From IMG/VR virus record IMGVR_UViG_2531839524_000011: a stretch of DNA of 38,945 bases, one strand, 5' to 3'. This stretch comes from a virus. Its lineage: Duplodnaviria > Heunggongvirae > Uroviricota > Caudoviricetes. The notes beneath the pieces were generated by a model. The model was given only the letters and a program-made list of their open reading frames with translations, did not search any database and was not told the origin of the DNA. Of this stretch, positions 1 to 38,945 are shown one piece after another; positions within the stretch are counted from its first letter, which is position 1; each line of letters starts with the position of its first letter. The position numbers and the translations under genes were made by a program.

Positions 1-1005
1 TTAATCCCCCGTGGACACTGCGTGGACACTCACGCCACCTTTCAGCGGATTAAGGGCCACCGCATCCTGCAGGTAATCCGGTGCAAAATGTGCATATGCC
101 ATTGTTTGCTGAATGGTTGCGTGGCCAAGAATCTTCTGAAGCGCAATAATGTTTCCTCCGTTCATCACAAAATGGCTGGCGAACGTATGCCGCAGCACAT
201 GTGCAGCCTGGCCTTTTGGTAAATCGGGCTTAACTCTTTTCAGCGCCAAGCAGAATTCCCGGTACTTCACCTCAAACAAGCCGCCTGTTTCTCTGGTTTT
301 GATCGCCTCACAAACTGCCTGCGAAATTGGCACCGTTCTCTTTCGGCCATTTTTGGTTTCAAGAAACGTTACACGGTTATGAACTATCTGTTCACCACGA
401 AGCTTACAAGCTTCACTCCAGCGCGCCCCTGTGCTTAAACACAAAAGCGCAACACGCCAGTAGTCGCCATCCAGTGTATCGAGCAATAGCGCTACTTCCT
501 TCTGGGACAGGAAAGCCATTTCTCGCGGGGATACATAAAGAATGGAGATCCCCCTTACCGGATGTTCTGCATCCCAAAGGCCTATTCTTTTCAGAACAGT
601 AAACATGCCGGATAGTCGGTTCATGTACCTGTTAGCAGATGACGGTTTCAATCCAGCAGCTATCTTTTGAGAACGCCACGCGATAATTTTCAGCTTATCA
701 AGATCCACAGCCTGCATATCAGCGCCAAGCTCATTGATTATGTTGCACAGTTGTTTTCGGTCTTCTTCCGCCTTACGCCTGTGCTGGCCGTGATACATCC
801 ACCACAACTCAAGCAAATCATTTAGCGTTCGACGATCACGGTAGCCCTGTATATATTCCCGCTTTTCAGCGTTCGCCATGATGTAGCGTTCAGTGGCCAC
901 CGCTACCGATTTTTTGTCAAATACCTTACGCACGCGCTTTCCCTTGCGTCCGTTCGGCCTGATGTCCAGCAAATAACGACCATCTTCGAGCTTCTTAATC
1001 GACAT
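1..1005 (-). CDS. int: Phage integrase, tyrosine recombinase (P2 Int-like)
   Basis: 339-aa minus-strand ORF; C-terminal catalytic region HVLRHTFASHF...LGHATIQQTMAYAHF typical of tyrosine recombinases; N-terminus MSIKKLEDGRY; ATG at 1003..1005 preferred over the TTG at 1018..1020; position at prophage left end. Confidence 0.9.
   Translation of the reverse strand: MSIKKLEDGRYLLDIRPNGRKGKRVRKVFDKKSVAVATERYIMANAEKREYIQGYRDRRTLNDLLELWWMYHGQHRRKAEEDRKQLCNIINELGADMQAVDLDKLKIIAWRSQKIAAGLKPSSANRYMNRLSGMFTVLKRIGLWDAEHPVRGISILYVSPREMAFLSQKEVALLLDTLDGDYWRVALLCLSTGARWSEACKLRGEQIVHNRVTFLETKNGRKRTVPISQAVCEAIKTRETGGLFEVKYREFCLALKRVKPDLPKGQAAHVLRHTFASHFVMNGGNIIALQKILGHATIQQTMAYAHFAPDYLQDAVALNPLKGGVSVHAVSTGD
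11..29. repeat. Candidate attL core (direct repeat of 37764..37783), overlapping the int 3' end
   Basis: gtggacactgcgtggacac here versus tgtggtcactgcgtggacat at 37764..37783; shared cactgcgtggaca core. Confidence 0.35.
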
Positions 1006-1101
1006 CGCGAAGCCCTCCAATGAACCGCTCTACAATTTCTCCAGCCTCTTTCCAGCAATAATCAGACCAGACAAAAAGCAGGTCTAACCAGTTTTCTGGC
1101 C

Positions 1102-1422
1102 TCAGCGGGGTAATTTTTGTTTTGTTTCGGTTGAACTCTGATCGCCCTCCAAACTGGAGAAGCCATCAAGAGAGAGAGCCGGAGAAATTTGCCCAACCTC
1201 CGGCATCGTTTCATCTGTTGATAACCAATAAGCATACTTCTTAAATTTTGGGTGTTTCGTAACCTTAAGTAAGGCCCCCTCTGTTACTTGCTTCCCCCTC
1301 ACCTCATAGTTAGTTACCGTCCCATAAGGCAGCCCAACACAATCCGCAAACTCCTGGCGGGTCATACCTTCTGCTTCACGAATCAGGCGAAATTTTTCCC
1401 CCATGCTTGACAAAGATGCCAT
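1102..1422 (-). CDS. C: Immunity repressor, P2 C-type (HTH)
   Basis: Translation ...FADCVGLPYGTVTNYEVRGKQ...KHPKFKKYAYWLSTDETMPEVGQISPALS matches my recollection of P2 C; divergent from cox; start at ATG 1420..1422 (MASLSSMGEKF) preferred over upstream in-frame ATGs. Confidence 0.8.
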   Translation of the reverse strand: MASLSSMGEKFRLIREAEGMTRQEFADCVGLPYGTVTNYEVRGKQVTEGALLKVTKHPKFKKYAYWLSTDETMPEVGQISPALSLDGFSSLEGDQSSTETKQKLPR

Positions 1423-1536
1423 ATCGGGCATATCCTCCATCACAAACATGCCACATCGGGCACATACATAAAAAAGCTCAAATAAGCCTATATAAGCCAT
1501 TTTGAGCCATTCGAACGAATTAAGGAGATTACCACA
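1423..1536. promoter_or_regulatory. Lysis/lysogeny switch region: divergent repressor and early promoters with operators (inferred)
   Basis: Intergenic between divergent C (-) and cox (+); contains short direct repeats (agccatt twice); assignment by position only. Confidence 0.45.
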
Positions 1537-1824
1537 ATGAGCGAATCAGAGCTTGAGGGGTTCATTCAGGTAGCACCATATCCACTTGAAGCGGTGCCAT
1601 ATCAACTATTTGCCAAGATGATTGGTCGCAAAGAATCAACCGTCAGAACCATGATTGACGCTGCAAAGTTACCAACAATTGACTTTGTAAAACCAGGTTC
1701 AGTGAAGACGCGAGCATCAGAAAACTGGGTATATCTGCCAGCATTTAACGCAGGTATGCGCAAAGCATTTTTTGATCAGCCGAAAGAGCGCCGCGACGCA
1801 TGGTTGCTCTGGCTGGGTCTTTGA
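1537..1824 (+). CDS. cox: Cox-like excisionase / early-promoter regulator
   Basis: 95 aa; VPYQLFAKMIGRKESTVRTMID...NWVYLPAFNAGMRKAF...RRDAWLLWLGL resembles P2 Cox as I recall it; first gene of the rightward early operon. Confidence 0.85.
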   Translation: MSESELEGFIQVAPYPLEAVPYQLFAKMIGRKESTVRTMIDAAKLPTIDFVKPGSVKTRASENWVYLPAFNAGMRKAFFDQPKERRDAWLLWLGL

Positions 1825-1835
1825 CGAGGATTTTT

Positions 1836-2177
1836 ATGAGACAACAACGTAATTCACGCTTTCGCAATGGCGCAGAACGCCATGCTAACCGTTTCGCTAC
1901 CAGCGCATCACGTAGCAGCTCTCGCTACAGCCTGAGCGAAACACACGCAACGCCGGATGGCTACCCCGTAAAACAAATCGGCGAACACGCCTGGCTGATT
2001 GAGAAAGCTGGAATCGTGGTCCACAAATGCCCGCGTAATCCGTTTACCGGAAGCCGCATTTTTGCCCTGAGCAGCGGCGACAATCAGTTCGGACAGGATT
2101 TCACATTATACGAAGCACTACGCACGGTTGATCGTCTGCTTCGCGGGCAAAGTTTTATTAAACAGGCTGATTTATAA
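1836..2177 (+). CDS. Hypothetical early protein
   Basis: ORF with ATG at 1836 (MRQQRNSRF...); early-operon position; no recognisable motif. Confidence 0.45.
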   Translation: MRQQRNSRFRNGAERHANRFATSASRSSSRYSLSETHATPDGYPVKQIGEHAWLIEKAGIVVHKCPRNPFTGSRIFALSSGDNQFGQDFTLYEALRTVDRLLRGQSFIKQADL

Positions 2178-2187
2178 CAGGTGCTTT

Positions 2188-2475
2188 ATGACTAAAGACC
2201 ATGCACAAGGTGTATTTATCCGTTTTATTGATTTTCGCGGTGAACTGTTATTACGTGCATCCGCTATTGATGGAGTGACTACGGCGGGGAAAAACGGAGC
2301 CGACGAAGCCACTTACGTTTATCTGAACGGTACGCGACTGCTTGTGGAACTTCCGTACCAGACCGTACGAGAAATCATTAGCGAAGCTGAAAAGGCACGC
2401 CAGGTTCATGGCGATGAACCCTATATCGAAATTATTTGTATGGATTCAGAAGCTGAAATCCAGAAAGCAGATTAA
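2188..2475 (+). CDS. Hypothetical early protein
   Basis: 95-aa ORF from ATG 2188 (MTKDHAQGVF...); same-strand early operon. Confidence 0.5.
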   Translation: MTKDHAQGVFIRFIDFRGELLLRASAIDGVTTAGKNGADEATYVYLNGTRLLVELPYQTVREIISEAEKARQVHGDEPYIEIICMDSEAEIQKAD

Positions 2476-2486
2476 AGGGTGTTGCG

Positions 2487-2729
2487 ATGGGCAAAGAATA
2501 TAAAACTCTCATTAACAAAGCACTTGAGCGTTTTTATTTTCGCTTAAGCGCATCAGGCACTCATGCTGAACGTGCAGCCCGTGACTCATTGACCAGGGCA
2601 ATCCGGAGTCTGTATGACGTGGCTTTTTACGCTGATGATCTGGATGCACTTAACGAACTTTCTGAGCTTATCTGCGCCGCAGAATGCGGGGAACATATTG
2701 AACCGTATAAGCTGGGGAATATCGCATGA
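2487..2729 (+). CDS. Hypothetical early protein
   Basis: 80-aa ORF tightly packed after the preceding gene. Confidence 0.5.
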   Translation: MGKEYKTLINKALERFYFRLSASGTHAERAARDSLTRAIRSLYDVAFYADDLDALNELSELICAAECGEHIEPYKLGNIA

Positions 2730-2839
2730 GTATATTTATCTCATGGCTTGTTATGATTATTTCGGTGGCCTGCGCCATTGGGATTATGCGAATTATTCAT
2801 TCAGTAAAAAAGATCGAACGTTTTTTCACTGGTGAATAA
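2726..2839 (+). CDS. Possible small hydrophobic membrane peptide (37 aa)
   Basis: ATG at 2726 overlapping the upstream stop (ATGA); MSIFISWLVMIISVACAIGIMRIIHSVKKIERFFTGE has one predicted TM helix; below the ORF-track length cutoff. Confidence 0.3.
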   Translation: MSIFISWLVMIISVACAIGIMRIIHSVKKIERFFTGE

Positions 2840-2931
2840 CCATACAAATAAAACATCAGGTTAAATAAGAAAACGTGAAAACAATCCGCATGCGCGGAGG
2901 TATTCGCACACGTAAATAACGGAGATATAAA

Positions 2932-3342
2932 ATGAATGCAAAAGAAGAAGGTATTATCAGAGCACTGAAAGAAATTTCAAAGATGGAAAGCGAAGTGGCG
3001 AAAAAAGCCGTAGCAAATAATCATATAGACGTCGCTACCCACACAATGATAGTTGCAAAAGTCACGGCAGAAGCCGCCAAAATCATCGAAGAACAGGGTG
3101 CGGAACTTACGCTTTTCAAAACTCAACCAGTCACCGGACTGGATTTATCTAACACCGGACGCCTTATTTACACAATTGGCTCAGAGCCACAGCGATACAC
3201 CATTATCGCCGGATTACAGGACAAATACCTGATCACTCCTTACCCCATAAGGGAATCAGCGCTTCTGACAAATCTCCACCTGATAGAGCGCTCTCAGGTC
3301 GCATTCATTGATGACGCCCAACACACCGTATTTAACGCATAG
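2932..3342 (+). CDS. Hypothetical protein (136 aa) in a lower-GC stretch
   Basis: ORF with upstream aacggagat RBS-like sequence; no recognisable motif. Confidence 0.55.
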   Translation: MNAKEEGIIRALKEISKMESEVAKKAVANNHIDVATHTMIVAKVTAEAAKIIEEQGAELTLFKTQPVTGLDLSNTGRLIYTIGSEPQRYTIIAGLQDKYLITPYPIRESALLTNLHLIERSQVAFIDDAQHTVFNA

Positions 3343-3353
3343 GGTTACTGGAC

Positions 3354-3370
3354 AAAAAAAAGGGGGGGGG
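3354..3370. repeat. Homopolymeric A8-G9 tract immediately upstream of the ATG at 3373
   Basis: aaaaaaaa ggggggggg directly visible at 3354..3370; occupies the RBS/spacer of the following ORF. Confidence 0.9.
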
Positions 3371-3372
3371 CA

Positions 3373-3576
3373 ATGGCAATTAAGCATTTTCCCGTCGTTC
3401 GCTTTACCTCCAGAGGACGTGAATACGAAGTCGACGAACGCCTGATTACCACTATCGACAAACATCGTTCGGAAAAGGATGCACACCACATCTACCTCAC
3501 TGACGGCACTTACTTCTGCGCCACCAACGTGGCGCGAGTAAATCTTATCCGACAGGTACAGGAGCAGCGTAAATGA
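3373..3576 (+). CDS. Hypothetical protein (67 aa)
   Basis: ORF; stop overlaps the next start (ATGA at 3573). Confidence 0.5.
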   Translation: MAIKHFPVVRFTSRGREYEVDERLITTIDKHRSEKDAHHIYLTDGTYFCATNVARVNLIRQVQEQRK

Positions 3577-3791
3577 GCAGAAGGCGAATCACACGCAGGC
3601 ATCGCCGCACACACATGAATTCCTTACCGACGCTGAAAGAACTCATTCAACACGAGATCGCTGATTTCTGCGCAACGCTGGGGTCGCCTGGCGAACCGGA
3701 AACACCAGAAGCGATGCAGCGCGAACTCATGATGCGCATCGATAACGTTTTTGACTTTTTCCTGAATAACAAAAGAGGGCAATCAACATGA
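3573..3791 (+). CDS. Hypothetical protein (72 aa), arginine-rich N-terminus
   Basis: MSRRRITRRHRRTH...; translationally coupled to flanking genes. Confidence 0.5.
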   Translation: MSRRRITRRHRRTHMNSLPTLKELIQHEIADFCATLGSPGEPETPEAMQRELMMRIDNVFDFFLNNKRGQST

Positions 3792-3991
3792 ACAAAAAGA
3801 CTTGGTTTCGCGCATACATGTGGGCGCTGGTATGCGTCCTCATTTCTATCATTCTGTATGCAGGACTACTCCCCCGAATGATTTCATCAGACAGCTCCTT
3901 CCTGGTATTGCTGGGCATTTTCATTGCCATGCTGTACCCGGCAGGCGTTGTTCGCCTTTTCAGTAAGTACATCAAGGAAATCAAACAATGA
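3788..3991 (+). CDS. Small two-TM membrane protein (possible NfeD-like partner of the SPFH protein)
   Basis: 67 aa with two hydrophobic helices (WALVCVLISIILYAGLL and FLVLLGIFIAMLYPAGVV); 4-bp overlap with the downstream SPFH gene. Confidence 0.55.
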   Translation: MNKKTWFRAYMWALVCVLISIILYAGLLPRMISSDSSFLVLLGIFIAMLYPAGVVRLFSKYIKEIKQ

Positions 3992-4818
3992 AGAAATTCA
4001 GACTCTTTCAGATTATCCCGCTTTTTGCCGCCATCCTGCTGGTTGGTTGCGATCGCGTTGAGCCAGGTAATGTGGGCATCAAAGTCAACAAACTGGGCGA
4101 CGACAAAGGCGTCGGTGAAGTGGTTGGCGTTGGCCGCTACTGGACAGGCTGGAATACAGAGGTTTACATCTTCCCGACCTTCAAACAAATGAAGACCTAC
4201 GATGAGCCGTTCAGCTTCCAGATGAGCGACGGCACAACCATCGGCTATCACATCGGTGTGACCTACAAGGTTGATCCATCCAAAGTTACCACAGTGTTTC
4301 AGACCTACCGCAAAGGCGTGGATGACATTACCGACACTGACCTGCGCCAGAAGATCGCCGATGCACTCAACCGACTGGCCAGCAAAATGACCACCGATAA
4401 GTTTATCGACGGTGGTAAGTCTGAACTGCTGGATTCAGCACTTAAAGATATTCAGGAAGAGATGACCCCCATCGGCATTCAGGTCATGAGCCTCTCTTAT
4501 GTCGGTAAACCGGAATATCCGCCAACCGTTATCGACAGCATTAACGCCAAAGTCACGGCAAACCAGAAAACCCTGCAACGTGAACAGGAAGTCAAGCAAC
4601 GCGAAGCTGAAGCCAACATGCTGCGCGCAGAAGCTGCCGGACAGGCCGATGCCATTCGCACAAAAGCCCAGGCTGAAGCCGACGCCATTCGTTTACGCGG
4701 CGAAGCTCTGCGCCAGAATCCCGGCGTTATGGAGCTGGAAGCGATCAACAAATGGAACGGCACGCTGCCGCAATACATGACCAGTAACACCGCTGTTCCG
4801 TTCGTTCCCGTGAAGTAA
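3988..4818 (+). CDS. SPFH/band-7 (stomatin-prohibitin-flotillin-HflK/C-like) lipoprotein
   Basis: 276 aa; lipobox LLVGC after the signal peptide; band-7-like core and a C-terminal coiled-coil alanine/glutamate-rich segment (QREAEANMLRAEAAGQADAIRTKAQAEADAIRLRGEAL) typical of HflC/K-like proteins. Confidence 0.75.
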   Translation: MKKFRLFQIIPLFAAILLVGCDRVEPGNVGIKVNKLGDDKGVGEVVGVGRYWTGWNTEVYIFPTFKQMKTYDEPFSFQMSDGTTIGYHIGVTYKVDPSKVTTVFQTYRKGVDDITDTDLRQKIADALNRLASKMTTDKFIDGGKSELLDSALKDIQEEMTPIGIQVMSLSYVGKPEYPPTVIDSINAKVTANQKTLQREQEVKQREAEANMLRAEAAGQADAIRTKAQAEADAIRLRGEALRQNPGVMELEAINKWNGTLPQYMTSNTAVPFVPVK

Positions 4819-4824
4819 TTAAAT

Positions 4825-4849
4825 CCGGCCAGTGAAAACCGCTGGCCGG
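4825..4849 (+). terminator. Stem-loop after the SPFH gene (weak intrinsic terminator candidate)
   Basis: ccggccag-tgaaaaccg-ctggccgg hairpin; the T-run is displaced about 15 nt downstream. Confidence 0.4.
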
Positions 4850-5185
4850 AGCAGTATCAGGATTTTTTAGTATGCCGTTCTCACAAAAAAACCGCTTGCC
4901 ATGCCGCAATCAGTCAGGTTACATTTCCGCTGCACCTCACAAAACGGGTGCCGGGTTTCGCAGCCTGCTGACTACACAAGCGCACAACCGCGCCAGCGGT
5001 TTTTTTGTGCGTACTGTATTGCCACGTTTTTTTCGCGTCAGAATTATGGCGGGGCGTACGGGGCCGACTTCGGTCGGGCCGGGTTCTTGTGTAGCCGGGA
5101 CTGCGAACCTCGTACGTCTCGCCACCCACAGTTTCGCAGCTCTGGATGGTGAGTTTTCACAACTTACTACACAAGGGGCCACACC
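4850..5185. other. GC-rich structured non-coding interval (candidate sRNA / regulatory or replication-associated element)
   Basis: No convincing ORF with an RBS; nested hairpins including gggccgac-ttcg-gtcgggcc enclosed by gcgtacg...cgtacgt (5054..5117); terminator-like ccgcgccagcggttttttt at about 4989..5007; direct repeat actacacaag at 4970 and 5166. Confidence 0.3.
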
Positions 5186-5416
5186 ATGGCAAACCGCAAA
5201 CCACACCGCGCTATCGCGGAGCGTCGTCACATCCAGACTGAAATCAACCGCAGACTTTCCCGCGCATCACGCGTCGCGCAAATCATGCACATCAATATGT
5301 TGCATGAGCGCAGCCACGCACTATCAAACATTTATTCCGCCTCTGTTTTCAGCTATCTGGCGGATGATCTGCACGAGCTTCAACAGCTCATCCAGCAGCA
5401 AAACAAACTCCATTAA
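5186..5416 (+). CDS. Hypothetical protein (76 aa)
   Basis: ORF preceded by aagggg RBS-like sequence 7 nt upstream of the ATG. Confidence 0.45.
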   Translation: MANRKPHRAIAERRHIQTEINRRLSRASRVAQIMHINMLHERSHALSNIYSASVFSYLADDLHELQQLIQQQNKLH

Positions 5417-5488
5417 TTCCTGTTCCGGGCCTTTCCTGCACCTTGCGGCGGGAGGCCTTCGCACATCTGTAACAAGAGGATTGCCGCA

Positions 5489-5854
5489 ATGATTCTCGCC
5501 AACGACTTTCTTGAATACCTGCTCAACACAGAACGTGATCTTGCCGCCCGCGTGCGTGATCGTTATGACATGTACCTGAAATCCCTGCCTGTACCGCAGC
5601 TCGCTGACGGAAAGATTGTTATTGATGGTCGCTACATGATTGACAGCCACGAGGGAAATTACAGGCTTTACCGCATTGAAGGTGGCACCCCGTCCGTTAT
5701 TGGCATTTACCAGCGCCCATCCTCTGCAATCGTCGATGTGATTGCCGACAGCATCCGCATCACACATCGCCATGCCGACACAGAAGACACCGTGCTGGAA
5801 ATTCAGCGGCTGGCTACAGTCTGCCGCGACACCCTGAATGGCATGACGAAGTAA
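5489..5854 (+). CDS. Hypothetical protein (121 aa)
   Basis: ORF immediately upstream of gene A. Confidence 0.55.
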   Translation: MILANDFLEYLLNTERDLAARVRDRYDMYLKSLPVPQLADGKIVIDGRYMIDSHEGNYRLYRIEGGTPSVIGIYQRPSSAIVDVIADSIRITHRHADTEDTVLEIQRLATVCRDTLNGMTK

Positions 5855-5860
5855 ATCACT

Positions 5861-8683
5861 ATGACGGCAGAGTACATCAGGGACTGGCAACAACCGCGCC
5901 ACGCAGTGGGGCGTGAAGGAACGGGGATCCCCACTCCTGAATCCGCGCTTTCCTCCTGGCTGGATGCCTACCGGGCAGAGAACGAGCGCCGCCAGGAAAT
6001 GGCTGATGCGGCGTTCTCCGCCACGCCGCTGGGCAACCTGATTAATAAAAGCCTGGACGCACAGGAAAAACAGGACAAAACCATCACACTGGCAGGAGAC
6101 GCCAGAAAGCAGGCACGCGGCGCGGTGGATGAAGCCATGGCCTCGCTGCGCCTGCTGCCGTCCTATCTGCGCGATCCGCTTATTCGCCACCTCTCCTTCC
6201 TGCGCAAAAAACAGGAATCTGACCGCCAGAAAGGTAAAAAGAACCAGCAGGCTGAACGCTACGCGCGCGGGACCCTGCGCAAAATATTCGAACGTCTGGA
6301 CCGCACCGACCACCGCTGGCTGACACCGGGTTATCGCGCCCTTGCCGGACGCGAACGCCTGGATGATTTGCTTTACCTCCCGCAGCTCAACAAGCACCAG
6401 ATACAGACGCTGGCCACCATGACGGCGGCGATGTTCAGCAGCACCTTCGAAAAACTCTGCGATGGCTTTGGCGCAACCGATGGCGAGCTGACCATGGATG
6501 TAACCCTGAAGGCGTATCAGATGCTGGCCCGCATGGCGTTACACCTGCACGCCATGCCTCCACATTATGACGCACTGACAACAGACAAAGACCGGAGGAA
6601 CGAACCGGACACGGAGCTGCTGCCGGGCGCAATCCTTCGCCTGACCTGTGCGGAATGGTGGAAACGCAAACTGTGGCTGTTACGTTGCGAGTGGAGAGAA
6701 GAACAACTCCGCGCCGCCTGTCTGGTTTCCAGAAAAACATCGCCCTATCTGAGCCAGGACGCGTTAAGCGAGTTTCGCGCACAGCGCGAGAAGACACGCG
6801 ATTTCCTGAAAAGTTTCATGCTGGAAAACGAAGACGGGTTCACGATTGATCTCGAGACAGTGTATTACGCGGGAGTAAGTAACCCGGTTCACCGTAAGGC
6901 AGAAATGATGGCCACCATGAAGGGACTGGAACTTCTGGCCGAAGCCCGTGGCGACAGAGCGGTGTTTCTGACTGTCACCTGCCCGTCAAAATACCACGCC
7001 ACAACAGAGAACGGTCATCCGAATCCCAAATGGAACGGGGCCACCATGCGCGACTCCAGCGATTACCTGGTTAACACGTTTTTTGCGGCTGTCCGCAAAA
7101 AACTGAACCGCGACGGTCTGCGCTGGTATGGCATCCGCACGGTGGAGCCTCACCATGACGGCACCGTGCACTGGCATATGATGGTCTTTGCTCATCCGGA
7201 AGAAATCGACACCATTGTGTCCCACACCCGCGATATTGCCATTCAGGAAGACCGCCACGAGCTGGGCGATGACATAACTCCGCGCTTTAAGGCGGAGTAC
7301 GTCGACGGCTCAAAAGGCACACCAACCAGCTACATCGCCACCTACATCGGAAAGAACCTGGACAGCCACGCCGTGGATGGCATCGACCCGAAAACGGGCA
7401 AGCCACGCGTTGACCACGAAACCGGAAAATCAATGGCCGAGAGCGTGGAGCGCGCCATCGGCTGGGCACGCCTTCACCGGGTCCGCCAGTTCCAGTTCTT
7501 TGGCATTCCCTCCCGTCAGGTGTGGCGTGAACTCCGCCGCCTTGCCAGCCAGATAGCACGCAACCCGGAAGGCCCGCAACGGCTGAAGGATGATGCAATG
7601 GATGCGGTACTCGCTGCCGCTGATGCCGGATGTTTTGCCACCTACATTGAAAAACAGGGCGGCGTACTTGTTCCACGCAAGGACTACCTGATTCGCACCG
7701 CCTACGACCTCGCCGATGAGCTGAACGATTACGGCGAACAGAGCGTACAGATTTACGGGATCTGGTCACCACTCATCGGGGAATCCTCCCGTGTGTGCAC
7801 GCATCCGGATAACTGGAAGCTGGTAAGACGCAAACCGGAAGCGAAAGACAGCGCCCGCGAAAATGGTTTTGACCTTCAGGGCGGCCCTGCCGCCCCTTGG
7901 ACTCGTGGCAATAACTGTCCCCGTGTACAGGAAACGGACAACAACGGGACAGAACAGCCGGAAGAACGGCCAGCACCGTGGCCGCAGCTTCCTGACGGCG
8001 TTGACGTGAATGAATGGATGCGCTCACTGAAACGGCACGAACGCCGGGCGCTGATGCGTTCGCTGCGTGACAAACAGGCAAAAAACAGCAGTGATGAGAT
8101 GCAGAGCTGGACACAGAGCCGCAAACAGCCGCGGCCTTTGCCTGATAACCACGAATTACTCGCTAAAGAATGGCGGGAGTCTGCTGAATCTCTCGGCCTG
8201 CATATCGGTGAACAGCAAATGCAGCACCTGTTACGGGGCGGCAGTCTGTACGTTGACGGCAGCATCATTGCACCGCAGGGATTTGAAATTGTACGCAAAC
8301 CGGATACCCGCCCGGACAGCCGAATCACGCAGCTCTGGCTGCGCCTGAGCCGTAATCACGGCGTAAGCAGCACGGAGATCCGCCATAACCCGGTCGCCAG
8401 TTATCTGGAACAGCTAGGGGCATCAGCCCCCGAAGCCGCCGCACGCCTGGCATCCACACTTCAGCAAGACCAGAACACCATGAAAACACCCGTTACCGTG
8501 CTTTCTGACATGCTGCGCGCCATCCGCGACGCAGAGCACGCGCAGAGAATCAGTGAAACTGCTGAACGCGCCCGCCGCAAAGCAGACCTGCTGCGGGGTG
8601 GCCTGACCAGCGGAAACAAAAAACAGACAGAAACGGGATTCACAAATCCCGTAAATGAGCAAAAAACGCGCCGCGATATATGA
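5861..8683 (+). CDS. A: Rolling-circle replication initiator (P2 gpA-like HUH endonuclease)
   Basis: 940 aa; HUH motif in GTVHWHMMVFAHPEE and paired catalytic tyrosines in TPTSYIATYIGKN, as in P2 A / phiX174 A-type initiators; position after the early genes. Confidence 0.9.
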   Translation: MTAEYIRDWQQPRHAVGREGTGIPTPESALSSWLDAYRAENERRQEMADAAFSATPLGNLINKSLDAQEKQDKTITLAGDARKQARGAVDEAMASLRLLPSYLRDPLIRHLSFLRKKQESDRQKGKKNQQAERYARGTLRKIFERLDRTDHRWLTPGYRALAGRERLDDLLYLPQLNKHQIQTLATMTAAMFSSTFEKLCDGFGATDGELTMDVTLKAYQMLARMALHLHAMPPHYDALTTDKDRRNEPDTELLPGAILRLTCAEWWKRKLWLLRCEWREEQLRAACLVSRKTSPYLSQDALSEFRAQREKTRDFLKSFMLENEDGFTIDLETVYYAGVSNPVHRKAEMMATMKGLELLAEARGDRAVFLTVTCPSKYHATTENGHPNPKWNGATMRDSSDYLVNTFFAAVRKKLNRDGLRWYGIRTVEPHHDGTVHWHMMVFAHPEEIDTIVSHTRDIAIQEDRHELGDDITPRFKAEYVDGSKGTPTSYIATYIGKNLDSHAVDGIDPKTGKPRVDHETGKSMAESVERAIGWARLHRVRQFQFFGIPSRQVWRELRRLASQIARNPEGPQRLKDDAMDAVLAAADAGCFATYIEKQGGVLVPRKDYLIRTAYDLADELNDYGEQSVQIYGIWSPLIGESSRVCTHPDNWKLVRRKPEAKDSARENGFDLQGGPAAPWTRGNNCPRVQETDNNGTEQPEERPAPWPQLPDGVDVNEWMRSLKRHERRALMRSLRDKQAKNSSDEMQSWTQSRKQPRPLPDNHELLAKEWRESAESLGLHIGEQQMQHLLRGGSLYVDGSIIAPQGFEIVRKPDTRPDSRITQLWLRLSRNHGVSSTEIRHNPVASYLEQLGASAPEAAARLASTLQQDQNTMKTPVTVLSDMLRAIRDAEHAQRISETAERARRKADLLRGGLTSGNKKQTETGFTNPVNEQKTRRDI

Positions 8684-8728
8684 AGCGCGCACAAAACAGG
8701 CAAAAACGGGATTTCAGAATCCCGTAAA
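8616..8728. repeat. Two roughly 39-bp direct repeats, each containing a palindrome (cgggatt...aatcccg); candidate ParR-binding centromere/operator
   Basis: acaaaaaacagacagaaacgggattcacaaatcccgtaaa (about 8616..8655) and acaaaacaggcaaaaacgggatttcagaatcccgtaaa (about 8691..8728), straddling the A stop and the parM promoter. Confidence 0.6.
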
Positions 8729-8759
8729 CGATTAATTAATCAACATAAGGAAAAGCGAC

Positions 8760-9719
8760 ATGAAAATTTGTATCGACGACGGCTCCACCAACATCAAGCT
8801 GGCATGGACTGAGAACGGCGAACGCCGCAACGCCATCAGCCCGAACAGCTTCAAGTCGGAATGGTCTGCGCCGTTCGGCGGCACGCAGCCCGCGAACTAC
8901 ATGCTTGATGGCGTGCGCTATGGTTTTGATCCGGTCAGCGATCGCTTTGTCCAGACGACCGACACGCAATACCAGTACAGCGATGTGAATGTCATTGCCA
9001 TTCATCACGCGCTGGTCAAATCAGGCATCACGCCACAGGAGGTGGATGTGGTTGTCACCCTGCCACTGAGCGAGTATTTCGACACAAACGCACAGCCGGA
9101 CATGGCCAACATCAACCGCAAAAAAGCGAACGTTATGCGCCCGGTGGAGTACCAGAACGGCGAAGCATTCACTATCCGTAACGTGCGGGTTATGCCTGAA
9201 TCCATTCCGGCTGGCTTTAAGGCACTGGCTGACATGAGTCCGTTTGAATCCCTGCTGATTGTGGATTTGGGCGGAACCACGCTGGATGTGGCAAAGGTTC
9301 AGGGGCAACTGGCAGGTATCAGCCAGGTGTTTTGCGATCCACACGTAGGCGTTTCCCTGATGGCCGATGCCGTACTGTCGGTGATGGCCACTAACGGTAT
9401 GCGTACCAGTCACCACATCGCCAATACCATTATCGAACATCGCCATGATGAAGCCTGGCTGCGCCAGCACATCCACAATGACGCGCATTACGCCAGCCTG
9501 ATGGCGGTTATTCGTGAAAAGGAAGAAACACTGAAACAACGCGTGATCCGCGCGCTGGCGGTTTTTTCGGGTTACGGGCGGGTGATGGTTGTCGGTGGCG
9601 GGGCGGAGATTGTGGCACCCGCTATCCGCGAAGCCTGCGGAGTTAATGCGACTTTCATCGCGGATGGGGTGCCACAGTTTGCTCTGGTTAATGGGCTGTA
9701 CGCAATGGACAAGGAGTAA
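8760..9719 (+). CDS. parM: ParM/StbA-like actin-family partition ATPase
   Basis: 319 aa; MKICIDDGSTNIKLAW, YSDVNVIAIHHAL, MPESIPAG, LIVDLGGTTLD and VMVVGGGAE match the plasmid R1 ParM (StbA) signature blocks as I recall them. Confidence 0.85.
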   Translation: MKICIDDGSTNIKLAWTENGERRNAISPNSFKSEWSAPFGGTQPANYMLDGVRYGFDPVSDRFVQTTDTQYQYSDVNVIAIHHALVKSGITPQEVDVVVTLPLSEYFDTNAQPDMANINRKKANVMRPVEYQNGEAFTIRNVRVMPESIPAGFKALADMSPFESLLIVDLGGTTLDVAKVQGQLAGISQVFCDPHVGVSLMADAVLSVMATNGMRTSHHIANTIIEHRHDEAWLRQHIHNDAHYASLMAVIREKEETLKQRVIRALAVFSGYGRVMVVGGGAEIVAPAIREACGVNATFIADGVPQFALVNGLYAMDKE

Positions 9720-9723
9720 ACCA

Positions 9724-10035
9724 ATGACGACACCAACCAGACGGATAAGTTTCTATCTGAAGCCCGCCGCCGTCAAGAACGAAGGCGAAGCATGCGCCTG
9801 GCTGGACAGCCTTACACCAGAAGCCCGCAAAAGCGGCCAACGCGTGGCTTTTCTGGCCGGGCTGGCACTACTGAAAATGAATCCGGCAGATGCTTACCGA
9901 CTGGCTGCATGGGCTGATGATGAGGCGTTATCAGTGACACAAACCAGGACAGAACGCCCCGCGTCACAGCCAGTATCAACCGCACAGATAACCAGTCAGA
10001 TGGCCGGAAATATCCGGGCGTTATTTCCCGATTAG
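9724..10035 (+). CDS. parR: ParR/StbB-like partition adaptor (ribbon-helix-helix type)
   Basis: 103 aa from ATG 9724; RRISFYLKP...RVAFLAGLALLK resembles the R1 ParR N-terminus (RTIAFKLNP...RAALTAGLALYR) as recalled; immediately downstream of parM. Confidence 0.6.
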   Translation: MTTPTRRISFYLKPAAVKNEGEACAWLDSLTPEARKSGQRVAFLAGLALLKMNPADAYRLAAWADDEALSVTQTRTERPASQPVSTAQITSQMAGNIRALFPD

Positions 10036-10164
10036 AACTTTGCACGGGCGGTTTCCAGTTCTGAAAACAATCAGCAAAGAAGGTGTCGAACGTCAAAGAT
10101 ATAAGGCCGCCTAGCTGGCGGTCTTGTGTCTTAAAATATGTTTATCTTAATGAGGATTATAATT

Positions 10165-10689
10165 TTATGAAAAATAATCATCATGAGAGGAAACATGCAA
10201 ATTATAATCACTCAATTGGGGAATAATCCCCCTACTCCAAAGCAACGTTTTATTTAGTCCAAGTCCATCTAATTTCATCATCCTGTTGCGCAGCGCAATG
10301 AACTCATTCTTGAAGTTATCTGCAGAGATGATTTTTGGGCAAAAACAAGAATACAATTTTCTGTTACTTACGCCACAAGCATTGGCAAGCTCATCCTCAA
10401 AATTGCTTGTTTGTTGAAATAGGTGGATTGTGTGTTTTTTCGCCTTTAATAGATTTAGGTTATTCTTAAATCTACCAAGATTCTCAATCCTATCCGTATC
10501 AAAAACCACTATAATTTCGCTATTTTCGGTTAATGCTGGCATGTATTTATTTATATTAACATTCCATAAATTAGCAATTACTATTTTCTTAATAGGATAG
10601 CCTAGCAATGTTTTGAAATCCTGAAACAATGCTTTTTCCGTATCTCCCTCAACGAGAATGATAGCAAATTTCTTAACTGCCATAATCAA
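10165..10689 (-). CDS. TOPRIM-domain protein (OLD-family C-terminal-half-like / AriB-like), 174 aa
   Basis: N-terminal ILVEGDTEK conserved glutamate followed by IIVVFDTD (DxD), the TOPRIM metal-binding signature; start overlaps the ATPase stop (ATGA); very AT-rich. Confidence 0.6.
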   Translation of the reverse strand: MIMAVKKFAIILVEGDTEKALFQDFKTLLGYPIKKIVIANLWNVNINKYMPALTENSEIIVVFDTDRIENLGRFKNNLNLLKAKKHTIHLFQQTSNFEDELANACGVSNRKLYSCFCPKIISADNFKNEFIALRNRMMKLDGLGLNKTLLWSRGIIPQLSDYNLHVSSHDDYFS

Positions 10690-11885
10690 TCCTCAAATAG
10701 CATCTCTTCGATTAATGAAACGTCAGGTATTGTTGCAAAACAGTCATTTTTTACTTTATTTAAAAGATTGCGATCATTCTTTTTATGATGTGTGGTAGCT
10801 TCAACAAAAGTGGTTAAACCATCTACTTTTTTAGTAAAAGTATATGAATGCGTAGGCAGATCTAAGCTCAAGATATCATAATTATGTGTGGTGTATATAA
10901 ATTGACCATACCTGCAAAGCTTAGATATAATCAGTGTGACCATCATTTTTTCTAATTCAGTATGAGTGAAGGCCATTTTCTCATCCAAAAAGTACACCCC
11001 ACTGCAAGGGAAATTGAACTCACGCTCTTCTATTTTATCTTCAAGCACTCCTGACAGGAGATGGGATATTTTTACTGCCTCATAAGTACCACGAGACAGT
11101 CTATCTTTATTTGTTATATCACCTTCCATATCAATAATAACTCTATCTCCATTATTGAAGACTACTGAATACCCCTGCAAATCCTCCTTTCCCTCATCAT
11201 CTTTAAGAGTGAGTCCTGAGACAGATTTAACAGTATTGTCAAAAGTTTTTAATATGCTATTAAGCACATTCTTCTTAATTCGGGATATTTTATCCGTGTT
11301 CTCTTGGTTTTCAGATAGAATGAAATGCCAACCAAGAACAAAGTCCAAATCCTCTAAATATTGGGAAAATTCTTTTGAGTTAGCGTTTTCAGTTGAAAAA
11401 AATCTATTTTGACCATTTAATTCAAACTTTTGCGCATCCCACACAGCATCCAATCTTTTGGTCGTCTTTGCGCATGATTCCGAGCTTCTTAAATCAACAG
11501 ATGCCATTGCAATTTTTTCTACAACAACAGACTCATCCATAGCCCTAAGCCAGAAACCTGCCCTAAACAAACATTTTAAATGACTCTGGAAAAAGTCAAC
11601 CTCTATATATGCAGGTTTTCTTTTGTCAGTAATTTTTAACGGTTCTGGATTAAAAACACCACTACTGAGAAAACGCAACACAGAAAGCATCACGCGACCA
11701 AGAGATGTTTTACCAGATGCATTAGCACCAGAAACGATGCAAACCTTTTTGAAGTAGAATTTTTCAAATCCATCAATGTACTCACCTTCCAGTGAGCTGT
11801 TGACCGGGGGTCTGGAGAAGCTTAAGTCAAGGATGCTATTTTCAAAGCAAAAAAGATTATCGATTCTGATTTTTGTAAAAGCCAT
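10686..11885 (-). CDS. ABC/SMC-type ATPase (OLD-family N-terminal-half-like / AriA-like), 399 aa
   Basis: Walker A GANASGKTS; ABC-signature-like LSRGTYEAV; Walker B VYFLDE; H-loop IYTTHN; AT-rich island located in the P2 tin/old slot between A/par and portal Q. Confidence 0.75.
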   Translation of the reverse strand: MAFTKIRIDNLFCFENSILDLSFSRPPVNSSLEGEYIDGFEKFYFKKVCIVSGANASGKTSLGRVMLSVLRFLSSGVFNPEPLKITDKRKPAYIEVDFFQSHLKCLFRAGFWLRAMDESVVVEKIAMASVDLRSSESCAKTTKRLDAVWDAQKFELNGQNRFFSTENANSKEFSQYLEDLDFVLGWHFILSENQENTDKISRIKKNVLNSILKTFDNTVKSVSGLTLKDDEGKEDLQGYSVVFNNGDRVIIDMEGDITNKDRLSRGTYEAVKISHLLSGVLEDKIEEREFNFPCSGVYFLDEKMAFTHTELEKMMVTLIISKLCRYGQFIYTTHNYDILSLDLPTHSYTFTKKVDGLTTFVEATTHHKKNDRNLLNKVKNDCFATIPDVSLIEEMLFED

Positions 11886-12421
11886 TTTGTTCCACCTTTT
11901 GGAAGTAAATATTGCTATCTGTTGAGTTTACATGTAATGAGCTGGTAAGCAATACAGGGATTCGATTTATCGCAAAATAGTGCACAAATTTGCACAATTT
12001 TTTTGAATGATTTTTTGCCCTTCCAGCCCGCATGGCGGCTGGATCCGTCAAGGATCCGTGCGTGCACAAAAAAACGCGTTTTTTCTGCGCGCAGGTGACG
12101 GGGGAACAGCCCGCGTTTCAGGGGGTAAATAGCATTCCCTGAGCGATGTCGCAGCGACACAACAGAATGGCCATATTTCTCACGCTGAGCGTGAAAAATA
12201 TGTGAGGGCTTTTGATTTGATGGGGTGAAAGGTAAGGCCGTCAAAATCGCACTGAGGCGGCGAGAACATACAGTCAACGCGGTAGGATTGCGTAAGAGTC
12301 TGACTGTCGATGGTGGCGATAAACTGGAAGGCGTCGTGAAATTATCTGATTGATACAGGAGCTGGAGAGTCGGGGCATAAATTTTTTATGCCCCGGCGAA
12401 GCAGCAGACAAGCGAAGCGCG

Positions 12422-13468
12422 TCAGGATGTGGGCTGAGTATCTAACAGTGCGTAAGGGTTAAAGCGGATCACCTCTTCGCCAAGCCAGTCATTGATGTGC
12501 TTCATGGCCTCCATGACGGGCATCAGCTCGTTAATTGCGTAAACCCGCGCGGCCTTCTCCACATCACCAAACGCACTTTTTTCACCCGGCATCGCCCCCA
12601 TCAGTTGCGGCGGAACGCGGTGCGCAGCCAGCACATCATCACGGGATGCCGCCTTAACATTCATGAACTCATCCTTTGCGGTGATCTGCTGGAACGGCAA
12701 AATTTGCACACCTTCTTTGCCACCGTTGGGCGCATGAATGAGCACGTTTTTAAATGCACCACCACCACGTGCACCCTGTAGCGTTTCCTTCAGGGAGTCC
12801 ATGCTTTCGCGGTTTACCTGCGCTGCACCGATGTAGATGATGCACCCGGCGTGGGATCCATTGTCGTAGTACAGTTTTCTGAACATGTCCGCCGAATGAG
12901 ACAGGCTGGCCGAGAGTAATGCGCCGAGATATTCCGGCATGCCGTAGATTTCCTGGTTAATGTCAGGATTCATCAGGTGGCACACTTTGCCAGGGCGAAA
13001 CTGAAACGCATCCTTACCATCCTGCACATACCACCATGATTCAAGATCGCTTCCGCGTCGCATGTATTTCGCCAGGGCGTGCCGTAATTTAAGCGGTTCG
13101 CCGAGCATATTGCTCCGAAGCTCAAGGAATGCGTTACCGAACACAAACCAGTCCAGCGCCAGCGCCGAGAAATCCTGCCGGGAAAGCAGCGGGTGCGGGA
13201 TGTAGCAACCGAGCAATACATTACGCTTAAAGTAAAGCGCAGACTGATGCCAGGACGTTTGCCGGGCAGCTCTTGCCAGACCGTACCAGTCCACCGGGGT
13301 TTCATACCACCGCCCGTTATCAGCACAGTACATATTGTCCAGCAAATCATGCCCGGTCAGGCGATAAGGACCATCAAATGTGAATGCACTGAGCGACGAT
13401 TCTTTCCTGAGCGCATCAGCGAGATCAATGCGTGAACTCATGCGCACTTTTTTATTTTTTCTGCTCAT
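12422..13468 (-). CDS. Q: Portal protein (P2 gpQ-like)
   Basis: 348 aa; position and orientation next to the terminase large subunit as in P2; size matches gpQ. Confidence 0.85.
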   Translation of the reverse strand: MSRKNKKVRMSSRIDLADALRKESSLSAFTFDGPYRLTGHDLLDNMYCADNGRWYETPVDWYGLARAARQTSWHQSALYFKRNVLLGCYIPHPLLSRQDFSALALDWFVFGNAFLELRSNMLGEPLKLRHALAKYMRRGSDLESWWYVQDGKDAFQFRPGKVCHLMNPDINQEIYGMPEYLGALLSASLSHSADMFRKLYYDNGSHAGCIIYIGAAQVNRESMDSLKETLQGARGGGAFKNVLIHAPNGGKEGVQILPFQQITAKDEFMNVKAASRDDVLAAHRVPPQLMGAMPGEKSAFGDVEKAARVYAINELMPVMEAMKHINDWLGEEVIRFNPYALLDTQPTS

Positions 13469-15219
13469 CAGAACTCCATAACCGTAAAACGCTCGTTTTC
13501 TCCTTCGCCGCCAATCGGTTCGTTAATGACAGCAAGCATGGTTGCCCACGCAAGGTCGCCGTGGCTGATCCCCCTCGCACGGTCCGTTTCGTAAGTGATA
13601 AAGCCGCCCGGTGTTTTCACCTTACGCACGGCGTTAAAGGCTGCGACCAGCTCGCGTTCGGCGCGATCATATTCCCACCGTCCGGCACGCATTATTTGCA
13701 GCATTTTCAGTACCAGCGACCGTTTTGATGACAGCGTGAAGGTGTACGGAATAGCAGCAGGGAAAAACCGTTTCACTATCTGATAAACAGCCTCCCCGTT
13801 CCCGCCCGTCACATCAATGCCGATGTGTTCCACGTTGTAGCGACACGTGAACTCTTCAATGACTCTGGCCTGTTCTTCAAACTCCAGCCCCTGAACGCGT
13901 CGCGTCTCCACCGTTCGAAAACGGCCTCCAGGAACAGCCGGAGGAACCACCACGGACACAGCGCCGCTGTCGCCGTTTCCACTGCTGCCGTTTGCATCAT
14001 ACCCAATCCATACCGGACGATTCCCCATCGGGCGGGGAGCAAAAGGTTTCCAGTCTTTCCAGTCGTCGTATCCGTCAACGCCGCAGCCAATCAGGATATT
14101 CAGGTTAAATACCGATTCCCCTTCGCGGACAAACTCACACATATAGAGATTGCGGAACTCGTCTTCGGTGTTTTCATCACGAATTTCGTCAATATCGGTG
14201 TGTTTCCAGCCGTGATTAACCACATCTTCCAGCGTGACAATTTGCCGCCACGTCCGGTCAGGGCAGATAAGCCCGTTATGCAGCGTTTTCCAGTCCACAG
14301 AAAAACGCTGGCGTTTATGCGTGGCCTTTTTCTCGTTCCAGCGGTCTCCGTTCCAGTAGGCGTATGCCTCGTGCGTTTCGGTGGATGGCGTGGAGAAGTA
14401 GGTGCGCCGCAGTCCGCTGAGGGTTGCCATAGCGCCAGCCACCTTGCGCAGTTCAGCAAAGCGACTGACCCAGAAAAATTCATCAAAATAAAAATTGCCC
14501 GTGTAGGACTGTGCCGTCGCAGCAGAAGTACCAAGAAAATGCAGCTCTGCGCCGTTGGAGAGGATGATTTTATCGCCCCCTTTCAGCTCCACATCAACTT
14601 CAGCCGCGGCCTTCTGAATAATGCTTTTAAACTGGAACGCCTGACGACGCGACGCAGACAAAAAAATCTGGTTACGCTGGTAAGGTTGCGCCACATCGTC
14701 ACGCAGCGCCATCAGCAGTGCTTCCTGAGCAAAATACCAGGTCGCCCCAATCTGTCGGGATTTCAGGATCATCCTGTTACGTATCCCGGCTTCCCTGCAA
14801 AGGGTCAGGGAGTCAAACCAGCCCCGCTGATGCCACTCCAGCCTGCTGATGATTTTTTCCCGCAGTGCGGCAATCTGTTCCGGCGTGAAATGATTTTTGA
14901 GTTTTTTCGCCCGGCTTTTCTTTCCTGTGGCCGTCGCATCCGGCTGGCCATCATGCAGTTTTTTAAGCTGCCGGGTCAGCAGGTCTATTTCCTTGAAGTC
15001 ACCACCTGTTTTATTCTGTTTTTCAGTAAGCTGGATGAGGCGCGCATCGATGGACTGCGTGACACGCTGCACGGGTGGTGTTTCATCCCACTGGTCGCGT
15101 TTTTTCCACGCATAAATCGTGTTCGGGTTTATTCCCATCAGACGTGATATTTCTGCGGGCGGATAACCCTGCCAGTAAAGTTGCCGCGCACGCTGGCGCA
15201 CAAAAGCGTCCTGAATCAT
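13468..15219 (-). CDS. P: Terminase large (ATPase) subunit (P2 gpP-like)
   Basis: 583 aa; N-terminal HTH-like MIQDAFVRQRARQLYWQGYPPAEISRLMGINPNTIYAWKKRD; size and position match gpP; 1-bp overlap with Q. Confidence 0.9.
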   Translation of the reverse strand: MIQDAFVRQRARQLYWQGYPPAEISRLMGINPNTIYAWKKRDQWDETPPVQRVTQSIDARLIQLTEKQNKTGGDFKEIDLLTRQLKKLHDGQPDATATGKKSRAKKLKNHFTPEQIAALREKIISRLEWHQRGWFDSLTLCREAGIRNRMILKSRQIGATWYFAQEALLMALRDDVAQPYQRNQIFLSASRRQAFQFKSIIQKAAAEVDVELKGGDKIILSNGAELHFLGTSAATAQSYTGNFYFDEFFWVSRFAELRKVAGAMATLSGLRRTYFSTPSTETHEAYAYWNGDRWNEKKATHKRQRFSVDWKTLHNGLICPDRTWRQIVTLEDVVNHGWKHTDIDEIRDENTEDEFRNLYMCEFVREGESVFNLNILIGCGVDGYDDWKDWKPFAPRPMGNRPVWIGYDANGSSGNGDSGAVSVVVPPAVPGGRFRTVETRRVQGLEFEEQARVIEEFTCRYNVEHIGIDVTGGNGEAVYQIVKRFFPAAIPYTFTLSSKRSLVLKMLQIMRAGRWEYDRAERELVAAFNAVRKVKTPGGFITYETDRARGISHGDLAWATMLAVINEPIGGEGENERFTVMEF

Positions 15220-15373
15220 TGCTCCCCCTGAGTAATTACAGGAAGATTACCCGCGCGCGAAACCGTTCTCCTTAACCCCCTGTTCTGGCCGTTTTCTTAC
15301 AACAAAAGCCCTTTGTATCAGCCTGTTACGCTTTGCCATCATGACTGAAGAACCAGTCAGAGGGGCAAAAACT

Positions 15374-16210
15374 ATGACTAATGAAAAAAAGACATCCCGC
15401 AAAAAGTTTCGCGTGGCTGTCTCCGGTGTGACGGCAGACGGGCGCGAAATCAACGGCGACATGCTGAAAGCTGCCGCCACCAGTTATAACCCGTCCGTTT
15501 ATGGTGCACGTGTGAATATTGAGCACATCCTGTCACCACTCCCCGGTAGCGAGTTTTCCGCTATGGGCGATGTTGTGGGGTTGAGCACCGAAGACATAAC
15601 CGATGGCCCGCTGGCAGGCCGCACGGCACTGTATGCCGAAATTGAGCCGACCGCTCGCATGATGTCCCTGCTTAACGATGGTAAAAAAATTTACTCCAGT
15701 ATTGAGCTGGAACCACAGTCAACCATCACGGGAGGCCCTTACCTGCGCGGGCTGGCAATGACCGACACCCCCGCCAGCCTGGGCACGGAACGTCTGGCCT
15801 TTGCGGCACAACAACGTATGCAACTGATGACATTCAACTGTCAGCAGGGAGACGTGGCGATGTTCACCGCCGCTATGGAGTCAGAACTTATCGAACTCAC
15901 CGAACAACGTCAGGAAGAAGGCACCCAGTGGCTTAACCGCGTTATGGGGATTATTGGCCGTGGCCGCAAAGCGGATGACGCCAGTTTCTCCCGTATTCAG
16001 GAAGCGGTGGAAGGTGTCGCAACGTCACAGGCCGACATTATCGACCGTTTTAATGCACTGGAAACCCGCCATCAGCAGGACAGCCAGAAAATCACTTCGC
16101 TGACCACAGAGCTGACAACACTGAAGGAAAAGCTGCGCACGCAGGACGGCGATCCGCAGAACCGGTTCACCGCAACGGGCGCAGCCTCCGACCAGCTGGC
16201 TGACTTCTGA
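15374..16210 (+). CDS. O: Capsid scaffolding protein (P2 gpO-like)
   Basis: MTNEKKTSRKKFRVAVSGVTADGREING...RVNIEHI resembles the P2 gpO N-terminus as recalled; ATG 15374 preferred over 15341; divergent from P. Confidence 0.85.
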   Translation: MTNEKKTSRKKFRVAVSGVTADGREINGDMLKAAATSYNPSVYGARVNIEHILSPLPGSEFSAMGDVVGLSTEDITDGPLAGRTALYAEIEPTARMMSLLNDGKKIYSSIELEPQSTITGGPYLRGLAMTDTPASLGTERLAFAAQQRMQLMTFNCQQGDVAMFTAAMESELIELTEQRQEEGTQWLNRVMGIIGRGRKADDASFSRIQEAVEGVATSQADIIDRFNALETRHQQDSQKITSLTTELTTLKEKLRTQDGDPQNRFTATGAASDQLADF

Positions 16211-16233
16211 TAAGACAAAGGAGCAAATTTTTT

Positions 16234-17286
16234 ATGAATCTGGTGATGTCAGATAATGCCCGTAACAAGCTGGGCTGCTACATGACGCGACAGGCGTCGA
16301 TTAACAATATCCCGGTTTCTGGACTGGTATCGCGATTTACCGTGGAACCCTCGGTGCAGCAGCGTTTTGAAAACGCCTCAAAGGATAGCACCGAACTTAC
16401 AAAAAAAATTAACGTGATCGGTGTGACCGACCAGAAAGGCGAAAAAGTCCTCATGGACACCACCGGGCCGATTGCGCGCACAAATACCAGTTATGACGGC
16501 ACAGATCGCCGCAACCCGATTAACGCTGTCGACCTGAAGTCCCGTCAGTACCAGTGTGAGCAGGTGAACTACGACACGTTTATTTCGTATCCGCAGCTTG
16601 ATGCCTGGGCGGCGCACAATGACTTCCAGACCCGCATCAGCGCACAGATTGCCCGACAGGTGGCGCTTGACCGCATCATGATCGGCTTTAACGGCACGTC
16701 ACACGCGGAAAAATCCAACTTCAGCACCAACAAGCTACTTCAGGACGTTAACGTGGGGTGGCTGGAGCACATCAGAACCAATGCCAGCGCGCGCGTAATG
16801 AATGACGTGACGCTGACCTCCCGCAACATGGACAACACCGTGGCGCACGCGGGTAAGTATGCGAACGCTGATGCACTGGTTCAGGACGCACGCTCATCCC
16901 TGCTGGATGAATGGCACAAGGAAGCTGACGACCTCGTGGTGATTATGGGACGCAACCTGTTTAACTCGCTGCGTCTGCCCGTGCTGAACAGCATCAGCGG
17001 CCAGAATCCCAATGCGGAATTACTCGCCGGGCAGCTCATCCTGTCATCGCGCACCATTGGCGGGCTGGGTGTGTTCCTTGCGCCGTTCTTCCCGGATGCA
17101 ACGATGCTGATCACCTCGTTCAACAACCTGTCGATTTACTGGCAGAAAGGTTCAATGCGTCGTCTGATGAAAGACGAACCGGAATACAACCGCATCGCCA
17201 CCTACCAGTCCATCAATGACGCTTATGTCGTTGAAGACTATGGCAAGTGTGCGATGGTCACTGGCCTGAAGTTCGCCGACAGCTAA
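16234..17286 (+). CDS. N: Major capsid protein (P2 gpN-like)
   Basis: 350 aa; aaggag RBS upstream of 16234; position between O and M (alternative start 16282). Confidence 0.9.
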   Translation: MNLVMSDNARNKLGCYMTRQASINNIPVSGLVSRFTVEPSVQQRFENASKDSTELTKKINVIGVTDQKGEKVLMDTTGPIARTNTSYDGTDRRNPINAVDLKSRQYQCEQVNYDTFISYPQLDAWAAHNDFQTRISAQIARQVALDRIMIGFNGTSHAEKSNFSTNKLLQDVNVGWLEHIRTNASARVMNDVTLTSRNMDNTVAHAGKYANADALVQDARSSLLDEWHKEADDLVVIMGRNLFNSLRLPVLNSISGQNPNAELLAGQLILSSRTIGGLGVFLAPFFPDATMLITSFNNLSIYWQKGSMRRLMKDEPEYNRIATYQSINDAYVVEDYGKCAMVTGLKFADS

Positions 17287-17331
17287 TCAACTCACGGCGG
17301 GCATCATGCCCGCCTGTAACGGAGAGAAAAA

Positions 17332-18132
17332 ATGATTACTCCTGCACAGCAACACTGGCAGAACGTGATGGCACAGCGCGCAGGCCGGGAGAATGAAGGC
17401 GTGGACCACGCCGCGCGTACCGCGCATGAAGAGGTGCTGTATCGTCTGCGTCTGGCACAGGCCCGGCTTAAGGGCGTACAGGCCAGAAGCGCGAAAGCCG
17501 CCATCAAAAAAGAGTTGTTGCCGGATTTTTCCGGCTGGATTGAGGGAACGCTGGAGGCTGACGGCGGGCAGCAGGATGAAGTGATTGCCACGCTGATGGT
17601 GTGGGCGATTGACTGCGGCGATCTTCCGCTGGCGTTGCGTATTGGTGCGTATGTGGTCCGTCATAACCTCATTATGCCGGATAACTTTGGCCGTACTGCT
17701 GCCACAGTGCTGACCGAAGAAATCTGCAACCCGGTACTGACGCAGGCCGGGACGGATGCCGACGCGGATTTGTCCGCCTTTATCGAACCACTGGATACCC
17801 TCCGGGAGATTGTCACCGACCAGGACATGCCGGACGAAGTGCGCACCAAATTATGCAAGGCGTGCGCCTTTGCCCGCCGTGGCCTGAGTGATGCGGACAG
17901 CATGGCCCTGTCACTGAAGCTGCTGCGCGAAGCAATGCACCTGAACCCGAATGCAGGTGTGAAACGCGAGATTGCAACCCTTTCCCGCGCCCTGAAAAAA
18001 GCCGATTCCGCAGCCGAACCAGAAGACGCCAGCGCACAGCAGGCGCAGGACGAAAGCAGCAAAAGTAAAAAGACAACGCGGAAGCCTGCAACACGAAAAA
18101 CCACCGCGACGCAGAAGGCGAAGCGCGGTTAA
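17332..18132 (+). CDS. M: Terminase small / endonuclease subunit (P2 gpM-like)
   Basis: 266 aa; position after N; basic lysine/threonine-rich C-terminus. Confidence 0.85.
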   Translation: MITPAQQHWQNVMAQRAGRENEGVDHAARTAHEEVLYRLRLAQARLKGVQARSAKAAIKKELLPDFSGWIEGTLEADGGQQDEVIATLMVWAIDCGDLPLALRIGAYVVRHNLIMPDNFGRTAATVLTEEICNPVLTQAGTDADADLSAFIEPLDTLREIVTDQDMPDEVRTKLCKACAFARRGLSDADSMALSLKLLREAMHLNPNAGVKREIATLSRALKKADSAAEPEDASAQQAQDESSKSKKTTRKPATRKTTATQKAKRG

Positions 18133-18225
18133 CGACTGACCCCGTCAGCGGGCGGCGTGCGCGGTGTTCCGGTTTGACTCCGTGACCGTTTACACCGCGC
18201 ACCCACCGCCCGATTTTTTTCAGGA

Positions 18226-18729
18226 GTGAACCCCATGAGTATGGTTGCCAGAACCAACCCCGGCCCCGCAGAGGACGACATCACCGATACCGATGATGGT
18301 GATACCCGTATTTCAGCGGGTGCATTCTGGCCGGATATTGTGCTGCGTGAGCTGCGTCTGGCGGTACGACTGCCGGGCCGTGTGACCACCTCCCGTCTGC
18401 TGCATACCGCCACCGGGGCTGTGGCACACGTTACCCGCGAGCTGGAAGCATGGCAGCAGGAACAGCAGGCGGCTGGCCATCAGACGCTGGCCGATGTTCC
18501 GGCACCCGTAATTAACGGAGAAAGCGTCAATCTCTGGCACTGGCGCAATGCGGTTTACACCGCCACACGCGCCCTGATTCTGGAGCGTTACCGCGATGCG
18601 GACACAACGGACAAGGGCGACCGCCGGGCGGACGCACTGGATATACAGACATCGGATTTGTGGCGTGATGTGAGCTGGGCCATCTCTGACATTCTGTGCC
18701 GCCCGCGAATCTTTGCGGAGTTGTGCTGA
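18226..18729 (+). CDS. L: Head completion / stabilisation protein (P2 gpL-like)
   Basis: 167 aa; position after M. Confidence 0.8.
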   Translation: MNPMSMVARTNPGPAEDDITDTDDGDTRISAGAFWPDIVLRELRLAVRLPGRVTTSRLLHTATGAVAHVTRELEAWQQEQQAAGHQTLADVPAPVINGESVNLWHWRNAVYTATRALILERYRDADTTDKGDRRADALDIQTSDLWRDVSWAISDILCRPRIFAELC

Positions 18730-18929
18730 TGAAAGTAAAGGCACTGGAAGGCGACACCGTGGATTCGCTCTGTTTCCGGTACTACGGCACGACGCAGGGC
18801 GTCACCGAAAAGGTGCTGGATGCCAACCCCGGACTCTGTCAGCAGGTATTTCTGGACGCCGGGCAGGAAGTGGAGATGCCGGAGCCGGAGAAGAAGAAAC
18901 GAGAAATGATTCAGTTGTGGGGGGAGTAG
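18729..18929 (+). CDS. X: Tail protein X (LysM-like, P2 gpX-like)
   Basis: 66 aa from ATG 18729, overlapping the L stop (TGATG); MKVKALEGDTVDSLCFRYYGTT... Confidence 0.7.
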   Translation: MKVKALEGDTVDSLCFRYYGTTQGVTEKVLDANPGLCQQVFLDAGQEVEMPEPEKKKREMIQLWGE

Positions 18930-18931
18930 CA

Positions 18932-19255
18932 GTGAGCACCATTCAAACGGGGATCACAGAGCAGGTTATTGCGTGGCTCTTTGACCACCTGCCAACGGTG
19001 TATGCAGCAGGCGCAGCGGTCAGCATTTCCGCGCTGATGAGCCTTTATGACGGACGAACACTGGTTCAGACCGTAACGGGATCGCTGGCGTGCGGCGTTC
19101 TTGCCATGGCCGTGGCCGGGTCGTTGCGCTTCTTCGGGTTTCCTGAAGATGCCGTGACGTTTATCGGCGCATCAATCGGTTTTATGGGCGCAGAGAAAGC
19201 ACGCGACAAGGTTATTGCGGCCTTTAATCGCAGGGTGAAGGAGAAGGACGAATGA
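18932..19255 (+). CDS. Holin (P2 gpY-like)
   Basis: GTG start at 18932 after a ggggggag RBS-like sequence; two hydrophobic helices (GSLACGVLAMAVAGSL and FIGASIGFMGA); first gene of the lysis cassette. Confidence 0.6.
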   Translation: MSTIQTGITEQVIAWLFDHLPTVYAAGAAVSISALMSLYDGRTLVQTVTGSLACGVLAMAVAGSLRFFGFPEDAVTFIGASIGFMGAEKARDKVIAAFNRRVKEKDE

Positions 19256-19644
19256 GCAACACATTTAAATTCAGCAGCCGGAGCGAAAAGAATTTGCAGG
19301 GCGTAAATCCTGAGCTGGTGAAAGTGACCCGACGGGCACTGGAAATTTCGGAAGTGGATTTTGGTATCACCGAAGGGTTGCGCAGCCGTTACCGCCAGAA
19401 GCAACTTGTGGCCACGGGTAAGAGCCAGACCATGAACAGCCGCCACCTTACGGGGCATGCCGTGGATGTTGTGGCTTATATCGGCAGCCAGGTGTCATGG
19501 GAATGGCCGCTGTACGAAAAAATCGCAGCAGCATTCAGACAGGCCAGCCGGGAACTGAATATTCCGGTGGAATGGGGCGGCGACTGGAAGACCCTGAAAG
19601 ACGGACCGCATTTTCAGTTACCGCACGGAGTTTATCCGGCATGA
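19252..19644 (+). CDS. Endolysin, peptidase M15-type (L-alanyl-D-glutamate peptidase-like)
   Basis: 130 aa; Zn-ligand-like SRHLTGHAVDV and DGPHFQL motifs; follows the holin. Confidence 0.7.
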   Translation: MSNTFKFSSRSEKNLQGVNPELVKVTRRALEISEVDFGITEGLRSRYRQKQLVATGKSQTMNSRHLTGHAVDVVAYIGSQVSWEWPLYEKIAAAFRQASRELNIPVEWGGDWKTLKDGPHFQLPHGVYPA

Positions 19645-20048
19645 AACTCTGGCCCACGCTGGGTGTCGCTTTTCTTCTGATTGCCGCCTGGGGAGCATCC
19701 ATGCGTCTGTCGTGGTCACTGGGCCGGGAGAACGCCAGAAACGAAGCGCAGGCCAGCACCCTGAAAAGTACCGTCGACACCCTGAATATCATCAGCGCCG
19801 GGGTACAGGATATGCAGCAGGTGCTGGCACAACTCCGCGCGGAAAATCAGCAACGCAATCAGGACGGAGAGGCCAGACGTGAACAGCTACGCAACGATAT
19901 TGCAAAAGATGAATGCGCCCACGCTTTGCCTGACGCTCGTTTTACTGACAGGTTGCGCAGGCACGCAGAACGCGCCACGGCCAGCGCCGTCAGTCCGGCT
20001 TATACCGCAGACGCTGACCATACCGGTAACGCCTCCCCCCTTCCCTGA
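19641..20048 (+). CDS. i-spanin (Rz / LysB-like)
   Basis: ATG 19641; N-terminal TM helix (LWPTLGVAFLLIAAWGA) then a coiled-coil region; follows the endolysin. Confidence 0.6.
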   Translation: MKLWPTLGVAFLLIAAWGASMRLSWSLGRENARNEAQASTLKSTVDTLNIISAGVQDMQQVLAQLRAENQQRNQDGEARREQLRNDIAKDECAHALPDARFTDRLRRHAERATASAVSPAYTADADHTGNASPLP

Positions 20049-20199
20049 CACTCCCACATGGGGAAATCTCGGTATATGGGGCGACCGCCTTCTGGATGCA
20101 CTGGAAACCTGTAACGCGGATAAACGGGCCATTGAATTACTGGAACAGCGCAGGCTGCAACGACTGAACAACGAGGACAACAACCATGCTGAAAACTGA
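19909..20199 (+). CDS. o-spanin (Rz1 / LysC-like lipoprotein), overlapping the i-spanin in another frame
   Basis: MNAPTLCLTLVLLTGCAG lipoprotein signal with lipobox; proline-rich; overlapping-frame arrangement like P2 lysB/lysC. Confidence 0.6.
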   Translation: MNAPTLCLTLVLLTGCAGTQNAPRPAPSVRLIPQTLTIPVTPPPFPDTPTWGNLGIWGDRLLDALETCNADKRAIELLEQRRLQRLNNEDNNHAEN

Positions 20200-20653
20200 T
20201 TCCCTGCGTGAAGCCATGACCCGTTCATGCCGATGGTGTCAGGCCAACCCGGAAAAATTCACCATTTTCGTGGAGAGCGGCAACATTGAAACGACCGGAG
20301 AAACGCCCTCGTTTGTTTACCGCTATCAGATGGTGATGTTTGTCATGGATTACGCCGGGGAGTTGGATGACCTCACGCTGCCGCTGCTGGCGTGGTTATC
20401 CGAAAATCAGCCACAGTTGTTGCTCAACCCTGAGCGTAATCAGGACATCAAATTCTCCGCCGTTATCAATGACGATGACAGCGCCGACCTCCTGTTTACG
20501 CTCCCCCTGCGGGAACGCGTTCGCATCACGCGCAACAGTCAGGGCACACCGCAGGCAGAACACCTGCCGGAGCCAAAACCCCGTCTGCCCTCTTCCGAAG
20601 GCGACTGGTCGCATGTATTCCAGGATGTGACGTGGGGTGAAAGCGATGGATAA
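20186..20653 (+). CDS. R: Tail completion protein (P2 gpR-like)
   Basis: 155 aa; order and size match P2 R. Confidence 0.8.
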   Translation: MLKTDSLREAMTRSCRWCQANPEKFTIFVESGNIETTGETPSFVYRYQMVMFVMDYAGELDDLTLPLLAWLSENQPQLLLNPERNQDIKFSAVINDDDSADLLFTLPLRERVRITRNSQGTPQAEHLPEPKPRLPSSEGDWSHVFQDVTWGESDG

Positions 20654-21281
20654 GGCATTCACCCGCGTGGATGAAACCTTTGAGGCCATCCGCGACAGCC
20701 TGAATCAGCAGGCCATCAATAACATCGCCAGAAAGCTGGCACAGGATTTACGCCGCGCCCAGCAGGCGCGTATCCGGTCACAGAAAGCGCCGGACGGGAC
20801 CGCGTGGACACCACGCAGACGCCGCGTAACCCGGATACAGGAACGCATTCGCTTTATCTGGAATAACGAAGCACGCACGCTGAAAAACTGGCATCACGAC
20901 ACGGGGAAATACGGGCGAACCATTACCGGGGGGGATGAGGATAAAAACAATATCCGCACGTTTTACCGGGATGACATCGACCGTTTTCTGGAAATACGCA
21001 CCCGGCGCATCAACCAGGACAGCACAAAGCGCGTCCCCATGTTCGTAAAACTGCGCACCGCCCGCTACCTGAAAGCCCGTGCAGATGCTTCCGGTGTGAC
21101 GGTGGGTTACAGCGGCGTGGCCGCACGTATTGCACGCGTTCATCAGTTCGGTGAGCGCGATCAGGTTGCGCCGGGCATTTTCACCGATTACCCGGTACGT
21201 GAGCTGCTGGGTATCAGCCAGGCAGATGAGCGCCTGATTTATAACACGGTGCTGGGCCGGATTGCGGAGGCTGTACGGTGA
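20646..21281 (+). CDS. S: Tail completion protein (P2 gpS-like)
   Basis: Position between R and V; ATG 20646 (alternative 20637). Confidence 0.8.
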   Translation: MDKAFTRVDETFEAIRDSLNQQAINNIARKLAQDLRRAQQARIRSQKAPDGTAWTPRRRRVTRIQERIRFIWNNEARTLKNWHHDTGKYGRTITGGDEDKNNIRTFYRDDIDRFLEIRTRRINQDSTKRVPMFVKLRTARYLKARADASGVTVGYSGVAARIARVHQFGERDQVAPGIFTDYPVRELLGISQADERLIYNTVLGRIAEAVR

Positions 21282-21859
21282 GCGCAGAACTCATGCGACT
21301 GCTGAGCAATGTCATCCGCACCGGGATCATCTCTGAAGTTGATGAGAAGTCCTGGCGCGTGCGCGTTCGCAGCGGCGAACTGGAAACAGGCTGGTTACGC
21401 TGGAACACCACGCGCGCGGGAGCCTTCAATGTGTGGCTGCCGCCATCACCCGGCGAACAGGTGGTAATTGCCTGCATTGGCGGCAACCCGGAAACCGCCA
21501 TGATAATTGGCAGCCTGTGGAGTGATACCAATCCGGCCCCCGGCAAAAGCCTGAAAGAAATCGTGGTCAGCGCGCCGGATGGCGCGGTGTTCCGCTACGA
21601 CGCGGACGCTGGCGCACTGAGCGCCAGCGGCATGAAAACAGCCAGCCTGCAGGCATCCGTCAGCGTGACACTGGACACGCCCGTCGTGGAATGCACAAAC
21701 CTTCTGAGAACGGCGACGCTTGACGTCACAAAAGGGGGAAAGATGAGCGGCAATATCACGCACAGCGGCGGCAATTTCACCTCAAACGGCATCACAGTGC
21801 ATACGCATAAGCACGGTGGCGTTAAAGGTGGCAGCGATTCGACAGGAGGCCCGCAGTGA
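21278..21859 (+). CDS. V: Baseplate assembly / spike protein (P2 gpV-like)
   Basis: 193 aa; MSAELMRLLSNVIRTGIISEVDEKSWRVRVRSGELETGWLRW... resembles P2 gpV as recalled. Confidence 0.85.
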   Translation: MSAELMRLLSNVIRTGIISEVDEKSWRVRVRSGELETGWLRWNTTRAGAFNVWLPPSPGEQVVIACIGGNPETAMIIGSLWSDTNPAPGKSLKEIVVSAPDGAVFRYDADAGALSASGMKTASLQASVSVTLDTPVVECTNLLRTATLDVTKGGKMSGNITHSGGNFTSNGITVHTHKHGGVKGGSDSTGGPQ

Positions 21860-22206
21860 CAACCCGCTACACAGGAATGAACCCGGACGGGACGGGAAAC
21901 CTGAACGATATGGAGCACCTGAAACAGTCAGTCAGGGACATCCTGACCACCCCGCTGGCAAGCCGGGTTATGCGACGGGAATATGGCAGCCTTTTGCCTG
22001 ATTTGATTGACGAACCCATGAATAACACCACGCGTCTGCAATGCATGAGTGCTGCCGTGATTGCACTGACACGATGGGAACCCCGCATTGCCCTGGACGC
22101 CATCGACGTTGTCTGGAAGGCAGGAGGCCGCGCCGGGGTGACGCTGTCGGGCACTGTCATGCAGACCATGCAGAATGTTGAATTAACCATCACGCTGAGG
22201 GAGTAA
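21856..22206 (+). CDS. W: Baseplate wedge protein (P2 gpW / gp25-like)
   Basis: 116 aa; size and order match P2 W. Confidence 0.85.
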   Translation: MTTRYTGMNPDGTGNLNDMEHLKQSVRDILTTPLASRVMRREYGSLLPDLIDEPMNNTTRLQCMSAAVIALTRWEPRIALDAIDVVWKAGGRAGVTLSGTVMQTMQNVELTITLRE

Positions 22207-22209
22207 ATC

Positions 22210-23106
22210 ATGCCCGCCGTTGACCTTTCCCAGTTACCGGAACCCGCCATCATCGCGGAGCCTGACTTTGAAGCAATTCTGGCTGACACAAAAGCCATGA
22301 TGATTGCGTCCTATCCCGCCGAACAGCGTGAAGCCGTTTCCGCCGCGCTGGAGCTGGAATCGGAACCCCTTAACGTTATCGCCCAGACAACAGCGTTTCG
22401 TGAAATGCTGTTACGCCAGCGGGTTAACGAGGGCGCACGCGCCTGCATGTTAAGCCACAGCGCCGGGACAGACCTGGACAACCTCGCGGGCAATATGAAC
22501 ACAAAGCGCCTGGTTATCACTCCGGCAACGGATACCACCGACGCGGTGATGGAGAGCGACACCTCGCTTAGACTGCGGGCGCAGCGGGCGTACGACGGCC
22601 TGAGTGTTGCTGGCCCGTCAGGTGCATACGAGTATTTTGCCCGCAGCGCCAGCGGTCTGGTGCGTGATGCGCGGGCTATCAGTCCGTCTCCGGCCAATGT
22701 GACGGTTTCCATCCTGTCCACTGAAGGCGACGGCACAGCAACGGAGGCGTTGCTTAATACCGTTCGCGCCGTTCTGAATGCAGAGGATACCCGCCCGGTG
22801 GCCGACCGCCTGACGGTACAGAGCGCCAGAATCGTGACATGGCGGCTGAATGCAAAACTGTACTTTTACCCCGGCCCGGAATCCGAACCTATTCTGGCCG
22901 CAGCTGAATCGTCGTTCAGGAAGTGGCTGGCTGAGCAGGGGCTTATCGGTCAGGACGTGGCGTTGTCCGCCATTGCTGCCGCACTGCATGTGCACGGTGT
23001 GCAACGCGTGGAGATAATCGAACCCACACAGAATATGGCCATCAGCGACATACAGGCGGCGCGCTGTGAGTCATTCACCATCAGCGAAGGTGGGCGCAAT
23101 GAGTAA
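22210..23106 (+). CDS. J: Baseplate protein (P2 gpJ-like)
   Basis: 298 aa; order V-W-J-I. Confidence 0.85.
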   Translation: MPAVDLSQLPEPAIIAEPDFEAILADTKAMMIASYPAEQREAVSAALELESEPLNVIAQTTAFREMLLRQRVNEGARACMLSHSAGTDLDNLAGNMNTKRLVITPATDTTDAVMESDTSLRLRAQRAYDGLSVAGPSGAYEYFARSASGLVRDARAISPSPANVTVSILSTEGDGTATEALLNTVRAVLNAEDTRPVADRLTVQSARIVTWRLNAKLYFYPGPESEPILAAAESSFRKWLAEQGLIGQDVALSAIAAALHVHGVQRVEIIEPTQNMAISDIQAARCESFTISEGGRNE

Positions 23107-23629
23107 TTCACTGTTACCGCCATCAGCCAGCAGTTTCATGCGTTGCGCCGAAGCTGTCGGAGCGCGCATTACAGACATCCCGGTAGACCTCAACACGCTG
23201 TGGTCACCGGACACCTGCCCGGTGCATCTGCTGCCTTATCTCGCCTGGGCATTTTCCGTTGACCGCTGGGATCGCAACTGGCCGGAAGAGACAAAGCGAC
23301 AGGTTATTCGTGATGCATGGCTGATACACCGACACAAAGGGACCATCAGCGCACTGCGCCGGGCCATTGAGCCGCTGGGATACCTCATTCGTGTGTCTGA
23401 GTGGTGGGAGTTCGGCGGAGAACCGGGAACATTTACCGTTGAAGTCGGCACGCTGGACAGTGGCGTGACGGAGGAAATGTATCTGGAAATGGAGCGGTTG
23501 ATTGCTGATGCCCGCCCGGCCAGCCGCCACATGACAGGGCTGAATATCATTCAGGAAATTCCGGGAGATATTTTCGCGGCGGCAGCAACTTACGACGGTG
23601 AAGTCATTACCATTTATCCGGACGATTAA
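23099..23629 (+). CDS. I: Baseplate protein (P2 gpI-like)
   Basis: ATG 23099 (MSNSLLPPSASSFMR...); precedes the tail fibre gene. Confidence 0.8.
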   Translation: MSNSLLPPSASSFMRCAEAVGARITDIPVDLNTLWSPDTCPVHLLPYLAWAFSVDRWDRNWPEETKRQVIRDAWLIHRHKGTISALRRAIEPLGYLIRVSEWWEFGGEPGTFTVEVGTLDSGVTEEMYLEMERLIADARPASRHMTGLNIIQEIPGDIFAAAATYDGEVITIYPDD

Positions 23630-23631
23630 GC

Positions 23632-26055
23632 ATGAGTACCACAACACGAAAATTTAAAACCGTTATCACCGATACGGGTGCAAAAAAATTAGCTCAGGCA
23701 GCCGCGCCAGATGGTAAGCCAGTCCGCCTGACTCATATGGCCGTGGGCGACGGTGGCGGCACGTTGCCCACACCAGACAGTAAGCAGACCCGTCTGGTGC
23801 ATGAGGTGTGGCGACACACTGTTAATCGCGTCATCCTGGACGCAACACATCAGAACCGCATTATTGCGGAGCTGGTTATTCCTCCTGAAACGGGCGGATT
23901 CTGGATCCGGGAAATTGGTGTATTTGATGAGCACGGCGATTTAATCGCGGTGGGCAATACTGCCGAAAGTTACAAGCCAGCCGTTGCCGAAGGGTCCGGT
24001 CGTGCACAAACGTTTCGCACCATTCTGACCGTATCCAGCACTGCCACCGTGGCGCTTACCGTGGATAACACCATGGTGATGGCCACAGTGGATTACGTGG
24101 ATGACAAACTGAAAGAGCATGAACGGTCACGACGTCACCCGGACGCCTCGCTGACCGCAAAAGGCTTTGTTCAACTCAGTAGCGCCACTAACAGCGTGTC
24201 TGAAACGCAGGCTGCAACGCCGAAAGCAGTAAAGGCAGCATATGACCTGGCTAATGGCAAATACACCGCACAGGACGCTACCACTGCGCGGAAAGGGATA
24301 GTTCAGCTCAGTAGCGCCACCAACAGCACGTCTGAAACGCAGGCTGCAACGCCGAAAGCAGTAAAGACCGCGTATGATCTTGCTAACGGTAAATATACTG
24401 CGCAGGATGCCAGCACGACGCGAAAAGGCCTTGTCCAGCTCAGTAGCGCCACCAACAGCACGTCTGAAGCGCAGGCTGCAACGCCGAAAGCAGTAAAGGC
24501 CGCGTATGACCTTGCTAACGCAAAATATACCGCTCAGGACGCCACGACGGCACAAAAAGGGATAGTCCAGCTCAGTAGTGCCACCAACAGCACGTCTGAA
24601 ACACTGGCCGCGACACCAAAAGCGGTTAAGGCGGTAATAGATGAAACGAACAAGAAAGCGCCCTTAAACAGCCCGGCGCTGACCGGAACGCCAACAACAC
24701 CAACTGCGCGACAGGGAACGAATAATACCCAAATCGCAAGCACGGCTTTCGTTATGGCTGCGATTGCCGCACTTGTAGACTCGTCGCCTGACGCACTGAA
24801 TACGCTGAACGAGCTGGCGGCGGCGCTGGGAAACGACCCGAATTTTGCGACCACCATGACTAACGCGCTTGCGGGTAAGCAACCGAAAGATGCCCCCCTG
24901 ACGGCGCTGGCCGGGCTTGCTACTGCGGCAGACAGGTTTCCGTATTTTACGGGGAATGATGTCGCCAGCCTGGCAACCCTGACAAAAGTCGGGCGGGATA
25001 TTCTTGCGAAATCGACCGTTGCCGCTGTTATCGAATACCTCGGTTTACAGGAAACGGTAAATCAGGCTTCTGGCGCATTACAGAAAAAACAGAACGGCGC
25101 AGATATTCCCGATAAAAAACTATTCCTGCGTAATATCGGCACAACAAATTCAACAACCATGTCTTTTAGTGGTGGTGCTGGATGGTTCAAACTGGCAACT
25201 GTAACAATGCCACAAGCCAGTTCCGTGGTTTACATAAGCCTGATTGGTGGCGCAGGGTATAACGTTGGCTCCTCGCATCAAGCAGGCATCTCTGAGCTGG
25301 TTCTGCGTGCCGGAAATGGGAATCCAAAAGGTATTACTGGTGCATTATGGCGACGGACATCGGTTGGATTTACTAATTTTGCATGGGTGAATACATCCGG
25401 TAATACCTATGATGTTTATGTTGAAATAGGTAATTACGCCACAGGTGTTAATATTCAGTGGGATTATACCAGTAACGCCAGCGTAACGATTCATACATCA
25501 CCAACTTATACAGCGAATAAACCAACAGGCCTGACAGATGGAACTGTATATGTAATTTACAGTTCGCACATTAAACCGACTGCTGCTGAGGTTGGGGCGT
25601 TGTCATTATCTGGCGGTCAATTGAATGGTGCACTGGGCATCGGAACATCCAGTGCTCTTGGCGGTAACTCGATTGTTTTGGGTGATAATGACACGGGATT
25701 TAAACAAAATGGCGACGGGTATCTGGATGTTTATGCTAATAACGTCCATGTTATGCGCTTTGTCTCCGGCAGCATTCAAAGTAATAAAACCATAAATATT
25801 ACAGGGCGTGTTAACCCCTCGGATTACGGTAACTTTGATTCTCGTTATGTGAAAGATGTTCGACTTGGTTCACAGCAATATTATGGAGTGAACAACTGGC
25901 AAACATGGAATTTCCAGTGCCCTTCAGGTCATGTATTGTCTGGTATTAATGTTCAGGATACAGGTTCCAACTCTGCCGATAATATAGCGGGCGTTTATTA
26001 CAGACCCGTCCAAAAGTATATAAATGGCACCTGGTATAATGTAGCGAGCGTTTAA
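23632..26055 (+). CDS. H: Tail fibre protein (P2 gpH-like), current-orientation C-terminus
   Basis: 807 aa; four tandem 44-aa fibre repeats ([20 protein letters not shown]...); the gix crossover site lies in-frame at 25028..25053. Confidence 0.9.
24161..24690 (+). repeat. Tandem 132-bp (44-aa) repeats, about four copies, inside H
   Basis: Repeat units begin near 24161, 24293, 24425 and 24557 ([44 protein letters not shown]). Confidence 0.7.
25028..25053. other. gix/cix/hix-type 26-bp inversion crossover site (left)
   Basis: ttatcgaatacctcggtttacaggaa; 24/26 identity to the reverse complement of the right site; the inverted homology extends about 56 bp further into the segment. Confidence 0.7.
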
Positions 26056-26056
26056 T

Positions 26057-26584
26057 ATGATGCACTTAAAGAACATAAAAGCGGGTAACGCTAAAACACT
26101 GGAACAGTATGAGTTAACAAAGAAACACGGAGTTATCTGGCTTTACTCTGAGGACGGAAAAAACTGGTATGAGGAAGTGAAAAACTTTCAGCCAGACACA
26201 ATAAAGATTGTTTACGATGCAAATAATATTATTGTCGCCATCACCAAAGATGCATCCACGCTTAATCCCGAAGGTTTTAGCGTTGTCGAGGTTCCAGATA
26301 TTACAGCCAACCGCCGCGCTGATGATTCAGGAAAGTGGATGTTTAAGGACGGAGCTGTGGTTAAGCGGATTTATACGGCAGACGAACAGCAACAACAGGC
26401 CGAATCACAAAAGGCCGCATTGCTTTCCGAAGCTGAATCAGTCACCCAGCCACTGGAACGCGCTGCCAGGCTGAATATGGCAACAGACGAGGAGCGCACA
26501 CGACTGGAAGCATGGGAACGCTACAGTGTTCTGGTCAGCCGTGTGGATACAGCAAAGCCCGAATGGCCACAAAAGCCTGAATAA
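26057..26584 (+). CDS. G: Tail fibre assembly chaperone (P2 gpG-like)
   Basis: 175 aa directly after H; paralogous to the minus-strand 26613..27146 ORF (both begin MMHLKNI...AGN.KT.EQY.LTK). Confidence 0.8.
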
Positions 26585-26612
26585 AAATTAAGGCCCGCTA
26601 TCGGGCCTTGTC

Positions 26613-27146
26613 TCATTCAGGTTGTTCGGGAAATGTTACTGGCAGGCTGGAGGGGTCTGTGGATTCGACTTTCTGCGCATAGAGCATCCACTCGGTTAAT
26701 TTTTGTTTATTCTCGTCGGAAATGATGCCCAGCCGTAGCTGTGAGTCCCATAGCTGGGTTTTATCCCTGACAAGTTGCAACAGGCTTTGCTTTTCATTCT
26801 CTGCCTGCTGCCTCTGTTCCTCCCCGGTATAAGTTCGCTTTATCACCACGCCATCTTTGAACATCCATTTACCCGAAATATCAGCCCGGCGATTTGCTGT
26901 AATATCAGGTAATTCAACGACGCTTGCGCCTTCTGGGTTAATTGCTGAAACATCCTTTTCAATACAAATAATAACGCCGTTATGGTCATAGGCCATTTTC
27001 AATGTGTCTGGCCGGAAATTCTTTTGTTCCTCATACCAGTTTTTTCCATCATCTGAATAAAGCCATTTGATGTTAAATTGCTTTGTTAGCTGGTATTGCT
27101 CTTTTGTTTTAGGATTGCCAGCAGTAATGTTTTTTAAGTGCATCAT
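26613..27146 (-). CDS. Alternative tail fibre assembly chaperone (G'), used after inversion
   Basis: 177 aa paralogue of G on the opposite strand inside the invertible segment. Confidence 0.8.
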   Translation of the reverse strand: MMHLKNITAGNPKTKEQYQLTKQFNIKWLYSDDGKNWYEEQKNFRPDTLKMAYDHNGVIICIEKDVSAINPEGASVVELPDITANRRADISGKWMFKDGVVIKRTYTGEEQRQQAENEKQSLLQLVRDKTQLWDSQLRLGIISDENKQKLTEWMLYAQKVESTDPSSLPVTFPEQPE

Positions 27147-27148
27147 AA

Positions 27149-28093
27149 TTAAATACTCCCCGCGTTATACCACGTTCCATTAATGCAATACTGAACTGGC
27201 CTTGCCTGTGTTGTATCAATTAATTCATCACGGTTTCCGTTAACTGAACCCGTAACGACATAACCTGACCTGTCAGACCAGCCGGGACCATTCCATGTCT
27301 GAACAGATGACAGACCGCCCAGACGAATACCTGTAATAAACTTTGAGTTACATTCCGCTTTGGTATATGCACCAACATCCCCCGCAGAGGGCTTGTAGGT
27401 TGTGGTGTAAAACGCTGACCAGTTATCTTCAAAGCCATAACCATCACGCGCTGAACGATAAAGGATACCGCCGTTCCTGTAATTCACACGGAACTGTACG
27501 GCAGGGCAACTCCCCGTATTCATATTGAAGTGGAGTATTAATGCTGTTGCGCCTTTGATATCTGCATCATAAACACCGCTATTCCAGTTCCAGCCAACAG
27601 CTTTATCATTTGCAACCCTGCTTCCTGTCTGCCCTAAAGCAAATGCAGGCTGCTGGTTTTTCGTGTTGTAGTCTCGTCGCCAGCCAGGAGCATAAGCATC
27701 ACCATGATTAATATAGGTGAATTGAGCGTTAGTAATTCCGCCGCCGCTGGACGTGCTCGGCGTGGTAACGCGTATGGTCATTGCGCCGCGAGTGCCAATA
27801 ACTTCCACCACAGCACCTGCAAGACAAATATTTCCGCAACCTGTATCTGTAATGACCTTATTATTTGCATAAGCCCATGAGCCTTTGCACATCCAGTAAG
27901 GATGGTTAAATGCCCCCTGACTCTCCAGCCACGAAATGAATTGTGCGGTTGTCCAGGCCTGACTATCGCCACCAATATTCAGCCATGCGCTATATGCGCG
28001 GCAGGCACCAATATTTTTGGTGAAGGTATCTTTTCCCGGAATATCTGCGCCGTTCTGTTTTTTCTGTAATGCGCCAGAAGCCTGATTTACCGT
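27149..28093 (-). CDS. Alternative tail fibre C-terminal segment (H'), has no start of its own; fuses to H after inversion
   Basis: The minus-strand frame is open from the right gix site (reads [15 protein letters not shown], identical to H at the left site) through ...WMCKGSWAYANN... to the stop at 27149. Confidence 0.7.
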   Translation of the reverse strand, partial: TVNQASGALQKKQNGADIPGKDTFTKNIGACRAYSAWLNIGGDSQAWTTAQFISWLESQGAFNHPYWMCKGSWAYANNKVITDTGCGNICLAGAVVEVIGTRGAMTIRVTTPSTSSGGGITNAQFTYINHGDAYAPGWRRDYNTKNQQPAFALGQTGSRVANDKAVGWNWNSGVYDADIKGATALILHFNMNTGSCPAVQFRVNYRNGGILYRSARDGYGFEDNWSAFYTTTYKPSAGDVGAYTKAECNSKFITGIRLGGLSSVQTWNGPGWSDRSGYVVTGSVNGNRDELIDTTQARPVQYCINGTWYNAGSI

Positions 28094-28119
28094 TTCCTGT
28101 AAACCGAGGTTTTAGATAA
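28094..28119. other. gix/cix/hix-type 26-bp inversion crossover site (right)
   Basis: ttcctgtaaaccgaggttttagataa, reverse complement ttatctaaaacctcggtttacaggaa, the classic Gin/Hin/Cin crossover consensus. Confidence 0.75.
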
Positions 28120-28173
28120 TGGCCGTTTCTGGCCTGCATGGCATGATTTGCGCTTTTGGACGGGAGATTCAGT

Positions 28174-28761
28174 GTGCTGATTGGCTATGTAAGGGTATCA
28201 ACAAATGACCAGAATACAGACCTGCAACGAAACGCTCTTGTTTGTGCAGGATGTGAACAAATATTTGAAGATAAATTAAGCGGGACAAAGACAGACCGAC
28301 CGGGATTAAAACGCGCTTTAAAGCGCCTTCAACAAGGTGACACGCTGGTTGTCTGGAAACTGGATCGCCTCGGGCGAAGCATGAAACATCTGATTTCTCT
28401 CGTCGGGGAACTACGGGAGCGAGGGATTAATTTTCGCAGTCTGACCGACAGCATAGATACATCTTCTCCAATGGGGCGTTTTTTCTTCCACGTGATGGGT
28501 GCCCTGGCTGAAATGGAACGTGAATTAATTGTAGAGCGTACACTGGCCGGTCTGGCAGCAGCACGCGCACAAGGACGCACAGGCGGACGTCGCCCGAAGC
28601 TGACAAAAGAACAGAATGAGCAAATAGCAAGGCTGATTAAAAACGGGCACGACAGAAAACAACTGGCAATAATTTACGGCATTGGTACATCGACGATTTA
28701 TCGTTACCACCCCGCAGGAGAATCAAGCGGAACAATTGAGAAGAGTCAGGAAACAAAATAA
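28174..28761 (+). CDS. gin: Serine DNA invertase, Gin/Hin/Cin/Pin family
   Basis: LIGYVRVSTNDQNTDLQRNAL...GDTLVVWKLDRLGRSMKHLISLVGELRERGINFRSLTDSIDTSSPMGRFFFHVMGALAEMERELI is near-identical to Mu Gin as recalled; GTG start at 28174 (TTG at 28156 possible). Confidence 0.9.
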   Translation: MLIGYVRVSTNDQNTDLQRNALVCAGCEQIFEDKLSGTKTDRPGLKRALKRLQQGDTLVVWKLDRLGRSMKHLISLVGELRERGINFRSLTDSIDTSSPMGRFFFHVMGALAEMERELIVERTLAGLAAARAQGRTGGRRPKLTKEQNEQIARLIKNGHDRKQLAIIYGIGTSTIYRYHPAGESSGTIEKSQETK

Positions 28762-28796
28762 CCGCTAATCTGGTCATTAGCGGTTTTTGTGTTAAA

Positions 28797-29291
28797 TCAG
28801 AACAGCCCTTTAACTGAACTGGCCGCGCTGTTAAGAGATGATGTCACCTTATCTTTGAAGCCGGACAGCATATCGCTGAACGATGAGGATTGCAGGCGCT
28901 CCCGCAAATCCTCATCACAGCGTTCAAGGGTCAGTGAAAATTCTATCTTTTTCGCCTTACCGTAGCGATCAAACTCGGAACGGGTCGTATTCGTTTCAGT
29001 CAGTACATACATGCCGTAAATCTGCCCGACACCATCAATCAGAGGCCAGGGGCGTCCTGTATATGCCTGCGTGGTCAGCAACGAAAGCGACACTTCGCCA
29101 CCTGTAATTTCAGGATAAAGCACGCCGGAAAGCACGATGCGATCATCACCTGCGCCGATATACTGCCAGCTTGCTGAACGGTTAACGCGTTCATTTTTCA
29201 CATGCCGCCAGCTTTTGTTTTGCTGTAACTGCTGATGCGGCAATGTGCGCAGCTCAAAAACAAACATGCCGTAGATCATCATCATGGCCAT
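28797..29291 (-). CDS. U: Tail protein (P2 gpU-like)
   Basis: 164 aa; position downstream of the tape measure gene on the minus strand. Confidence 0.8.
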   Translation of the reverse strand: MAMMMIYGMFVFELRTLPHQQLQQNKSWRHVKNERVNRSASWQYIGAGDDRIVLSGVLYPEITGGEVSLSLLTTQAYTGRPWPLIDGVGQIYGMYVLTETNTTRSEFDRYGKAKKIEFSLTLERCDEDLRERLQSSSFSDMLSGFKDKVTSSLNSAASSVKGLF

Positions 29292-29297
29292 GACTCC

Positions 29298-32141
29298 TCA
29301 ATCTTTATCGTAAAAACTGCCACGCCCGGCACGGGCACGCCGTTCCATTTCTGCCCTGACCATTTCACCGACCAGTTTCGCCAGTTCGCGGGGATTCTGC
29401 GTAACAACGTTATGCAGATGAACATGAATTTCATCGCCAAATCCTGAGGCAACAGGTTCCCGGTTACGCGAAGGTGTTGGGGCTGATGCCACTGGCGATC
29501 GTATGGCCTCCGCCACCGGGCGGGAGCTGGCCGCAACAACAGGGACCAGCGCCGGAGGCAGCGGGGCCGGAACCACAGGCGTGATATTAATTGCGGGGGC
29601 AGGCTTACTGACCTGCGCAATCTTCCGCTCCTGCCACTCCCCACGAACGGCAAGTGCGCGGGGCAGGTTCTTAAAGACAATATCGCCGGGGCCAATGCGT
29701 TTTTTCGTCTCATCAACCAGCTTACCTGTGTTATCAGCAATTTTGCTGAGTCTGCGTAGCGTACCGGTATTGCTGTCTGTGAGCGGTTTGTTGTCTTTGG
29801 GTTTATCACCTCCGGTGCCATTGCCATTTTCCACAGGCTTCGGCGGATTGATTTTCGCCAGGTCACCCTGAAGCAAGGCAACCTTGTCCTGAAGAATGGC
29901 CGCACGCTGTGCGTCTTCGATTTTCTTTCTCGCCCTTTCCGCTTCATCCGGAAGCACACCGAGTTTTTCAAGTATCCACGCCAGCGTATCCAGCAACATT
30001 TTTGCTGGCGTCAGAACAAGCTGTAACGCGCCACCAAGAACGTTACCGAATATCTCGCCAGCACTGGTACATTTATCCAGAGTTTCCTTGCTGGACTCCA
30101 TCGGTGACAGCAGCGATTTAAACCAGTTAAACACCTGGCTGATCCCACTCCCGATTGCGTCAAAAACAGGACCAAACCGTTCAAAGGTTTCGCGCAACGG
30201 GGTCAGCCTTTCCATAATCCCGCTGAACACCCCGGCAAAAAATGCCCTGATGGGATCCCAGTATTTCCAGATAAGAACGGCAGCTCCGGCAAGCGCAGCC
30301 ACGATAAGACCAACCGGACTGAACAACGCCCCGATAGCGCCTCCCAGTAAAGAAACGGAACCCGTCACCATTCCCCATAGTGCTGGCAGAACCCTGACAG
30401 CATTCATTGATCCGGTCAGGAGGGAAAAACCAAGACGCAGTTTTGCCAGCGGGCCAGCAAGCACACCAATAGCCAGCGACAACGAGCCAACCGTTGCAGT
30501 CATTGCCAGCAGTGCACCGCCTGCAATCAGTAGCTGGCGCGTCAGTGCGGGATGGGCCTGCGCCAGCGCCGTCACCTTTGATACCACACGCGTGAGCCAC
30601 TGCGTGACAGAACGCAGCGGACCGTCAATCAGATCTGCAATGCGGATGCGCAACCCTTCCCATGCACTGCTGAGTGATTTCAGATCGCCGTCAAGGTTGT
30701 TGGCCATAACCTTTGCCGTGCGTTCAGCCTCACCGCGCGCGCCTTCAAGTTCTTTTCTCAGTTTGGGTAAGGAGCCGTCACCTGCCGCATCAACGAGGGC
30801 CATAAATGATGTGAAAGCCTCTTCTCCGGCAATGTCCTTAAAGAACGATACCCGGTCAACTTCCCCGTATTTGCGGGTAGCTTTATAAAGGTCAGCCAGC
30901 ACATCCTCCATCGGGCGCATTTTGCCCCCGGCATCCGAGACAGACACGCCAAGCTCTTTCAGCGCCTCTGCTGCCGCCTTTGGCGGTGATGCCAGACGAG
31001 CCAGGCTGGCACGCATTGCCGTACCAGCATCACTCCCCCTGATACCCATATTCGCCAGTACGCCCGCCATCGCTGCGGCCTGCTCCAGCGATATTCCCAG
31101 CTTACCCGCCACCGGACCTGCATATTTCATGGTTTCACCCAGTGCGCGAAGGTCAGTGTTGGTACGGGTAAACGCTGTGGTGAGTGTGTCGCCGACCCGG
31201 TCCATCTGGTCAGCAGAAAGACCGAACTGCGTCAGAATATTTGAGCCAATATCCGCCGTCTCACCGAGGTCCATACCGCCAGCCGTTGCCATGCTCAGTA
31301 CGCCAGGGAGCGCAGCCTGAATGGCCTGTGGTGTAAAGCCAGCCATTGCAAGAAATGCCTGTCCACTGGCGGCATCGCCTGCGGTGAACTGCGTTTCAGA
31401 GCCAAGTTTTAACGCCTGCTCACGCAGCGCCTTAAACTGCGGGCTGTTCTGGTCGATTCGCGTCAGTGCCTGAACGCGGGACATCTCTTTGCCGAACCCG
31501 ATCGCAGGCTGCAAAAAACGCCCGGCAGCATAGCCGCCCGCCGCTGCCGCACCAATTGCCAGCGCACCACCTGTTTTCAGTTTTCCCGCTGTTTCCTGCG
31601 CGCGCGAATACCGCTCACGCGCCCGTGTTACACGCGCAAGCGCCTGCCGTTCGCGTTCAAGCTGGTTGTTGTACTGTTCGGTGCGTCTGATGGCCTGCTG
31701 GATGGTGTTATCGCTGCCTGTCAGGGAAATGCCGTGGCGTTTCAGCTCTCCGCCAAGCTCCCGCATTTTCTGAATTTCCCGTGTGCGCGATTCATTCAGG
31801 CGTTCAAGCCGGGTGCTTAACTGCTGCATCAGCTTTTGTTGTTTTTCGCTGAGCACTGTACCCGTGCGTTGTAACTGATTAAGGGCGTTAAGCTGGCGTC
31901 GCGCTTTCACGATACCCGCATCCGCTTTACTGACAGCGTCGCGGGCGCGCTCAAATGAACGCGCCTGACGCTCGAGATTTTTGATCGCCCCCTGCGTTCG
32001 CTGGATGGAGTCACCAAACCGCCCCATCAGGCGGCGGGCGTTTTCGGCAGGTCGGGTCAGCCTGTCAACGGCGCTGAAAGCGACCCGGATATCAAGAGTC
32101 TTCATTGTCTGCATTCCCGCTGCGAAGTGCCGCCCGCTCAC
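29298..32141 (-). CDS. T: Tail tape measure protein (P2 gpT-like)
   Basis: 947 aa; coiled-coil N-terminal part, long Gly/Ala-rich hydrophobic central region; position between E/E' and U. Confidence 0.9.
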   Translation of the reverse strand: MSGRHFAAGMQTMKTLDIRVAFSAVDRLTRPAENARRLMGRFGDSIQRTQGAIKNLERQARSFERARDAVSKADAGIVKARRQLNALNQLQRTGTVLSEKQQKLMQQLSTRLERLNESRTREIQKMRELGGELKRHGISLTGSDNTIQQAIRRTEQYNNQLERERQALARVTRARERYSRAQETAGKLKTGGALAIGAAAAGGYAAGRFLQPAIGFGKEMSRVQALTRIDQNSPQFKALREQALKLGSETQFTAGDAASGQAFLAMAGFTPQAIQAALPGVLSMATAGGMDLGETADIGSNILTQFGLSADQMDRVGDTLTTAFTRTNTDLRALGETMKYAGPVAGKLGISLEQAAAMAGVLANMGIRGSDAGTAMRASLARLASPPKAAAEALKELGVSVSDAGGKMRPMEDVLADLYKATRKYGEVDRVSFFKDIAGEEAFTSFMALVDAAGDGSLPKLRKELEGARGEAERTAKVMANNLDGDLKSLSSAWEGLRIRIADLIDGPLRSVTQWLTRVVSKVTALAQAHPALTRQLLIAGGALLAMTATVGSLSLAIGVLAGPLAKLRLGFSLLTGSMNAVRVLPALWGMVTGSVSLLGGAIGALFSPVGLIVAALAGAAVLIWKYWDPIRAFFAGVFSGIMERLTPLRETFERFGPVFDAIGSGISQVFNWFKSLLSPMESSKETLDKCTSAGEIFGNVLGGALQLVLTPAKMLLDTLAWILEKLGVLPDEAERARKKIEDAQRAAILQDKVALLQGDLAKINPPKPVENGNGTGGDKPKDNKPLTDSNTGTLRRLSKIADNTGKLVDETKKRIGPGDIVFKNLPRALAVRGEWQERKIAQVSKPAPAINITPVVPAPLPPALVPVVAASSRPVAEAIRSPVASAPTPSRNREPVASGFGDEIHVHLHNVVTQNPRELAKLVGEMVRAEMERRARAGRGSFYDKD

Positions 32142-32310
32142 GCCAGCTAACCACTTCGCCGGGCGTCATCATGAAGATTTCGGCGGGCGACCAGTTAAAA
32201 ATAACGGCAATATCTGCCACAAAGTCTTCTATGTGCTCAAAGCACACAACCGTGATCAGGCTTCCGTCGCCTGTTCGTTCTTCCCGCCAGAGTCCGCACC
32301 GCTCAAAAAA
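32092..32310 (-). CDS. E' frameshift extension of the tail assembly chaperone (E+E' product made by -1 slippage)
   Basis: The -1 frame is open across the slippery heptamer T-TTT-TTG (minus strand, plus coordinates 32304..32310) and continues RKFFERCGLW... to a stop overlapping the T start. Confidence 0.5.
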   Translation of the reverse strand, partial: FFERCGLWREERTGDGSLITVVCFEHIEDFVADIAVIFNWSPAEIFMMTPGEVVSWRERAALRSGNADNEDS

Positions 32311-32621
32311 TTTACGGCAACCACACATAACTGAATAAAGTCACGGGATGCCATTTTTTTGATCGTCACTTCATCCAGTCGCGGTGATGTCACGCGTGAC
32401 AGCAGCGTAAACATGGATTCCGCTTTCAGATTCAGCACATCAGACAGCGACAAATCTCGCAGAGATCCAGCCTGCTCAATAGCCCCGGTGATCTCCACAT
32501 ACGTGATTTTTTCGCCGCTTCGCTCAATTGGTTGGGTAAGTTTTACGCCACGCTCACTGGTTTCTTTCACAGTGTCAGTAACTACCGTGTTTTCGGTATC
32601 GATGTTTTTCGTCTCTTTCAT
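32256..32621 (-). CDS. E: Tail assembly chaperone (P2 gpE-like)
   Basis: 121-aa ORF between the tail tube and tape measure genes; contains the slippery site near its 3' end. Confidence 0.75.
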   Translation of the reverse strand: MKETKNIDTENTVVTDTVKETSERGVKLTQPIERSGEKITYVEITGAIEQAGSLRDLSLSDVLNLKAESMFTLLSRVTSPRLDEVTIKKMASRDFIQLCVVAVNFLSGADSGGKNEQATEA

Positions 32622-32675
32622 CAGGAAACTCCTTTCAGTCAGAGGCGACGCACTGCGCCGCCTGCATATTACTTA

Positions 32676-33188
32676 TCAGCCAAGCCCAAGCGCGGAACGG
32701 ATGCGATCGGGCACAATGTCCTTGCCGTCCTTCCGGTAAATGAAGTTCAGCAGGTCAATCTCCCACAACGGGCGATCGTTAACGCTCAGCTTGTAGTAGG
32801 TGTTTTTAATGGCGTAAGTGTGTGATGTGGCTTCGCCCTGTTTGGCTTCCCCCATATCAATTTCCGTCACACGTCCGCGCATTTCGACTTCATACAGGTC
32901 GCTTTCTGCATCGGTGTAGTATTCACCCGCAAAACGCAGCAGCGTGCCGTCAATCGTGCCGCCATACTTAAGGAACAGCTCACGAACTGCGCCCCCCATG
33001 ACAAAGCTCGCATCAAGCGCGGAGTCGTCCAGACCGAGATCAATACTTACCGCCCCCATCATGCCACCACCCCGGTAGCTGTCGGTTTTGCGCGTCAGTT
33101 TGGGCAGAGTGACGGACGTCACCTTACCCACTTCGTTTTCACCATCCACAAACAGCGTAAAAAAGCGAAGATGTTTTGGCACAGCCAT
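32676..33188 (-). CDS. FII: Tail tube protein (P2 gpFII-like)
   Basis: 170 aa immediately downstream of the sheath gene; size matches FII. Confidence 0.85.
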   Translation of the reverse strand: MAVPKHLRFFTLFVDGENEVGKVTSVTLPKLTRKTDSYRGGGMMGAVSIDLGLDDSALDASFVMGGAVRELFLKYGGTIDGTLLRFAGEYYTDAESDLYEVEMRGRVTEIDMGEAKQGEATSHTYAIKNTYYKLSVNDRPLWEIDLLNFIYRKDGKDIVPDRIRSALGLG

Positions 33189-34372
33189 CAGGCACCTCCC
33201 AGCACCGCAAATGCGGGTTCAAAGTATTCATCAGTAAACGTCTGGTAAAGCTCCATATCTTCCAGCGGGGGAACAGGCGTATATTTGTAGCGAATACGCA
33301 CACGCCCCTGACGTAAATCCGTGGTGCTGTTATCCACCACGTCATACCAGCACTCCGCGCCAATCAGTTTCCCGGCAGTCACCAGTGAATCCAGTTTTGC
33401 CCTGATGGCGCTGATAACATCCTTCACGTTCGCAGGCGTCAGTGGACTGTCGATGGTTTCAAACTGCGCTTCCGCAATTGAATCAGCCAGCACCTGTGCG
33501 GTTCGGGTATACACCTCAAAGATGTAGGCGTTCGTTTCCGGTGTGCGGTTGCCCCAGAAGCGGAACCCGTTGCGACGAATAATGGTCGTGATTTCTTTGT
33601 TATTGAGGCTGTTGGCATCACTGTCTTCGGCCTGCAACGACCAGAACACATGCCTCGACATCCCCAGCACATTTTTAACCGGAACGTTGGACAGCGATTT
33701 GTGCCAGCCCTGCTCATGGTCAATGTACGCACGAAGGCCGCACGCATAAGCAGGAGCGGGGAACGTTTCGTTTTTGCCACTTTTCGGGTTGTAGGCGATG
33801 AAGTCAGGCCATAAGAGCATCACCTCACGTTCGTTGAATTTCTGGCGGTAGGTAATTGCCTCAGCCATCGTGTTACAGTCATGACATGAGGCATACACAA
33901 ACGCGCGCAGTTTACCCGCAATCACGCACAGGGATTTTGTCACCGCCTCCGTGTCCAGCTCCGGCGCGGCCAGAATACGCGGACGGTATCCGATGCTTTC
34001 ATCCTGCTCTGCAACAAGCAGCGCATACATCCCCGTATAGCTGCCGTCAGATTCAGAACCACCGATAACCAGTTGATCCTGCGTCTTACCGCCTTCTTCT
34101 TTGTGTTCAGCCACGCGAACGACGATCACCTTTGTGCTCACCTGGTCTGCGATGGCCTTAAGCGCACGATAAAGCGTCCCCGTTGTCCCGCATTTTCCCA
34201 GCACGTCATTGACGCGGGTCAGCAATGTGGGCTTGTTCAGCGGGAACAGCTTCGCGTCCGCATCATCCGCCGTTGCCACGATACCGATAACACTGGAATC
34301 AACATCATTAATCGCTGTTACCAGGTCGGTATTTTCCGTAACACGGGCACCATGAAAACGAGTTTCACTCAT
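33188..34372 (-). CDS. FI: Tail sheath protein (P2 gpFI-like)
   Basis: 394 aa; size and position match the contractile sheath. Confidence 0.9.
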   Translation of the reverse strand: MSETRFHGARVTENTDLVTAINDVDSSVIGIVATADDADAKLFPLNKPTLLTRVNDVLGKCGTTGTLYRALKAIADQVSTKVIVVRVAEHKEEGGKTQDQLVIGGSESDGSYTGMYALLVAEQDESIGYRPRILAAPELDTEAVTKSLCVIAGKLRAFVYASCHDCNTMAEAITYRQKFNEREVMLLWPDFIAYNPKSGKNETFPAPAYACGLRAYIDHEQGWHKSLSNVPVKNVLGMSRHVFWSLQAEDSDANSLNNKEITTIIRRNGFRFWGNRTPETNAYIFEVYTRTAQVLADSIAEAQFETIDSPLTPANVKDVISAIRAKLDSLVTAGKLIGAECWYDVVDNSTTDLRQGRVRIRYKYTPVPPLEDMELYQTFTDEYFEPAFAVLGGA

Positions 34373-34529
34373 AGCTTCAGCCCCTTGTATCCGTTAAATG
34401 ATTCGGCAACAATCATCACCCACCACGCGCGTAATCTCACCCCCTGCGCCGTTCTCCCGCCACGGCGACAACAAAAAGCAGTAACCCCCTCCGCACGCAC
34501 ATGCGACCATGCCGCACAGGGAGGGAAAG

Positions 34530-35639
34530 ATGACCGACACCACCATGCAATTGCTCAGTCAGAGCACAGACCCCGTGAAAATGCCGGATTTTGATATTCT
34601 CGCGGAGGGGGAAACGCTGTCCGGCGTGGCAGAGCGCCTGATGAGTCTGTCACTGACCGACAACCGGGGATTTGAAGCGGACCAGCTCACCATCACGCTG
34701 GATGATGCGGATGGTCAGTTGCAGCTACCGCCACGGGGCGCGCGCCTGACGGTTCTCATTGGCTGGAAAGGAGAACCGCTGACAGAAAAAGGCACTTACA
34801 TTGTTGATGAAATCGCTCACGAAGGACCGCCGGACAGGCTGACGGTTTCAGCCAGAAGCGCAGATTTTCGGGATGAATTTAACGTTAAACGTGAGGTGTC
34901 CTGGCATGATGTGACCGTTGAGCGAGTGGTATCCGCCATCGCTCATCGGTACGGTCTGAAACCGCAAATCAGCGAAATGCTGATGGATATCGAAATCGAC
35001 CACGCCGACCAGACCGAAGAAAGTGACATGTCCTTCCTTACGCGCATGGCGGAAATGCTGGGCGCAATCACTACGGTAAAAAGCGGTAATCTGTTATTCA
35101 TCATGCCAGGTGGTGGCGTGAACGCACTGGGCCAGCCGTTGCCATCGTTCGCCATCACACGCAGCAGCGGCGATCGCCATCAGTTCCGCATTGCTGACCG
35201 CGAAGCGTATACGGGGGTACGCGCTTACTGGCTTGATCTTAATTACGGGAAAAAGAAAAAAGTCAGCGTGAAACGCCGCAAACCGCCAAAACCCAAAAAG
35301 GAGAAAAGCAGCAGCCGTGAAGGTGATTATATGGAAGGCGCAGAAGGCAATGTGTTTGTGTTACGCAAGACTTATCAGAACGAGCAGGCAGCAAGACGCG
35401 CAGCAGCGGCAAAATGGCAGCAGCTACAACGCGGAGCCGCATCATTCTCCATCACGCTGGCGCGTGGACGCGCAGAACTCTATCCCGAAATGCATGGCAC
35501 GGTGAAAGGCTTCAAAAGTGACATCGACAATCAGGACTGGATTATTGCAAAAGCTGAGCACACCATTGATAACAGCGGCTTTACCACACAGCTTGAGCTT
35601 GAGGCAAAAATCCCGGAATGGATAGCGGAAACAGAGTGA
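34530..35639 (+). CDS. D: Tail protein D (P2 gpD-like)
   Basis: ATG 34530 after agggaggga RBS; about 370 aa; position between FI and ogr. Confidence 0.85.
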   Translation: MTDTTMQLLSQSTDPVKMPDFDILAEGETLSGVAERLMSLSLTDNRGFEADQLTITLDDADGQLQLPPRGARLTVLIGWKGEPLTEKGTYIVDEIAHEGPPDRLTVSARSADFRDEFNVKREVSWHDVTVERVVSAIAHRYGLKPQISEMLMDIEIDHADQTEESDMSFLTRMAEMLGAITTVKSGNLLFIMPGGGVNALGQPLPSFAITRSSGDRHQFRIADREAYTGVRAYWLDLNYGKKKKVSVKRRKPPKPKKEKSSSREGDYMEGAEGNVFVLRKTYQNEQAARRAAAAKWQQLQRGAASFSITLARGRAELYPEMHGTVKGFKSDIDNQDWIIAKAEHTIDNSGFTTQLELEAKIPEWIAETE

Positions 35640-35681
35640 AGAACTTAGAATAGCGGCAGCACCACGTTAAGGGAGGTCGCT

Positions 35682-35942
35682 ATGTTCCGTTGTCCGCTTT
35701 GTGGCGCATCTGCCCGTATCCGCACCAGTCGTCCGGAAAATGATTCAAACACCGTGCGGCAAAAGTATTACCAGTGTAACAACCTGGAATGCGGCGTATG
35801 CTTCTCAACACTGGAAGCCTTCCATAAATTCACATCGAAACACGCCTCCGGCGTTCACTCATCAGAAGGTATTCCGTGGCATGAGCTGCCAGCTTCACAC
35901 AGGGGAAACAATCAGATGAGTTTGCCTTTACCTCAGAATTAA
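35682..35942 (+). CDS. ogr: Late-gene transcription activator (Ogr/Delta zinc-finger family)
   Basis: MFRCPLCGASARIRTSR...YYQCNNLECGVCFST has the Cys4 spacing of P2 Ogr; last gene of the P2 backbone. Confidence 0.8.
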   Translation: MFRCPLCGASARIRTSRPENDSNTVRQKYYQCNNLECGVCFSTLEAFHKFTSKHASGVHSSEGIPWHELPASHRGNNQMSLPLPQN

Positions 35943-36030
35943 CAGGCAGAATTGCCGGGGTAACAAAAAAGCGATAGATTACGTGCGGGTGCCTTTCGGC
36001 TGATGGTCGGAGGGAATACCCGAAGGCCAG

Positions 36031-36216
36031 ATGTGGAAGGGCCCCGAGTCAACTTTAACGTTAACCCGAGGCCCTAACCATCTACCCTTAGCAAGTGATA
36101 GGTTAGCGCCTCCCCGAAAAAGGAGCAAGCGCTATGTCGCAAAAATCGCTTACGGCCATCACGTTCTGCGTGACGGCAATCCTCATCATCTGGATGCTGC
36201 ACGGTTCGCTGTGTGA
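36031..36216 (+). CDS. Possible mok-like overlapping reading frame (modulator of hok translation)
   Basis: ORF in a different frame overlapping the 5' half of the hok-like CDS, as in hok/mok/sok loci; true start uncertain. Confidence 0.3.
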   Translation: MWKGPESTLTLTRGPNHLPLASDRLAPPRKRSKRYVAKIAYGHHVLRDGNPHHLDAARFAV

Positions 36217-36274
36217 AATACGGATGAGCTTCTGGGGAGCGGAGTTTGCGGCGTTCTTACAGTGTAAGCAGTAA
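36134..36274 (+). CDS. hok: Hok/Gef-family type I toxin (46 aa)
   Basis: MSQKSLTAITFCVTAILIIWMLHGSLCEIRMSFWGAEFAAFLQCKQ: single TM helix followed by the SLCEIR ... AAF motif shared with Hok/HokA as recalled; below the ORF-track cutoff. Confidence 0.7.
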   Translation: MSQKSLTAITFCVTAILIIWMLHGSLCEIRMSFWGAEFAAFLQCKQ

Positions 36275-36451
36275 GGAAACCGCGACGGGGGAGTAATCCC
36301 CCGTCAATCAGTTGCCAGGATAAGGTCGATAAGGCATCCTGTCTCACTCTATACCAGCTAATCAATTGACACATATCAATAAAAAGCCTGATAAAATCAA
36401 AATGTTTTGTTACAAATGTCAGCTAGTAGAGGGCCAAAGGAGGCAGATTAT

Positions 36452-36784
36452 ATGGCATTAATCAAATGTCCTGAATGCCAGAAAGAGGTGATCGATTCAG
36501 TATTGTCTTGCCCTGCTTGTGGCAAACAACTGAAAAATCTTAAACGCTCATTTTTTGGAGAACTCATTAAGTGTTTTTTTATATTATTTAATATTTTTAT
36601 AATCTACACGATTTGTATTGGGCTAAGAGAGGTGGGTGAAATAATAAACAACGCCACATCCGATGCCGAAAAAGCCGGTACAGTTATTGGTACGGGCTTA
36701 GGTTTAATTGCTATTGGAGGCTTATGGGTTATTGGCAATATCATTATCGGAAATTTAGTATTTCTTACTAAACCAAAGGGATAA
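36452..36784 (+). CDS. Zinc-ribbon membrane protein (110 aa)
   Basis: aaggagg RBS; CPECQ...CPACG zinc ribbon at the N-terminus followed by two hydrophobic helices; AT-rich. Confidence 0.5.
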   Translation: MALIKCPECQKEVIDSVLSCPACGKQLKNLKRSFFGELIKCFFILFNIFIIYTICIGLREVGEIINNATSDAEKAGTVIGTGLGLIAIGGLWVIGNIIIGNLVFLTKPKG

Positions 36785-36788
36785 CAAA

Positions 36789-37682
36789 ATGAAAAATGTG
36801 ATTATTTCTATAGGCGCATCATTTATATCAATTAGTGTGCTACCTGCTCACGCAGCAACTGAGCATAATAACTTTAAGTCATCACTCCAGTGCCGAGCAA
36901 TAGAAAATAATAAAGAAAGACTTTCTTGTTATGATAAGTCAATACAACCGACTCGAACGACAGTTGCTGAAAAATTCGAAAGCAGAGATCAATGCCCTGA
37001 TGAGAAAGATGATGACAGACGTTTATCTTGTTATGACCGTTTTTTTTCTCCAACATTTACTCCGCCTGTAAGCTCAAAATCTAAAGTGAAACAGCTAGTA
37101 ACAACAGAGACTCAGCAACCAAATCTTTCTGAGATATCTAAATGTCGAGCAGAAAACGATAAAGAAACTAGAGTAAACTGCTACGATAAACTATTTCCAC
37201 AGGAAAAAGCTACGCAATCTAAATCAAAATTAGAGAAAGCCACAGACTCAGGAAAATGGCACACATCCATTACTACATCGCCAATTGATGATTCGAAAAA
37301 TGTAATTTTATCGTTAGAAAGTGATGATTATATAAGAACTCCATTTGGAGAAGCGGTTACCCCTACTCTGTTTATAGCTTGCCGAGAAAAGAAAACCGAA
37401 GTATTTCTTAATTGGGATGTATATTTAGGCCTTGAACAAACCAGCATGCTGTATCGCCTTGATAAACAGAAAGCAGTTGAGCGAAACTGGCTAGTATCTA
37501 CAGATACAAAGGCTGTTTTTTATAAAGGCAATGACATTAACTTCATCAGAAAACTAGCCAACTCAAACAAAATGTATGCAAGAATAACCCCTTATAATGA
37601 AAGCCCTGTAAGTGCAACTTTCAATTTAAACGGCCTGTCAACCACGCTAAAACCGCTTCAAGAAGCCTGTAACTGGAAATAG
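36789..37682 (+). CDS. Secreted/periplasmic protein with three C-x8-R(L/V)xCYD(K/R) repeats
   Basis: Signal peptide MKNVIISIGASFISISVLPAHA; repeats CRAIENNKERLSCYDK, CPDEKDDDRRLSCYDR, CRAENDKETRVNCYDK; AT-rich. Confidence 0.55.
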   Translation: MKNVIISIGASFISISVLPAHAATEHNNFKSSLQCRAIENNKERLSCYDKSIQPTRTTVAEKFESRDQCPDEKDDDRRLSCYDRFFSPTFTPPVSSKSKVKQLVTTETQQPNLSEISKCRAENDKETRVNCYDKLFPQEKATQSKSKLEKATDSGKWHTSITTSPIDDSKNVILSLESDDYIRTPFGEAVTPTLFIACREKKTEVFLNWDVYLGLEQTSMLYRLDKQKAVERNWLVSTDTKAVFYKGNDINFIRKLANSNKMYARITPYNESPVSATFNLNGLSTTLKPLQEACNWK

Positions 37683-37712
37683 TATAAATCATGCGGCTAA
37701 GCCACAATCACA

Positions 37713-37750
37713 GATAACACAAAGCCCGTGAAAACGGGCTTTGTGTTATC
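37713..37750 (+). terminator. Perfect 16-bp stem-loop after the cargo operon
   Basis: gataacacaaagcccg-tgaaaa-cgggctttgtgttatc; no clear T-run, so possibly bidirectional or structural. Confidence 0.45.
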
Positions 37751-37763
37751 TATAACTCGAAAA

Positions 37764-37783
37764 TGTGGTCACTGCGTGGACAT
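37764..37783. repeat. Candidate attR core (direct repeat of 11..29)
   Basis: tgtggtcactgcgtggacat versus gtggacactgcgtggacac at the window start. Confidence 0.35.
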
Positions 37784-37949
37784 GCGCCGATACAAATCCT
37801 TTTATATCAAAAAGTTAAATCAACATCTTTTTCATCAACAAGGATTTTCACGTTTGTGTTACCTGTATGAGACGAGAGTTAACCGGACAAGTGTGCCATA
37901 ATCTCGCGGCCAGGCATACTTGCGAAGATTTCAGGTATAAGGATACGTA

Positions 37950-38945
37950 ATGATACAACCTATTTCCGGCCCTCCTCCTGGGCAACCACCAGGTCAGGGA
38001 GATAACCTGCCGTCTGGCGCGGGCAATCAGCCTTTATCCAGTCAGCAACGTACTTCGCTGGAAAGCTTAATGACGAAAGTGACCTCACTGACGCAACAGC
38101 AAAGAGCAGAACTGTGGGCGGGTATCAGGCACGATATTGGTCTGTCGGGAGATTCACCGCTGCTTTCGCGTCACTTCCCTGCCGCTGAGCATAATCTGGC
38201 GCAACGTCTGCTGGCCGCGCAAAAAAGCCATTCTGCCCGCCAGCTTTTAGCTCAATTAGGGGAGTATTTACGTCTGGGGAATAATCGTCAGGCGGTCACG
38301 GATTATATCCGTCATAACTTTGGTCAGACGCCGCTGAATCAGCTCTCACCGGAGCAATTAAAAACCATTCTCACCCTGTTGCAGGAAGGGAAGATGGTTA
38401 TTCCGCAACCGCAGCAGCGCGAGGCGACCGATCGTCCTCTATTACCGGCGGAGCACAATGCGCTCAAACAGCTGGTGACCAAACTTGCGGCGGCAACGGG
38501 GGAACCCAGCAAACAGATCTGGCAATCGATGCTGGAACTTTCCGGGGTGAAAGATGGTGAGTTAATTCCAGCGAAACTGTTTAACCATCTGGTGACCTGG
38601 CTGCAGGCGCGTCAGACGCTAAGCCAGCAAAATACGCCGACGCTGGAATCACTACAGATGACGCTAAAACAACCTTTAGATGCCAGTGAACTGGCGGCGT
38701 TATCGGCATATATCCAGCAAAAATATGGCCTTTCTGCGCAATCATCGCTTTCTTCTGCCCAGGCCGAGGATATTCTTAATCAGCTTTATCAACGGCGGGT
38801 TAAAGGGATTGATCCGCGTGATATGCAACCGCTGCTTAATCCTTTTCCACCGATGATGGACACGTTGCAAAATATGGCAACGCGTCCCGCGCTGTGGATA
38901 CTGTTAGTCGCGATTATCCTGATGCTGGTCTGGCTGGTTCGTTAA
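37950..38945 (+). CDS. flk: Host gene, Flk-like C-terminally membrane-anchored flagellar regulator
   Basis: 331 aa; proline-rich N-terminus MIQPISGPPPGQPPGQ and C-terminal TM anchor ALWILLVAIILMLVWLVR match my recollection of enterobacterial Flk; lies outside the candidate attR. Confidence 0.55.
   Translation: MIQPISGPPPGQPPGQGDNLPSGAGNQPLSSQQRTSLESLMTKVTSLTQQQRAELWAGIRHDIGLSGDSPLLSRHFPAAEHNLAQRLLAAQKSHSARQLLAQLGEYLRLGNNRQAVTDYIRHNFGQTPLNQLSPEQLKTILTLLQEGKMVIPQPQQREATDRPLLPAEHNALKQLVTKLAAATGEPSKQIWQSMLELSGVKDGELIPAKLFNHLVTWLQARQTLSQQNTPTLESLQMTLKQPLDASELAALSAYIQQKYGLSAQSSLSSAQAEDILNQLYQRRVKGIDPRDMQPLLNPFPPMMDTLQNMATRPALWILLVAIILMLVWLVR

Follow-up and report, generated by a model that had tools for sequence, protein, structure and literature searches.

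A repeat near both ends of a P2-like prophage in pdxB corresponds to predicted integrase arm-type sites, separate from the att core

In phages with a lambda-type heterobivalent integrase, the arm sites of the N-terminal domain flank the core and, once the phage has integrated, lie at opposite ends of the prophage; in lambda itself they are P1/P2 and P'1-3. The arm/core logic of the locus described here is the same as in lambda, whereas the arm sequences are unrelated and each arm has two units. In the P2 record (NC_001895), an Int P arm, IHF, core, Cox and an Int P' arm overlapping the 3' end of int are annotated. The arm-site consensus of P2-type integrases is tgTGGaCa (PMC3448106; pdxB is not mentioned in that paper). 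In our literature search, the sole report found on pdxB as a phage att site was that on ΦSM, a phage nearly identical to the one analyzed here, for which the site at the 5' end of pdxB, the TTG start and the SD were published (Magaziner et al. 2019, PMC6456863). MG1655(ΦSM) lysogens were pyridoxine prototrophs and grew on minimal medium (PMC6456863).

The window, that is, the whole stretch of 38,945 nucleotides analyzed here (IMG/VR record IMGVR_UViG_2531839524_000011), is a P2-like prophage (Xuanwuvirus, ΦSM/P88-type), complete except for the attL junction, and its insertion site is in the first codons of pdxB (Table 1). As had been predicted, the window starts at the int stop codon on the minus strand, and attL lies outside. 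For the attL junction, we relied on close relatives (identity 99.1-99.6%), the best E. coli match being ATCC 43896 (99.6%), and on genomes encoding exactly this Int. The integrase showed 50% identity to P2 Int over 326 aa (E 1e-119), with the Pfam domains Int_N and Phage_integrase.

Table 1. Features of the prophage and of the adjoining host DNA (positions in the window).
Feature	Position	Strand	Remarks
int	1-1005	-	P2-type tyrosine integrase, 334 aa; stop codon 1-3
P' arm-type Int sites (predicted by homology)	11-29	+	two direct GTGGACAC units, 11 bp apart, in last int codons
cox	1537-1824	+	excisionase (recombination directionality factor), also switch repressor; 56% identity with P2 Cox; Pfam Phage_Cox
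ogr	35682-35942	+	late-gene activator, last core phage gene before cargo; RefSeq 'ogr/Delta-like zinc finger family protein' (ATCC 43896)
hok-family toxin gene	36134-36274	+	prophage cargo; Pfam HOK_GEF 4e-7
zinc-ribbon protein gene	36452-36784	+	AT-rich cargo; Pfam Zn_Ribbon_1, slightly under its cutoff
VasI/TagO-like protein gene	36789-37682	+	AT-rich cargo; Pfam VasI 1e-24
terminator-like hairpin	37712-37751	+	18-bp stem; directly upstream of P arm
P arm-type Int sites (predicted by homology)	37765-37783	+	GTGGTCA and GTGGACA, 11 bp apart
IHF-consensus site	37805-37817	+	TATCAAAAAGTTA; between P arm and core
att core, attR copy	37829-37848	+	TTTTCATCAACAAGGATTTT; pdxB codons 2-8 on minus strand
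orphaned pdxB GTG start and native pdxB/flk divergent promoter region	37849-37949		GTG at 37849-37851, minus strand
flk	37950-38945	+	host gene; RefSeq annotation; present in 5426/5426 E. coli genomes

The original prediction had taken a repeat of 19-20 bp near both window ends as the att core. Comparison with prophage-free genomes, the check proposed with that prediction, placed the junction elsewhere. Among 5426 E. coli genomes, those with an empty site align to the window only from 37829, 46 bp to the right of the repeat, and the repeat is therefore not the crossover core. Exactly 20 bp are common to attB (C43(DE3)), attL (ATCC 43896), with the core copy 183-202 bp to the left of the window start, and attR (the window). 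This core in the first pdxB codons contains ATCCTTGTTGATGAAAA, the 17-bp site reported for ΦSM, and the records of ΦSM and PhiR44_2 terminate at it. The identity between attP of the window and E. coli attB extends over 20 bp, and Lys2 is consequently kept. P88_4B11 has one difference in the core (CCTC instead of CATC), whereas P2 has the core AAAAAATAAGCCCGTGTAAGGGAGATT and another host target. In the empty site, the pdxB CDS begins at the GTG equivalent to that orphaned in the window. Insertion just upstream of flk, as first proposed, holds insofar as the prophage abuts flk (101 bp), but the gene hit is pdxB, in the 5' end of its coding sequence.

The repeat itself is real. Its first copy, GTGGACACTGCGTGGACAC, lies within the final int codons; the second, GTGGTCACTGCGTGGACAT, differs from it at 2 of 19 positions and spans 37765-37783, one base fewer than the predicted 37764-37783. 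When up to 3 mismatches were allowed, the window held just these two matches, against a mean of 0.01 in shuffles. Each copy is a tandem pair of direct GTGG(A/T)CA(C) units with a period of 11 bp, a structure that the original prediction had missed.

Very probably, the two copies are pairs of arm-type Int sites, P arm and P' arm, an assignment made by homology to P2. The predicted P' arm is near-identical to P2 GTGGACACTGTGTGGACAC, annotated as 'protein_bind Int P' arm', and the predicted P arm has its counterpart in GTGGTCAATGTGTGGACG, annotated as the P arm of P2, with which it aligns and shares the A-to-T variant of the first unit. Relative to the consensus tgTGGaCa, the units read tGTGGTCA and cGTGGACA in the P arm and cGTGGACA twice in the P' arm, so that at least two direct consensus repeats stand on each side of the core. 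The order and orientation are those of P2 attP: the P arm follows the hairpin and precedes the IHF site, the P' arm lies inside the 3' end of int, and the near-identical units GTGGTCA / GTGGACA recur with the 11-bp period. The N-terminal arm-binding domain of Int is also conserved (MSIKKLEDGRYLLDIRP), with Y11/D14/R16 in common with P2; these residues, which their spacing suggests are positions 16/19/21 of the alignment in PMC3448106, give the Y/D/R combination and not the W/E/Y of the 186 type.

It is worth noting that the repeats might instead be sites for a different protein, either Cox/RDF or a host factor, or be conserved for reasons apart from recombination, such as coding constraint on the Int C-terminus. 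The P' copy does sit in int codons, and the P2-type assignment is one by homology. The P copy, however, is non-coding and nevertheless conserved in the window, P88_4B11, Chuche and P2. Furthermore, since the 11-bp period shifts the reading frame, the two P' units being read as SVH and VST, the P' repeat exists at the level of the DNA, not of the peptide. The cox-boxes of P2 have the consensus TTAAA(G/C)NC(A/C) (PMC3936717), which is unlike GTGGACA, and the P2 record gives these positions to Int. We regard this alternative as improbable. Even less likelihood can be given to the repeat as att core, that is, a strand-exchange site duplicated at attL and attR, for which its place near both prophage ends, its constant orientation and its non-random occurrence might speak. 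Besides the position of the junction, the motif has no match in the unoccupied pdxB-flk locus with up to 5 mismatches allowed and is thus missing from attB. It does not form the phage/host boundary at both junctions, nor is it single in attP; both copies are internal to phage DNA in the contiguous genomes of the phages P88_4B11 and Chuche, where they lie about 250 bp apart around a different 20-bp core. The copies also differ at 2/19 positions, but the true core is identical at 20/20 positions in attL, attR and attB. Functionless chance similarity, which might be read from there being two copies only, one with 2 mismatches, is next to negligible given the 0.01 matches expected and the same paired motif at homologous positions of P2 attP.

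With the repeat read as arm-type sites, the circular attP would show the hairpin first, followed by the P arm (2 x GTGGWCA) and the IHF site; then would come the 20-bp core, a segment of about 190 bp with the replacement translation start of pdxB, the int stop and, within the 3' end of int, the P' arm (2 x GTGGACAC). P88_4B11 (981/981 nt, 93%) and Chuche both have this predicted attP as one uninterrupted stretch. We infer, by analogy with P2 and lambda, that the N-terminal domain of this heterobivalent tyrosine integrase binds the arm-type pairs, that Int, acting on DNA bent by IHF, links arm sites to core sites, and that strand exchange takes place inside the 20-bp core common to attP and attB. 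Integration would split attP and carry one arm pair to each prophage end, and it is because of this parting that the repeat would be visible near both ends.

The hairpin left of the P arm (-31.1 kcal/mol, z-score -9.3 on folding) has the position of the annotated rho-independent terminator of P2, four bases before the P2 P arm; it was not called by a simple terminator scan, and a T-run is absent. In phages with different cargo, homology starts about 8 bp left of the P arm. The IHF site agrees fully with WATCAANNNNTTR, to which the window has 3 exact matches in all, and lies within a stretch (AAATCCTTTTAT.TCAA) that aligns to the region of P2 annotated for IHF binding.

From the core to the P' arm the distance is 192 bp here, more than double the 86 bp of P2. 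Unlike in P2, cox-boxes of the P2 type were not found in this interval: the consensus gave one match with 1 mismatch and no enrichment. The long gap and the lack of cox-box enrichment suggest that the excisive complex may be organized otherwise than in P2. RefSeq names the cox product a 'Cox family DNA-binding protein'. As a candidate RDF box, TTTTCAG / CTGAAAA occurs three times in the interval, in both orientations; it is also frequent within int, and is unconvincing.

Integration strips pdxB of its GTG start and promoter, for which a phage-borne AAGGAG-N7-TTG substitutes in frame. This sequence lies outside the window, left of position 1. At attL, AAGGAG-N7-TTG on the phage side is in frame with pdxB and restores the full-length frame as a 385-aa PdxB starting MSETEKGL-KILVDENMPY. 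The sequence AAGGAG-N7-TTG TCA GAG ACT GAA AAA GGG TTA followed by the core was found in ATCC 43896, AR_0085, RIVM_C037791, Chuche, P88_4B11 and the exact-Int genomes. In all genomes encoding exactly this Int, int is followed by 158 nt and then the TTG-started 385-aa PdxB. ΦSM, to which the int end / attP side of the window is 98% identical, has the same phage-borne AAGGAG and in-frame TTG re-heading pdxB. In these lysogens, RefSeq/PGAP gives pdxB a product of 370 aa that is shortened at the N-terminus; the fusion of 385 aa with the TTG start is more likely than this annotated form.

A sigma-70 scan of the attL interval gave one weak match only, overlapping the TTG. The published promoter prediction for ΦSM (TTGCAA / TAAAGG) was not recovered by the scanner.

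As for the transcription of the re-headed gene, no intrinsic terminator was predicted between the int stop and pdxB, and the two genes are co-oriented. Because of these two facts, transcription of pdxB-usg-truA in the lysogen may come largely from read-through of the Pc-C-int lysogenic transcript. Synthesis of vitamin B6 would in that case be tied to the repressor state of the prophage and fall when Cox shuts Pc on induction, and the long core-to-P' interval would be a dedicated cassette for rescue and control of the host gene. We consider this proposal speculative and rather unlikely.

The region between ogr and the P arm holds about 1.7 kb of cargo, unlike in P2. The proposal that the hok gene and the two AT-rich genes belong to the prophage, which extends past ogr, was borne out. 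The hok gene is also found upstream of attP in P88_4B11 and Chuche, and the zinc-ribbon gene is contiguous with attP in P88_4B11. The product of the VasI/TagO-like gene is a 'type VI secretion system-associated protein TagO' in RefSeq; Chuche has Com and a DNA methyltransferase in its place. The cargo of this ogr-attP hotspot differs among relatives.

The boundary described here is an ordinary P2-like prophage boundary, already described for ΦSM (PMC6456863). For annotation, it matters that a near-perfect end repeat in P2-like prophages can represent Int arm sites instead of the att core; if the repeat is taken as core, the right boundary is displaced here by 46-65 bp and the left one by about 190 bp. 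The target, pdxB, is conditionally essential, and the phage inserts in its 5' end and provides it with new signals for translation, namely a ribosome-binding site and a start codon, as already published.

A repeat at the two ends of the prophage had been proposed as its att core. The repeat itself was confirmed. Its two copies were the sole matches at up to 3 mismatches on both strands of the 38.9 kb, while a mean of only 0.01 matches was expected from dinucleotide-preserving shuffles, so the repeat is genuine rather than a chance match. The window opens with TTA, the int stop codon read on the opposite strand. Each copy is made up of two direct GTGG(A/T)CA(C) units with 11-bp spacing, a feature absent from the original prediction.

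The junctions with the host chromosome were located elsewhere. The right end (651 nt, 37650-38300) was compared with 5426 complete E. coli genomes; all 5426 gave a match, but coverage reached at least 80% in only 303, and the int end (1-1100) was found in 308. In the prophage-free genomes among the matches listed, the alignment started at query base 180, corresponding to window position 37829, and the features beneath these matches were flk and pdxB. The empty locus of C43(DE3) (truA-usg-pdxB / flk-yfcJ-fabB; pdxB of 1137 nt) as attB, the lysogen ATCC 43896 as attL and the window as attR were then compared base by base. ATCC 43896, which shares 99.1-99.6% identity with the window, carries pdxB, about 200 bp and int on the left side and ogr-hok-Zn ribbon-TagO-flk on the right side. 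The attL was identical to attB up to ...CATATTTTCATCAACAAGGATTTT and the attR from TTTTCATCAACAAGGATTTT on. These limits define a 20-bp common core, TTTTCATCAACAAGGATTTT. The repeat was rejected as the att core, since the host match starts only at 37829, to the right of the repeat, and the repeat motif was missing from the empty-site locus at up to 5 mismatches. The rest of the earlier interpretation held: the prophage extends past ogr, hok and the two AT-rich genes are its cargo, and the insertion lies beside flk. The flk gene begins at 37950, 101 bp away from the core.

Positions of the features discussed (P2 positions are from the P2 reference annotation, NC_001895; L001 is the attL-side locus of ATCC 43896)
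Feature	Sequence	Position	Strand	Remarks
Repeat copy 1, GTGGACACTGCGTGGACAC	Window	11-29		Within int 3' end
Repeat copy 2, GTGGTCACTGCGTGGACAT	Window	37765-37783		Matches copy 1 at 17/19
Core, attR copy	Window	37829-37848
Core, attL copy	L001	2299-2318		183-202 bp left of window position 1
IHF consensus, exact, TATCAAAAAGTTA	Window	37805-37817
Hairpin, 18-bp stem	Window	37712-37751		-31.1 kcal/mol, z -9.3; position of P2 terminator
Terminator	P2	24265-24288
Int P arm	P2	24293-24320
IHF site	P2	24324-24357
Int core	P2	24356-24383
Cox region	P2	24399-24472
int stop	P2	24462
Int P' arm	P2	24470-24496
isrK	Window	4932-5006	+	Rfam 64 bits
C4 antisense RNA	Window	5042-5129	+	Rfam 78 bits
ParM/StbA ATPase	Window	8760-9719	+	Pfam StbA_N 1.8e-82, ParM C-terminal 6e-69
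Candidate AbiL-like system	Window	10165-11885	-	Two genes
OLD-like TOPRIM / AbiLii protein	Window	10165-10689	-	Weak match, 6.5e-5
AbiLi-like AAA ATPase	Window	10686-11885	-	PADLOC 7.6e-28
Probable invertible tail-fibre segment	Window	26051-28761
Tail-fibre assembly gene	Window	26613-27146
Alternative tail-fibre C-terminal ORF	Window	27149-27892		Opposite orientation
Hin/Gin-type serine invertase	Window	28156-28761		Resolvase 2e-50

Comparison with P2 showed what the repeat is. The P arm reads GTGGTCAatgtGTGGACG in P2 and GTGGTCActgcGTGGACA in the window, and the P' arm GTGGACActgtGTGGACAC and GTGGACActgcGTGGACAC, respectively. The stretch from the P arm to the IHF site can be aligned among P2, the window, P88_4B11 and Chuche (ATGTGGTCA..TG.GTGGAC...AAATCCTTTTAT.TCAA), and this four-way alignment breaks down at the core. 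Window Int and P2 Int share 50% identity; their N-terminal domains are well conserved and have Y11/D14/R16 in common, and the two Cox proteins are 56% identical. The core-to-P' distance, however, is 192 bp in the window prophage and 86 bp in P2. The units of the P' arm are read in different frames (S-V-H and V-S-T), which indicates that the repeat is maintained at the DNA level rather than the peptide level. We conclude that the repeat represents the P and P' arm-type Int sites, binding of Int and IHF being predicted from homology. Integration would part the two arm sites, one to each prophage end.

A predicted attP was assembled by joining the right end of the window, including the core, to 182 bp taken from ATCC 43896 and then to the left end of the window. 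Escherichia virus P88_4B11 contains this attP without a break (981/981 nt, 93%), and so does phage Chuche, starting at the P arm; for Citrobacter phage Shae_phiSM (98.1%) and PhiR44_2 (99.1%), the record stops at the core. Since the homology of Chuche to the window restarts some 8 bp to the left of the repeat in the P arm, the repeat is the conserved element lying farthest out in attP. The attP core of P88_4B11 (L004 ~2870-2895) is TTTTCCTCAACAAGGATTTT, with CCTC instead of CATC, one change from the E. coli attB and window core; this may be a trace left by a host carrying a variant pdxB.

P2-type cox-boxes were not enriched in the core-to-P' interval. Three occurrences of TTTTCAG / CTGAAAA, in both orientations, and an inverted repeat, ATACTGAA-N9-TTCAGTAT, lie in the stretch from the core to the int stop (L001 2290-2500, on the attL side beyond the window). 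As P2 cox-boxes are absent, these elements may be binding sites for the Cox of the window phage, but the TTTTCAG heptamer is also common within int.

The interval from ogr to the P arm (window 35943-37760; locus L007 150-1540) is a variable cargo hotspot. In the window and P88_4B11 it holds hok, a zinc-ribbon gene and a VasI/TagO-like gene (Pfam VasI 1e-24); in Chuche, hok is accompanied by Com and a DNA methyltransferase, which replace the latter two. Several other genes were observed. The ParM/StbA actin-like segregation ATPase gene, unusual in an integrating P2-like phage, has the replication gene (5861-8683) on one side and the portal gene on the other. The candidate AbiL-like defence system occupies the 'old/tin' hotspot of P2. 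Long inverted repeats connect both tail-fibre assembly genes in what is probably an invertible segment. Two RNAs, isrK and C4, exceed their Rfam gathering scores in the early region.

On the pdxB strand, the core (AAA ATC CTT GTT GAT GAA AA) corresponds to pdxB codons 2-8 (GTG-KILVDEN...). The GTG start of pdxB (37849-37851, minus strand) and its native promoter are left at attR, beside flk. At attL, the phage supplies ...TAATAAAGGAGCCTTAGA TTG TCA GAG ACT GAA AAA GGG TTA, continuing in frame into the core, and the predicted N-terminus of the fused PdxB is MSETEKGL-KILVDENMPY.... An Int protein identical to that of the window is found in 914 indexed assembly blocks; at six of six places among the matches listed, a 385-aa 2-Hacid_dh (PdxB) gene starting at this phage TTG was found 158 nt after it. 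For pdxB in lysogens, PGAP gives 370 aa from Met9 and other gene callers 385 aa (L001 1185-2297; L011 2664-3821); the 385-aa calls begin at the TTG supplied by the phage, which has a consensus SD. No intrinsic terminator was predicted between int and pdxB.

The same target is known from ΦSM, a P2-like C. rodentium phage, whose integration site in E. coli K-12 was determined experimentally as 17 bp, ATCCTTGTTGATGAAAA, at the pdxB 5' end (Magaziner et al. 2019, J Bacteriol 201:e00638-18; PMC6456863). ΦSM supplies a TTG in the pdxB reading frame, an AAGGAG SD and a predicted promoter, and its lysogens grow on minimal medium (PMC6456863). Our literature search for pdxB as an att site found no other paper. 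ΦSM and the window prophage are close relatives sharing the integration site; the only small difference is the attP/attB identity, 20 bp here and 17 bp as reported for ΦSM. The arm repeat belongs to the ordinary machinery of P2-type site-specific recombination, which has been described before, and the integration site is a published one.

What the first reader, a model, noticed from the sequence alone, without database searches (positions are those of the whole stretch)
3354..3370. A8-G9 homopolymeric tract occupying the ribosome-binding region of an early ORF
The sequence aaaaaaaa ggggggggg lies 2 nt upstream of the ATG at 3373. Long G-tracts are prone to slipped-strand mispairing, so changes in tract length would alter Shine-Dalgarno spacing and strength. 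This may act as a phase-variable translational switch for the downstream 67-aa and possibly following coupled genes, or it is a sequencing/assembly trouble spot.
Basis: seen in the sequence. Interest (0 to 1): 0.4.

Follow-up and report, generated by a model that had tools for sequence, protein, structure and literature searches.

The report
Hypervariable poly-A/poly-G ribosome-binding site
The ribosome-binding site of a small early gene in a P2-like E. coli prophage has grown into a slippery A8G9 run whose length differs between otherwise identical prophages, which probably tunes translation of this gene and perhaps the three genes coupled to it, but has not been shown to switch it on and off.

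Summary
The tract is real: A8 at 3354-3361, G9 at 3362-3370, then CA, then the ATG at 3373. It is the Shine-Dalgarno region of a conserved 67-aa early gene in a P2-like (Xuanwuvirus/P88-type) E. coli prophage.

About 95% of relatives carry an ordinary short site here (AAAGGGGGCGCA|ATG or AAGGAGGCGTA|ATG). A minority of roughly 3% carries expanded runs: A6-8 G6-12 CA, A7GAG6-8 CA, and A3 G6/11/13 CGCA. Prophages with 0 differences in 800 flanking bases carry G6 versus G10, or G8, G9 and G12. The tract therefore mutates far faster than its surroundings, and the range is too wide for ±1 homopolymer sequencing errors.

There is no promoter, frameshift fusion or complementary phage sRNA at the site. 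A rough thermodynamic model predicts graded rather than on/off effects:
- G6 or shorter is about 5-40-fold weaker, because the spacing is too short.
- G7-G10 is near the optimum.
- The window's G9 sits at aligned spacing 5.

Three clonal strain sets show no change in the assembled tract length.

The parts
3354..3361 (+). A8 run, the 5' half of the tract. It is an A-rich leader directly upstream of the SD core. Relatives carry A3, A4, A6, A7 or A8.
3362..3370 (+). G9 run, the 3' half of the tract. It supplies the anti-SD pairing. Relatives carry G4 to G13.
3360..3366 (+). Best predicted Shine-Dalgarno register, AAGGGGG, which pairs with the 16S 3' end through one G-U wobble. Duplex energy is -11.2 kcal/mol and aligned spacing is 5.
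   Evidence: own rough model built on ViennaRNA duplexfold
3373..3576 (+). 67-aa early gene (phrog_3459, function unknown). It is predicted to be a small all-beta protein. The ATG start and the N-terminus MAIK are conserved in relatives.
2932..3342 (+). Upstream 136-aa gene (phrog_9338). Its TAG stop lies 30 nt before the ATG, so the tract is intergenic.
3573..3791 (+). 72-aa ORF, ATGA-overlapped with the 67-aa gene. It is the remnant of a MarR/winged-helix gene: RefSeq marks it as a pseudogene in relatives, and it is intact in others.
3788..3991 (+). 67-aa membrane protein (phrog_1130), ATGA-overlapped with the preceding ORF.
3988..4818 (+). 276-aa SPFH/Band 7 lipoprotein, ATGA-overlapped. 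It is the last gene of the coupled block.
1407..1436 (+). Candidate early promoter (TTGACA-18-TATCCT), facing the Cox gene and located within the 5' end of the divergently transcribed repressor ORF (1102-1500, -). It is the likely source of the transcript that carries the tract.
   Evidence: consensus match only; gene order

Best explanation
The A8G9 tract is the Shine-Dalgarno region of a conserved 67-aa early-operon gene in a P2-like prophage. It is an expanded, slippage-prone derivative of an ordinary site.

Origin (inferred). The ordinary form is AAAGGGGGCGCA|ATG, itself a variant of AAGGAGGCGTA|ATG. A C-to-G change in GGGGGCGCA would join G5 and G into G7. From that point replication slippage lengthens and shortens the runs at a rate that rises steeply with run length.

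Effect (predicted, not measured). The 3' end of the G run is fixed 2 nt from the ATG. Run length therefore sets the distance between the strongest pairing register, at the A/G junction (AAGGGGG), and the start codon.
- G6 or shorter leaves too little room, so initiation is low.
- G7-G10 is near the optimum; the window's G9 gives the ideal aligned spacing of 5.
- Very long runs may lose efficiency through folding of the G run onto the U/C-rich start of the gene.
- The effect is graded, like a rheostat, and not on/off.
- It may pass to the three ATGA-coupled downstream genes (inferred).

Selection. Whether the variability is selected or is a tolerated mutational runaway in a repressed lytic operon is open. 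I lean to the latter.

Shown here: tract position, SD complementarity, length polymorphism on identical flanks, and absence of a promoter or frameshift context. Inferred: the slippage mechanism, the translational effect and the coupling.
For: Position and conservation:
- The start codon and the SD position are conserved in 80 of 80 IMG/VR relatives. Every one has an SD-like purine motif ending 2 or 4 nt before the ATG.

Allele spectrum:
- IMG/VR, 82 loci: A3G5CGCA 56, A3G5TGCA 7, AAAGAGAGCGTA 6, A4G4CGCA 4, A7G6CA 3, A3G6CGCA 2, and one each of A8G7CA, A7GAG7CA, A4G5CGCA and A7G7CA.
- Metagenomes, 32 loci: 27 short forms, A3G6CGCA 3, A7G8CA 1, A8G6CA 1.
- E. coli genomes: A8G6, A8G7, A8G8, A8G9, A8G10, A8G12, A6G9, A7G6, A7GAG6/7/8 and A3G13CGCA.
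- Further IMG/VR loci: A3G11CGCA and A7G9CA.

Speed of change:
- Loci with 0 of 800 flank differences carry G6 versus G10, or G8, G9 and G12.
- Where the sequences are homologous, the other 6-7-nt runs in the same 6.8 kb are mostly unchanged (7 of 9); two T runs in the isrK/C4 region vary by 1-2 nt.
- In an evenly spaced sample of the E. coli hits, 38 of 40 full-length matches have the ancestral length. Instability is therefore confined to the expanded alleles.

Predicted effect:
- Initiation relative to the common allele, on the window-type flanks: G6 0.03-0.04, G7 0.7, G8-G9 1.4-1.5, G10 0.7, G12 0.04.
- The step between G6 and G7 recurs on a second flank haplotype.

Established knowledge:
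- Indel rates rise exponentially with homopolymer length in E. coli, and 8-bp G·C runs are already outliers in its genome (PMC8510543).
- The optimal SD-to-start distance is 5-9 nt (PMC7264876).
- Changing the SD-to-start spacer length tunes expression in E. coli (Egbert & Klavins 2012, as cited in PMC3749727).
Against: - No expression data exist. The model is a simplified re-implementation from memory of the Salis RBS thermodynamic scheme, and its results at long run lengths depend on the flank haplotype.
- Natural alleles include lengths predicted to be poor (G6), which fits neutral drift as well as tuning.
- Clonal sets show no change in the assembled consensus: 2022S01-140 and its derivative -18; 2020N21-110 with -15 and -24; ETEC1732 and ETEC1734; EC556 and EC581.
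- The downstream genes have SD-like motifs of their own, so coupling may be partial.
- All five phage records read at this site carry short sites; the other nine records that matched were not read.
- How the A run grew from 3 to 7-8 is not explained by the intermediates found.
Confidence: 0.6

Rival explanations
1. Neutral mutational hot spot. The tract is a runaway homopolymer in an intergenic spacer of a repressed lytic operon. Its length changes have no biologically meaningful effect, because the anti-SD can slide along the G run and the genes are dispensable.
For: - Only about 3% of family members have the expanded form, and the rest keep a stable short SD.
- The alleles spread over G6-G13 with no clear peak.
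- No promoter is predicted between about 2540 and 4896, so expression probably depends on the repressed early promoter.
- Rare G5-to-G6 steps (A3G6CGCA) followed by wide spread fit a length-dependent random walk.
Against: - The tract is the only SD for a conserved gene, and the 3' end of the run sits 2 nt from the ATG. Spacing physics predicts a real drop at G6 or shorter.
- The 67-aa protein is strongly conserved, with 26 invariant columns, so its expression is unlikely to be irrelevant to the phage.
Confidence: 0.27
2. True contingency locus. This would be a selected, high-frequency, reversible phase-variable translational switch. It would turn the 67-aa gene and the coupled membrane/SPFH block on and off within a clonal population.
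For: - G runs of 9-13 exceed the lengths that phase-vary in other bacteria.
- Expansions arose at least twice, in the CGCA-retaining series and in the CA series.
- The tract sits at the head of a translationally coupled block ending in a membrane lipoprotein.
- Identical flanks carry alleles predicted to be low (G6) and high (G10).
Against: - No within-clone variation is seen in three clonal sets.
- The predicted effects are graded, and every allele keeps an SD.
- E. coli is mismatch-repair proficient, and the operon is expected to be silent in lysogens.
- GA-interrupted alleles, which stabilise the run, are the most common expanded form.
Confidence: 0.1
3. Sequencing or assembly artefact. On this view the tract length in this window and in its relatives reflects homopolymer miscalls and not biology.
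For: - Long G runs are error-prone on several sequencing platforms.
- Within the window's own flank haplotype group, A8G9 was found only in the window, and its nearest neighbour PEC41 differs by one G.
Against: - The same alleles recur in unrelated assemblies. A8G12 occurs in a Taiwanese human isolate and a Chinese pig isolate. A7GAG7 occurs in seven or more genomes from Belgium, Japan, Tanzania and Malawi. A7G6 occurs in four assemblies.
- The range of 5-13 is far beyond ±1.
- The short alleles are uniform across hundreds of assemblies.
Confidence: 0.03

Closest known systems
Simple-sequence-repeat contingency loci (poly-G/poly-C phase variation in Neisseria, Haemophilus, Campylobacter, Helicobacter)
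   Same: Both involve a homopolymeric G tract of 9 or more bases, length polymorphism between near-identical strains, and slipped-strand mispairing as the presumed mechanism.
   Different: Classical tracts lie inside ORFs, where they act as frameshift on/off switches, or in promoter spacers (PMC8295292, introduction). This tract is the Shine-Dalgarno site itself. It lies in a prophage of mismatch-repair-proficient E. coli, and no high-frequency switching has been shown.
Helicobacter pylori tlpB-hp0102 leader G-repeat targeted by the sRNA RepG (PMC8295292)
   Same: [quoted passage not shown]
   Different: The H. pylori effect needs the C/U-rich loop of RepG. Here the two phage RNAs present (isrK, C4) pair with the tract no better than shuffled controls. 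The G run also acts directly as the ribosome-binding site.
Synthetic repeats in the SD-to-start spacer (rbSSR; Egbert & Klavins 2012, cited in PMC3749727)
   Same: In both, a repeat whose length sets the SD-to-start-codon distance tunes translation initiation in E. coli.
   Different: The synthetic system is engineered and its repeat is a spacer separate from the SD. Here the tract is natural and the repeat doubles as the SD, so the ribosome can slide between registers.
Moraxella catarrhalis uspA1 upstream poly(G) tract (recalled from memory, not checked here)
   Same: Both have a poly-G tract between the transcription start and the ATG, where a one-base length change alters expression.
   Different: The uspA1 effect was reported at the mRNA level and the tract is about 30 nt from the ATG, not in the SD.

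Membership tests
Shine-Dalgarno ribosome-binding site | Complementarity to the 3' end of 16S rRNA (ACCUCCUUA) | tested here: met
   AAAGGGGGG pairs over 7 bp, including one G-U wobble, with a duplex energy of -11.2 kcal/mol.
Shine-Dalgarno ribosome-binding site | Suitable distance to a conserved start codon | tested here: met
   Aligned spacing is 5 for the junction register of A8G9. The ATG is conserved in 80 of 80 relatives, and one phage uses GTG.
Shine-Dalgarno ribosome-binding site | SD-like motif at the same position in homologues | tested here: met
   Relatives carry AAGGAGGCGTA, AAAGGGGGCGCA or AAAGAGAGCGTA directly before the ATG.
SSR contingency (phase-variable) locus | Repeat tract long enough to be unstable | tested here: met
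   The window has G9 plus A8, and relatives reach G13. Runs of 8 G·C are already outliers in E. coli (PMC8510543).
SSR contingency (phase-variable) locus | Length polymorphism between closely related strains | tested here: met
   Loci with 0 of 800 flank differences carry G6 versus G10, or G8, G9 and G12.
SSR contingency (phase-variable) locus | High-frequency reversible switching within a clone | tested here: inconclusive
   Consensus tracts are identical in three clonal sets. Consensus assemblies cannot reveal minority variants, and no reads were available.
SSR contingency (phase-variable) locus | Length change alters expression or phenotype | not testable with these tools
   Only a rough thermodynamic prediction is available, giving about 5-40-fold between G6 and G8-G9.
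sRNA-targeted G-repeat (RepG/tlpB type) | Cognate sRNA with a C/U-rich loop complementary to the repeat | tested here: not met
   The isrK and C4 duplex energies with the tract (-17.5 and -17.7) are weaker than the shuffled means (-22.6 and -24.0). No C-rich pyrimidine run lies in an RNA gene of the window. Host-encoded sRNAs were not tested.
Phase-variable promoter-spacer tract | Tract lies between the -35 and -10 hexamers | tested here: not met
   No sigma-70-like match on the + strand between 2540 and 4896.
Programmed frameshift or transcriptional-slippage site | Tract inside a coding sequence, joining two overlapping frames | tested here: not met
   The tract is intergenic: the upstream stop is at 3340-3342 and the start is at 3373. 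The longer 'extended' homologues are start-codon choices made by gene callers in other contexts.

The most novel reading that the evidence does not exclude
A natural mutable rheostat embedded in a ribosome-binding site of an E. coli temperate phage. Slippage in the SD homopolymer would continuously diversify the translation level of an early gene and of its coupled membrane/SPFH block among sibling prophages. That would give the phage or its lysogen a heritable but rapidly reversible spread of expression states, for example for induction outcome or superinfection behaviour. Such a contingency mechanism has not been described for E. coli or for P2-like phages.
Probability: 0.12. Interest if true: 0.65.

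Novelty: new variant of a known kind. Interest (0 to 1): 0.4.

Why it matters
E. coli is usually considered poor in repeat-based contingency loci, and repeat-driven variation is normally described for reading frames and promoters. This is a naturally occurring, demonstrably hypervariable homopolymer that is itself a ribosome-binding site, at the head of a translationally coupled gene block. It would be a simple test bed for three questions: how SD length and register set initiation, whether temperate phages use mutable translation signals, and how fast G9-G13 runs really change in a repair-proficient host. There is also a practical point. This site is a place where prophage assemblies and typing schemes will disagree, and where gene callers pick different start codons.

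Tried and rejected
- Promoter-spacer hypothesis: no sigma-70-like site near the tract.
- Terminator on the minus strand (C9T8): none reported at this position.
- Frameshift or fusion with the overlapping frame that starts at 3308/3311: the extended homologues of 84-88 aa come from other upstream contexts or from gene-caller choices, and are not tract-dependent fusions.
- sRNA targeting in the RepG style: isrK and C4 pair with the tract no better than shuffled controls, and no C-rich loop exists elsewhere in an RNA gene.
- Function of the 67-aa protein:
  - no Pfam, NCBIfam or PADLOC family;
  - PHROG of unknown function;
  - no PDB sequence relative;
  - the AlphaFold model is all-beta (pLDDT 83), with only weak Sso7d/Tudor-like matches at E > 0.1 and TM of 0.49 or less among the Sso7d/Sac7d matches (0.56 or less overall).
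- Scan of GTDB species representatives for the locus: 0 hits.
- Literature searches found no description of this tract.
- One search failed on syntax, and one paper is not held in the library.

Full report
**Observation.** The sequence reads ggac-A8-G9-ca-ATG. A8 is at 3354-3361, G9 at 3362-3370, and the ATG at 3373 opens a 67-aa ORF, 3373-3576. G9 is the longest G/C run in the 38.9-kb window. A G9 alone is not improbable: 0.31 are expected and 18 of 100 shuffles contain one. The composite A8G9 was not matched in any of 100 shuffles.

**Context.** The window is a P2-like (Peduoviridae, Xuanwuvirus/P88-type) E. coli prophage.
- The left end carries an integrase (1-1020, -), a repressor (1102-1500, -) and Cox (1537-1824, +).
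- A string of small early genes follows, and then a GpA-type replication endonuclease at 5861-8683.
- A typical P2 morphogenesis block comes after that.
- The best promoter match is TTGACA-18-TATCCT at 1407-1436, facing Cox.
- No promoter-like site is predicted on the + strand between about 2540 and 4896.
- The tract therefore lies inside the early-operon transcript. It sits in the 30-nt gap between a 136-aa gene (stop at 3340-3342) and the 67-aa gene.
- The 67-aa gene is joined to three further ORFs by ATGA stop/start overlaps at 3573, 3788 and 3988. These are a 72-aa remnant of a MarR-type gene, a 67-aa membrane protein and a 276-aa SPFH/Band 7 lipoprotein.

**What relatives have at this position.** The gene is common. 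Matches occur in 1,186 of 5,426 complete E. coli genomes and in 261 IMG/VR stretches. In all 80 loci inspected first, the ATG is preceded by a purine-rich SD ending 2 or 4 nt upstream. The three ordinary forms are:
- AAGGAGGCGTA, in a different upstream gene context;
- AAAGAGAGCGTA;
- AAAGGGGGCGCA, by far the most common form in the window's context.

Counts in the window's context are as follows.

| Source | Loci | Short forms | Expanded or altered forms |
|---|---|---|---|
| IMG/VR | 82 | A3G5CGCA 56, A3G5TGCA 7, AAAGAGAGCGTA 6, A4G4CGCA 4 | A7G6CA 3, A3G6CGCA 2, and one each of A8G7CA, A7GAG7CA, A4G5CGCA, A7G7CA |
| Metagenomes | 32 | 27 | A3G6CGCA 3, A7G8CA 1, A8G6CA 1 |

A looser scan of IMG/VR added A3G11CGCA and A7G9CA. 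Complete or high-quality E. coli genomes add these alleles:

| Allele | Genomes |
|---|---|
| A8G10 | PEC41 |
| A8G9 | 2022S01-140 |
| A8G8 | 639 |
| A8G7 | EC556, EC581 |
| A8G6 | W13-16 |
| A7G6 | CP189652 |
| A6G9 | AH21B060 |
| A8G12 | 2020N21-110, HNSQ2209 |
| A3G13CGCA | MINF_1A |
| A7GAG6 | UPEC132, N50, GCA_030346625 |
| A7GAG7 | ETEC1732, ETEC1734, ETEC4090, JBEHAAB-19-0176, PRO_A-1504, fS10a |
| A7GAG8 | 266917_2 |

In an evenly spaced sample of the E. coli hits, 38 of 40 full-length matches have the ancestral length. Expanded alleles therefore make up roughly 3% of the family. The five phage records read at this site all carry short sites; nine further phage records that matched were not read.

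**Is the variation real and fast?**
- Loci whose 400 + 400 flanking bases are identical carry A7G6 versus A8G10, or A8G8, A8G9 and A8G12. Loci that differ at one or two flanking positions carry further alleles.
- That amounts to at least three length changes against at most one substitution in 800 nt. By inference, the per-site rate is orders of magnitude above the substitution rate.
- Where the sequences are homologous, the other 6-7-nt homopolymers in the same 6.8 kb are mostly unchanged in the same assemblies; two T runs near isrK/C4 vary by 1-2 nt.
- The short alleles are uniform across hundreds of genomes.
- The same expanded alleles recur in unrelated assemblies from different continents.
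- Homopolymer miscalls could shift any single assembly by ±1, including this window. They cannot generate this pattern.
- Pairs or sets of clonal isolates have identical consensus tracts. The rate is therefore not so high that the majority allele changes over short passages. Consensus sequences say nothing about minority variants.
- The behaviour fits what is known for E. coli: indel rates rise exponentially with run length, and 8-bp G·C runs are already outliers in its genome (PMC8510543).

**Likely history (inferred).**
- A single C-to-G change turns AAAGGGGGCGCA into A3G7CA without changing the total length. That would carry the run past the length at which slippage becomes frequent.
- The CGCA-retaining series (G5, G6, G11, G13) shows that a second, independent expansion route exists.
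- The GA-interrupted alleles differ from pure alleles by one transition: A7GAG7 corresponds to A7G9, and A7GAG6 to A7G8. As expected for an interrupted repeat, they vary less (G6-8, mostly G7).
- The growth of the A run from 3 to 7-8 is not explained. The only intermediates seen are A4 and A6.

**What it does (predicted).**
- The G run pairs with the CCUCC core of the anti-SD through a central G-U wobble, and the two preceding A bases extend the helix. The duplex energy is -11.2 kcal/mol.
- The 3' end of the run is fixed 2 nt from the ATG. Run length therefore sets the distance from the A/G junction register to the start codon.
- The estimate comes from a simplified thermodynamic initiation model. 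It sums duplex energy, a spacing penalty and the unfolding cost. The spacing function and constants of the Salis scheme were recalled from memory, so the numbers are rough.
- On the window's flanks, predicted initiation relative to the common allele is: G6 0.03-0.04, G7 0.7, G8 1.45, G9 1.5 (aligned spacing 5, the optimum), G10 0.7 and G12 0.04.
- The fall at long lengths comes from the G run folding onto the UUUUCCC stretch at codons 6-8.
- On the second natural flank haplotype the step between G6 and G7 recurs, about 20-fold. The decline at long lengths is mild there, and G12 remains above the common allele.
- The robust prediction is therefore a threshold at about G7 followed by a broad optimum. 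The effect is graded rather than binary. This agrees with the reported optimal SD-to-start distance of 5-9 nt (PMC7264876) and with engineered spacer-length tuning in E. coli (Egbert & Klavins 2012, via PMC3749727).
- A-rich leaders are also known to favour initiation. This is my own knowledge and is not in the model.
- Transfer of the effect to the three ATGA-coupled genes is plausible but untested. Those genes have purine-rich motifs of their own (GGAG 8 nt before 3573, AGAGGG 9 nt before 3788).

**Alternatives examined.**
- The tract is not in a promoter spacer and not in a terminator.
- It is not a frameshift or fusion site. The 84-88-aa 'extended' homologues are start-codon choices made by gene callers in other contexts.
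- It is not matched by the two RNAs encoded nearby (isrK, C4). Their predicted duplexes with the tract are weaker than those of shuffled controls.
- The function of the 67-aa protein stays unknown. It has no Pfam, NCBIfam or PADLOC family and no PDB sequence relative. Its PHROG has unknown function. It is predicted to be a small all-beta protein with only weak Sso7d/Tudor-like fold similarity.

**Comparison with known systems.**
- Mechanistically this is a simple-sequence-repeat hot spot of the kind that underlies phase variation in Neisseria, Haemophilus, Campylobacter and Helicobacter.
- The closest natural analogue in function is the variable G repeat in the H. pylori tlpB-hp0102 leader, which gives gradual control of an operon. 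That system works through the sRNA RepG (PMC8295292), for which no counterpart was found here.
- The closest analogue in principle is the engineered repeat in the RBS spacer.
- Membership in the class 'contingency locus' is not established. Tract length and inter-strain polymorphism are met. Within-clone switching is inconclusive. A phenotype cannot be tested with these tools.

**Verdict.**
- The site is a genuinely hypervariable Shine-Dalgarno homopolymer (confidence about 0.9).
- A graded effect on translation is likely but unmeasured (about 0.5-0.6).
- A selected on/off switch is unlikely (about 0.1).
- The find is moderately interesting: a new variant of a known kind.

Noticed in passing
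window 4932-5006 (+) and 5042-5129 (+): Rfam hits above the gathering score to isrK (64.1 bits) and to C4 antisense RNA (77.7 bits). They lie in the gap between the SPFH gene and the replication gene. This is a P1/P7-type antisense immunity RNA module inside a P2-like early region. RefSeq annotates an 'ash family protein' pseudogene at the same place in relatives. The long ORFs 4872-5492 (+) and 5324-6397 (-) that overlap it are probably spurious.
   Followed up: partly
window 3573-3791 (+): The 72-aa ORF matches only positions 34-99 of phrog_4144. RefSeq marks it as an N-terminally truncated pseudogene in relatives. Other relatives carry an intact MarR/winged-helix regulator at this position.
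   Followed up: partly
window 3364-3372: A mosaic boundary. In many prophages and phages, homology to the window begins exactly at or just before the start codon, with a different upstream gene and a canonical AAGGAGGCGTA site. The 67-aa gene is therefore a shuffled module, and the junction falls at its ribosome-binding site.
   Followed up: partly
window 32354-32360 (minus-strand mRNA: AUC AAA AAA AUG): An A7 run inside the 121-aa ORF 32256-32621 (-). A 78-aa ORF (32092-32328, -) in another frame follows, just upstream of the tape-measure gene. This looks like the tail-chaperone (P2 E/E+E'-type) programmed frameshift site.
   Followed up: partly
window 20928-20937: A G7 run directly followed by ATG, inside ORF 20637-21281 (+). 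It is the second-longest G run in the window. It was not compared across relatives.
   Followed up: no
window 3988-4818 with 3788-3991: An SPFH/Band 7 lipoprotein is paired with a small membrane protein in the early operon of a P2-like phage. The lipoprotein shows weak HflK/HflC similarity only, and there is no PADLOC defence hit. Its role in the phage is unknown.
   Followed up: partly
L165 versus L166 (ETEC1732 versus ETEC1734), locus 3888-4091: Two near-identical sister genomes differ in whether the small membrane-protein gene is annotated. This hints at a sequence or annotation difference there.
   Followed up: no
window 1-2900 versus L163-L168: The window's integrase, repressor and Cox region differs strongly from that of the closest relatives of the tract region: about 920-980 mismatches in 6.6 kb, concentrated on the left. 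The immunity region is therefore of a different type, which is further mosaicism.
   Followed up: no

What the first reader, a model, noticed from the sequence alone, without database searches (positions are those of the whole stretch)
3573..4818. SPFH/band-7 lipoprotein with small membrane partner embedded in the phage early operon
A 276-aa lipoprotein (lipobox LVGC) with an SPFH core and Ala/Glu-rich coiled-coil tail is preceded, with 4-bp overlaps, by a 67-aa two-TM protein and a 72-aa Arg-rich protein. SPFH proteins usually pair with NfeD-like membrane partners, and here a minimal membrane partner is present. This is not part of the canonical P2 early region (cox to A is about 4 kb here, much longer than I recall for P2), so it is accessory cargo, potentially a membrane-level exclusion or host-modulation module expressed from the lysogen or early after induction.
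Basis: partly seen in the sequence, partly recalled or inferred. Interest (0 to 1): 0.5.

Follow-up and report, generated by a model that had tools for sequence, protein, structure and literature searches.

The report
Mobile phage SPFH lipoprotein–membrane partner pair
This P2-like prophage carries an optional two-gene cassette, a small two-helix membrane protein plus a lipid-anchored SPFH (prohibitin/HflK-like) scaffold protein, that is shared by many unrelated phages, sits in early lytic operons, and still has no demonstrated function.

Summary
Three + strand ORFs (3573-3791, 3788-3991, 3988-4818) overlap by ATGA. The 276-aa product has a lipobox (LVGC, Cys21, Asp at +2), a Band_7/SPFH domain (Pfam E 3.5e-31) and a long Ala/Glu-rich helix. 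The 67-aa product is a two-TM hairpin.

- The real unit is two genes, not three: partner (phrog_1130) plus SPFH lipoprotein (phrog_200).
- The pair recurs in P2-like, lambdoid/Stx, P1-like and SSU5-like temperate phages and in virulent phages such as N4 (gp19-gp20).
- The 72-aa ORF is a rearranged backbone ead/Ea22-like gene.
- The partner is not NfeD.

The pair is accessory. Window 3767-4881 is a clean 1.1-kb presence/absence polymorphism against close relatives, and only 24 of 69 closely related contigs carry it. In every context it lies inside a repressor-controlled early operon, so lytic-phase expression is more likely than expression from the lysogen.

The fold matches full-length cage-forming SPFH proteins (HflK/C, prohibitin, erlin). 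Most likely it builds a lipid-anchored SPFH cage on the periplasmic face of the inner membrane. What that cage does is untested; exclusion, FtsH modulation and membrane stabilisation are all open.

The genes are already catalogued (98.9% identical to P88 gp12). Interest is moderate to low.

The parts
3788..3991 (+). Partner gene: 67-aa two-TM hairpin protein, predicted N-in/C-in, with a short periplasmic loop LLPRMISSDSS. Member of phrog_1130.
   Evidence: ORF. Hydropathy and charge distribution. phrog_1130 E 1.8e-22, matched by 9 of 10 sampled partners. Alignment shows invariant Pro29 and near-invariant Ser33, Val40, Gly43. Abuts the SPFH start in 162 of 169 evaluable loci as scored.
3988..4818 (+). 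SPFH/Band-7 lipoprotein, 276 aa. Member of phrog_200 and 98.9% identical to phage P88 gp12.
   Evidence: Pfam PF01145 E 3.5e-31. phrog_200 E 1.9e-112. tblastn to P88 98.9%. AF2 model mean pLDDT 74. Foldseek matches to HflK/C, erlin, prohibitin, stomatin, flotillin and QmcA at E 1e-13 to 1e-7.
3988..4050 (+). Signal peptide plus lipobox (MKKFRLFQIIPLFAAILLVGC). Cys21 would be the lipidated first residue of the mature protein, followed by Asp22-Arg23.
   Evidence: Sequence. A lipobox is present in all 13 homologues examined. DNA similarity to Stx, P1-like and SSU5-like phages begins at window 4044-4048, at the Cys21 codon.
4054..4614 (+). SPFH domain (residues 23-209). It starts only about 2 residues after the lipidated Cys.
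   Evidence: Pfam envelope 23-209. AF2 strands 20-95 and 164-176 and helices 97-162, with pLDDT 83-94 over residues 61-180.
4522..4716 (+). Long Ala/Glu-rich helix (residues 179-243), equivalent to the CC1(/CC2) cage-wall helices of SPFH complexes.
   Evidence: AF2 H179-243. Aligns to the HflK 181-306 and prohibitin coiled-coil regions.
4723..4815 (+). Conserved C-terminal tail (residues 246-276; INKWNGTLPQYM...VPFVPVK), the candidate cage-cap element.
   Evidence: K255, W256, N257, G258, L260, P261, M264, P271, F272 and K276 are invariant among enterobacterial homologues. K, W, G and P are invariant across the divergent set. AF2 confidence is low here for the monomer. The cap role is inferred by analogy with SPFH C-terminal regions (PMC12624060).
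4824..4850 (+). Stable 11-bp hairpin 6 nt after the SPFH stop codon. It is not followed directly by a U-run, so it may be an mRNA 3' stabiliser or a weak terminator.
   Evidence: RNA fold gives centroid -22.3 kcal/mol and z -2.9. The exact sequence recurs downstream of the SPFH gene in 24 P88-like loci.
3767..4881 (+). The cargo segment itself: a 1,115-bp presence/absence polymorphism holding the last 8 codons of the ead-like gene, the partner, SPFH and the hairpin.
   Evidence: blastn boundaries against P884B11, PhiR44_2 and Shae_phiSM. Junction sequences. The distance from ead to A is 2091 bp with the module, 1004 bp empty and 1568 bp with the alternative gene.
3573..3791 (+). Adjacent backbone gene, NOT part of the module: a 72-aa N-terminally rearranged ead/Ea22-like protein (phrog_4144). 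Its last codons and stop were remodelled by the insertion.
   Evidence: Alignment to the 99-104-aa homologues of P88, P884B11, PhiR44_2 and Shae_phiSM. Residues 27-65 are conserved, while the N-terminal ~45 aa are replaced by 14 Arg-rich residues. Only the C-terminal part is conserved in many P88-like loci (about 10 keep all 72 residues), and the gene is absent elsewhere.

Best explanation
Window 3767-4881 is a horizontally mobile, accessory two-gene cassette: a small membrane protein (phrog_1130) plus an SPFH lipoprotein (phrog_200).

Shown:
- The two genes are translationally coupled (ATGA overlap).
- They are almost always adjacent.
- They occupy cargo slots in early operons of unrelated temperate and virulent phages.
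- The mature SPFH protein has the full domain series of cage-forming SPFH proteins: SPFH domain, long coiled-coil helix and conserved C-terminal tail.

Inferred mechanism:
1. After prophage induction or infection, the early (Pe) transcript yields both proteins in fixed proportion.
2. The SPFH protein is exported, lipid-modified at Cys21 and probably retained in the inner membrane (Asp at +2).
3. Because the SPFH domain starts about 2 residues after the lipid anchor, it lies flat on the periplasmic face of the membrane.
4. There it oligomerises laterally into a closed ring or cage, like HflK/C, prohibitin and erlin. A published CC1-length regression suggests very roughly 20 subunits.
5. The two-TM hairpin, with its conserved periplasmic loop, supplies the transmembrane element that the lipoprotein lacks. 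It sits at the rim of, or inside, the fenced membrane patch.

Favoured physiological output (low confidence): insulating the infected cell's inner membrane during lytic growth. This could mean blocking entry of superinfecting phage DNA or pore-forming agents, or protecting membrane integrity. A replication or lysogenic-conversion role is less likely.
For: SPFH identity and architecture:
- Pfam Band_7 E 3.5e-31.
- AF2 model with SPFH core pLDDT 83-94 and helix 179-243.
- Foldseek full-length matches to HflK/C (E 1e-13), erlin1/2, prohibitin, stomatin, flotillin and QmcA-YbbJ.
- Sequence-level best PDB hits are HflK, prohibitin, QmcA and HflC.
- The highest-ranked fold hits (HflK/C, erlin, prohibitin) are the SPFH proteins whose domains face away from the cytoplasm, matching the lipoprotein topology (PMC12624060, PMC2636767).

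Lipoprotein:
- Lipobox in all 13 homologues examined; Asp at +2 in the enterobacterial temperate clade and in Burkholderia.

Partner linkage:
- Partner ORF abuts the SPFH start in 162 of 169 evaluable loci as scored, 113 of them with a 4-bp overlap. Three of the remaining seven are ORF-start artefacts that do have the partner.
- Seen in P88, N4 gp19-20, phiP27, RCS47, Cyrano, Gekk3-15, Paxi, Burkholderia vB_E253 and Klebsiella prophages.
- The partner is one family with a conserved loop motif.

Accessory and mobile:
-.

Early-operon placement:
- P2-like Pe operon, with no sigma70-like site on the + strand between 2540 and 4896.
- P1-like C1-controlled ban operon, replacing the TerB-like tciABC.
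- Lambdoid: between the cI-like repressor and int on the same strand.
- SSU5-like: after pol III alpha, gp32, exonuclease and RecA.
- N4 gp19-20 sit among RNAP, nuclease and nucleotide-metabolism genes, beside gp18, which is annotated as superinfection-exclusion-related.

Subunit number: CC1-length regression y = 0.178x + 10.2 (PMC12624060).
Against: - There are no experimental data for this family. [quoted passage not shown]
- Oligomerisation, localisation and partner contact are all inferred.
- The AF2 model is a monomer built on a shallow alignment (16 sequences at 75-92% identity to the window protein; mean pLDDT 74; C-terminus below 50).
- Inner-membrane retention is uncertain. Arg at +3 may weaken the Asp+2 signal (from my own knowledge of Lol sorting rules). 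The +2 residue is not conserved across the wider family: Y, E, R, S and N also occur.
- Partner sequences are only 21-43% identical where the mature SPFH is 75-93% identical. This argues against an extensive sequence-specific interface.
- Two sampled phages (Ab22, Omen) lack a recognisable two-TM partner.
- No hit to any PADLOC defence model at E<=0.01 for SPFH, and only a sub-threshold hit for the partner.
- The exclusion or protection role rests only on gene location and analogy.
Confidence: 0.4

Rival explanations
1. FtsH hijack. The phage cage mimics or competes with host HflK/C on the periplasmic face of the inner membrane. It would alter FtsH proteolysis of substrates such as phage regulators, LpxC, sigma32 or SecY to favour phage development or bias the lysis-lysogeny decision.
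For: - The closest sequence relatives among solved structures and curated families are HflK and HflC.
- The top fold hit is HflK/C.
- HflK/C, prohibitin and erlin all partner with membrane-protein degradation machines (PMC2636767, PMC12624060).
- HflK/C faces the periplasm, like this lipoprotein.
- One GenBank annotator reached the same guess for Aeromonas phage Gekk3-15.
- HflK R185, an FtsH-contact residue, aligns to a conserved Arg/Lys at position 120.
Against: - Scores are far below the HflK and HflC equivalog cut-offs: 24-25 bits against 134-159.
- The family is equally distant from prohibitin and QmcA.
- The HflK region holding the R141/E142 contacts is not alignable, and R185 sits at a generically conserved SPFH position.
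- There is no N-terminal TM helix and no K/C paralogue pair.
- Strictly virulent phages carry the pair, so a lysogeny-decision role cannot be general.
Confidence: 0.2
2. Membrane-integrity or lysis-timing device. The cage stabilises the energised inner membrane of the infected cell. That would prevent premature holin triggering or counter membrane-depolarising abortive-infection effectors, and so increase burst size.
For: - Presence in many virulent phages of Gram-negative hosts, with distant homologues in Gram-positive and archaeal viruses, points to a function centred on the cytoplasmic membrane.
- Bacterial SPFH proteins are linked to envelope-stress tolerance (PMC10434171 abstract; YqfA and toxic-peptide resistance in PMC2636767).
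- Early expression fits a need that lasts through the whole latent period.
Against: - There is no linkage to the lysis cassette in any context examined.
- The partner has no holin or antiholin family hit above threshold.
- The idea is purely analogical.
Confidence: 0.2
3. Lysogenic-conversion or virulence lipoprotein. The protein is expressed from the prophage and acts on the animal host or on bacterial surface properties, for example as a TLR2 agonist released in outer-membrane vesicles.
For: - A prophage-encoded HflK/C-like protein of Pasteurella multocida (PM0222) was reported in OMVs, activates TLR1/2 and contributes to virulence (PMC9872710).
- PHROG places the partner in the category 'moron, auxiliary metabolic gene and host takeover'.
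- The gene is common in Stx phages and pathogenic E. coli.
Against: - Homology of PM0222 to this protein was not verified.
- The pair lies inside repressor-controlled early operons, without a promoter or terminator bracket of its own.
- Virulent phages that never form lysogens carry it.
Confidence: 0.07
4. Canonical SPFH-NfeD pair, as the first reader proposed by analogy. The small protein would be a minimal NfeD that regulates or anchors the SPFH oligomer in the same way as YbbJ-QmcA.
For: - Co-directional, overlapping gene pair with the small membrane protein upstream, as in many SPFH-NfeD operons (PMC2636767).
- QmcA-YbbJ is among the fold hits.
Against: - None of 10 partners hits any NfeD model at E<=1.
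- At 67 aa with two TM helices there is no room for the NfeD OB-fold domain.
- The SPFH domains of QmcA and YqiK face the cytoplasm, whereas this one is exported (PMC2636767).
Confidence: 0.03
5. Core early-operon gene with a replication or regulatory role in P2-like phages.
For: It is embedded between cox and A and translationally coupled to its neighbours.
Against: - Absent from close relatives with >=95% identical A genes: 45 of 69 evaluable contigs lack it. Named relatives P884B11, PhiR44_2 and Shae_phiSM lack it.
- It is an exported lipoprotein.
- The same pair occurs in phages with unrelated replication systems.
Confidence: 0.02

Closest known systems
Escherichia phage P88 gp11-gp12 (NC_026014; Xuanwuvirus, Peduoviridae) and PHROG families 1130 and 200
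   Same: Essentially the same genes. The SPFH protein is 98.9% and the partner 96% identical, with the same position between the ead/Ea22-like gene and the isrK/C4 region upstream of A.
   Different: The window's upstream gene is a 72-aa rearranged ead-like ORF, and the wHTH gene (P88 gp09) is missing. Neither record carries any functional information; the annotations read 'lipoprotein', 'serine protease' and 'putative SPFH domain protein'.
Phage N4 gp19-gp20 (Schitoviridae)
   Same: Same two-gene arrangement with overlapping genes. The SPFH lipoprotein is 62-63% identical, and the partner is a two-TM hairpin with the same loop motif.
   Different: N4 is a virulent podovirus. The +2 residue after Cys is Tyr, not Asp. 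The partner is only 26-28% identical. No function is reported.
E. coli HflK/HflC-FtsH complex
   Same: Periplasm-facing SPFH domain, long coiled-coil wall helix, cage-type fold (Foldseek E 1e-13), and the best PDB sequence hit.
   Different: HflK and HflC are two paralogues, each with an N-terminal TM helix. Here there is one lipid-anchored protein plus a separate TM hairpin. Scores lie far below the HflK/HflC family cut-offs, and FtsH binding is untested.
Prohibitin (PHB1/2) and erlin1/2 cages
   Same: Same domain order with the SPFH domains on the non-cytoplasmic face. Prohibitin 1 aligns over nearly the whole length, residues 21-231.
   Different: These are eukaryotic organellar heteromers anchored by TM helices. 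Identity is only about 15-17%.
SPFH-NfeD operons (QmcA-YbbJ, YqiK-YqiJ, FloT-YuaF)
   Same: An SPFH scaffold gene paired with an adjacent small membrane-protein gene (PMC2636767).
   Different: The partner lacks the NfeD OB-fold and any NfeD sequence signal. The SPFH domain is exported rather than cytoplasmic.
Early-expressed phage envelope exclusion proteins (T5 Llp lipoprotein, T4 Imm/Sp, P22 SieA)
   Same: Small membrane or lipoprotein products made early in infection. Accessory character. N4 gp19-20 lie next to gp18, which is annotated as superinfection-exclusion-related (PMC9586334 and PMC10883804 for Llp and SieA).
   Different: No sequence or fold relationship. Those proteins are small and target specific receptors or injection steps, whereas this is a large oligomeric scaffold type. 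Exclusion activity is untested.

Membership tests
SPFH / Band 7 superfamily (PF01145) | Significant match to the Band_7 profile above the curated threshold | tested here: met
   109.1 bits against a cut-off of 23.6, E 3.5e-31, residues 23-209, covering profile positions 2-176 of 176.
SPFH / Band 7 superfamily (PF01145) | SPFH alpha/beta fold followed by a long coiled-coil helix and a C-terminal region, as in cage-forming members | tested here: met
   AF2 secondary structure and pLDDT. Foldseek full-length matches to HflK/C, erlin, prohibitin, stomatin and flotillin, all at probability 1.00.
SPFH / Band 7 superfamily (PF01145) | Assembly into a large membrane-attached ring or cage | not testable with these tools
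   Only monomer prediction was available. This needs multimer modelling, native PAGE or cryo-EM.
Bacterial lipoprotein | Signal peptide with basic n-region and hydrophobic h-region ending in a lipobox [LVI][ASTVI][GAS]C | tested here: met
   MKKFR-LFQIIPLFAAILLVGC, with a single hydrophobic segment at residues 3-24. A lipobox is found in all 13 homologues examined.
Bacterial lipoprotein | Inner-membrane retention (Lol avoidance, Asp at +2) and actual lipidation | tested here: inconclusive
   Asp22 is present and more than 90% conserved in enterobacterial homologues. However, +3 is Arg, and the +2 residue varies (Y, E, R, S, N) in more distant phages. Localisation needs fractionation.
HflK / HflC (FtsH modulators) | Score above the NCBIfam equivalog cut-offs for HflK or HflC | tested here: not met
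   TIGR01932 hflC 24.9 bits against 134.4. TIGR01933 hflK 23.6 against 159.4. NF008181 20.8 against 660.
HflK / HflC (FtsH modulators) | N-terminal transmembrane helix and a pair of K/C paralogues | tested here: not met
   There is a single SPFH gene with a cleavable lipoprotein signal. The adjacent gene is a 67-aa hairpin, not an SPFH paralogue.
HflK / HflC (FtsH modulators) | Conservation of HflK residues that contact the FtsH periplasmic domain (R141, E142, R185; PMC13220708) | tested here: inconclusive
   Only HflK 181-306 aligns. R185 aligns to R120 (Arg or Lys in the family), but this position is generically conserved in SPFH proteins. The R141/E142 region is not alignable.
SPFH-NfeD operon | Partner carries the NfeD C-terminal OB-fold domain, or an NfeD profile match | tested here: not met
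   None of 10 partner sequences hits an NfeD model at E<=1. The partner is 67 aa, almost entirely two TM helices.
SPFH-NfeD operon | Adjacent, co-directional small membrane-protein gene conserved with the SPFH gene | tested here: met
   162 of 169 evaluable loci as scored, most often with a 4-bp overlap. The partners form a single family, phrog_1130.
Known anti-phage defence or exclusion systems (PADLOC-DB) | Match to a model of a known or candidate defence protein | tested here: not met
   No hit for the SPFH protein. There is only a sub-threshold hit (E 0.0078, 14 bits) for the partner.
Holin / pinholin (two-TM class II) for the 67-aa protein | Match to a holin family, or location in the lysis cassette | tested here: not met
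   Only isolated sub-threshold holin hits (E 0.04-0.06) in single members. The gene is in the early region, not the lysis cassette.
Core P2-like (Xuanwuvirus) early operon | Present in all close relatives | tested here: not met
   24 of 69 contigs with a >=95% identical A gene carry it, and 21 show a precise empty slot. It is absent from P884B11, PhiR44_2 and Shae_phiSM.
ead/Ea22-like protein (for the 72-aa ORF) | Full-length similarity to the 99-104-aa ead/Ea22-like proteins of related phages | tested here: inconclusive
   The C-terminal ~40 residues are conserved (HEIxDFCATLxxPGEPETPEAMQ..RIDNVFDFFLN). The N-terminal ~45 residues are replaced by 14 Arg-rich residues. It matches positions 34-99 of 99 in phrog_4144.

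The most novel reading that the evidence does not exclude
The pair may be a generalist 'membrane-fencing' takeover device. A phage-made, lipid-anchored SPFH nanocage on the periplasmic face of the inner membrane, working with a minimal TM hairpin, would wall off membrane patches early in infection. Possible outcomes are a block on entry of competing phage DNA or colicins, or capture of FtsH. That would make it a new mechanistic class of envelope-level exclusion or host control, shared by temperate and virulent phages of many families. The mature cage protein appears to be exchanged among phages as a unit, with a mosaic boundary exactly at the lipobox Cys, while the anchor-side parts (signal peptide and hairpin) are freely swapped.
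Probability: 0.2. Interest if true: 0.65.

Novelty: new member of a known kind. Interest (0 to 1): 0.35.

Why it matters
SPFH proteins are universal membrane scaffolds whose bacterial functions remain poorly defined. This phage version is abundant: it is found in 715 of 5,426 complete E. coli genomes, in 771 phage records, and in Stx phages, phage-plasmids and therapeutic-type virulent phages. Yet I found no functional study of it.

The analysis makes the question easy to test. It defines the true unit as two genes. It identifies a natural scarless 'empty' allele (3767-4881) for isogenic comparisons. It predicts early lytic expression and a periplasm-facing topology. It lists a small set of discriminating assays.

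If the pair proves to be an exclusion or FtsH-control device, it would bear on phage competition, on prophage biology in pathogenic E. coli, and on how SPFH cages select their clients. If it only marginally improves phage fitness, it is an ordinary accessory gene.

Tried and rejected
- Literature: six full-text searches for SPFH/band 7/HflK with phage, prophage, N4, gp19/gp20 or superinfection exclusion. They found no functional study, only genome-paper remarks. One search failed on a two-letter term.
- PADLOC gave no defence-family hit for the module.
- NfeD hypothesis for the partner: rejected.
- Holin hypothesis for the partner: rejected.
I re-ran without it.
- Natural fusion as evidence of interaction: P0001 (347 aa) is an in-frame partner-SPFH fusion, but it comes from one contig with 8 member sequences. 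It is most simply a frameshift or assembly variant of the 20-nt overlapping RCS47-type arrangement, so I did not use it as evidence. I ran no further search on it because the tool returns no coordinates or contact information.
- FtsH-contact residue test: inconclusive because SPFH1 of HflK is not alignable.
- Junction repeats: no long direct repeats at the cargo boundaries and no distinctive GC content (module 0.51; flanks 0.46 and 0.57), so no insertion mechanism could be assigned.
- The search for related loci returns only the 80 best matches, which are dominated by near-identical enterobacterial prophages. I therefore sampled distant phages by hand from the annotated collection. The linkage counts are not phylogenetically independent.
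- Not run: the genome contigs and metagenome scans and the 1.84-billion-protein search. I judged them unlikely to change the verdict.
Full report
**1. Observation**

The window is a P2-like prophage of the P88 type (Xuanwuvirus). Its left end carries:
- integrase, 1-1020 (-)
- C-type repressor, 1102-1500 (-)
- cox, 1537-1824 (Pfam Phage_Cox E 1e-22)
- a run of small early genes
- the A replication endonuclease, 5861-8683 (Phage_GPA E 7e-131)
- ParM, 8760-9719

Inside the early region are three + strand ORFs at exactly the reported coordinates: 3573-3791 (72 aa), 3788-3991 (67 aa) and 3988-4818 (276 aa). Each start overlaps the previous stop as ATGA. Shine-Dalgarno-like motifs precede the last two.

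The 276-aa product has one N-terminal hydrophobic segment ending in the lipobox LVGC (Cys21), followed by Asp-Arg. It has a Band_7/SPFH domain (PF01145, 109 bits against a cut-off of 23.6). AlphaFold2 predicts a continuous helix over residues 179-243, and that stretch of sequence is Ala/Glu-rich. The 67-aa product is two hydrophobic helices joined by a short loop, with basic residues at both ends, which predicts an N-in/C-in hairpin. The 72-aa product has an Arg-rich N-terminus and no TM segment.

**2. The real unit is two genes, not three**

Comparison with 80 IMG/VR contigs and with annotated phages shows that the 67-aa gene always travels with the SPFH gene and the 72-aa gene does not.

| Context | SPFH identity | Partner identity | 72-aa gene |
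|---|---|---|---|
| 58 P88-like loci | 96-100% | 70-100%, directly upstream | only the C-terminal part conserved in most (about 10 keep all 72 residues) |
| 23 contigs from other, larger phages | 92-93% | 41-43%, still abutting | absent |
| N4 (gp19-gp20) | 62-63% | 26-28% | absent |

An alignment with the 99-104-aa ead/Ea22-like proteins of P88, P884B11, PhiR44_2 and Shae_phiSM shows what the 72-aa ORF is. It is that backbone gene with its N-terminal ~45 residues replaced by 14 Arg-rich residues. Three of those four phages have no SPFH gene.

Using HMMs of both proteins on all loci fetched, 162 of 169 evaluable SPFH genes scored a partner ORF ending at their start, 113 of them with a 4-bp overlap. 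Three of the seven exceptions were ORF-start artefacts of my script and do have the partner. Only Pseudomonas Ab22, Erwinia Omen and two contigs lack it. The loci are redundant, so these counts show consistency across contexts and are not independent events.

Nine of ten sampled partners fall in one PHROG (phrog_1130). They share an invariant Pro and near-invariant Ser, Val and Gly, giving a motif around the periplasmic loop...[LV]P.[LM][IV]S[SA].[SD]....

**3. Accessory cargo in a defined slot**

- blastn against close relatives places the left boundary at window 3766/3767, 25 nt before the ead-like stop. The right boundary is at 4881/4882, 63 nt after the SPFH stop.
- P884B11 and PhiR44_2 have about 25 bp in place of these 1,115 bp. 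Citrobacter phage Shae_phiSM has a 183-aa HTH-like 'DNA binding protein' there.
- I drew a sample through the neighbouring A protein, so it is independent of SPFH. Of 69 evaluable contigs with a >=95% identical A gene, 24 carry the pair, 7 carry the Shae-type gene and 38 carry neither. Of those 38, 21 show a precise empty slot: the distance from ead to A is 1004 bp, against 2091 bp with the pair.
- In complete E. coli genomes, the P88-type pair is found in 145 genomes and the P88-type A region in about 990.
- A stable 11-bp hairpin (4824-4850, -22 kcal/mol, z -2.9) follows the SPFH stop and travels with the cassette.
- I found no flanking repeats or GC anomaly.

**4. Distribution**

- The SPFH gene is detectable by megablast in 715 of 5,426 complete E. 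coli genomes, with 417 chromosomal and 389 plasmid places. The plasmid places match P1-like and SSU5-like phage-plasmids.
- tblastn finds homologues in 771 phage records.
- Temperate carriers: P88, Stx2 phages and phiP27 (historically mis-named 'serine protease'), P1-like RCS47 and relatives, and SSU5-like Cyrano and CMS-2020a.
- Virulent carriers: N4, Klebsiella and Enterobacter N4-like phages, Vequintavirinae (GAP31), Ounavirinae (Omen), Bruynoghevirus (Ab22), phiCbK and jumbo phages.
- More distant homologues (24-27% identity) occur in Staphylococcus and Enterococcus myoviruses and in haloarchaeal viruses.

**5. Position and likely expression**

In every context examined the pair sits inside an early transcription unit.

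| Phage type | Position of the pair |
|---|---|
| This window (P2-like) | Pe operon between cox and A; no sigma70-like site on the + strand between 2540 and 4896 |
| P1-like | The slot that holds tciA/B/C (TerB-like; annotated as tellurite or colicin resistance, or inhibition of cell division, by homology) in the C1-controlled ban operon of P1 |
| phiP27 and Klebsiella lambdoid prophages | Between the cI-like repressor and xis/int on the same strand, which is the position of a PL-type leftward operon |
| SSU5-like phage-plasmids | After pol III alpha, gp32, exonuclease and RecA |
| N4 | Downstream of the RNAP genes gp15/16, next to gp18, which is annotated as related to P22 gp17 superinfection exclusion |

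Expression early in lytic growth, and not in the repressed lysogen, is therefore the better-supported inference. No transcript data were available.

**6. Structure and topology**

The AF2 model has mean pLDDT 74, with 83-94 over the SPFH core. It shows the SPFH beta-sheet and helices (residues 20-176), one 65-residue helix (179-243), a short helix, and a low-confidence tail.

Foldseek against the PDB returns full-length matches to cage-forming SPFH proteins:
- HflK/C, E 1e-13
- erlin1/2
- prohibitin
- stomatin
- flotillin
- major vault protein
- QmcA-YbbJ

By sequence, the family is about equally distant (E 1e-5 to 1e-6) from HflK, HflC, prohibitin 1 and QmcA. It falls far below the NCBIfam HflK and HflC cut-offs. 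It is therefore a separate SPFH subfamily.

The three highest-ranked structural relatives have their SPFH domains on the non-cytoplasmic face, as an exported lipoprotein must. The SPFH domain begins about 2 residues after the lipidated Cys, so it must lie against the membrane that carries the anchor.

The tail (INKWNGTLPQYM...VPFVPVK) is the most conserved non-core element, out to the Pseudomonas and Burkholderia phages. In known SPFH cages the C-terminal region forms the cap (PMC12624060). The same paper's regression of subunit number on CC1 length gives about 20-22 subunits if the whole 65-residue helix is counted. This is a rough extrapolation.

The Asp at +2 predicts inner-membrane retention in E. 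coli (an established Lol-avoidance rule, from my own knowledge). However, Arg at +3 may weaken it, and the +2 residue is Y, E, R, S or N in other lineages. Localisation remains an inference.

**7. An unexpected evolutionary pattern**

DNA similarity between the window and the Stx, P1-like and SSU5-like versions begins at window 4044-4048. That is the codon of the lipobox Cys (4048-4050).

Upstream of that point, the signal peptide and the partner are only 21-43% identical at the protein level. Downstream, the mature SPFH protein is 75-93% identical. There are two possible explanations:
- The mature-protein segment is exchanged between phages as a unit, so the boundary is a mosaic joint.
- The membrane-embedded parts evolve far faster than the mature protein.

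The size of the discordance (93% against 42% in adjacent, overlapping genes) favours recombination. Either way, any partner-cage contact must tolerate great sequence variation outside the conserved loop.

**8. Mechanism**

What is shown: a translationally coupled, nearly always linked, mobile, accessory gene pair in early operons, and an exported lipoprotein with the full architecture of cage-forming SPFH proteins.

What is inferred:
- lipid anchoring to the periplasmic face of the inner membrane
- lateral assembly into a ring or cage
- the hairpin acting as the transmembrane element, or as a client, of the fenced patch

For the physiological output I favour protection or insulation of the infected cell's inner membrane, meaning exclusion of superinfecting DNA or pore-formers, or preservation of membrane integrity. 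The reasons are:
- virulent phages carry the pair
- it is made early
- it alternates in P1 with a TerB-like stress/colicin-resistance locus
- in N4 it neighbours a gene annotated as exclusion-related

This is analogy, not evidence, and my confidence in the whole explanation is about 0.4.

The main rival is manipulation of FtsH, through HflK/C-like topology and similarity. The only residue-level test available was inconclusive. Lysogenic conversion is less likely given the operon position. One prophage HflK/C-like protein of Pasteurella has been reported as an OMV-associated TLR1/2 agonist (PMC9872710), but I could not verify its homology to this protein. The NfeD and core-replication readings are rejected.

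**9. Novelty and verdict**

The genes are already in the databases. They are 98.9% and 96% identical to P88 gp12 and gp11, they belong to PHROGs 200 and 1130, and RefSeq names the product 'SPFH domain-containing protein'.

No functional study was found. A 2026 phage paper says the reason for its presence in phage genomes 'remains unclear' (PMC13239085).

At the family level, I did not find the following described in the literature:
- the lipid-anchor-plus-hairpin arrangement with a non-NfeD partner
- the cargo-slot behaviour
- the boundary at the lipobox

All of these are properties of a known protein superfamily in a known kind of place. I rate the finding a new member of a known kind, with interest 0.35. 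It is a solid, testable, widespread gene pair of unknown function, not a surprise.

Noticed in passing
window 4896-5416 (+): Directly downstream of the cassette, Rfam finds an isrK Hfq-binding sRNA (4932-5006, 64 bits) and a C4 antisense RNA (5042-5129, 78 bits). A promoter-like site (4896-4925) precedes them, and a 76-aa ORF (5186-5416) follows, annotated 'derepression protein' in P88. This looks like a P1 immI-like or Gifsy-1 isrK-like antirepressor control module inside a P2-like early region. The 76-aa protein varies (64-100% identity) among otherwise near-identical prophages.
   Followed up: partly
window 4872-5492 (+): A 206-aa ORF overlaps the isrK and C4 RNAs and the 76-aa ORF. The equivalent ORF is annotated 'transcriptional regulator' in Xuanwuvirus P884B11 (gp51). 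It has no hit in NCBIfam and is probably a spurious call over an RNA locus.
   Followed up: partly
window 10165-11885 (-): A low-GC island (0.34-0.36) lies between the partition genes and the portal gene. It encodes a 399-aa AAA ATPase (PADLOC AbiLi E 7.6e-28; Pfam AAA_15) and a 174-aa OLD-like TOPRIM protein (AbiLii E 6.5e-5). This is an AbiL-type two-gene defence system, and the island sits where I recall the old/tin cargo hotspot of P2-like phages to be (the hotspot position is from memory and was not checked).
   Followed up: partly
window 27149-28761: A serine invertase (28156-28761 +; Resolvase E 2e-50 plus HTH_7) lies next to an oppositely oriented tail-fibre C-terminal gene (27149-27892 -; gp37_C), in a lower-GC stretch. 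It is probably an invertible tail-fibre host-range switch of the Cin/Gin type.
   Followed up: no
window 36407-38945 (+): A low-GC region (0.36-0.42) near the right end holds a 125-aa zinc-ribbon protein and a 297-aa protein with a T6SS VasI domain (E 1e-24). An ORF running to the window end follows, with a weak sub-threshold GemA hit. It may be further cargo or flanking host DNA.
   Followed up: no
L087 (phage RCS47) 3230-4274 and L095 (phage P1) 10234-10930: In P1-like phage-plasmids the partner-SPFH pair occupies exactly the slot that holds tciA/tciB/tciC in P1, between upl and the tRNA upstream of ban. That position is therefore an exchangeable cargo slot within the C1-controlled ban operon.
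   Followed up: yes
L156 (IMG/VR contig 2529293038_000017) 328-2504: Here the partner-family ORF (328-516) lies about 2 kb upstream of the SPFH gene (2504-3331) instead of abutting it. This suggests an insertion between the two genes, which I did not examine.
   Followed up: no
protein P0001 (347 aa): An in-frame fusion of an RCS47-type partner to the SPFH lipoprotein exists in the protein collection (one contig, 8 member sequences). It is most likely a frameshift in the 20-nt overlap.
   Followed up: partly
window 3373-3662 compared with L001 (P88) 3131-3761: Relative to P88, the window lacks the winged-helix gene (P88 gp09) and the 5' half of the ead/Ea22-like gene. A 99-bp segment encoding the Arg-rich N-terminus stands in their place. 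This allele recurs at 96-99% identity in about 10 IMG/VR contigs, so the region just upstream of the cassette is a second variable spot.
   Followed up: partly

Follow-up and report, generated by a model that had tools for sequence, protein, structure and literature searches.

The window analysed here, a 38,945-nt stretch of a Caudoviricetes record (IMG/VR record IMGVR_UViG_2531839524_000011), shares 93% identity with phage P88 (Peduoviridae, Xuanwuvirus) in the compared stretch of 800 bases (positions 4702-5500), and the element carries int, C, cox and gene A. By its sequence, the host element is a P88-like (Xuanwuvirus) prophage of the P2 family. Classification as a P4-like helper-dependent satellite, which would carry psu, sid, delta and alpha and no virion genes, was rejected on the basis of this gene content and of the identity to P88.

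An earlier note on this DNA had described positions 4820-5185 as a GC-rich structured interval; every element listed in it could be recovered, with small corrections. The conserved left edge lies at 4882, where the alignment of most relatives to the window begins sharply, and positions 4820-4881 are absent from most relatives together with the SPFH gene. These first ~60 nt of the interval are assigned to a separate inserted gene cassette. They contain the 3′ hairpin of the SPFH-lipoprotein cassette (4824-4850, plus strand), an inverted repeat that follows the stop codon immediately and forms a stem of 9-11 bp (fold z = -4.04), which has no adjoining U-run and lies outside the RNA module.

Promoter, small RNAs and downstream genes

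The Rfam models for IsrK and C4 match in tandem on the plus strand, both at full length and above their gathering scores, with E values over the whole window of 1.3e-11 (IsrK) and 1e-13 (C4). The small regulatory RNA suggested in the earlier note is therefore represented by two RNAs of known families. Judged from sequence, positions 4882-5185 are a compact RNA regulatory module composed of a sigma-70 promoter, an IsrK-family RNA and a C4-family antisense RNA. It adds one more example to a known kind of system. Neither a tRNA nor a tmRNA was found in the window.

The promoter of the module, the putative counterpart of PLE in P4 and PisrK in Gifsy-1, was predicted by a promoter scan at 4885-4925 on the plus strand. 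It consists of an UP-element-like A-tract (4885-4893), a -35 hexamer TTGCCA (4896-4901), an 18-nt spacer and a -10 hexamer TACATT (4920-4925), which ends 6 nt before position 1 of the IsrK model; the predicted transcription start is at ~4932. Neither hexamer varies among 38 distinct relatives, and the same geometry is found in Gifsy-1, for which the start of IsrK was mapped experimentally (PMC4825925). Control by LexA was considered and rejected: the sole match to CTGT-N8-ACAG is at 7915, within gene A, and 'tactgtat' at 5011 is without a second half-site.

The IsrK-family small RNA (4932-5006, plus strand; RF01394, isrK Hfq-binding RNA), the equivalent of the P4 'seqA' leader, scores 64.1 bits against a gathering score of 50 and covers model positions 1-77 of 77. 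It is composed of hairpin 1 (4932-4951), hairpin 2 (4952-4967), a single-stranded stretch and an intrinsic terminator (4986-5006), and its helices are 89-100% paired among relatives. The terminator scan revealed a stem of 4986-4991/4996-5001 with the loop GCCA and a U-run to 5006; with this terminator at the 3′ end and a predicted promoter of its own directly upstream, the RNA has the layout of its family. The c4-a1b1 motif (RF03163) stays below threshold at 4919-4971 (20.9 bits, gathering score 46.7), although sites of the a1/b1 type are still present in the window; Gifsy-1 passes this model (48.1 bits).

Two terminator-like elements had been noted earlier. Only the one at 4986-5006 is a plausible plus-strand terminator; the other plus-strand hit of the scan (5069-5083) lies inside the C4 fold, and the hairpin at 4824-4850 is without the U-run of a terminator. 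Furthermore, two inverted repeats were considered as antiterminators and rejected. The first (4872-4899 against 4992-5019; 28 nt, 82% complementary) mostly pairs the A-tract just 5′ of the -35 hexamer with the U-tract of the terminator, which fits an UP-element, and it is invariant. The upstream arm of the second (4835-4846 against 4992-5003; 12 of 12 complementary) sits in the SPFH cassette and is missing from most relatives.

The gene of the C4/CI-family antisense RNA (5042-5129, plus strand; RF01695) matches with 77.7 bits (gathering score 45) over model positions 1-87 of 87, and the mature RNA probably extends from ~5047 to 5125. According to the Rfam alignment, it is closed by a 17-bp helix (5047-5063/5109-5125), the middle of which (5054-5060/5111-5117) is the long-range stem gcgtacg/cgtacgt noticed before. 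The UUCG-type hairpin, also noticed before, is found inside C4 at 5064-5077, with the helix CCGAC/GUCGG (5064-5068/5073-5077) and the loop UUCG (5069-5072), and is followed by hairpin 2 (5078-5099) with a loop of 12 nt. The fold of the 79-nt RNA has a z of -4.95 relative to shuffles. Pairing in its three helices amounts to 99.5-100% across 38 sequences, with compensatory changes on both sides in four pairs.

The C4 of the window carries a private change, T5099G, where all 37 other aligned sequences have U. The closing G.U pair of hairpin 2 is thereby replaced by a G-G mismatch (5078/5099), and the predicted minimum-energy fold moves away from the cloverleaf, so the window's own C4 copy could be slightly impaired. 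None of the E. coli genomes compared matched at 100%.

A separate promoter for C4 (TTGCCA-17-AATTAT, 5019-5047) was judged unlikely because its predicted start would fall within the C4 closing helix, the -35 hexamer reads TCGCCA in about one third of the relatives, AATTAT belongs to the consensus of the C4 model, and deletion of the isrK promoter abolishes the downstream RNA in Gifsy-1 (PMC4825925).

The first gene after C4 (5186-5416, plus strand) encodes a 76-aa homologue of P4 epsilon, a helper-derepression protein of the anti-repressor type. The protein matches Pfam PF25738 (32.5 bits, cut-off 27), the family that P4 epsilon matches with 170 bits, and is 29% identical to P4 epsilon by BLASTP (E = 4e-9). 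Its ATG at 5186 lies 7 nt after a Shine-Dalgarno sequence, and its mRNA is C-rich and G-poor, with a C/G ratio of 1.75 vs 1.06 for the window. It is followed on the same strand by orf121 (5489-5854), an ORF with no assigned function, and by replication gene A (5861-8683; Pfam Phage_GPA, 436 bits); the annotations of P88 and Shae_phiSM show the same order. Both orf121 and gene A presumably depend on read-through from the gated region and would be co-regulated. Apart from Phage_GPA in gene A, the Pfam search of the downstream proteins matched only Derepression and no Ant-type domain. A hairpin in the spacer between the epsilon-like gene and orf121 (5427-5458) was discarded, as it is not better than shuffles (z = -0.49).

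Both strands of the module also carry overlapping ORFs of 71-206 aa (4872-5492 and 4901-5152 on the plus strand, 4914-5129 and 4937-5230 on the minus strand), and several GenBank/RefSeq records have a CDS there, namely gp13 of P88 on the minus strand and products called 'transcriptional regulator', 'antirepressor' or 'Ash-like'. However, the reading frames are broken by indels of 1, 2 and 17 nt among close relatives, and no Shine-Dalgarno-like sequence stands before any of the ORF starts. The coding capacity of these ORFs was rejected for the frame-breaking indels. The earlier note had seen no ORF with a plausible ribosome-binding site between the SPFH gene and 5186.

The module is present in 1153 of 5426 complete E. 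coli genomes (about one fifth). Deposited phage records name the block 'hypothetical protein', 'transcriptional regulator', 'antirepressor' or 'peptidase', and none of the 10 genome rows and ~33 phage records examined annotates an RNA in the module. Literature searches retrieved nothing specific on the biology of Xuanwuvirus or on the occurrence of C4 or IsrK in P2-like phages.

Recognition elements, target sites and their covariation

Within the IsrK RNA, the loop of hairpin 2 contains the target b1 (TTCGCAG, 4957-4963) and the single-stranded stretch contains the target a1 (CTACACAAG, 4972-4980). Both are complementary to recognition elements of C4: a′ (CUUGUGUAG, 5086-5094) occupies the 12-nt loop of hairpin 2, and b′ (CUGCGAA, 5101-5107) the single-stranded joiner from hairpin 2 to the closing helix. 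The leader of the epsilon-like mRNA holds the targets a second time, as b2 (TTCGCAG, 5133-5139) and as a2 (CTACACAAG, 5167-5175; 5167-5178 including the overlap), which overlaps the Shine-Dalgarno sequence AAGGGG (5173-5178). All six elements are on the plus strand. The exact complements of a′ lie 70 nt upstream and 38 nt downstream of C4, and those of b′ 85 nt upstream and 4 nt downstream. The a2 duplex extends to 5177 with two G.U pairs and has an energy of -14.3 kcal/mol.

In the 38.9-kb window the 9-mer CTACACAAG occurs only three times, all within 200 nt, the third occurrence being the reverse complement at 5086-5094. The direct repeat actacacaag of the earlier note is present at 4971-4980 and 5166-5175; its first copy had been placed one position too far upstream (4970). 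A further repeat with identical copies, GTTTCGCAGC at 4955 and 5131, contains TTCGCAG (4957 and 5133). It had gone unmentioned, as had the antisense logic, the promoter and the separate cassette at 4820-4881.

An alternative hairpin (5117-5152, plus strand) appears in the folds, in which the 3′ strand of the C4 closing helix pairs with a downstream complement, UGGUGAG (5146-5152). It shows b2 in its loop and is mutually exclusive with the C4 fold in one molecule. An equivalent hairpin with co-varying arms exists in P4 (CUAUCGCC/GGCGAUAG) and in Gifsy-1 (UCACCACC/GGUGGUGA), and the structure may well have a function.

Covariation was analyzed in an alignment of 38 distinct P88-like sequences with 500 shuffles as control. 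Between the upstream sites and C4, 100% of the cells are paired and 10 of 16 pairs have changed on both sides (score 0.658 vs 0.124 in shuffles, 0 of 500 as high; slid controls 30-56% paired). Between C4 and the downstream sites, 97.7% are paired and 9 of 16 pairs have changed on both sides (0.603 vs 0.115, again 0 of 500). For the individual pairings b1-b′, a1-a′ and b2-b′, pairing is 100% in the 38 sequences, with changes on both sides in four of seven, six of nine and four of seven pairs, respectively. The six target and recognition patches thus vary in concert across the relatives.

Three or more alleles occur in 26 of the 48 columns of the six patches vs 11 of 256 columns elsewhere (Fisher p = 3e-16), and outside these short patches the relatives are 90-99% identical. 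At least 10 a-types and at least 5 b-types could be distinguished; P88 itself has the types CAACTACAG and TTTCCAC. The same a/b complementarity logic is seen in 80 P4-like loci. No a-type is common to the 81 P88-like and the 80 P4-like loci sampled, and cross-immunity between P88-like elements and P4-like satellites was rejected on this ground. P88-like and P4-like elements co-reside in at least two source genomes.

The repeats had also been suggested to form an array of protein-binding sites. This is not supported, because they co-vary as Watson-Crick complements of sequence inside the RNA, which a protein operator does not predict. That the interval is protein-coding, as the ORFs and deposited annotations suggest, or that its repeats are operators for a DNA-binding protein can hardly be credited: the variable positions are limited to patches whose changes mirror one another as reverse complements, which is predicted neither by codon constraint nor by an operator, and two covariance models cover the whole conserved block.

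A purely cis-acting attenuator, in which the terminator at 4986-5006 and alternative leader structures determine how much transcription continues into the replication genes, without any trans-acting RNA or immunity function, would draw on the strong intrinsic terminator, on the mutually exclusive structures (C4 closing helix vs b2-presenting hairpin) and on the position of the module before gene A. We consider it very unlikely, since it leaves unexplained why two separate target sets flank the RNA and why relatives that are otherwise 90-99% identical fall into many discrete specificity types. Many discrete specificity types are known from the trans-acting immunity of P1/P7 and P4, and CI of P4 acts in trans. 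The more general proposal of the earlier note, an attenuator controlling entry into the replication genes, comes close to the homologous P4 system and would fit the layout of terminator, RNA-gated ribosome site, epsilon-like gene, orf121 and gene A.

Relation to known antisense-RNA systems

The immunity region of P4 comprises the promoter PLE, the seqA leader and the CI RNA with seqB and seqC, with epsilon and alpha behind it. Both Rfam models also match P4, again in this order and on one strand (isrK 8692-8615, C4 8507-8420), and we take these matches to be seqA and the CI RNA. As in the window, loop and joiner of CI are complementary to upstream and downstream sites at equivalent distances, the downstream a-site overlaps the Shine-Dalgarno sequence, a hairpin displays b2 in its loop, the start codon stands in the context GCCA..CAUGGC, an epsilon-family gene precedes the replication gene, and many specificity types exist. 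The window likewise unites a predicted promoter, a seqA-type leader, a CI RNA and a seqC-type site in one unit, with the epsilon homologue as first and gene A as third gene of the operon. In contrast to P4, the host is no satellite but an entire P2-like phage that has a C repressor, Cox and virion genes of its own; the epsilon homologue, with the 29% identity given above, follows C4 directly without a kil/eta-type ORF in between; the replication gene is a P2-type gene A (Phage_GPA) and not the alpha primase; and the spacer from IsrK to C4 measures 35 nt vs ~108 nt in P4.

The c4 RNA of P1/P7 reportedly has two recognition elements and target sets on both sides; the downstream set is said to cover the ribosome site of the gene before the anti-repressor, and differences in specificity reportedly lead to heteroimmunity. 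The window shares the two recognition elements, the flanking target sets and the downstream set over a ribosome site. It differs in having an intrinsic terminator and a discrete IsrK-type RNA upstream, and in belonging to an integrating P2-like phage and not to a plasmid prophage. Homologues of icd and ant are absent here, and with them the c4-icd-ant order of the immI region of P1/P7, the founding member of the C4 family (PMC12197685).

IsrK-C4-type systems in lambdoid prophages were noted by Barquist et al. 2013 (PMC3632133). The tandems of ST64B, mEp460 and the Stx2a/Stx2c phages are ~70% identical to the window over IsrK and C4, have both models above threshold, and lie after early regulators and before an anti-repressor (Rha) and a replication protein; the phage family and the anti-repressor family are different ones. 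In the lambdoid records, the IsrK/C4 RNAs are buried inside an over-extended CDS annotation of 383 aa.

The isrK-orf45-anrP locus of Gifsy-1 in Salmonella (Hershko-Shalev et al. 2016, PMC4825925) is matched by both Rfam models and has the same promoter geometry and terminator and the same order of IsrK, C4, b2, a2 overlapping the Shine-Dalgarno sequence, and anti-repressor gene. Unlike in the window, the gated gene is an ORF6N-type anti-repressor, and the locus belongs to a lambdoid prophage, beside the Q antiterminator and not before replication genes. There is direct genetic evidence from Gifsy-1 for b1:b′ pairing and for the action of IsrK in trans (PMC4825925). The compensatory mutants G28A/C162U and G31A/C159U described there (PMC4825925) were mapped in this analysis and fall exactly into b1 and b′. 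IsrK supplied in trans activates translation of the anti-repressor more than 100-fold (PMC4825925), a demonstrated trans action that also speaks against the purely cis-acting attenuator.

The published interpretation of this homologous locus takes another view of the C4 region (PMC4825925). Applied to the window, the long isrK read-through RNA would be self-inhibitory through pairing of the middle IsrK hairpin with the 'C4' region, and this region would be translated as a small upstream ORF like 'orf45', with C4 not being a free trans repressor. The minimum-energy fold of the 4932-5200 transcript indeed pairs a1/b1 with a′/b′ in cis, and an AUG at 5046 is in the same place as the orf45 start of Gifsy-1. 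However, the frame from this AUG stays open to 5492, overlaps the epsilon-like gene in a different frame, and is interrupted in relatives by the indels of 1, 2 and 17 nt. The downstream sites are unused by this model, yet a2/b2 co-vary with a′/b′ as strictly as a1/b1 do, and the C4 covariance model fits this region over its whole length. Moreover, the Gifsy-1 authors detected a stable processed RNA there, STnc1160, and noted the analogy to CI of P4 (PMC4825925). Activation of this kind is therefore regarded as improbable for the window.

Proposed regulation and its meaning for P88-like prophages

In our assessment, the early operon of this P88-like (P2-family) prophage very likely contains, at 4882-5185, an antisense-RNA immunity module of the P4/P1 type, and the target sites of both RNAs most likely gate the anti-repressor-type gene and the replication gene. 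By analogy with P1, P4 and Gifsy-1, transcription would start at ~4932 from the sigma-70 promoter (4885-4925), which is presumably constitutive, and most transcripts would end at the terminator (4986-5006), giving an IsrK-like RNA of ~75 nt with b1 and a1. Read-through transcripts would hold the C4/CI-type RNA (~5047-5125), which, following the analogy with P1 and P4, would be cut from the precursor, presumably by RNase P at ~5046/5047, and be stable. Its elements a′ (5086-5094) and b′ (5101-5107) would pair with a2 (5167-5177) and b2 (5133-5139) in the leader of the epsilon-like gene, so that the Shine-Dalgarno sequence would be covered and translation of the epsilon-like anti-repressor blocked. 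Rho termination would be expected in the untranslated C-rich mRNA, and orf121 and gene A would be off too. The IsrK-like RNA with the same sites may compete for C4, in cis or in trans, and thereby set the switch point. The a/b sequences would represent the immunity specificity, with a resident C4 restraining only phages with matching sites.

In favour of this mechanism, the isrK promoter of Gifsy-1 drives read-through and the long RNA is translationally silent (PMC4825925). Some points fit it less easily. The private change T5099G and the sub-threshold c4-a1b1 score count against it, and early-operon transcripts would have to get beyond the terminator and C4 in lytic growth. The stoichiometry is awkward, as each transcript provides one decoy set (a1/b1) and C4 arises from read-through transcripts only; repression would therefore need C4 to be much more stable than IsrK. 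Furthermore, mutations of b1 in cis raised, not lowered, expression in Gifsy-1 (PMC4825925), which argues that the upstream sites are not a simple decoy.

With the antisense-RNA immunity reading, a 300-bp block that was unannotated or mis-annotated becomes a defined regulatory device in about one fifth of the complete E. coli genomes, and the immunity-plus-epsilon cassette of P4 has a homologue in a branch of its own helper family. The natural variants, 90-99% identical outside six patches, are a convenient system for the diversification of a three-site RNA recognition code.

The P2 family comprises the helpers exploited by P4 satellites. It is conceivable, if rather doubtful, that the P88-like lineage of this family natively carries the cassette (promoter, seqA/IsrK, CI/C4, epsilon) that P4 uses for immunity and helper derepression and, if epsilon-like proteins inactivate P2-type C repressors, has a second RNA lock on its own anti-repressor and replication gene. 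As a review of P4-like satellites names only delta/ogr as having clear homologues in P2-like phages (PMC8628076), the link between the P88-like and P4 cassettes appears to be previously undescribed. If true, the module with which P4 hijacks its helper would have been exchanged between satellites and the helper lineage, and the variety of a/b specificities would stem from an arms race of helpers and satellites that infect the same cells. Such a race could include cross-immunity or decoying at the RNA level. For P88-like prophages themselves, a second, RNA-based layer of immunity with many specificities is predicted, by which some related phages would be able to superinfect a lysogen, and possibly to induce it, and others not.

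RNA genes and their annotation

The whole window was scanned against Rfam, as the earlier note had proposed, and just two families scored above their gathering thresholds, both on the + strand of the interval between the SPFH gene and the next credible ORF. These are the isrK RNA (RF01394; 4932-5006, 64.1 bits vs a gathering score of 50) and the C4 antisense RNA (RF01695; 5042-5129, 77.7 bits vs 45), each a full-length match. No tRNA was found in the window. A sigma-70-type promoter is predicted on the same strand, with TTGCCA (4896-4901) and TACATT (4920-4925) spaced by 18 nt and an A-tract upstream of them, and six bases separate it from the first position of the IsrK model. The structures noticed earlier in the raw sequence are present and could be assigned to the two RNAs: the terminator-like element is the 3′ terminus of the IsrK-like RNA, an intrinsic terminator on the + strand (stem 4986-4991/4996-5001 followed by U7), the UUCG hairpin is the first internal hairpin of C4, and the gcgtacg...cgtacgt stem is part of its 17-bp closing helix.

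Among 5426 complete E. coli genomes, 1153 contain the module. None of the 5426 carries a copy identical to that of the window, the best match among the 1153 being 99.7% over the 304-nt query. At position 5099 the C4 of the window has a G, vs T (U) in 37 of the 37 other sequences of alignment A1. T5099G converts the closing G.U pair of C4 hairpin 2 to G-G, and the predicted minimum-energy fold moves off the canonical cloverleaf; sequencing error and private mutation are both possible origins of the change.

No annotated feature lies at the module in the 10 genomes listed, and about 33 phage records have a protein CDS or nothing there. In deposited annotations protein CDSs cover the IsrK-C4 RNAs. 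Three lambdoid records (L083:2146-3297, L084:2141-3292, L085:2147-3304) have a 383-aa "transcriptional regulator/antirepressor" whose Rha domain starts only after the RNAs, in P88 (L001:5033-5221, - strand) gp13 is annotated opposite them, and other records show a "peptidase" or "similar to Ash family protein".

Target sites and covariation

The direct repeat reported in the earlier note is real, with copies of the 9-mer CTACACAAG on the + strand at 4972 (a1) and 5167 (a2); a third occurrence, the reverse complement at 5086-5094 (a′), lies in the 12-nt loop of C4 hairpin 2. Overlooked at that time was a second exact repeat, GTTTCGCAGC at 4955 (containing b1) and 5131 (containing b2), which is complementary to CUGCGAA at 5101-5107 (b′), the joiner of C4 that is left single-stranded. 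Along the strand the sites are ordered b1, a1, then a′ and b′ within C4, b2 and a2, the antiparallel layout to be expected of a C4 that pairs with either flank. The energies predicted for the duplexes are -14.3 kcal/mol for a′:a2, -11.3 for b′:b2, -13.3 for a′:a1 and -15.1 for b′:b1. With two G.U pairs the a2 duplex extends to 5177, so that it covers the Shine-Dalgarno sequence AAGGGG (5173-5178) of the ORF starting at 5186. Furthermore, the C4 closing helix has a 3′ strand that can alternatively pair with a downstream complement (5117-5125 with 5146-5152), in a hairpin that displays b2 in its loop and has equivalents with co-varying arms in P4 and in Gifsy-1. Because the closing-helix strand is used, one transcript cannot hold this hairpin and the C4 fold together.

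The start context after a2 (5176-5192), consisting of the Shine-Dalgarno sequence, GCCA, a few bases and CAUGGC, is common to the lineages and folds as a small 4-bp hairpin over the AUG (compared in P4, about 8365, and in the lambdoid L083, about 2750); P4 and lambdoid phages both carry GGCTGCCATCATGGCTAC here. Due to this conservation, the right edge of the conserved module takes in the start codon.

For the covariation analysis, P88 and Citrobacter phage Shae_phiSM were added to 80 loci from IMG/VR whose protein shows 89-100% identity to the 76-aa product of the downstream ORF. Upstream of this gene 43 distinct sequences occur. They share 90-99% identity, and their differences cluster in b1, a1, a′, b′, b2 and a2: within these six short patches 26 of 48 columns have at least three alleles, vs 11 of 256 elsewhere (Fisher p = 3e-16). 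The patches change in concert, each type being present in all three places within one genome. Examples are CTACACAAG, CTACAAGAG, CTAGCAAAG, CAACTACAG, CTAACAGAG, AGAGCAAAG, CAAACGAAG and CAACCAAAG for a, and TTCGCAG, TTTCCAC, TTGGAAC, TTCTCAAC and TTGCAACC for b, in at least 11 a/b combinations.

Formal counts were made on alignment A1 (38 distinct sequences) with 500 shuffles. Between a1/b1 and a′/b′, 100% of the cells are paired and 10 of 16 pairs have changed on both sides (147 cells; score 0.658 vs a shuffle mean of 0.124), and between a′/b′ and a2/b2, 97.7% are paired with 9 of 16 pairs changed on both sides (136 cells; 0.603 vs 0.115). For the internal helices of IsrK and C4 the values are 98.5% and four pairs (0.086 vs 0.071). 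No shuffle (0/500) scored as high in any of the three tests, and sliding the partner by 1-3 columns left 30-56% of cells paired in both long-range tests. Covariation among homologues, whose absence the earlier note had listed as evidence against its reading, is strong, both structurally and between molecules. A coding or protein-operator reading of the interval is contradicted by frame-breaking indels and by the reverse-complement nature of the covariation, and a purely cis-acting attenuator leaves the duplicated target sets and the specificity types unexplained.

Two variants were observed among the loci. In L072:76-411 (IMG/VR UViG_2582580934_000004) a 17-nt insertion in C4 is a second copy of hairpin 2 whose loop carries an a′ of the AGAGCAAAG type beside its own CTACACAAG-type loop; the targets of this natural "dual-loop" C4 are solely of the CTACACAAG type. 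In L073, L074 and L079 (equivalents of 4972-4980, 5086-5094 and 5167-5175), a1 reads CAAACGTAG, a′ is complementary to CAAACGCAG, giving a G.U pair, and a2 reads CACACGTAG, with one mismatch plus the G.U pair. This type, which accounts for the sole non-paired cells of the affected column when a′/b′ are counted against a2/b2, has the look of an intermediate in evolution.

Probable gated gene, genomic context and related elements

In a comparison covering 800 bases (4702-5500), the window shares 93% identity with phage P88 (Peduoviridae, genus Xuanwuvirus). Genes for integrase, C repressor and Cox and small early genes come first in the window, followed by an SPFH lipoprotein gene (3988-4818), the RNA module, the 76-aa protein gene (5186-5416; Pfam PF25738 "Derepression"), orf121 (5489-5854) and replication gene A (5861-8683; Phage_GPA). 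The 76-aa protein has 29% identity (E = 4e-9) to the helper-derepression protein epsilon of P4, the archetype of PF25738 (170 bits). In most relatives the left edge of the conserved block is sharp at 4882 (junction 4881/4882); the SPFH gene and 4820-4881, including an 11-bp hairpin (4824-4850), form a separate inserted cassette (3988-4881) found in only about 11 of 81 loci. The right arm of this hairpin, AAAACCGCTGGCC (4835-4847), closely resembles the module start AAAACCGCTTGCC (4888-4900), which may mark the recombination site of the cassette.

At 8760-10035, directly after gene A, a 319-aa ParM actin-like segregation ATPase (StbA_N and ParM_N domains) and a Plasmid_stab_B protein constitute a type II plasmid-partition pair within an integrase-bearing P2-like prophage. 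The classic C4/CI users P1, P7, N15 and P4 are all able to live as plasmids. On the - strand (10165-11885), adjacent ORFs of 399 aa (AAA_15 ATPase domain) and 174 aa (OLD-like TOPRIM domain) have the appearance of a split anti-phage defence pair of OLD-family or PARIS-like type.

In satellite phage P4 the isrK model matches 8692-8615 and the C4 model 8507-8420 on the PLE-operon strand, which are the seqA leader and the CI RNA. The site layout is that of the window, with GTGAGAA and TTCACAGG(A) both up- and downstream of CI, the latter overlapping the Shine-Dalgarno sequence, and with epsilon, two small ORFs and the alpha replication gene downstream. The same three-way matching was found in 80 P4-like loci, where six a-types combine with three b-types in several ways. 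The Gifsy-1 isrK locus has the same order (IsrK, C4, b2, a2 over the Shine-Dalgarno sequence, anrP anti-repressor), and in the lambdoid phages ST64B, mEp460 and Stx2 phages the tandem lies between cII-like genes and a Rha-type anti-repressor plus replication gene. The gene gated by the RNA is of anti-repressor type in each of the lineages examined. P1 and P7 are the founding C4 examples (PMC12197685).

The b interaction looks strand-swapped between lineages: when the C4 joiner (5101-5107) was compared with P88, P4 and two other elements (L083, L089), the target read TT..... in P88-like phages and the CI RNA itself UU..... in P4-like elements. As a consequence, b′ of P88 (GUGGAAA) has the same sequence as the b target in some P4-like and lambdoid elements and is complementary to their b′; this may be coincidental or may point to RNA-RNA cross-talk. 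Helper-satellite cross-immunity is possible but finds no support in the sampled loci, among which no a-type was common to P88-like phages and P4-like satellites. By contig names, P88-like prophages and P4-like satellites share a source genome in at least two cases (IMG/VR genomes 2909298281, L011 and L090; 2671181114, L033 and L115), and all of these elements have their own IsrK-C4 module.

Earlier publications already cover the RNA families, their tandem layout and the connection with P4 immunity (Rfam; PMC3632133; PMC4825925), and no new mechanism is claimed. The cassette with an epsilon homologue in a P2-family branch, immediately ahead of gene A, appears undescribed, nothing of the kind having been found in the literature searched; a survey of P4-like satellites gives delta/ogr alone as having clear homologues in P2-like phages (PMC8628076). 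The high frequency in E. coli and the rich set of a/b combinations likewise appear undescribed.

Proposed regulation and specificity

The sequence analysis establishes the two RNAs with their folds, targets and covariation, as well as the overlap with the ribosome site and what the gated gene is. The regulatory steps are modelled on the literature on P1/P7 and P4 and on the Gifsy-1 experiments. The promoter would be constitutive, most transcripts would stop at 5006 to give an IsrK-like RNA of about 75 nt, and read-through transcripts would be processed to a stable C4 RNA. Pairing of C4 with b2/a2 would block translation of the epsilon-like gene, and Rho termination on the untranslated message would keep orf121 and gene A off. 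The gated message is C-rich and G-poor (C/G = 1.75 vs 1.06 for the window), which weakly supports the Rho step. The IsrK-like RNA, with its second set of sites, would compete for C4.

In Gifsy-1, read-through is driven by the isrK promoter, the long RNA is translationally silent, IsrK supplied in trans activates anti-repressor translation more than 100-fold, and processing yields a stable RNA, STnc1160, from the region downstream of IsrK (PMC4825925). A full-length C4-family RNA gene (69 bits; NC_010392, 34131-34214, - strand) coincides with the published "orf45", whose first AUG is the AUGG opening the C4 closing helix; STnc1160 is therefore probably the C4 homologue. Mapping of the published coordinates places the compensatory mutants G28A/C162U and G31A/C159U within b1 and b′ (C159U and C162U in b′). 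The published orf45 coupling model, applied here, leaves the covariation of a2/b2 unexplained and needs a reading frame that is not conserved. Competition of IsrK for C4 fits the finding that excess IsrK turns the anti-repressor on. Due to the decoy-to-repressor stoichiometry, this model needs C4 to be far more stable than IsrK, and since b1 mutations in cis raised expression in Gifsy-1, the upstream sites are no simple decoy.

The discrete specificity types among near-identical phages match the pattern that heteroimmunity predicts, under which a superinfecting relative with a different code would evade the resident C4 and express its own anti-repressor.

Follow-up and report, generated by a model that had tools for sequence, protein, structure and literature searches.

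Why would a phage that lysogenises by integration carry the genes of a plasmid-type partition system, and what could it gain from them? The window analysed here (the whole stretch of DNA, 38,945 nucleotides) belongs to an integrative P2-like prophage, as an earlier note on this DNA had proposed; it is collinear with phage P88 (genus Xuanwuvirus) and has genes for an integrase (1-1020, - strand), a C-type repressor (1102-1500, - strand) and Cox (1537-1824, + strand). Gene A (5861-8683, + strand) encodes a P2-type replication endonuclease of 940 aa (Pfam Phage_GPA, 6.9e-131; annotated as replication endonuclease in P88). Its stop codon is at 8681-8683, and the gene lies directly 5′ of the partition module but outside it, separated from parM by a 76-bp spacer. 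An AbiLi/AbiLii-like pair comes after parMR, which sits at the border of the gpA-gpQ variable hotspot, home of defence genes. A G+C-rich hairpin (CCGCC-N5-GGCGG, 10107-10121) separates the parR stop from the convergent AbiL-like operon. A terminator-like scan called it on the minus strand; it is likely the terminator that closes the parMR transcription unit, its use on the + strand being deduced from the sequence.

The parM and parR genes

parM (8760-9719, + strand) encodes an actin-fold partition ATPase of 319 aa. The sequence blocks previously taken as signatures of R1 ParM (IDDGSTNIKL, VIAIHHAL, MPESIPAG, IVDLGGTTLD and VVGGGAE) are all present in the translation and align with R1/R100 ParM, and the profile search that had been suggested as a check placed the protein in the R1 ParM family, as did pairwise comparison. 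The protein matched Pfam StbA_N (1.8e-82), the ParM C-terminal domain (6.3e-69), the PHROGs 'partition protein' family phrog_691 and, over its full length, R1 ParM (PDB 1mwk, E 8e-93, residues 2-316). It is 47% identical to R100 ParM, with the DDGSTNIK, MPESIPAG, DLGGTTLD and GGGAE blocks aligned and the phosphate-1, phosphate-2 and adenosine motifs that mark the ParM/StbA family intact. The nearest plasmid ParMs seen are ~47-52% identical to the phage protein, and the acquisition is therefore old.

parR (9724-10035, + strand) begins 4 nt after the parM stop and encodes a predicted centromere-binding adaptor of 103 aa. Its likeness to ParR, also claimed earlier, was borne out: the protein belongs to PF10784 (ParR/StbB family, 8.5e-24, cut-off 25 bits), as does R100 ParR (2.6e-30), matches the PHROGs partition protein family phrog_2515, and is 32% identical to R100 ParR over aa 6-67 of the N-terminal domain (E 3e-8, pairwise). 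The N-terminal RRISFYLKP is invariant in 22 of 22 aligned homologues and precedes a helical part. After a linker that is hypervariable (aa 68-93), the protein closes with a conserved tail, NIRALFP(D/E), in which the N-I-x-x-x-F-P columns are invariant in the same alignment. The tail, (K/Q/G)N(I/A)xxLFP, resembles the C terminus of R100 ParR (KKNAMKLIN), and four further phage lineages have tails of a related kind. A PDB sequence search with ParR returned no match. The AlphaFold monomer (mean pLDDT 54.7, too poor for a fold call) has an unstructured N terminus and helices at 20-29, 32-35, 39-52 and 54-61; this pattern is compatible with, and not diagnostic of, a ribbon-helix-helix.

Both genes are under purifying selection. 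pN/pS is 0.06 for parM (68 distinct alleles), which is almost invariant, unlike the neighbouring cargo; for ParR it is 0.12-0.17 in the DNA-binding domain, 0.75 (near neutral) in the linker and 0.04-0.15 in the tail. The reading frames are intact in nearly all of 88 loci. parR is a mosaic of deeply diverged alleles, with several recombination end-points within the gene.

Dyad repeats upstream of parM

Two repeats of 42 nt, 81% identical and 73 bp apart start to start, form a putative parC-like site. The earlier note had described two direct repeats of roughly 39 bp, each with a palindrome and overlapping the 3′ end of gene A; repeats and palindromes are there, the length is 42 nt, and the overlap holds for repeat 1 (8617-8658), which covers the final codons of gene A, while repeat 2 (8690-8731) lies inside the spacer. 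Each contains a perfect 8+8 dyad, ACGGGATT-N4-AATCCCGT: dyad 1 at 8633-8652 (ACGGGATTCACAAATCCCGT), whose centre lies 117 bp 5′ of the parM ATG, and dyad 2 at 8706-8725 (ACGGGATTTCAGAATCCCGT), whose centre lies 44 bp 5′ of it. The pattern occurs at two places in the 38.9-kb window, both of them the repeats (0.02 expected by chance), and two matches were obtained in 0 of 100 shuffles. A simple consensus scan detected neither a + strand terminator nor a sigma-70 consensus between gene A and parM.

Both sites are kept in 82 of 84 P88-like loci. Diversity in the dyad arms of this population is 0.049-0.061, against 0.050 at synonymous sites, and indicates no extra conservation. Across lineages, pairs of YGGG-N10-CCCR dyads (background rate 0.06-0.12 per 220 nt) were found in three, spaced 73, 72 and 73 bp apart at positions -117/-44, -123/-51 and -120/-47; the Plesiomonas and Hafnia phages carry homologous dyads at the same position upstream of parM. 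Repeats upstream of parM are built differently in the Serratia and Enterobacter lineages. Extra genes lie between gpA and parM in Hafnia and Enterobacter, and the upstream sites remain with parM. The half-sites, AAWCCCR, resemble the cores of the R100 parC iterons. The conserved placement of the dyad pair and these R1-like half-sites argue that the cis site is probably a ParR-binding centromere/operator, not an R1-style array of 10 iterons. The earlier label of iteron-like, parC-like repeats thus survives as a cis site conserved across diverged lineages, arranged as a dyad-symmetric pair and not as a tandem iteron array. With four half-sites, compared with ten iterons in R1, the two-dyad site may be an operator alone; if it is a centromere, it would be a very small natural one in which to study the minimum of ParR sites that caps a ParM filament.

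Distribution and prior annotation

Of 5426 complete E. coli genomes, 1303 contained the cassette; roughly one in four sequenced E. coli, O157:H7 and ST131 strains included, hold it in a chromosomal prophage. Its places in these genomes were chromosomal in 1441 cases and on plasmids in 2, which weakens the earlier suggestion of episomal maintenance; by this count, and by the integrase, repressor and Cox of the prophage, its carrier is not the low-copy extrachromosomal element typical of type II par systems. Some 94% of this gpA type in the complete E. coli genomes is accompanied by the cassette. P2-like prophages of Plesiomonas, Hafnia, Serratia and Enterobacter share the order gpA-parM-parR-cargo-portal, although their ParM is only 54-62% identical, and in these four lineages the downstream cargo differs and parMR stays next to gpA. 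ParM and ParR match no PADLOC defence model; on this result, the ~94% association and the gpA-adjacent position, the cassette was not counted among the defence cargo of the P2 gpA-gpQ hotspot.

The identification of ParMR is correct but, as an observation, not novel: it was already annotated and published. The window genes are 98% identical to annotated genes of P88 (NC_026014: ParM/partition proteins), and the element is also in PHROGs. A partition system in an integrating phage had been called unexpected, a view that does not hold given the P88 annotation and the more than 1300 E. coli genomes. Rousset et al. 2022 (PMC9122126) remark that roughly one in four E. coli P2-like phages has a putative partition system, located between gpA and gpQ; that system, the P88 genes and PHROGs 691 and 2515 are the same element as the window cassette. 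In the parts of these three sources that were covered, neither the cis site, the selection pattern, the allelic mosaic of ParR and the conservation in other genera nor a functional test was found, and no experiment on this cassette was found in the literature searched.

Comparison with known systems

One close relative is parMRC (stbAB) of plasmids R1 and R100 (NR1). Shared with it are ParM homology over the full length with all nucleotide-binding blocks, a ParR of PF10784 with a similar C-terminal tail motif, the order of putative cis site, parM, parR, and the bipartite, A-rich build of that site, with AAWCCCR cores. The carrier differs, being an integrating P2-like phage here and a low-copy plasmid there. 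In R1/R100 a clear promoter has five direct 11-bp iterons on either side, whereas the phage has two dyads (four inverted half-sites) 73 bp apart and no consensus promoter detected by the simple scan. Phage ParR, at 103 aa, is also shorter than the 116 aa of R100 ParR.

Active partition by integrative elements has precedents in SXT/R391 ICEs and prophage CGP3. In SXT/R391, the ParM-type system srpMRC stabilises the transient excised form of the element (Carraro et al. 2015, PMC4489591). Like the phage cassette, srpMRC belongs to a carrier whose resting state is chromosomal, and the small adaptor protein that it encodes binds to repeats preceding the ATPase gene (PMC4489591), where the phage repeats also lie. 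SrpM and SrpR are, however, distant from R1 ParM and ParR, of which the phage proteins are close family members; srpMRC is borne by an ICE that replicates through oriT/TraI rather than by a phage that uses gpA for rolling-circle replication; and the function of srpMRC is experimentally demonstrated, whereas that of the phage cassette is inferred. According to two papers (PMC4446434, PMC5539076), AlpA, AlpC and alpS of Corynebacterium glutamicum prophage CGP3 serve to transport phage DNA and to make its replication efficient once the prophage is induced. There too an integrated prophage has an actin-like filament protein and an adaptor that binds sites on phage DNA; CGP3 is an actinobacterial prophage of another host and phage type, and the parallel drawn here is one of organisation.

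Proposed function and alternative explanations

Taken together, the data moderately favour the view that the cassette is a functional type II (ParM/ParR/parC-like) segregation module of the R1 family, near-fixed in the P88/Xuanwuvirus lineage, and not a decaying plasmid remnant. Its likely role would be the segregation or positioning of phage circles during their transient extrachromosomal existence. Homology, selection and synteny of parMR are demonstrated, and the steps of the mechanism that follow are inferred. ParR would bind as ribbon-helix-helix dimers at the two dyads, 73 bp apart and just 5′ of parM, and its conserved C-terminal tail would capture the ends of ATP-dependent ParM filaments, which could drive copies of the phage genome apart or position them while these are free circles, namely between infection and integration, and again once the prophage has excised or while gpA drives replication. 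Replication by gpA in P2-type phages yields monomeric circles. A lone non-replicating circle gains nothing from partition, and the benefit therefore needs at least two free copies. Transcription of the cassette would come by read-through of the early (replication) operon, since between it and gene A lies neither a terminator nor a consensus promoter, a timing of expression deduced solely from the simple consensus scan. The net effect would be fewer phage-free daughter cells, better replication and packaging, or both; permanent plasmid-type lysogeny forms no part of the proposal. If the cassette works in this way, active partition in brief free-circle phases would extend to the classical P2 family. 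More tentatively, and with a good deal of doubt, parMR could, rather than maintain a plasmid, provide a cytoskeleton that serves P2-type replication of the phage. In that case ParR on a minimal two-dyad centromere would allow ParM filaments to separate and position the circular monomers of gpA rolling-circle replication, to the benefit of replication, of packaging or of the way genomes are shared out when cells divide or filament. The deeply diverged ParR alleles would, on this view, mark incompatibility groups of co-resident P88-like phages.

An alternative is that the prophage lives as a stable low-copy plasmid instead of integrating. One complete circular P88-like genome (34,461 bp) was deposited as plasmid pZ1323PEC0009-2 (NZ_CP148288), and in the phage collection just one other phage carries this ParM type, the P1-like D6, a plasmid prophage whose homologue is annotated 'StbA type plasmid stability protein'. 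Plasmid maintenance is also what Rousset et al. 2022 (PMC9122126) speculate for the P2-like system. The deposited circle, however, keeps the integrase and may be an excised or replicating form, the remaining PLSDB matches are prophages in large plasmids or in chromosome-sized records, and the window has int, C and cox, while its gpA replicon is of the rolling-circle type and shows no evident plasmid copy-control module; with the 1441 to 2 excess of chromosomal places, a plasmid lifestyle is unlikely. Slightly less likely still is that parMR is accessory hotspot cargo acting on competitors or the host, for example through incompatibility with or exclusion of incoming R1-type plasmids or related superinfecting phages, or as a host fitness factor. 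Such a role is suggested by its position at the hotspot edge beside the AbiLi/AbiLii-like pair, by the mosaic parR with its diverged alleles and internal recombination end-points, and by the phiSM paper (PMC6456863), which lists the cassette as a putative fitness factor. Against it stand the negative PADLOC result, a near-invariant parM that accompanies ~94% of this gpA type as cargo does not, the conserved cis sites of the module itself, which lie on the phage genome, and retention next to gpA in four other diverged lineages while cargo varies.

The segregation module also has to be set against readings that deny the dyads or the genes a partition function. That the dyads are RNA or DNA hairpins, either minus-strand intrinsic terminators or elements of gene A or the origin, would agree with their both being flagged on the minus strand by the terminator-like scan, each with a T-rich run after it, with the location of repeat 1 in gene A and with the near-neutral arm diversity. 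Yet no minus-strand gene ends at the dyads, and the closest operon on that strand stops 1.4 kb off and has a hairpin of its own at 10107-10121; arm polymorphisms are non-compensatory; the Plesiomonas and Hafnia phages keep GGG-N10-CCC, whose ~4-bp arms and 10-nt gap make a poor hairpin and a good protein dyad; and the sites travel with parM where genes were inserted after gpA. This reading is improbable. A non-functional leftover of an old plasmid-phage recombination, passively carried, is disfavoured and seems scarcely credible: it would fit the age of the acquisition and a literature search that found no experiment on function, but not the strong purifying selection on parM and parR with its domain-specific patterns, the intact frames, or the retention of the module across five diverged phage lineages.

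Gene layout and protein identity

The window, a P2-like prophage, and Escherichia phage P88 (Peduoviridae, Xuanwuvirus) are collinear. The window opens within the gene for the integrase (1-1020, minus strand), which is followed by the genes for the C-type repressor (1102-1500, minus strand) and Cox (1537-1824, plus strand). Gene A (5861-8683) encodes a gpA of 940 aa (Pfam Phage_GPA, 6.9e-131, the model spanning residues 179-502 only); the gpA proteins of parM-bearing relatives are 785 to 907 aa long. The parM ORF (8760-9719, plus strand, 319 aa) begins 76 bp after gene A and the parR ORF (9724-10035, plus strand, 103 aa) four bases after parM, and the parMR unit probably stops at a G+C-rich hairpin (10107-10121). 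Convergent with parR, in the P2 gpA-gpQ hotspot, two overlapping minus-strand genes (10165-11885) form an AbiL-like anti-phage pair, encoding an AAA_15 ATPase of 399 aa (PADLOC AbiLi, 7.6e-28) and an OLD-type TOPRIM/RloB-like protein of 174 aa (AbiLii, 6.5e-5); different genes take their place in P88 and other relatives.

The 319-aa protein was matched end to end by Pfam StbA_N (1.8e-82) and the ParM C-terminal domain (6.3e-69), aligned with crystallised R1 ParM with residues 2-316 covered (E = 8e-93), and is 47% identical to R100 ParM. Every R1 ParM signature block quoted for it in the earlier note was aligned in the ParM comparison. The 103-aa protein, described there as resembling ParR, belongs to PF10784 (8.5e-24), as does authentic R100 ParR/StbB (2.6e-30), to which it is 32% identical across the N-terminal 62 residues. 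Pfam profiles thus placed both proteins in the R1-type ParM and ParR families, and PHROGs labels both 'partition protein'. NCBIfam gave no useful match for either protein, a PDB sequence search with ParR returned nothing meaningful, and an AlphaFold model of ParR built from a 22-sequence alignment (pLDDT 54.7) was too poor for a fold search.

Positions 8400-10200 matched 14 phage records at 95-98% identity (megablast), in which the annotation reads 'plasmid segregation protein ParM' and 'partition protein', and the cassette is listed as a putative fitness factor in the phiSM paper (PMC6456863). A putative partition system in about a quarter of E. coli P2-like phages had also been remarked on by Rousset et al. 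2022 (PMC9122126); no functional study of it was found in the literature searched. The earlier note's observation is confirmed and its interpretation as a plasmid-type partition cassette supported, but its novelty was overstated: the finding is correct and already known. What is added here is a conserved two-dyad cis site, the pattern of selection, the mosaic structure of ParR and a wider spread among P2-like phages.

Upstream repeats and dyads

Two direct repeats (8617-8658 and 8690-8731), 81% identical and 73 bp apart, precede parM. As had been noticed from the sequence, each contains a palindrome and repeat 1 overlaps the final codons of gene A; the repeats are 42 nt long rather than roughly 39 bp, and the palindrome is in each case a perfect dyad, ACGGGATT-N4-AATCCCGT (8633-8652 and 8706-8725), which is absent elsewhere in the window (chance expectation 0.02). 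After alignment and scanning with the pattern YGGG-N10-CCCR, exactly two dyads were found upstream of parM in each of three lineages, centered relative to the parM ATG at -117 and -44 in E. coli, -123 and -51 in Plesiomonas and -120 and -47 in Hafnia, giving spacings of 73, 72 and 73 bp, respectively. The background was 0.06-0.12 matches per 220 nt, a post hoc statistic, as the pattern was defined after the alignment had been inspected. Because the Plesiomonas and Hafnia dyads have arms of just about 4 bp and a gap of 10 nt, the conserved feature is a dyad of the protein-binding type rather than a hairpin. In prophages with extra genes between gpA and parM, the upstream sites remain with parM.

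Within the P88-like population, no extra conservation of the dyad arms was found, the arms being as polymorphic as synonymous sites, so support for the dyads is drawn from the comparison between lineages. An unbiased k-mer search for a motif common to all five lineages returned A-tracts only. The Serratia and Enterobacter lineages have, in place of YGGG-N10-CCCR dyads, a long inverted repeat of another kind; their ParR N-terminal strand reads RKISFYL, versus RR(I/V)SFYL, which in this small sample hints that the strand may co-vary with the type of cis site. ParR is the candidate protein for binding the two-dyad site.

The phage half-sites (AAWCCCR) resemble the R100 parC iteron cores (AAACCCA, ATACCCA), and the parC iterons likewise form two clusters upstream of parM; R1, however, has ten iterons and the phage only four half-sites. 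The dyad pattern was matched once only in 2 of 84 P88-like loci. One of these keeps a single hybrid repeat, which would fit the loss of 73 bp through recombination between the direct repeats; such a deletion would take away the normal end of gene A too.

Expression

A simple scan of the interval between gene A and parM found neither a sigma-70 consensus nor a plus-strand terminator, and the simplest inference is that parMR would be read through from the early replication operon. Inspection of the region upstream of parM by eye gave no more than weak sigma-70 candidates, which overlap dyad 2; autoregulation of parMR is a guess. An ATTAATCAA box (8732-8745), placed just upstream of parM and flanked by dyad 2 and the ribosome-binding site, is conserved in three lineages (E. 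coli, Plesiomonas and Hafnia) and is a candidate weak -10 element, leader element or protein site.

Relatives across genera and replicons

ParM identity is 92-100% among P88-like loci and then falls to 62% and below, the next relatives being in Plesiomonas (62%), Hafnia (62%), Serratia (58%) and Enterobacter (54%). All four lie within P2-like prophages in the order gpA, zero to two genes, parM, parR (PF10784), variable cargo and portal; the same gene order in four diverged lineages indicates an old and recurrent association between the par module and genes for P2-type replication. When IMG/VR was scanned with a ParM alignment of five lineages in search of more diverged phage copies, P88-like loci alone were recovered, and a GTDB scan with a single protein recovered three loci only. 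Among isolated phages, this ParM type was found in the Xuanwuvirus group and phage D6 only. When ParR was searched against plasmids by tblastn, the sole matches were records in which the phage gpA-parM region is present as well (94-98% identical DNA), and the search pointed to no plasmid as a close source of the cassette.

More distant ParM/ParR (PF10784) pairs, with 49-50% ParM identity, are on the chromosomes of Mangrovibacter, beside Rep3/ParAB in an integrated plasmid, and Dickeya, beside TraG/TraU conjugation genes and an integrase in an ICE-like region. A 226-kb contig labelled Vagococcus sp. (NZ_JBQPOM010000071.1) carries this parM of enterobacterial prophages (98% identical protein); contamination or mislabelling of the assembly is the probable reason.

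Selection and recombination

Across 88 related loci from IMG/VR and phage records, the ParM protein is nearly invariant (pN/pS 0.06). For ParR, pN/pS was 0.12-0.17 in the N-terminal domain, about 0.75 in a hypervariable linker (aa 68-93) and 0.04-0.15 in the C-terminal tail, a pattern that fits a putative adaptor role. All of 22 ParR homologues, with identities down to 42%, share the N-terminal RRISFYLKP and the tail N-I-x-x-x-F-P without variation. There are two old, deeply diverged ParR alleles, about 55% identical with a synonymous divergence of about 0.49, plus many linker variants, and both alleles stand on an almost uniform parM background (loci L003-L087 and the window). Homology with relatives stops at several points inside parR (window positions about 9778, 9866, 9912 and 10030), which places parR at the edge of the gpA-gpQ hotspot, where recombination occurs, and suggests that hotspot recombination may extend into the gene. 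In phage 503458 (NC_049341.1), parM (matched in 4 pieces), gene A, portal and terminase are each broken into short ORFs, which looks like frameshift-rich sequence, not biology.

Prevalence and lifestyle

Of 5426 complete E. coli genomes, 1303 contain the cassette, which occupies 1441 places on chromosomes and 2 on plasmids; it is found with about 94% of this gpA type (1279 versus 1355 genomes). The data speak against plasmid lysogeny as a routine state. The selection and conservation results for parM and ParR exclude a passive remnant. The data favour a cassette that would act on transient free circles, as shown for srpMRC of SXT/R391 ICEs (PMC4489591) and for AlpAC of prophage CGP3 (PMC4446434 and PMC5539076). 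The explanation considered best, and moderately probable, is that the cassette is a functional module of the ParMRC type that acts on phage circles while they are transiently extrachromosomal. One PLSDB record (NZ_CP148288), a circular 'plasmid' of 34,461 bp, is a whole P88-like genome including the integrase; this circle would fit an excised or replicating form and could alternatively be a genuine episome. Its host is an E. coli isolate from a cat.

Follow-up and report, generated by a model that had tools for sequence, protein, structure and literature searches.

An AT-rich island in a P2-related prophage of Escherichia coli contains a compact two-gene cassette that is probably an anti-phage module of the AbiL/RloAB type, carried as hotspot cargo and belonging to the OLD-like systems that combine an ABC ATPase with a TOPRIM protein. 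The first gene is predicted to encode a complete ABC ATPase of 399 aa, and the second a self-contained TOPRIM protein of 172 aa. An abortive-infection or other defence role is suggested by homology and by context: both proteins score above the Pfam cut-offs for their domains, and the cassette is seated in a cos-proximal defence hotspot, so that the earlier note on this DNA, which had called the locus a strong candidate anti-phage system, is upheld as a prediction. In contrast, that note's more specific readings, as a split old gene or as a PARIS pair, have not survived.

The island and its genomic setting

The window, which is the whole 38,945-nucleotide stretch of DNA that was analysed, derives from a Xuanwuvirus prophage (P88-like and P2-related) of E. 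coli. In BLASTN comparisons, homology to the Xuanwuvirus phages PhiR44_2 and Shae_phiSM breaks off exactly between positions 10031 and 11972, and the GC content inside these borders is 0.32-0.38 compared with 0.52-0.60 in the flanks, which bears out the AT-rich island described earlier. This island is 1.94 kb long and holds only the two minus-strand genes (Table 1). It adjoins the partition genes parM/parP and constitutes a variable insert between gpA and the portal gene gpQ, beside cos, as hotspot cargo does. As the earlier note had stated, this position, flanked by portal Q and the replication/partition genes, is where P2 carries old and tin; the slot and orientation of the cassette are the same as those of old/tin, and its transcription runs away from cos, as is the case for both P2 genes. 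The cos-proximal locus of P2-like phages is a validated defence hotspot (Rousset 2022, PMC9122126). (It should be noted that the position of cos is inferred only from the start points of Xuanwuvirus records, because no copy of the P2 cos sequence, GGCGAGGCGGGGAAAGCAC, occurs in the window, even when 3 mismatches are allowed.) An Rfam scan of positions 9900-12500 returned nothing but sub-threshold chance matches. Among 5426 genomes, the query is mostly present in 6 complete E. coli records, which represent five strains, while partial matches, chiefly to the conserved right flank, occur in 1142.

Table 1. Features of the cassette, with positions in the window
Feature	Position	Strand	Basis or remark
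Cargo island, AT-rich, prophage-lineage-specific insert in the gpA–gpQ hotspot	10032..11971		BLASTN and GC content
Candidate terminator-like hairpin CCGCCAGCTAGGCGG, 44 nt past the TOPRIM stop	10107..10121	-	Consensus scan; T-run weak
Stand-alone mini-TOPRIM nuclease gene (AbiLii/RloB-like, OLD-type, predicted), 172 aa plus stop	10165..10683	-	
K125 codon, candidate catalytic lysine	10309..10311	-	K125 invariant
ExE codons E96-D97-E98, candidate second-metal ligands	10390..10398	-	E96, E98 invariant
DxD codons D62-T63-D64	10492..10500	-	D62, D64 invariant in 34 relatives
TOPRIM glutamate motif codons V11-E16 (VEGDTE)	10636..10653	-	E12, G13, E16 invariant (34 relatives, 12 diverse pairs)
Junction: GAGGA Shine-Dalgarno 10694..10690, stop TGA 10688..10686, TT, ATG 10683..10681	10681..10694	-	Read directly
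ABC-type (AAA_15, AbiLi-like) ATPase gene, 399 aa plus stop	10686..11885	-	Pfam, PADLOC, AF2, Foldseek
H-loop codons T332-N335 (TTHN)	10881..10892	-	T332, T333, H334, N335 invariant
Walker B codons V297-E302 (VYFLDE)	10980..10997	-	D301, E302 invariant
ABC signature codons R262-T267 (RLSRGT; LSRGT = 263-267)	11085..11102	-	R262, S264, G266 invariant
Walker A codons G53-T60 (GANASGKT; SGANASGKTS = residues 52-61)	11706..11729	-	G53, N55, G58, K59 invariant
AGGTGG Shine-Dalgarno, 6 nt upstream of the ATPase ATG	11892..11897	-	Read directly

Two genes inherited as a unit

The two adjacent minus-strand ORFs reported earlier are present, the partner being read from position 10683 or, in its longer version, from 10689. 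Because hundreds of homologues exist for the two ORFs and because comparison with an E. coli copy of 97% identity gives a dN/dS of 0.069 in the ATPase gene and 0.076 in the partner gene, both are more than chance ORFs; they are real, intact genes under strong purifying selection. Relatives of the ATPase are 366-447 aa long (all 120 among the matches listed) and those of the partner 116-195 aa (all 150 among the matches listed). The partner family amounts to 717 clusters at 50% identity, and no fusion is present in the best 150 of them listed. This two-gene split is kept from Enterobacterales to Betaproteobacteria and Bacillota.

The ATPase and its partner are inherited as a unit. Out of 60 loci fetched systematically, 58 have room downstream of the ATPase, and in 54 of these an intact partner follows directly; the partner is fragmented in one and missing beside three divergent ATPase relatives. 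The partner was also present in 10 of 10 contexts examined by hand, and across 12 diverse pairs, the pairwise identities of the ATPases are correlated with those of the partners (r=0.91). Copies occupy the interval from portal to gpA in P2-like prophages of K. pneumoniae (80% identity), Erwinia (63%), and K. michiganensis (48%), and P2-type gpA, portal, or terminase neighbours are found at 10 of 24 IMG/VR loci. Further copies reside in defence islands, IS-flanked spots, other prophages, and one type I restriction-modification (R-M) operon. A tblastn search of plasmids and phages yielded only 1 and 2 records, respectively, and no lactococcal plasmid.

Motifs of the ATPase and of its TOPRIM partner

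The ATPase scores 34.4 bits against Pfam AAA_15 (cut-off 32.1, E 2.5e-8) and the partner 24.4 bits against OLD-like_TOPRIM (cut-off 23.2); with these HMM matches, the reading of the locus as an ABC-ATPase and TOPRIM module stands. The AF2 model of the ATPase (pLDDT 89.8) has no extended coiled-coil insertion, and Foldseek aligns it, at E about 1e-10, with PtuA, retron PtuA, and the heads of SMC and Rad50. All of the motifs picked out from the letters by the earlier note (Walker A, LSRGT, VYFLDE, TTHN, ILVEGDTEK, and VVFDTD) are found and are invariant in relatives, the ATPase residues having been scored across 69 relatives and the 12 diverse pairs. In PDB sequence searches with the single proteins and with family profiles, the ATPase gave only P-loop matches, and the partner gave no informative relative and a spurious GmaR match; NCBIfam gave no meaningful match.

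Residues E12, E16, D62, D64, E96, E98, and K125 of the partner are invariant in 34 relatives. For comparison, the catalytic set of Bp OLD consists of E400, E404, D455, D457, T506, E508, and K562 (PMC6755086). The E-x3-E spacing of E12/E16 is that of E400/E404; E96/E98 would correspond to T506/E508, going by order and spacing only, and K125 would correspond to K562. When matched in this way, by order and spacing pattern, the partner has the full predicted set of OLD-type TOPRIM catalytic residues.

The junction between the genes differs from its first description, in which translational coupling was tied to an ATGA overlap at 10686..10689. The minus strand reads GAG GAT TGA TT ATG, bases 10689..10686 are TTGA, and the overlap does not exist. 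A 174-aa version of the partner needs a TTG start. The start is likely to be the ATG at 10683, 2 nt past the ATPase stop, giving 172 aa; the RefSeq annotation in strain JP538 also uses this ATG. Relatives have an ATG 2-3 nt past the ATPase stop, the layout is the same in the copies from K. pneumoniae, Erwinia, and K. michiganensis, and across the family the intergenic gap ranges from -29 to +12 nt. The GAGGA, which is made up of codons for the conserved ATPase C-terminus (...FED), lies 6 nt upstream of the partner ATG. Consequently, although the overlap is gone, coupling is still plausible given a Shine-Dalgarno sequence within the last ATPase codons and a 2-nt gap. Upstream of the ATPase, scanning the minus strand for the sigma-70 consensus turned up no convincing promoter.

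Probable assignment to the AbiL family

PADLOC profiles point to AbiL (AbiLi/AbiLii, RloB-like) as the nearest known family, which was missed when OLD and PARIS were named as the candidates. The AbiLi profile matches the ATPase at 7.6e-28 over residues 3-392 and all 69 ATPase relatives as well (best 6e-32). The AbiLii profile matches the partner at 6.5e-5, covering only profile positions 29-53 of 170, and is matched by 32 of 34 partner relatives. Against Pfam RloB the partner scores 16.2 bits, below the cut-off of 31.5; this family is matched by 10 of 34 partner relatives at E<=0.01. The cassette has the tightly linked bicistronic organization of AbiL, with the ATPase first, a 2-nt gap, and an internal Shine-Dalgarno sequence.

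The cassette is thus of a kind that is already known and does not represent a new one; AbiL itself was reportedly described in 1999. The earlier suggestion of an uncharacterised variant holds for the subfamily, since both PHROGs families of the pair are labelled 'unknown function' and no paper citing the RefSeq protein accessions turned up in a literature search, but it does not hold for the architecture, which is already known (Burman 2024, PMC11464382; Ernits 2023, PMC10440598). AbiL has been grouped with PARIS as an ATPase plus TOPRIM system (PMC11464382; PMC13064643), and its mechanism is unsolved according to a 2026 review (PMC13064643).

Proposed mechanism and alternative explanations

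The 399-aa ABC ATPase may act as a sensor/regulator that binds the 172-aa TOPRIM protein and holds it inactive. A superinfecting phage would bring a trigger, and an ATP-dependent rearrangement of the ATPase would then free or activate the nuclease. Using an OLD-type two-metal site, the nuclease would cut nucleic acid and stop the infecting phage, either by abortive infection or by exclusion. We infer that the target is a nucleic acid, and translation-apparatus RNA, e.g. tRNA, would be a more likely target than DNA. This sensor–effector logic is modelled on PARIS and on toxin–antitoxin pairs of the AAA/TOPRIM kind (Ernits 2023, PMC10440598), whose TOPRIM_OLD toxins are neutralised by the AAA partner in toxicity assays.

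These same toxicity assays would also fit a module whose primary role is toxin–antitoxin or addiction, in which a TOPRIM toxin and an ATPase antitoxin stabilise the prophage or a plasmid-like state and defence is incidental. The adjoining parM/parP genes point in this direction as well, and about a quarter of P2-like phages have partition genes at the cos-proximal locus (PMC9122126). However, partition genes are missing beside the cassette in chromosomal islands and in other P2-like hotspots, and every catalytic ABC motif is invariant in the ATPase, which would be needless for a passive antitoxin. A primary addiction role is therefore unlikely, and toxin–antitoxin behaviour and abortive infection are in any case not exclusive.

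PARIS, proposed in the earlier note with an unusually short AriB, would entail an AriA hexamer that cages AriB, release by a trigger such as Ocr, and cleavage of tRNA-Lys. PARIS detection (Rousset 2022, PMC9122126) uses thresholds of 32 bits for AAA_15 or 27 bits for AAA_21 and of at least 27 bits for DUF4435. The ATPase passes the first of these with its 34.4 bits, up to 63 of the 69 ATPase relatives match AriA profiles, and gene order and residence on mobile elements are alike. Nevertheless, DUF4435 is matched neither by the partner at E<=1 nor by any of its 34 relatives at E<=0.01, and it is this domain that mediates AriB dimerisation in PARIS (PMC11464382). Moreover, AbiLi (7.6e-28) outscores AriA (5.9e-8) by 20 orders of magnitude, the partner has 172 aa compared with a 35-kDa AriB, and the coiled-coil insertion is lacking from the ATPase model. 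We consider this explanation quite improbable, and membership in PARIS is rejected because the partner has no DUF4435.

It is more doubtful still that the pair is an Rlo-type R-M accessory, such as a guard set off when an anti-restriction protein inhibits a type I R-M enzyme. The Glaesserella parasuis copy does sit between hsdR and hsdM, a like placement is reported for Campylobacter rloAB, and PARIS senses the anti-restriction protein Ocr (PMC13064643). However, an hsdR/hsdM relative lies within 6 kb at 0 of 60 loci (BLASTP 1e-6, Glaesserella queries), so general R-M linkage is rejected, and the island cargo contains no R-M gene.

The least probable explanation by far is a recent frameshift or nonsense mutation that split P2 old into two polypeptides, either pseudogenised or newly bipartite: despite the shared domain order (ATPase, then TOPRIM), the matching position and orientation, and a summed length of 571 aa (not the 573 first given) near the 586 aa of Old, it is refuted by BLASTP against Old (E 0.34 and 2.2, not significant), by the lack of a fusion among the 120 ATPase and 150 partner relatives listed, by the wide retention of the two-gene form, by purifying selection (dN/dS about 0.07 in both genes), and by a junction with its own conserved Shine-Dalgarno sequence and ATG. 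The hhalign comparison with Old is weak (E 0.0016, probability 16%), but its motif register is correct: the partner VEGxTE lines up with LLVEGKTET of Old, and the part of the ATPase with the signature, Walker B, and H-loop lines up with Old residues 258-348. An ancient common origin with the fused OLD proteins is likely.

Implications and comparison with known systems

A defence module of the AbiL/RloAB type at this locus would be a very compact, E. coli-native representative of its family, with all catalytic residues intact and in a tractable P2-like hotspot, and 48-99%-identical variants in the same slot of other enterobacterial prophages provide a natural series; the mechanism of AbiL therefore becomes directly testable. 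A 2026 review asks whether AbiL, RloAB, and similar ATPase plus TOPRIM pairs act like PARIS (PMC13064643). It is conceivable, if rather speculative, that the cassette represents a distinct OLD-like branch, in which a 400-aa ABC ATPase without coiled-coil and a self-contained 170-aa TOPRIM nuclease with a whole two-metal site differ in trigger, assembly, or target from PARIS, Gabija, and Old. If so, this E. coli-native cassette of a P2-like prophage could reveal how AbiL/RloAB-type modules work.

Among more distant systems, MADS has a similar pair, mad3/mad4, consisting of an ATPase and a small TOPRIM (DUF4276-type) protein. Of the 69 ATPase relatives, 68 match mad3, but only 3 of 34 partners match mad4, and MADS is a multi-gene, methylation-associated system whose other genes are absent here. 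The PtuA proteins of Septu and retron type I-A are the best fold matches of the ATPase, but at TM-scores of only 0.4-0.45, and their effector is the HNH nuclease PtuB rather than a TOPRIM protein. In Gabija, GajA is a fused ATPase-TOPRIM protein that works with the helicase GajB; a UvrD-type helicase is absent from the cargo at 10032..11971, and Gabija membership is rejected.

PARIS, like the cassette, couples an ABC ATPase of the AAA_15/21 group to a separate TOPRIM nuclease in cos-proximal hotspots of P2/P4-type elements, and its sensor–effector control is the likely pattern for the cassette. It differs in having an AriB about twice the size of the present partner, with DUF4435, and in an AriA whose match is far weaker than that of AbiLi. 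PARIS is reported to be non-toxic when either gene is deleted (Rousset 2022, PMC9122126) but to be toxin–antitoxin-like in other work (PMC13064643); consequently, its control logic is debated even though it is the best-studied relative.

P2 Old, a class 1 OLD nuclease, resembles the cassette in its position and orientation next to cos, its domain order, and its TOPRIM pattern of E, E, DxD, acidic pair, and K. It is, however, a single 586-aa polypeptide, with no significant pairwise similarity to the two proteins described here. On these comparisons, the cassette is best described as an analogue in Old's niche and not as an orthologue of Old; its seat in the old/tin position would represent the functional replacement of Old by a distant two-protein analogue, its function being predicted.

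The nearest relatives are AbiL of Lactococcus lactis and RloA/RloB. The AbiL prototype, compared here through the PADLOC profiles, resides on a lactococcal plasmid rather than in a Gram-negative P2-like prophage, and the present partner falls under the Pfam RloB cut-off with a short AbiLii match. Nevertheless, of all defence families AbiL gives the best profile matches for both proteins, and these systems share with the cassette a two-gene operon, in which an ABC ATPase is followed by a small, separate TOPRIM (RloB-like) protein, as well as carriage on mobile elements, with one relative in a type I R-M operon, as is the case for rloAB.

Genomic setting of the pair

The analysis supports the view that the pair is a mobile two-gene module pairing an ABC ATPase with a TOPRIM nuclease, whose closest known family is AbiL/RloAB. 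The prophage that carries it is P2-related, of the genus Xuanwuvirus (P88-like), with flanking sequence that matches P88, phage 520873, and Citrobacter phage Shae_phiSM. Here the gpA-like replication endonuclease, parM, and parP are followed by the pair, which is on the other strand, and then by 450 bp of conserved sequence, portal Q, and terminase P. In the minus-strand direction this becomes P, Q, conserved region, ATPase, TOPRIM, a layout like that of P2 (P, Q, cos, old, tin), with the ATPase and TOPRIM genes in place of old and tin. The site is the cos-proximal hotspot between gpA and gpQ that Rousset et al. 2022 described (PMC9122126), in agreement with an earlier note on this DNA that had placed the pair in the P2 tin/old defence hotspot. 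The note's AT-rich, two-gene minus-strand island between the replication/partition genes and portal Q is also borne out, both by the ORFs and by GC content (0.32-0.38 in the pair region, 0.52-0.60 in the flanks). In BLASTN comparisons with two other Xuanwuvirus genomes, homology is lost exactly between positions 10031 and 11972, and unrelated genes fill the same slot in those phages; consequently, the cargo (the AT-rich insert holding the pair) is taken as 10032..11971, ~1.94 kb. Among the 5426 genomes searched, most of the query is found in just six complete E. coli records, from five strains; 1142 genomes match a portion of it, mainly the conserved right flank.

The start of the cargo lies within 4 nt of the stop codon of parP. 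Partition genes occur at the gpA–gpQ locus in about a quarter of P2-like phages (Rousset et al. 2022, PMC9122126), and the presence here of a ParM-like ATPase with a partition/stability protein suggests that prophages of this type may also be maintained as plasmids, a point made in that paper. The region from the cargo to portal Q (11972-12421) is non-coding and 93-98% conserved in ~1140 E. coli genomes and 16 phage records. Because the Xuanwuvirus P884B11 record begins at position 12016, cos probably lies within this region; the P2 cos sequence is absent from the window. (Just upstream of the cargo boundary, at 11980-11995, is a perfect palindrome, GTGCACAAATTTGCAC; it may serve as an operator or belong to a fixed "hotspot promoter" driving any inserted cargo.) Elsewhere in the window, the 26057-28761 region, of lower GC (0.43-0.49), probably forms a host-range switch that works by inversion, as in Mu G or P1 C, and a second AT-rich patch (36400-38000, GC 0.35-0.41) probably lies past the prophage end.

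Coordinates of features in the window and, for L018 (an Oligella urethralis locus), in local numbering
Feature	Position	Strand	Remarks
ParM-like segregation ATPase (319 aa) and small partition/stability protein (parP)	8760-10035		inside gpA–gpQ hotspot, abutting cargo
Partner ORF, longest reading	10165..10689	minus	174 aa, needs TTG start
ATPase ORF	10686..11885	minus	399 aa
Tail-fibre C-terminus and tail-fibre-assembly genes	26057-26584; 26613-27146; 27149-27892	plus; minus; minus	opposite strands
Serine invertase	28156-28758		Resolvase + HTH_7, 2e-50; adjoins tail-fibre genes
Zinc-ribbon protein	36407-36781		in second AT-rich patch
VasI-like (type VI secretion) protein	36789-37679		match 1e-24
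L018, consecutive pairs of AAA_15 ATPase and small downstream gene	991-2708; 4736-5819; 6001-7706		ATPase of second pair truncated beside IS

Inheritance and distribution

All 10 ATPase relatives checked individually are followed by a 159-187-aa gene, and in the three most distant of the set checked first this gene matches the partner profile (1e-39 to 1e-62). A systematic set of 60 loci (24 IMG/VR loci and 36 in species-representative genomes; largely Gamma- and Betaproteobacteria, plus a few Campylobacterota and Bacillota) contains 58 with room downstream. An intact partner lies directly downstream in 54 of these, at a gap of -29 to +12 nt; in one locus, from a Campylobacteraceae MAG, the partner is fragmented, and none accompanies three of the more divergent relatives (26-33% identity; L073, L074, and L084). 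The latter ATPases are possibly orphans or a different subfamily; the fragmented partner, in three frames (L077 2442-2997), reflects either pseudogene formation or faulty assembly. Over 66 comparisons, the two proteins' pairwise identities correlate at r=0.91, which shows co-inheritance of the two and is not independent evidence of contact.

The portal–gpA slot also holds the unit in P2-like prophages of K. pneumoniae, Erwinia rhapontici, and K. michiganensis, with unchanged orientation and ATPase identities of 80%, 63%, and 48%; P2-type neighbours are found at 10 of the 24 IMG/VR loci. In Proteus mirabilis (L020 1-11000) the element around the pair encodes two integrases, an 886-aa Toprim primase, a "Derepression" protein, and an Ogr/Delta activator; it resembles a P4-like satellite, so P2-type and P4-type hotspots may both serve the family. 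Other copies lie at a prophage end (Acinetobacter), in a prophage near a Cap4-type nuclease (Psychrobacter), or at IS-flanked sites. An Oligella urethralis island (L018 991-7706) holds the pair plus two further AAA_15-plus-small-gene pairs, which suggests stacked paralogous ATPase–effector modules.

A role as an R-M accessory finds a precedent in Glaesserella parasuis (L005 418-7237), where a 37%-identical ATPase and its partner are inserted in a type I R-M operon, with hsdR on one side and hsdM on the other, an arrangement like that reported for Campylobacter rloAB. However, this is the only such insertion among the ~70 loci seen, and no relative of hsdR or hsdM lies near any of the 60 systematic loci; general R-M linkage is thus out, and an accessory role is a minor possibility, as is a pure addiction module.

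The gene junction

The earlier note had the genes coupled through an ATGA overlap at 10686..10689, with a 174-aa partner. Direct reading of the minus strand gives GAG GAT TGA TT ATG, and bases 10689..10686 are TTGA. The probable partner start is the ATG at 10683, 2 nt past the ATPase stop, giving 172 aa; RefSeq annotates the 97%-identical E. coli JP538 copy from an ATG so placed, and in the K. pneumoniae, Erwinia, and K. michiganensis copies the ATG is likewise 2-3 nt past the stop. Translational coupling is still plausible, not by overlap but across this 2-nt gap, because the final ATPase codons (conserved C-terminus ...LFED) contain GAGGA, 6 nt 5' of the partner ATG. That the pair is a P2 old gene recently split by a frameshift is refuted: the genes are separate in all relatives listed, with dN/dS against the JP538 copy of 0.069 (ATPase) and 0.076 (partner), and no fusion was seen among 120 ATPase relatives listed (every one 366-447 aa) and the best 150 of 717 partner clusters (50% identity, E<=1e-3), these 150 all being 116-195 aa.

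Domain identities

The motifs previously quoted are all present in the two ORFs, and profile searches uphold the ABC ATPase and TOPRIM assignments. The ATPase matches Pfam AAA_15 (2.5e-8, 34.4 bits; cut-off 32.1) and, among defence-system profiles, AbiLi best (7.6e-28), then mad3 (1.5e-10) and AriA (5.9e-8); AbiLi is matched by 69 of 69 aligned relatives (best 6e-32). Because the residues of Walker A (G53, N55, G58, K59), signature (R262, S264, G266), Walker B (D301, E302), and H-loop (T332-N335) are invariant, the 399-aa protein is read as a catalytically competent ABC ATPase. Sequence search detects no solved structure for it. Its confident AF2 model (pLDDT 89.8, pTM 0.90) is matched in Foldseek by PtuA of Septu and retron I-A, SMC heads, and Rad50 (E ~1e-10, TM 0.40-0.45); in the model, the region from Walker A to the signature is a mixed alpha/beta insertion with no long coiled coil.

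The partner matches Pfam OLD-like_TOPRIM (4.3e-5, 24.4 bits; cut-off 23.2) and, under cut-off, RloB (0.012), with no DUF4435 or DUF4276 match; its PADLOC matches are AbiLii (6.5e-5), GajA (8.5e-5), mad4 (6e-4), and ATPase-Toprim_I-B (6e-4). Of 34 partner relatives, 32 match AbiLii, 10 RloB, and 7 OLD-like_TOPRIM. Residues E12, G13, T15, E16, N38, D62, D64, N75, Q91, E96, E98, and K125 are invariant in these 34, and most are kept in 12 very diverse pairs. Judged by pattern, they appear to reproduce, in order and spacing, the catalytic set of Burkholderia OLD (E400, E404, D455, D457, T506, E508, K562; PMC6755086). A profile alignment with P2 Old places the motifs in register (VEGxTE on LLVEGKTET, residue 394 onward; DTD on DCD), but it is weak (E 0.0016, probability 16%). 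PARIS membership, which the earlier note had entertained, fails for lack of a DUF4435 match, and Gabija membership for lack of a helicase.

Comparison with known ATPase and TOPRIM systems

Thus, the earlier note's domains, hotspot, and probable defence role stand, but it missed AbiL/RloAB and entertained a frameshifted old. Its "not characterised" also holds: PHROGs lists both families as "unknown function", no paper citing the two proteins was found, and the locus adds an uncharacterised new member to a known type. AbiL is grouped with PARIS, Old, Gabija, and MADS3-4 as ATPase and TOPRIM systems (PMC11464382), and its mechanism is unknown according to a 2026 review (PMC13064643); the pair offers a tractable E. 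coli model for this unsolved AbiL/RloAB mechanism. PARIS keeps its TOPRIM effector AriB held by the AriA ATPase until a phage protein triggers release, and the freed AriB cleaves tRNA (PMC13064643, PMC11464382); TOPRIM_OLD toxins are neutralised by AAA proteins in toxicity assays (PMC10440598); and lactococcal AbiL acts after phage transcription (PMC13064643). By analogy with these systems, the ATPase would be the sensor and keeper of the nuclease and the 172-aa protein the toxic nuclease, whose target would somewhat more likely be RNA of the translation apparatus than DNA.
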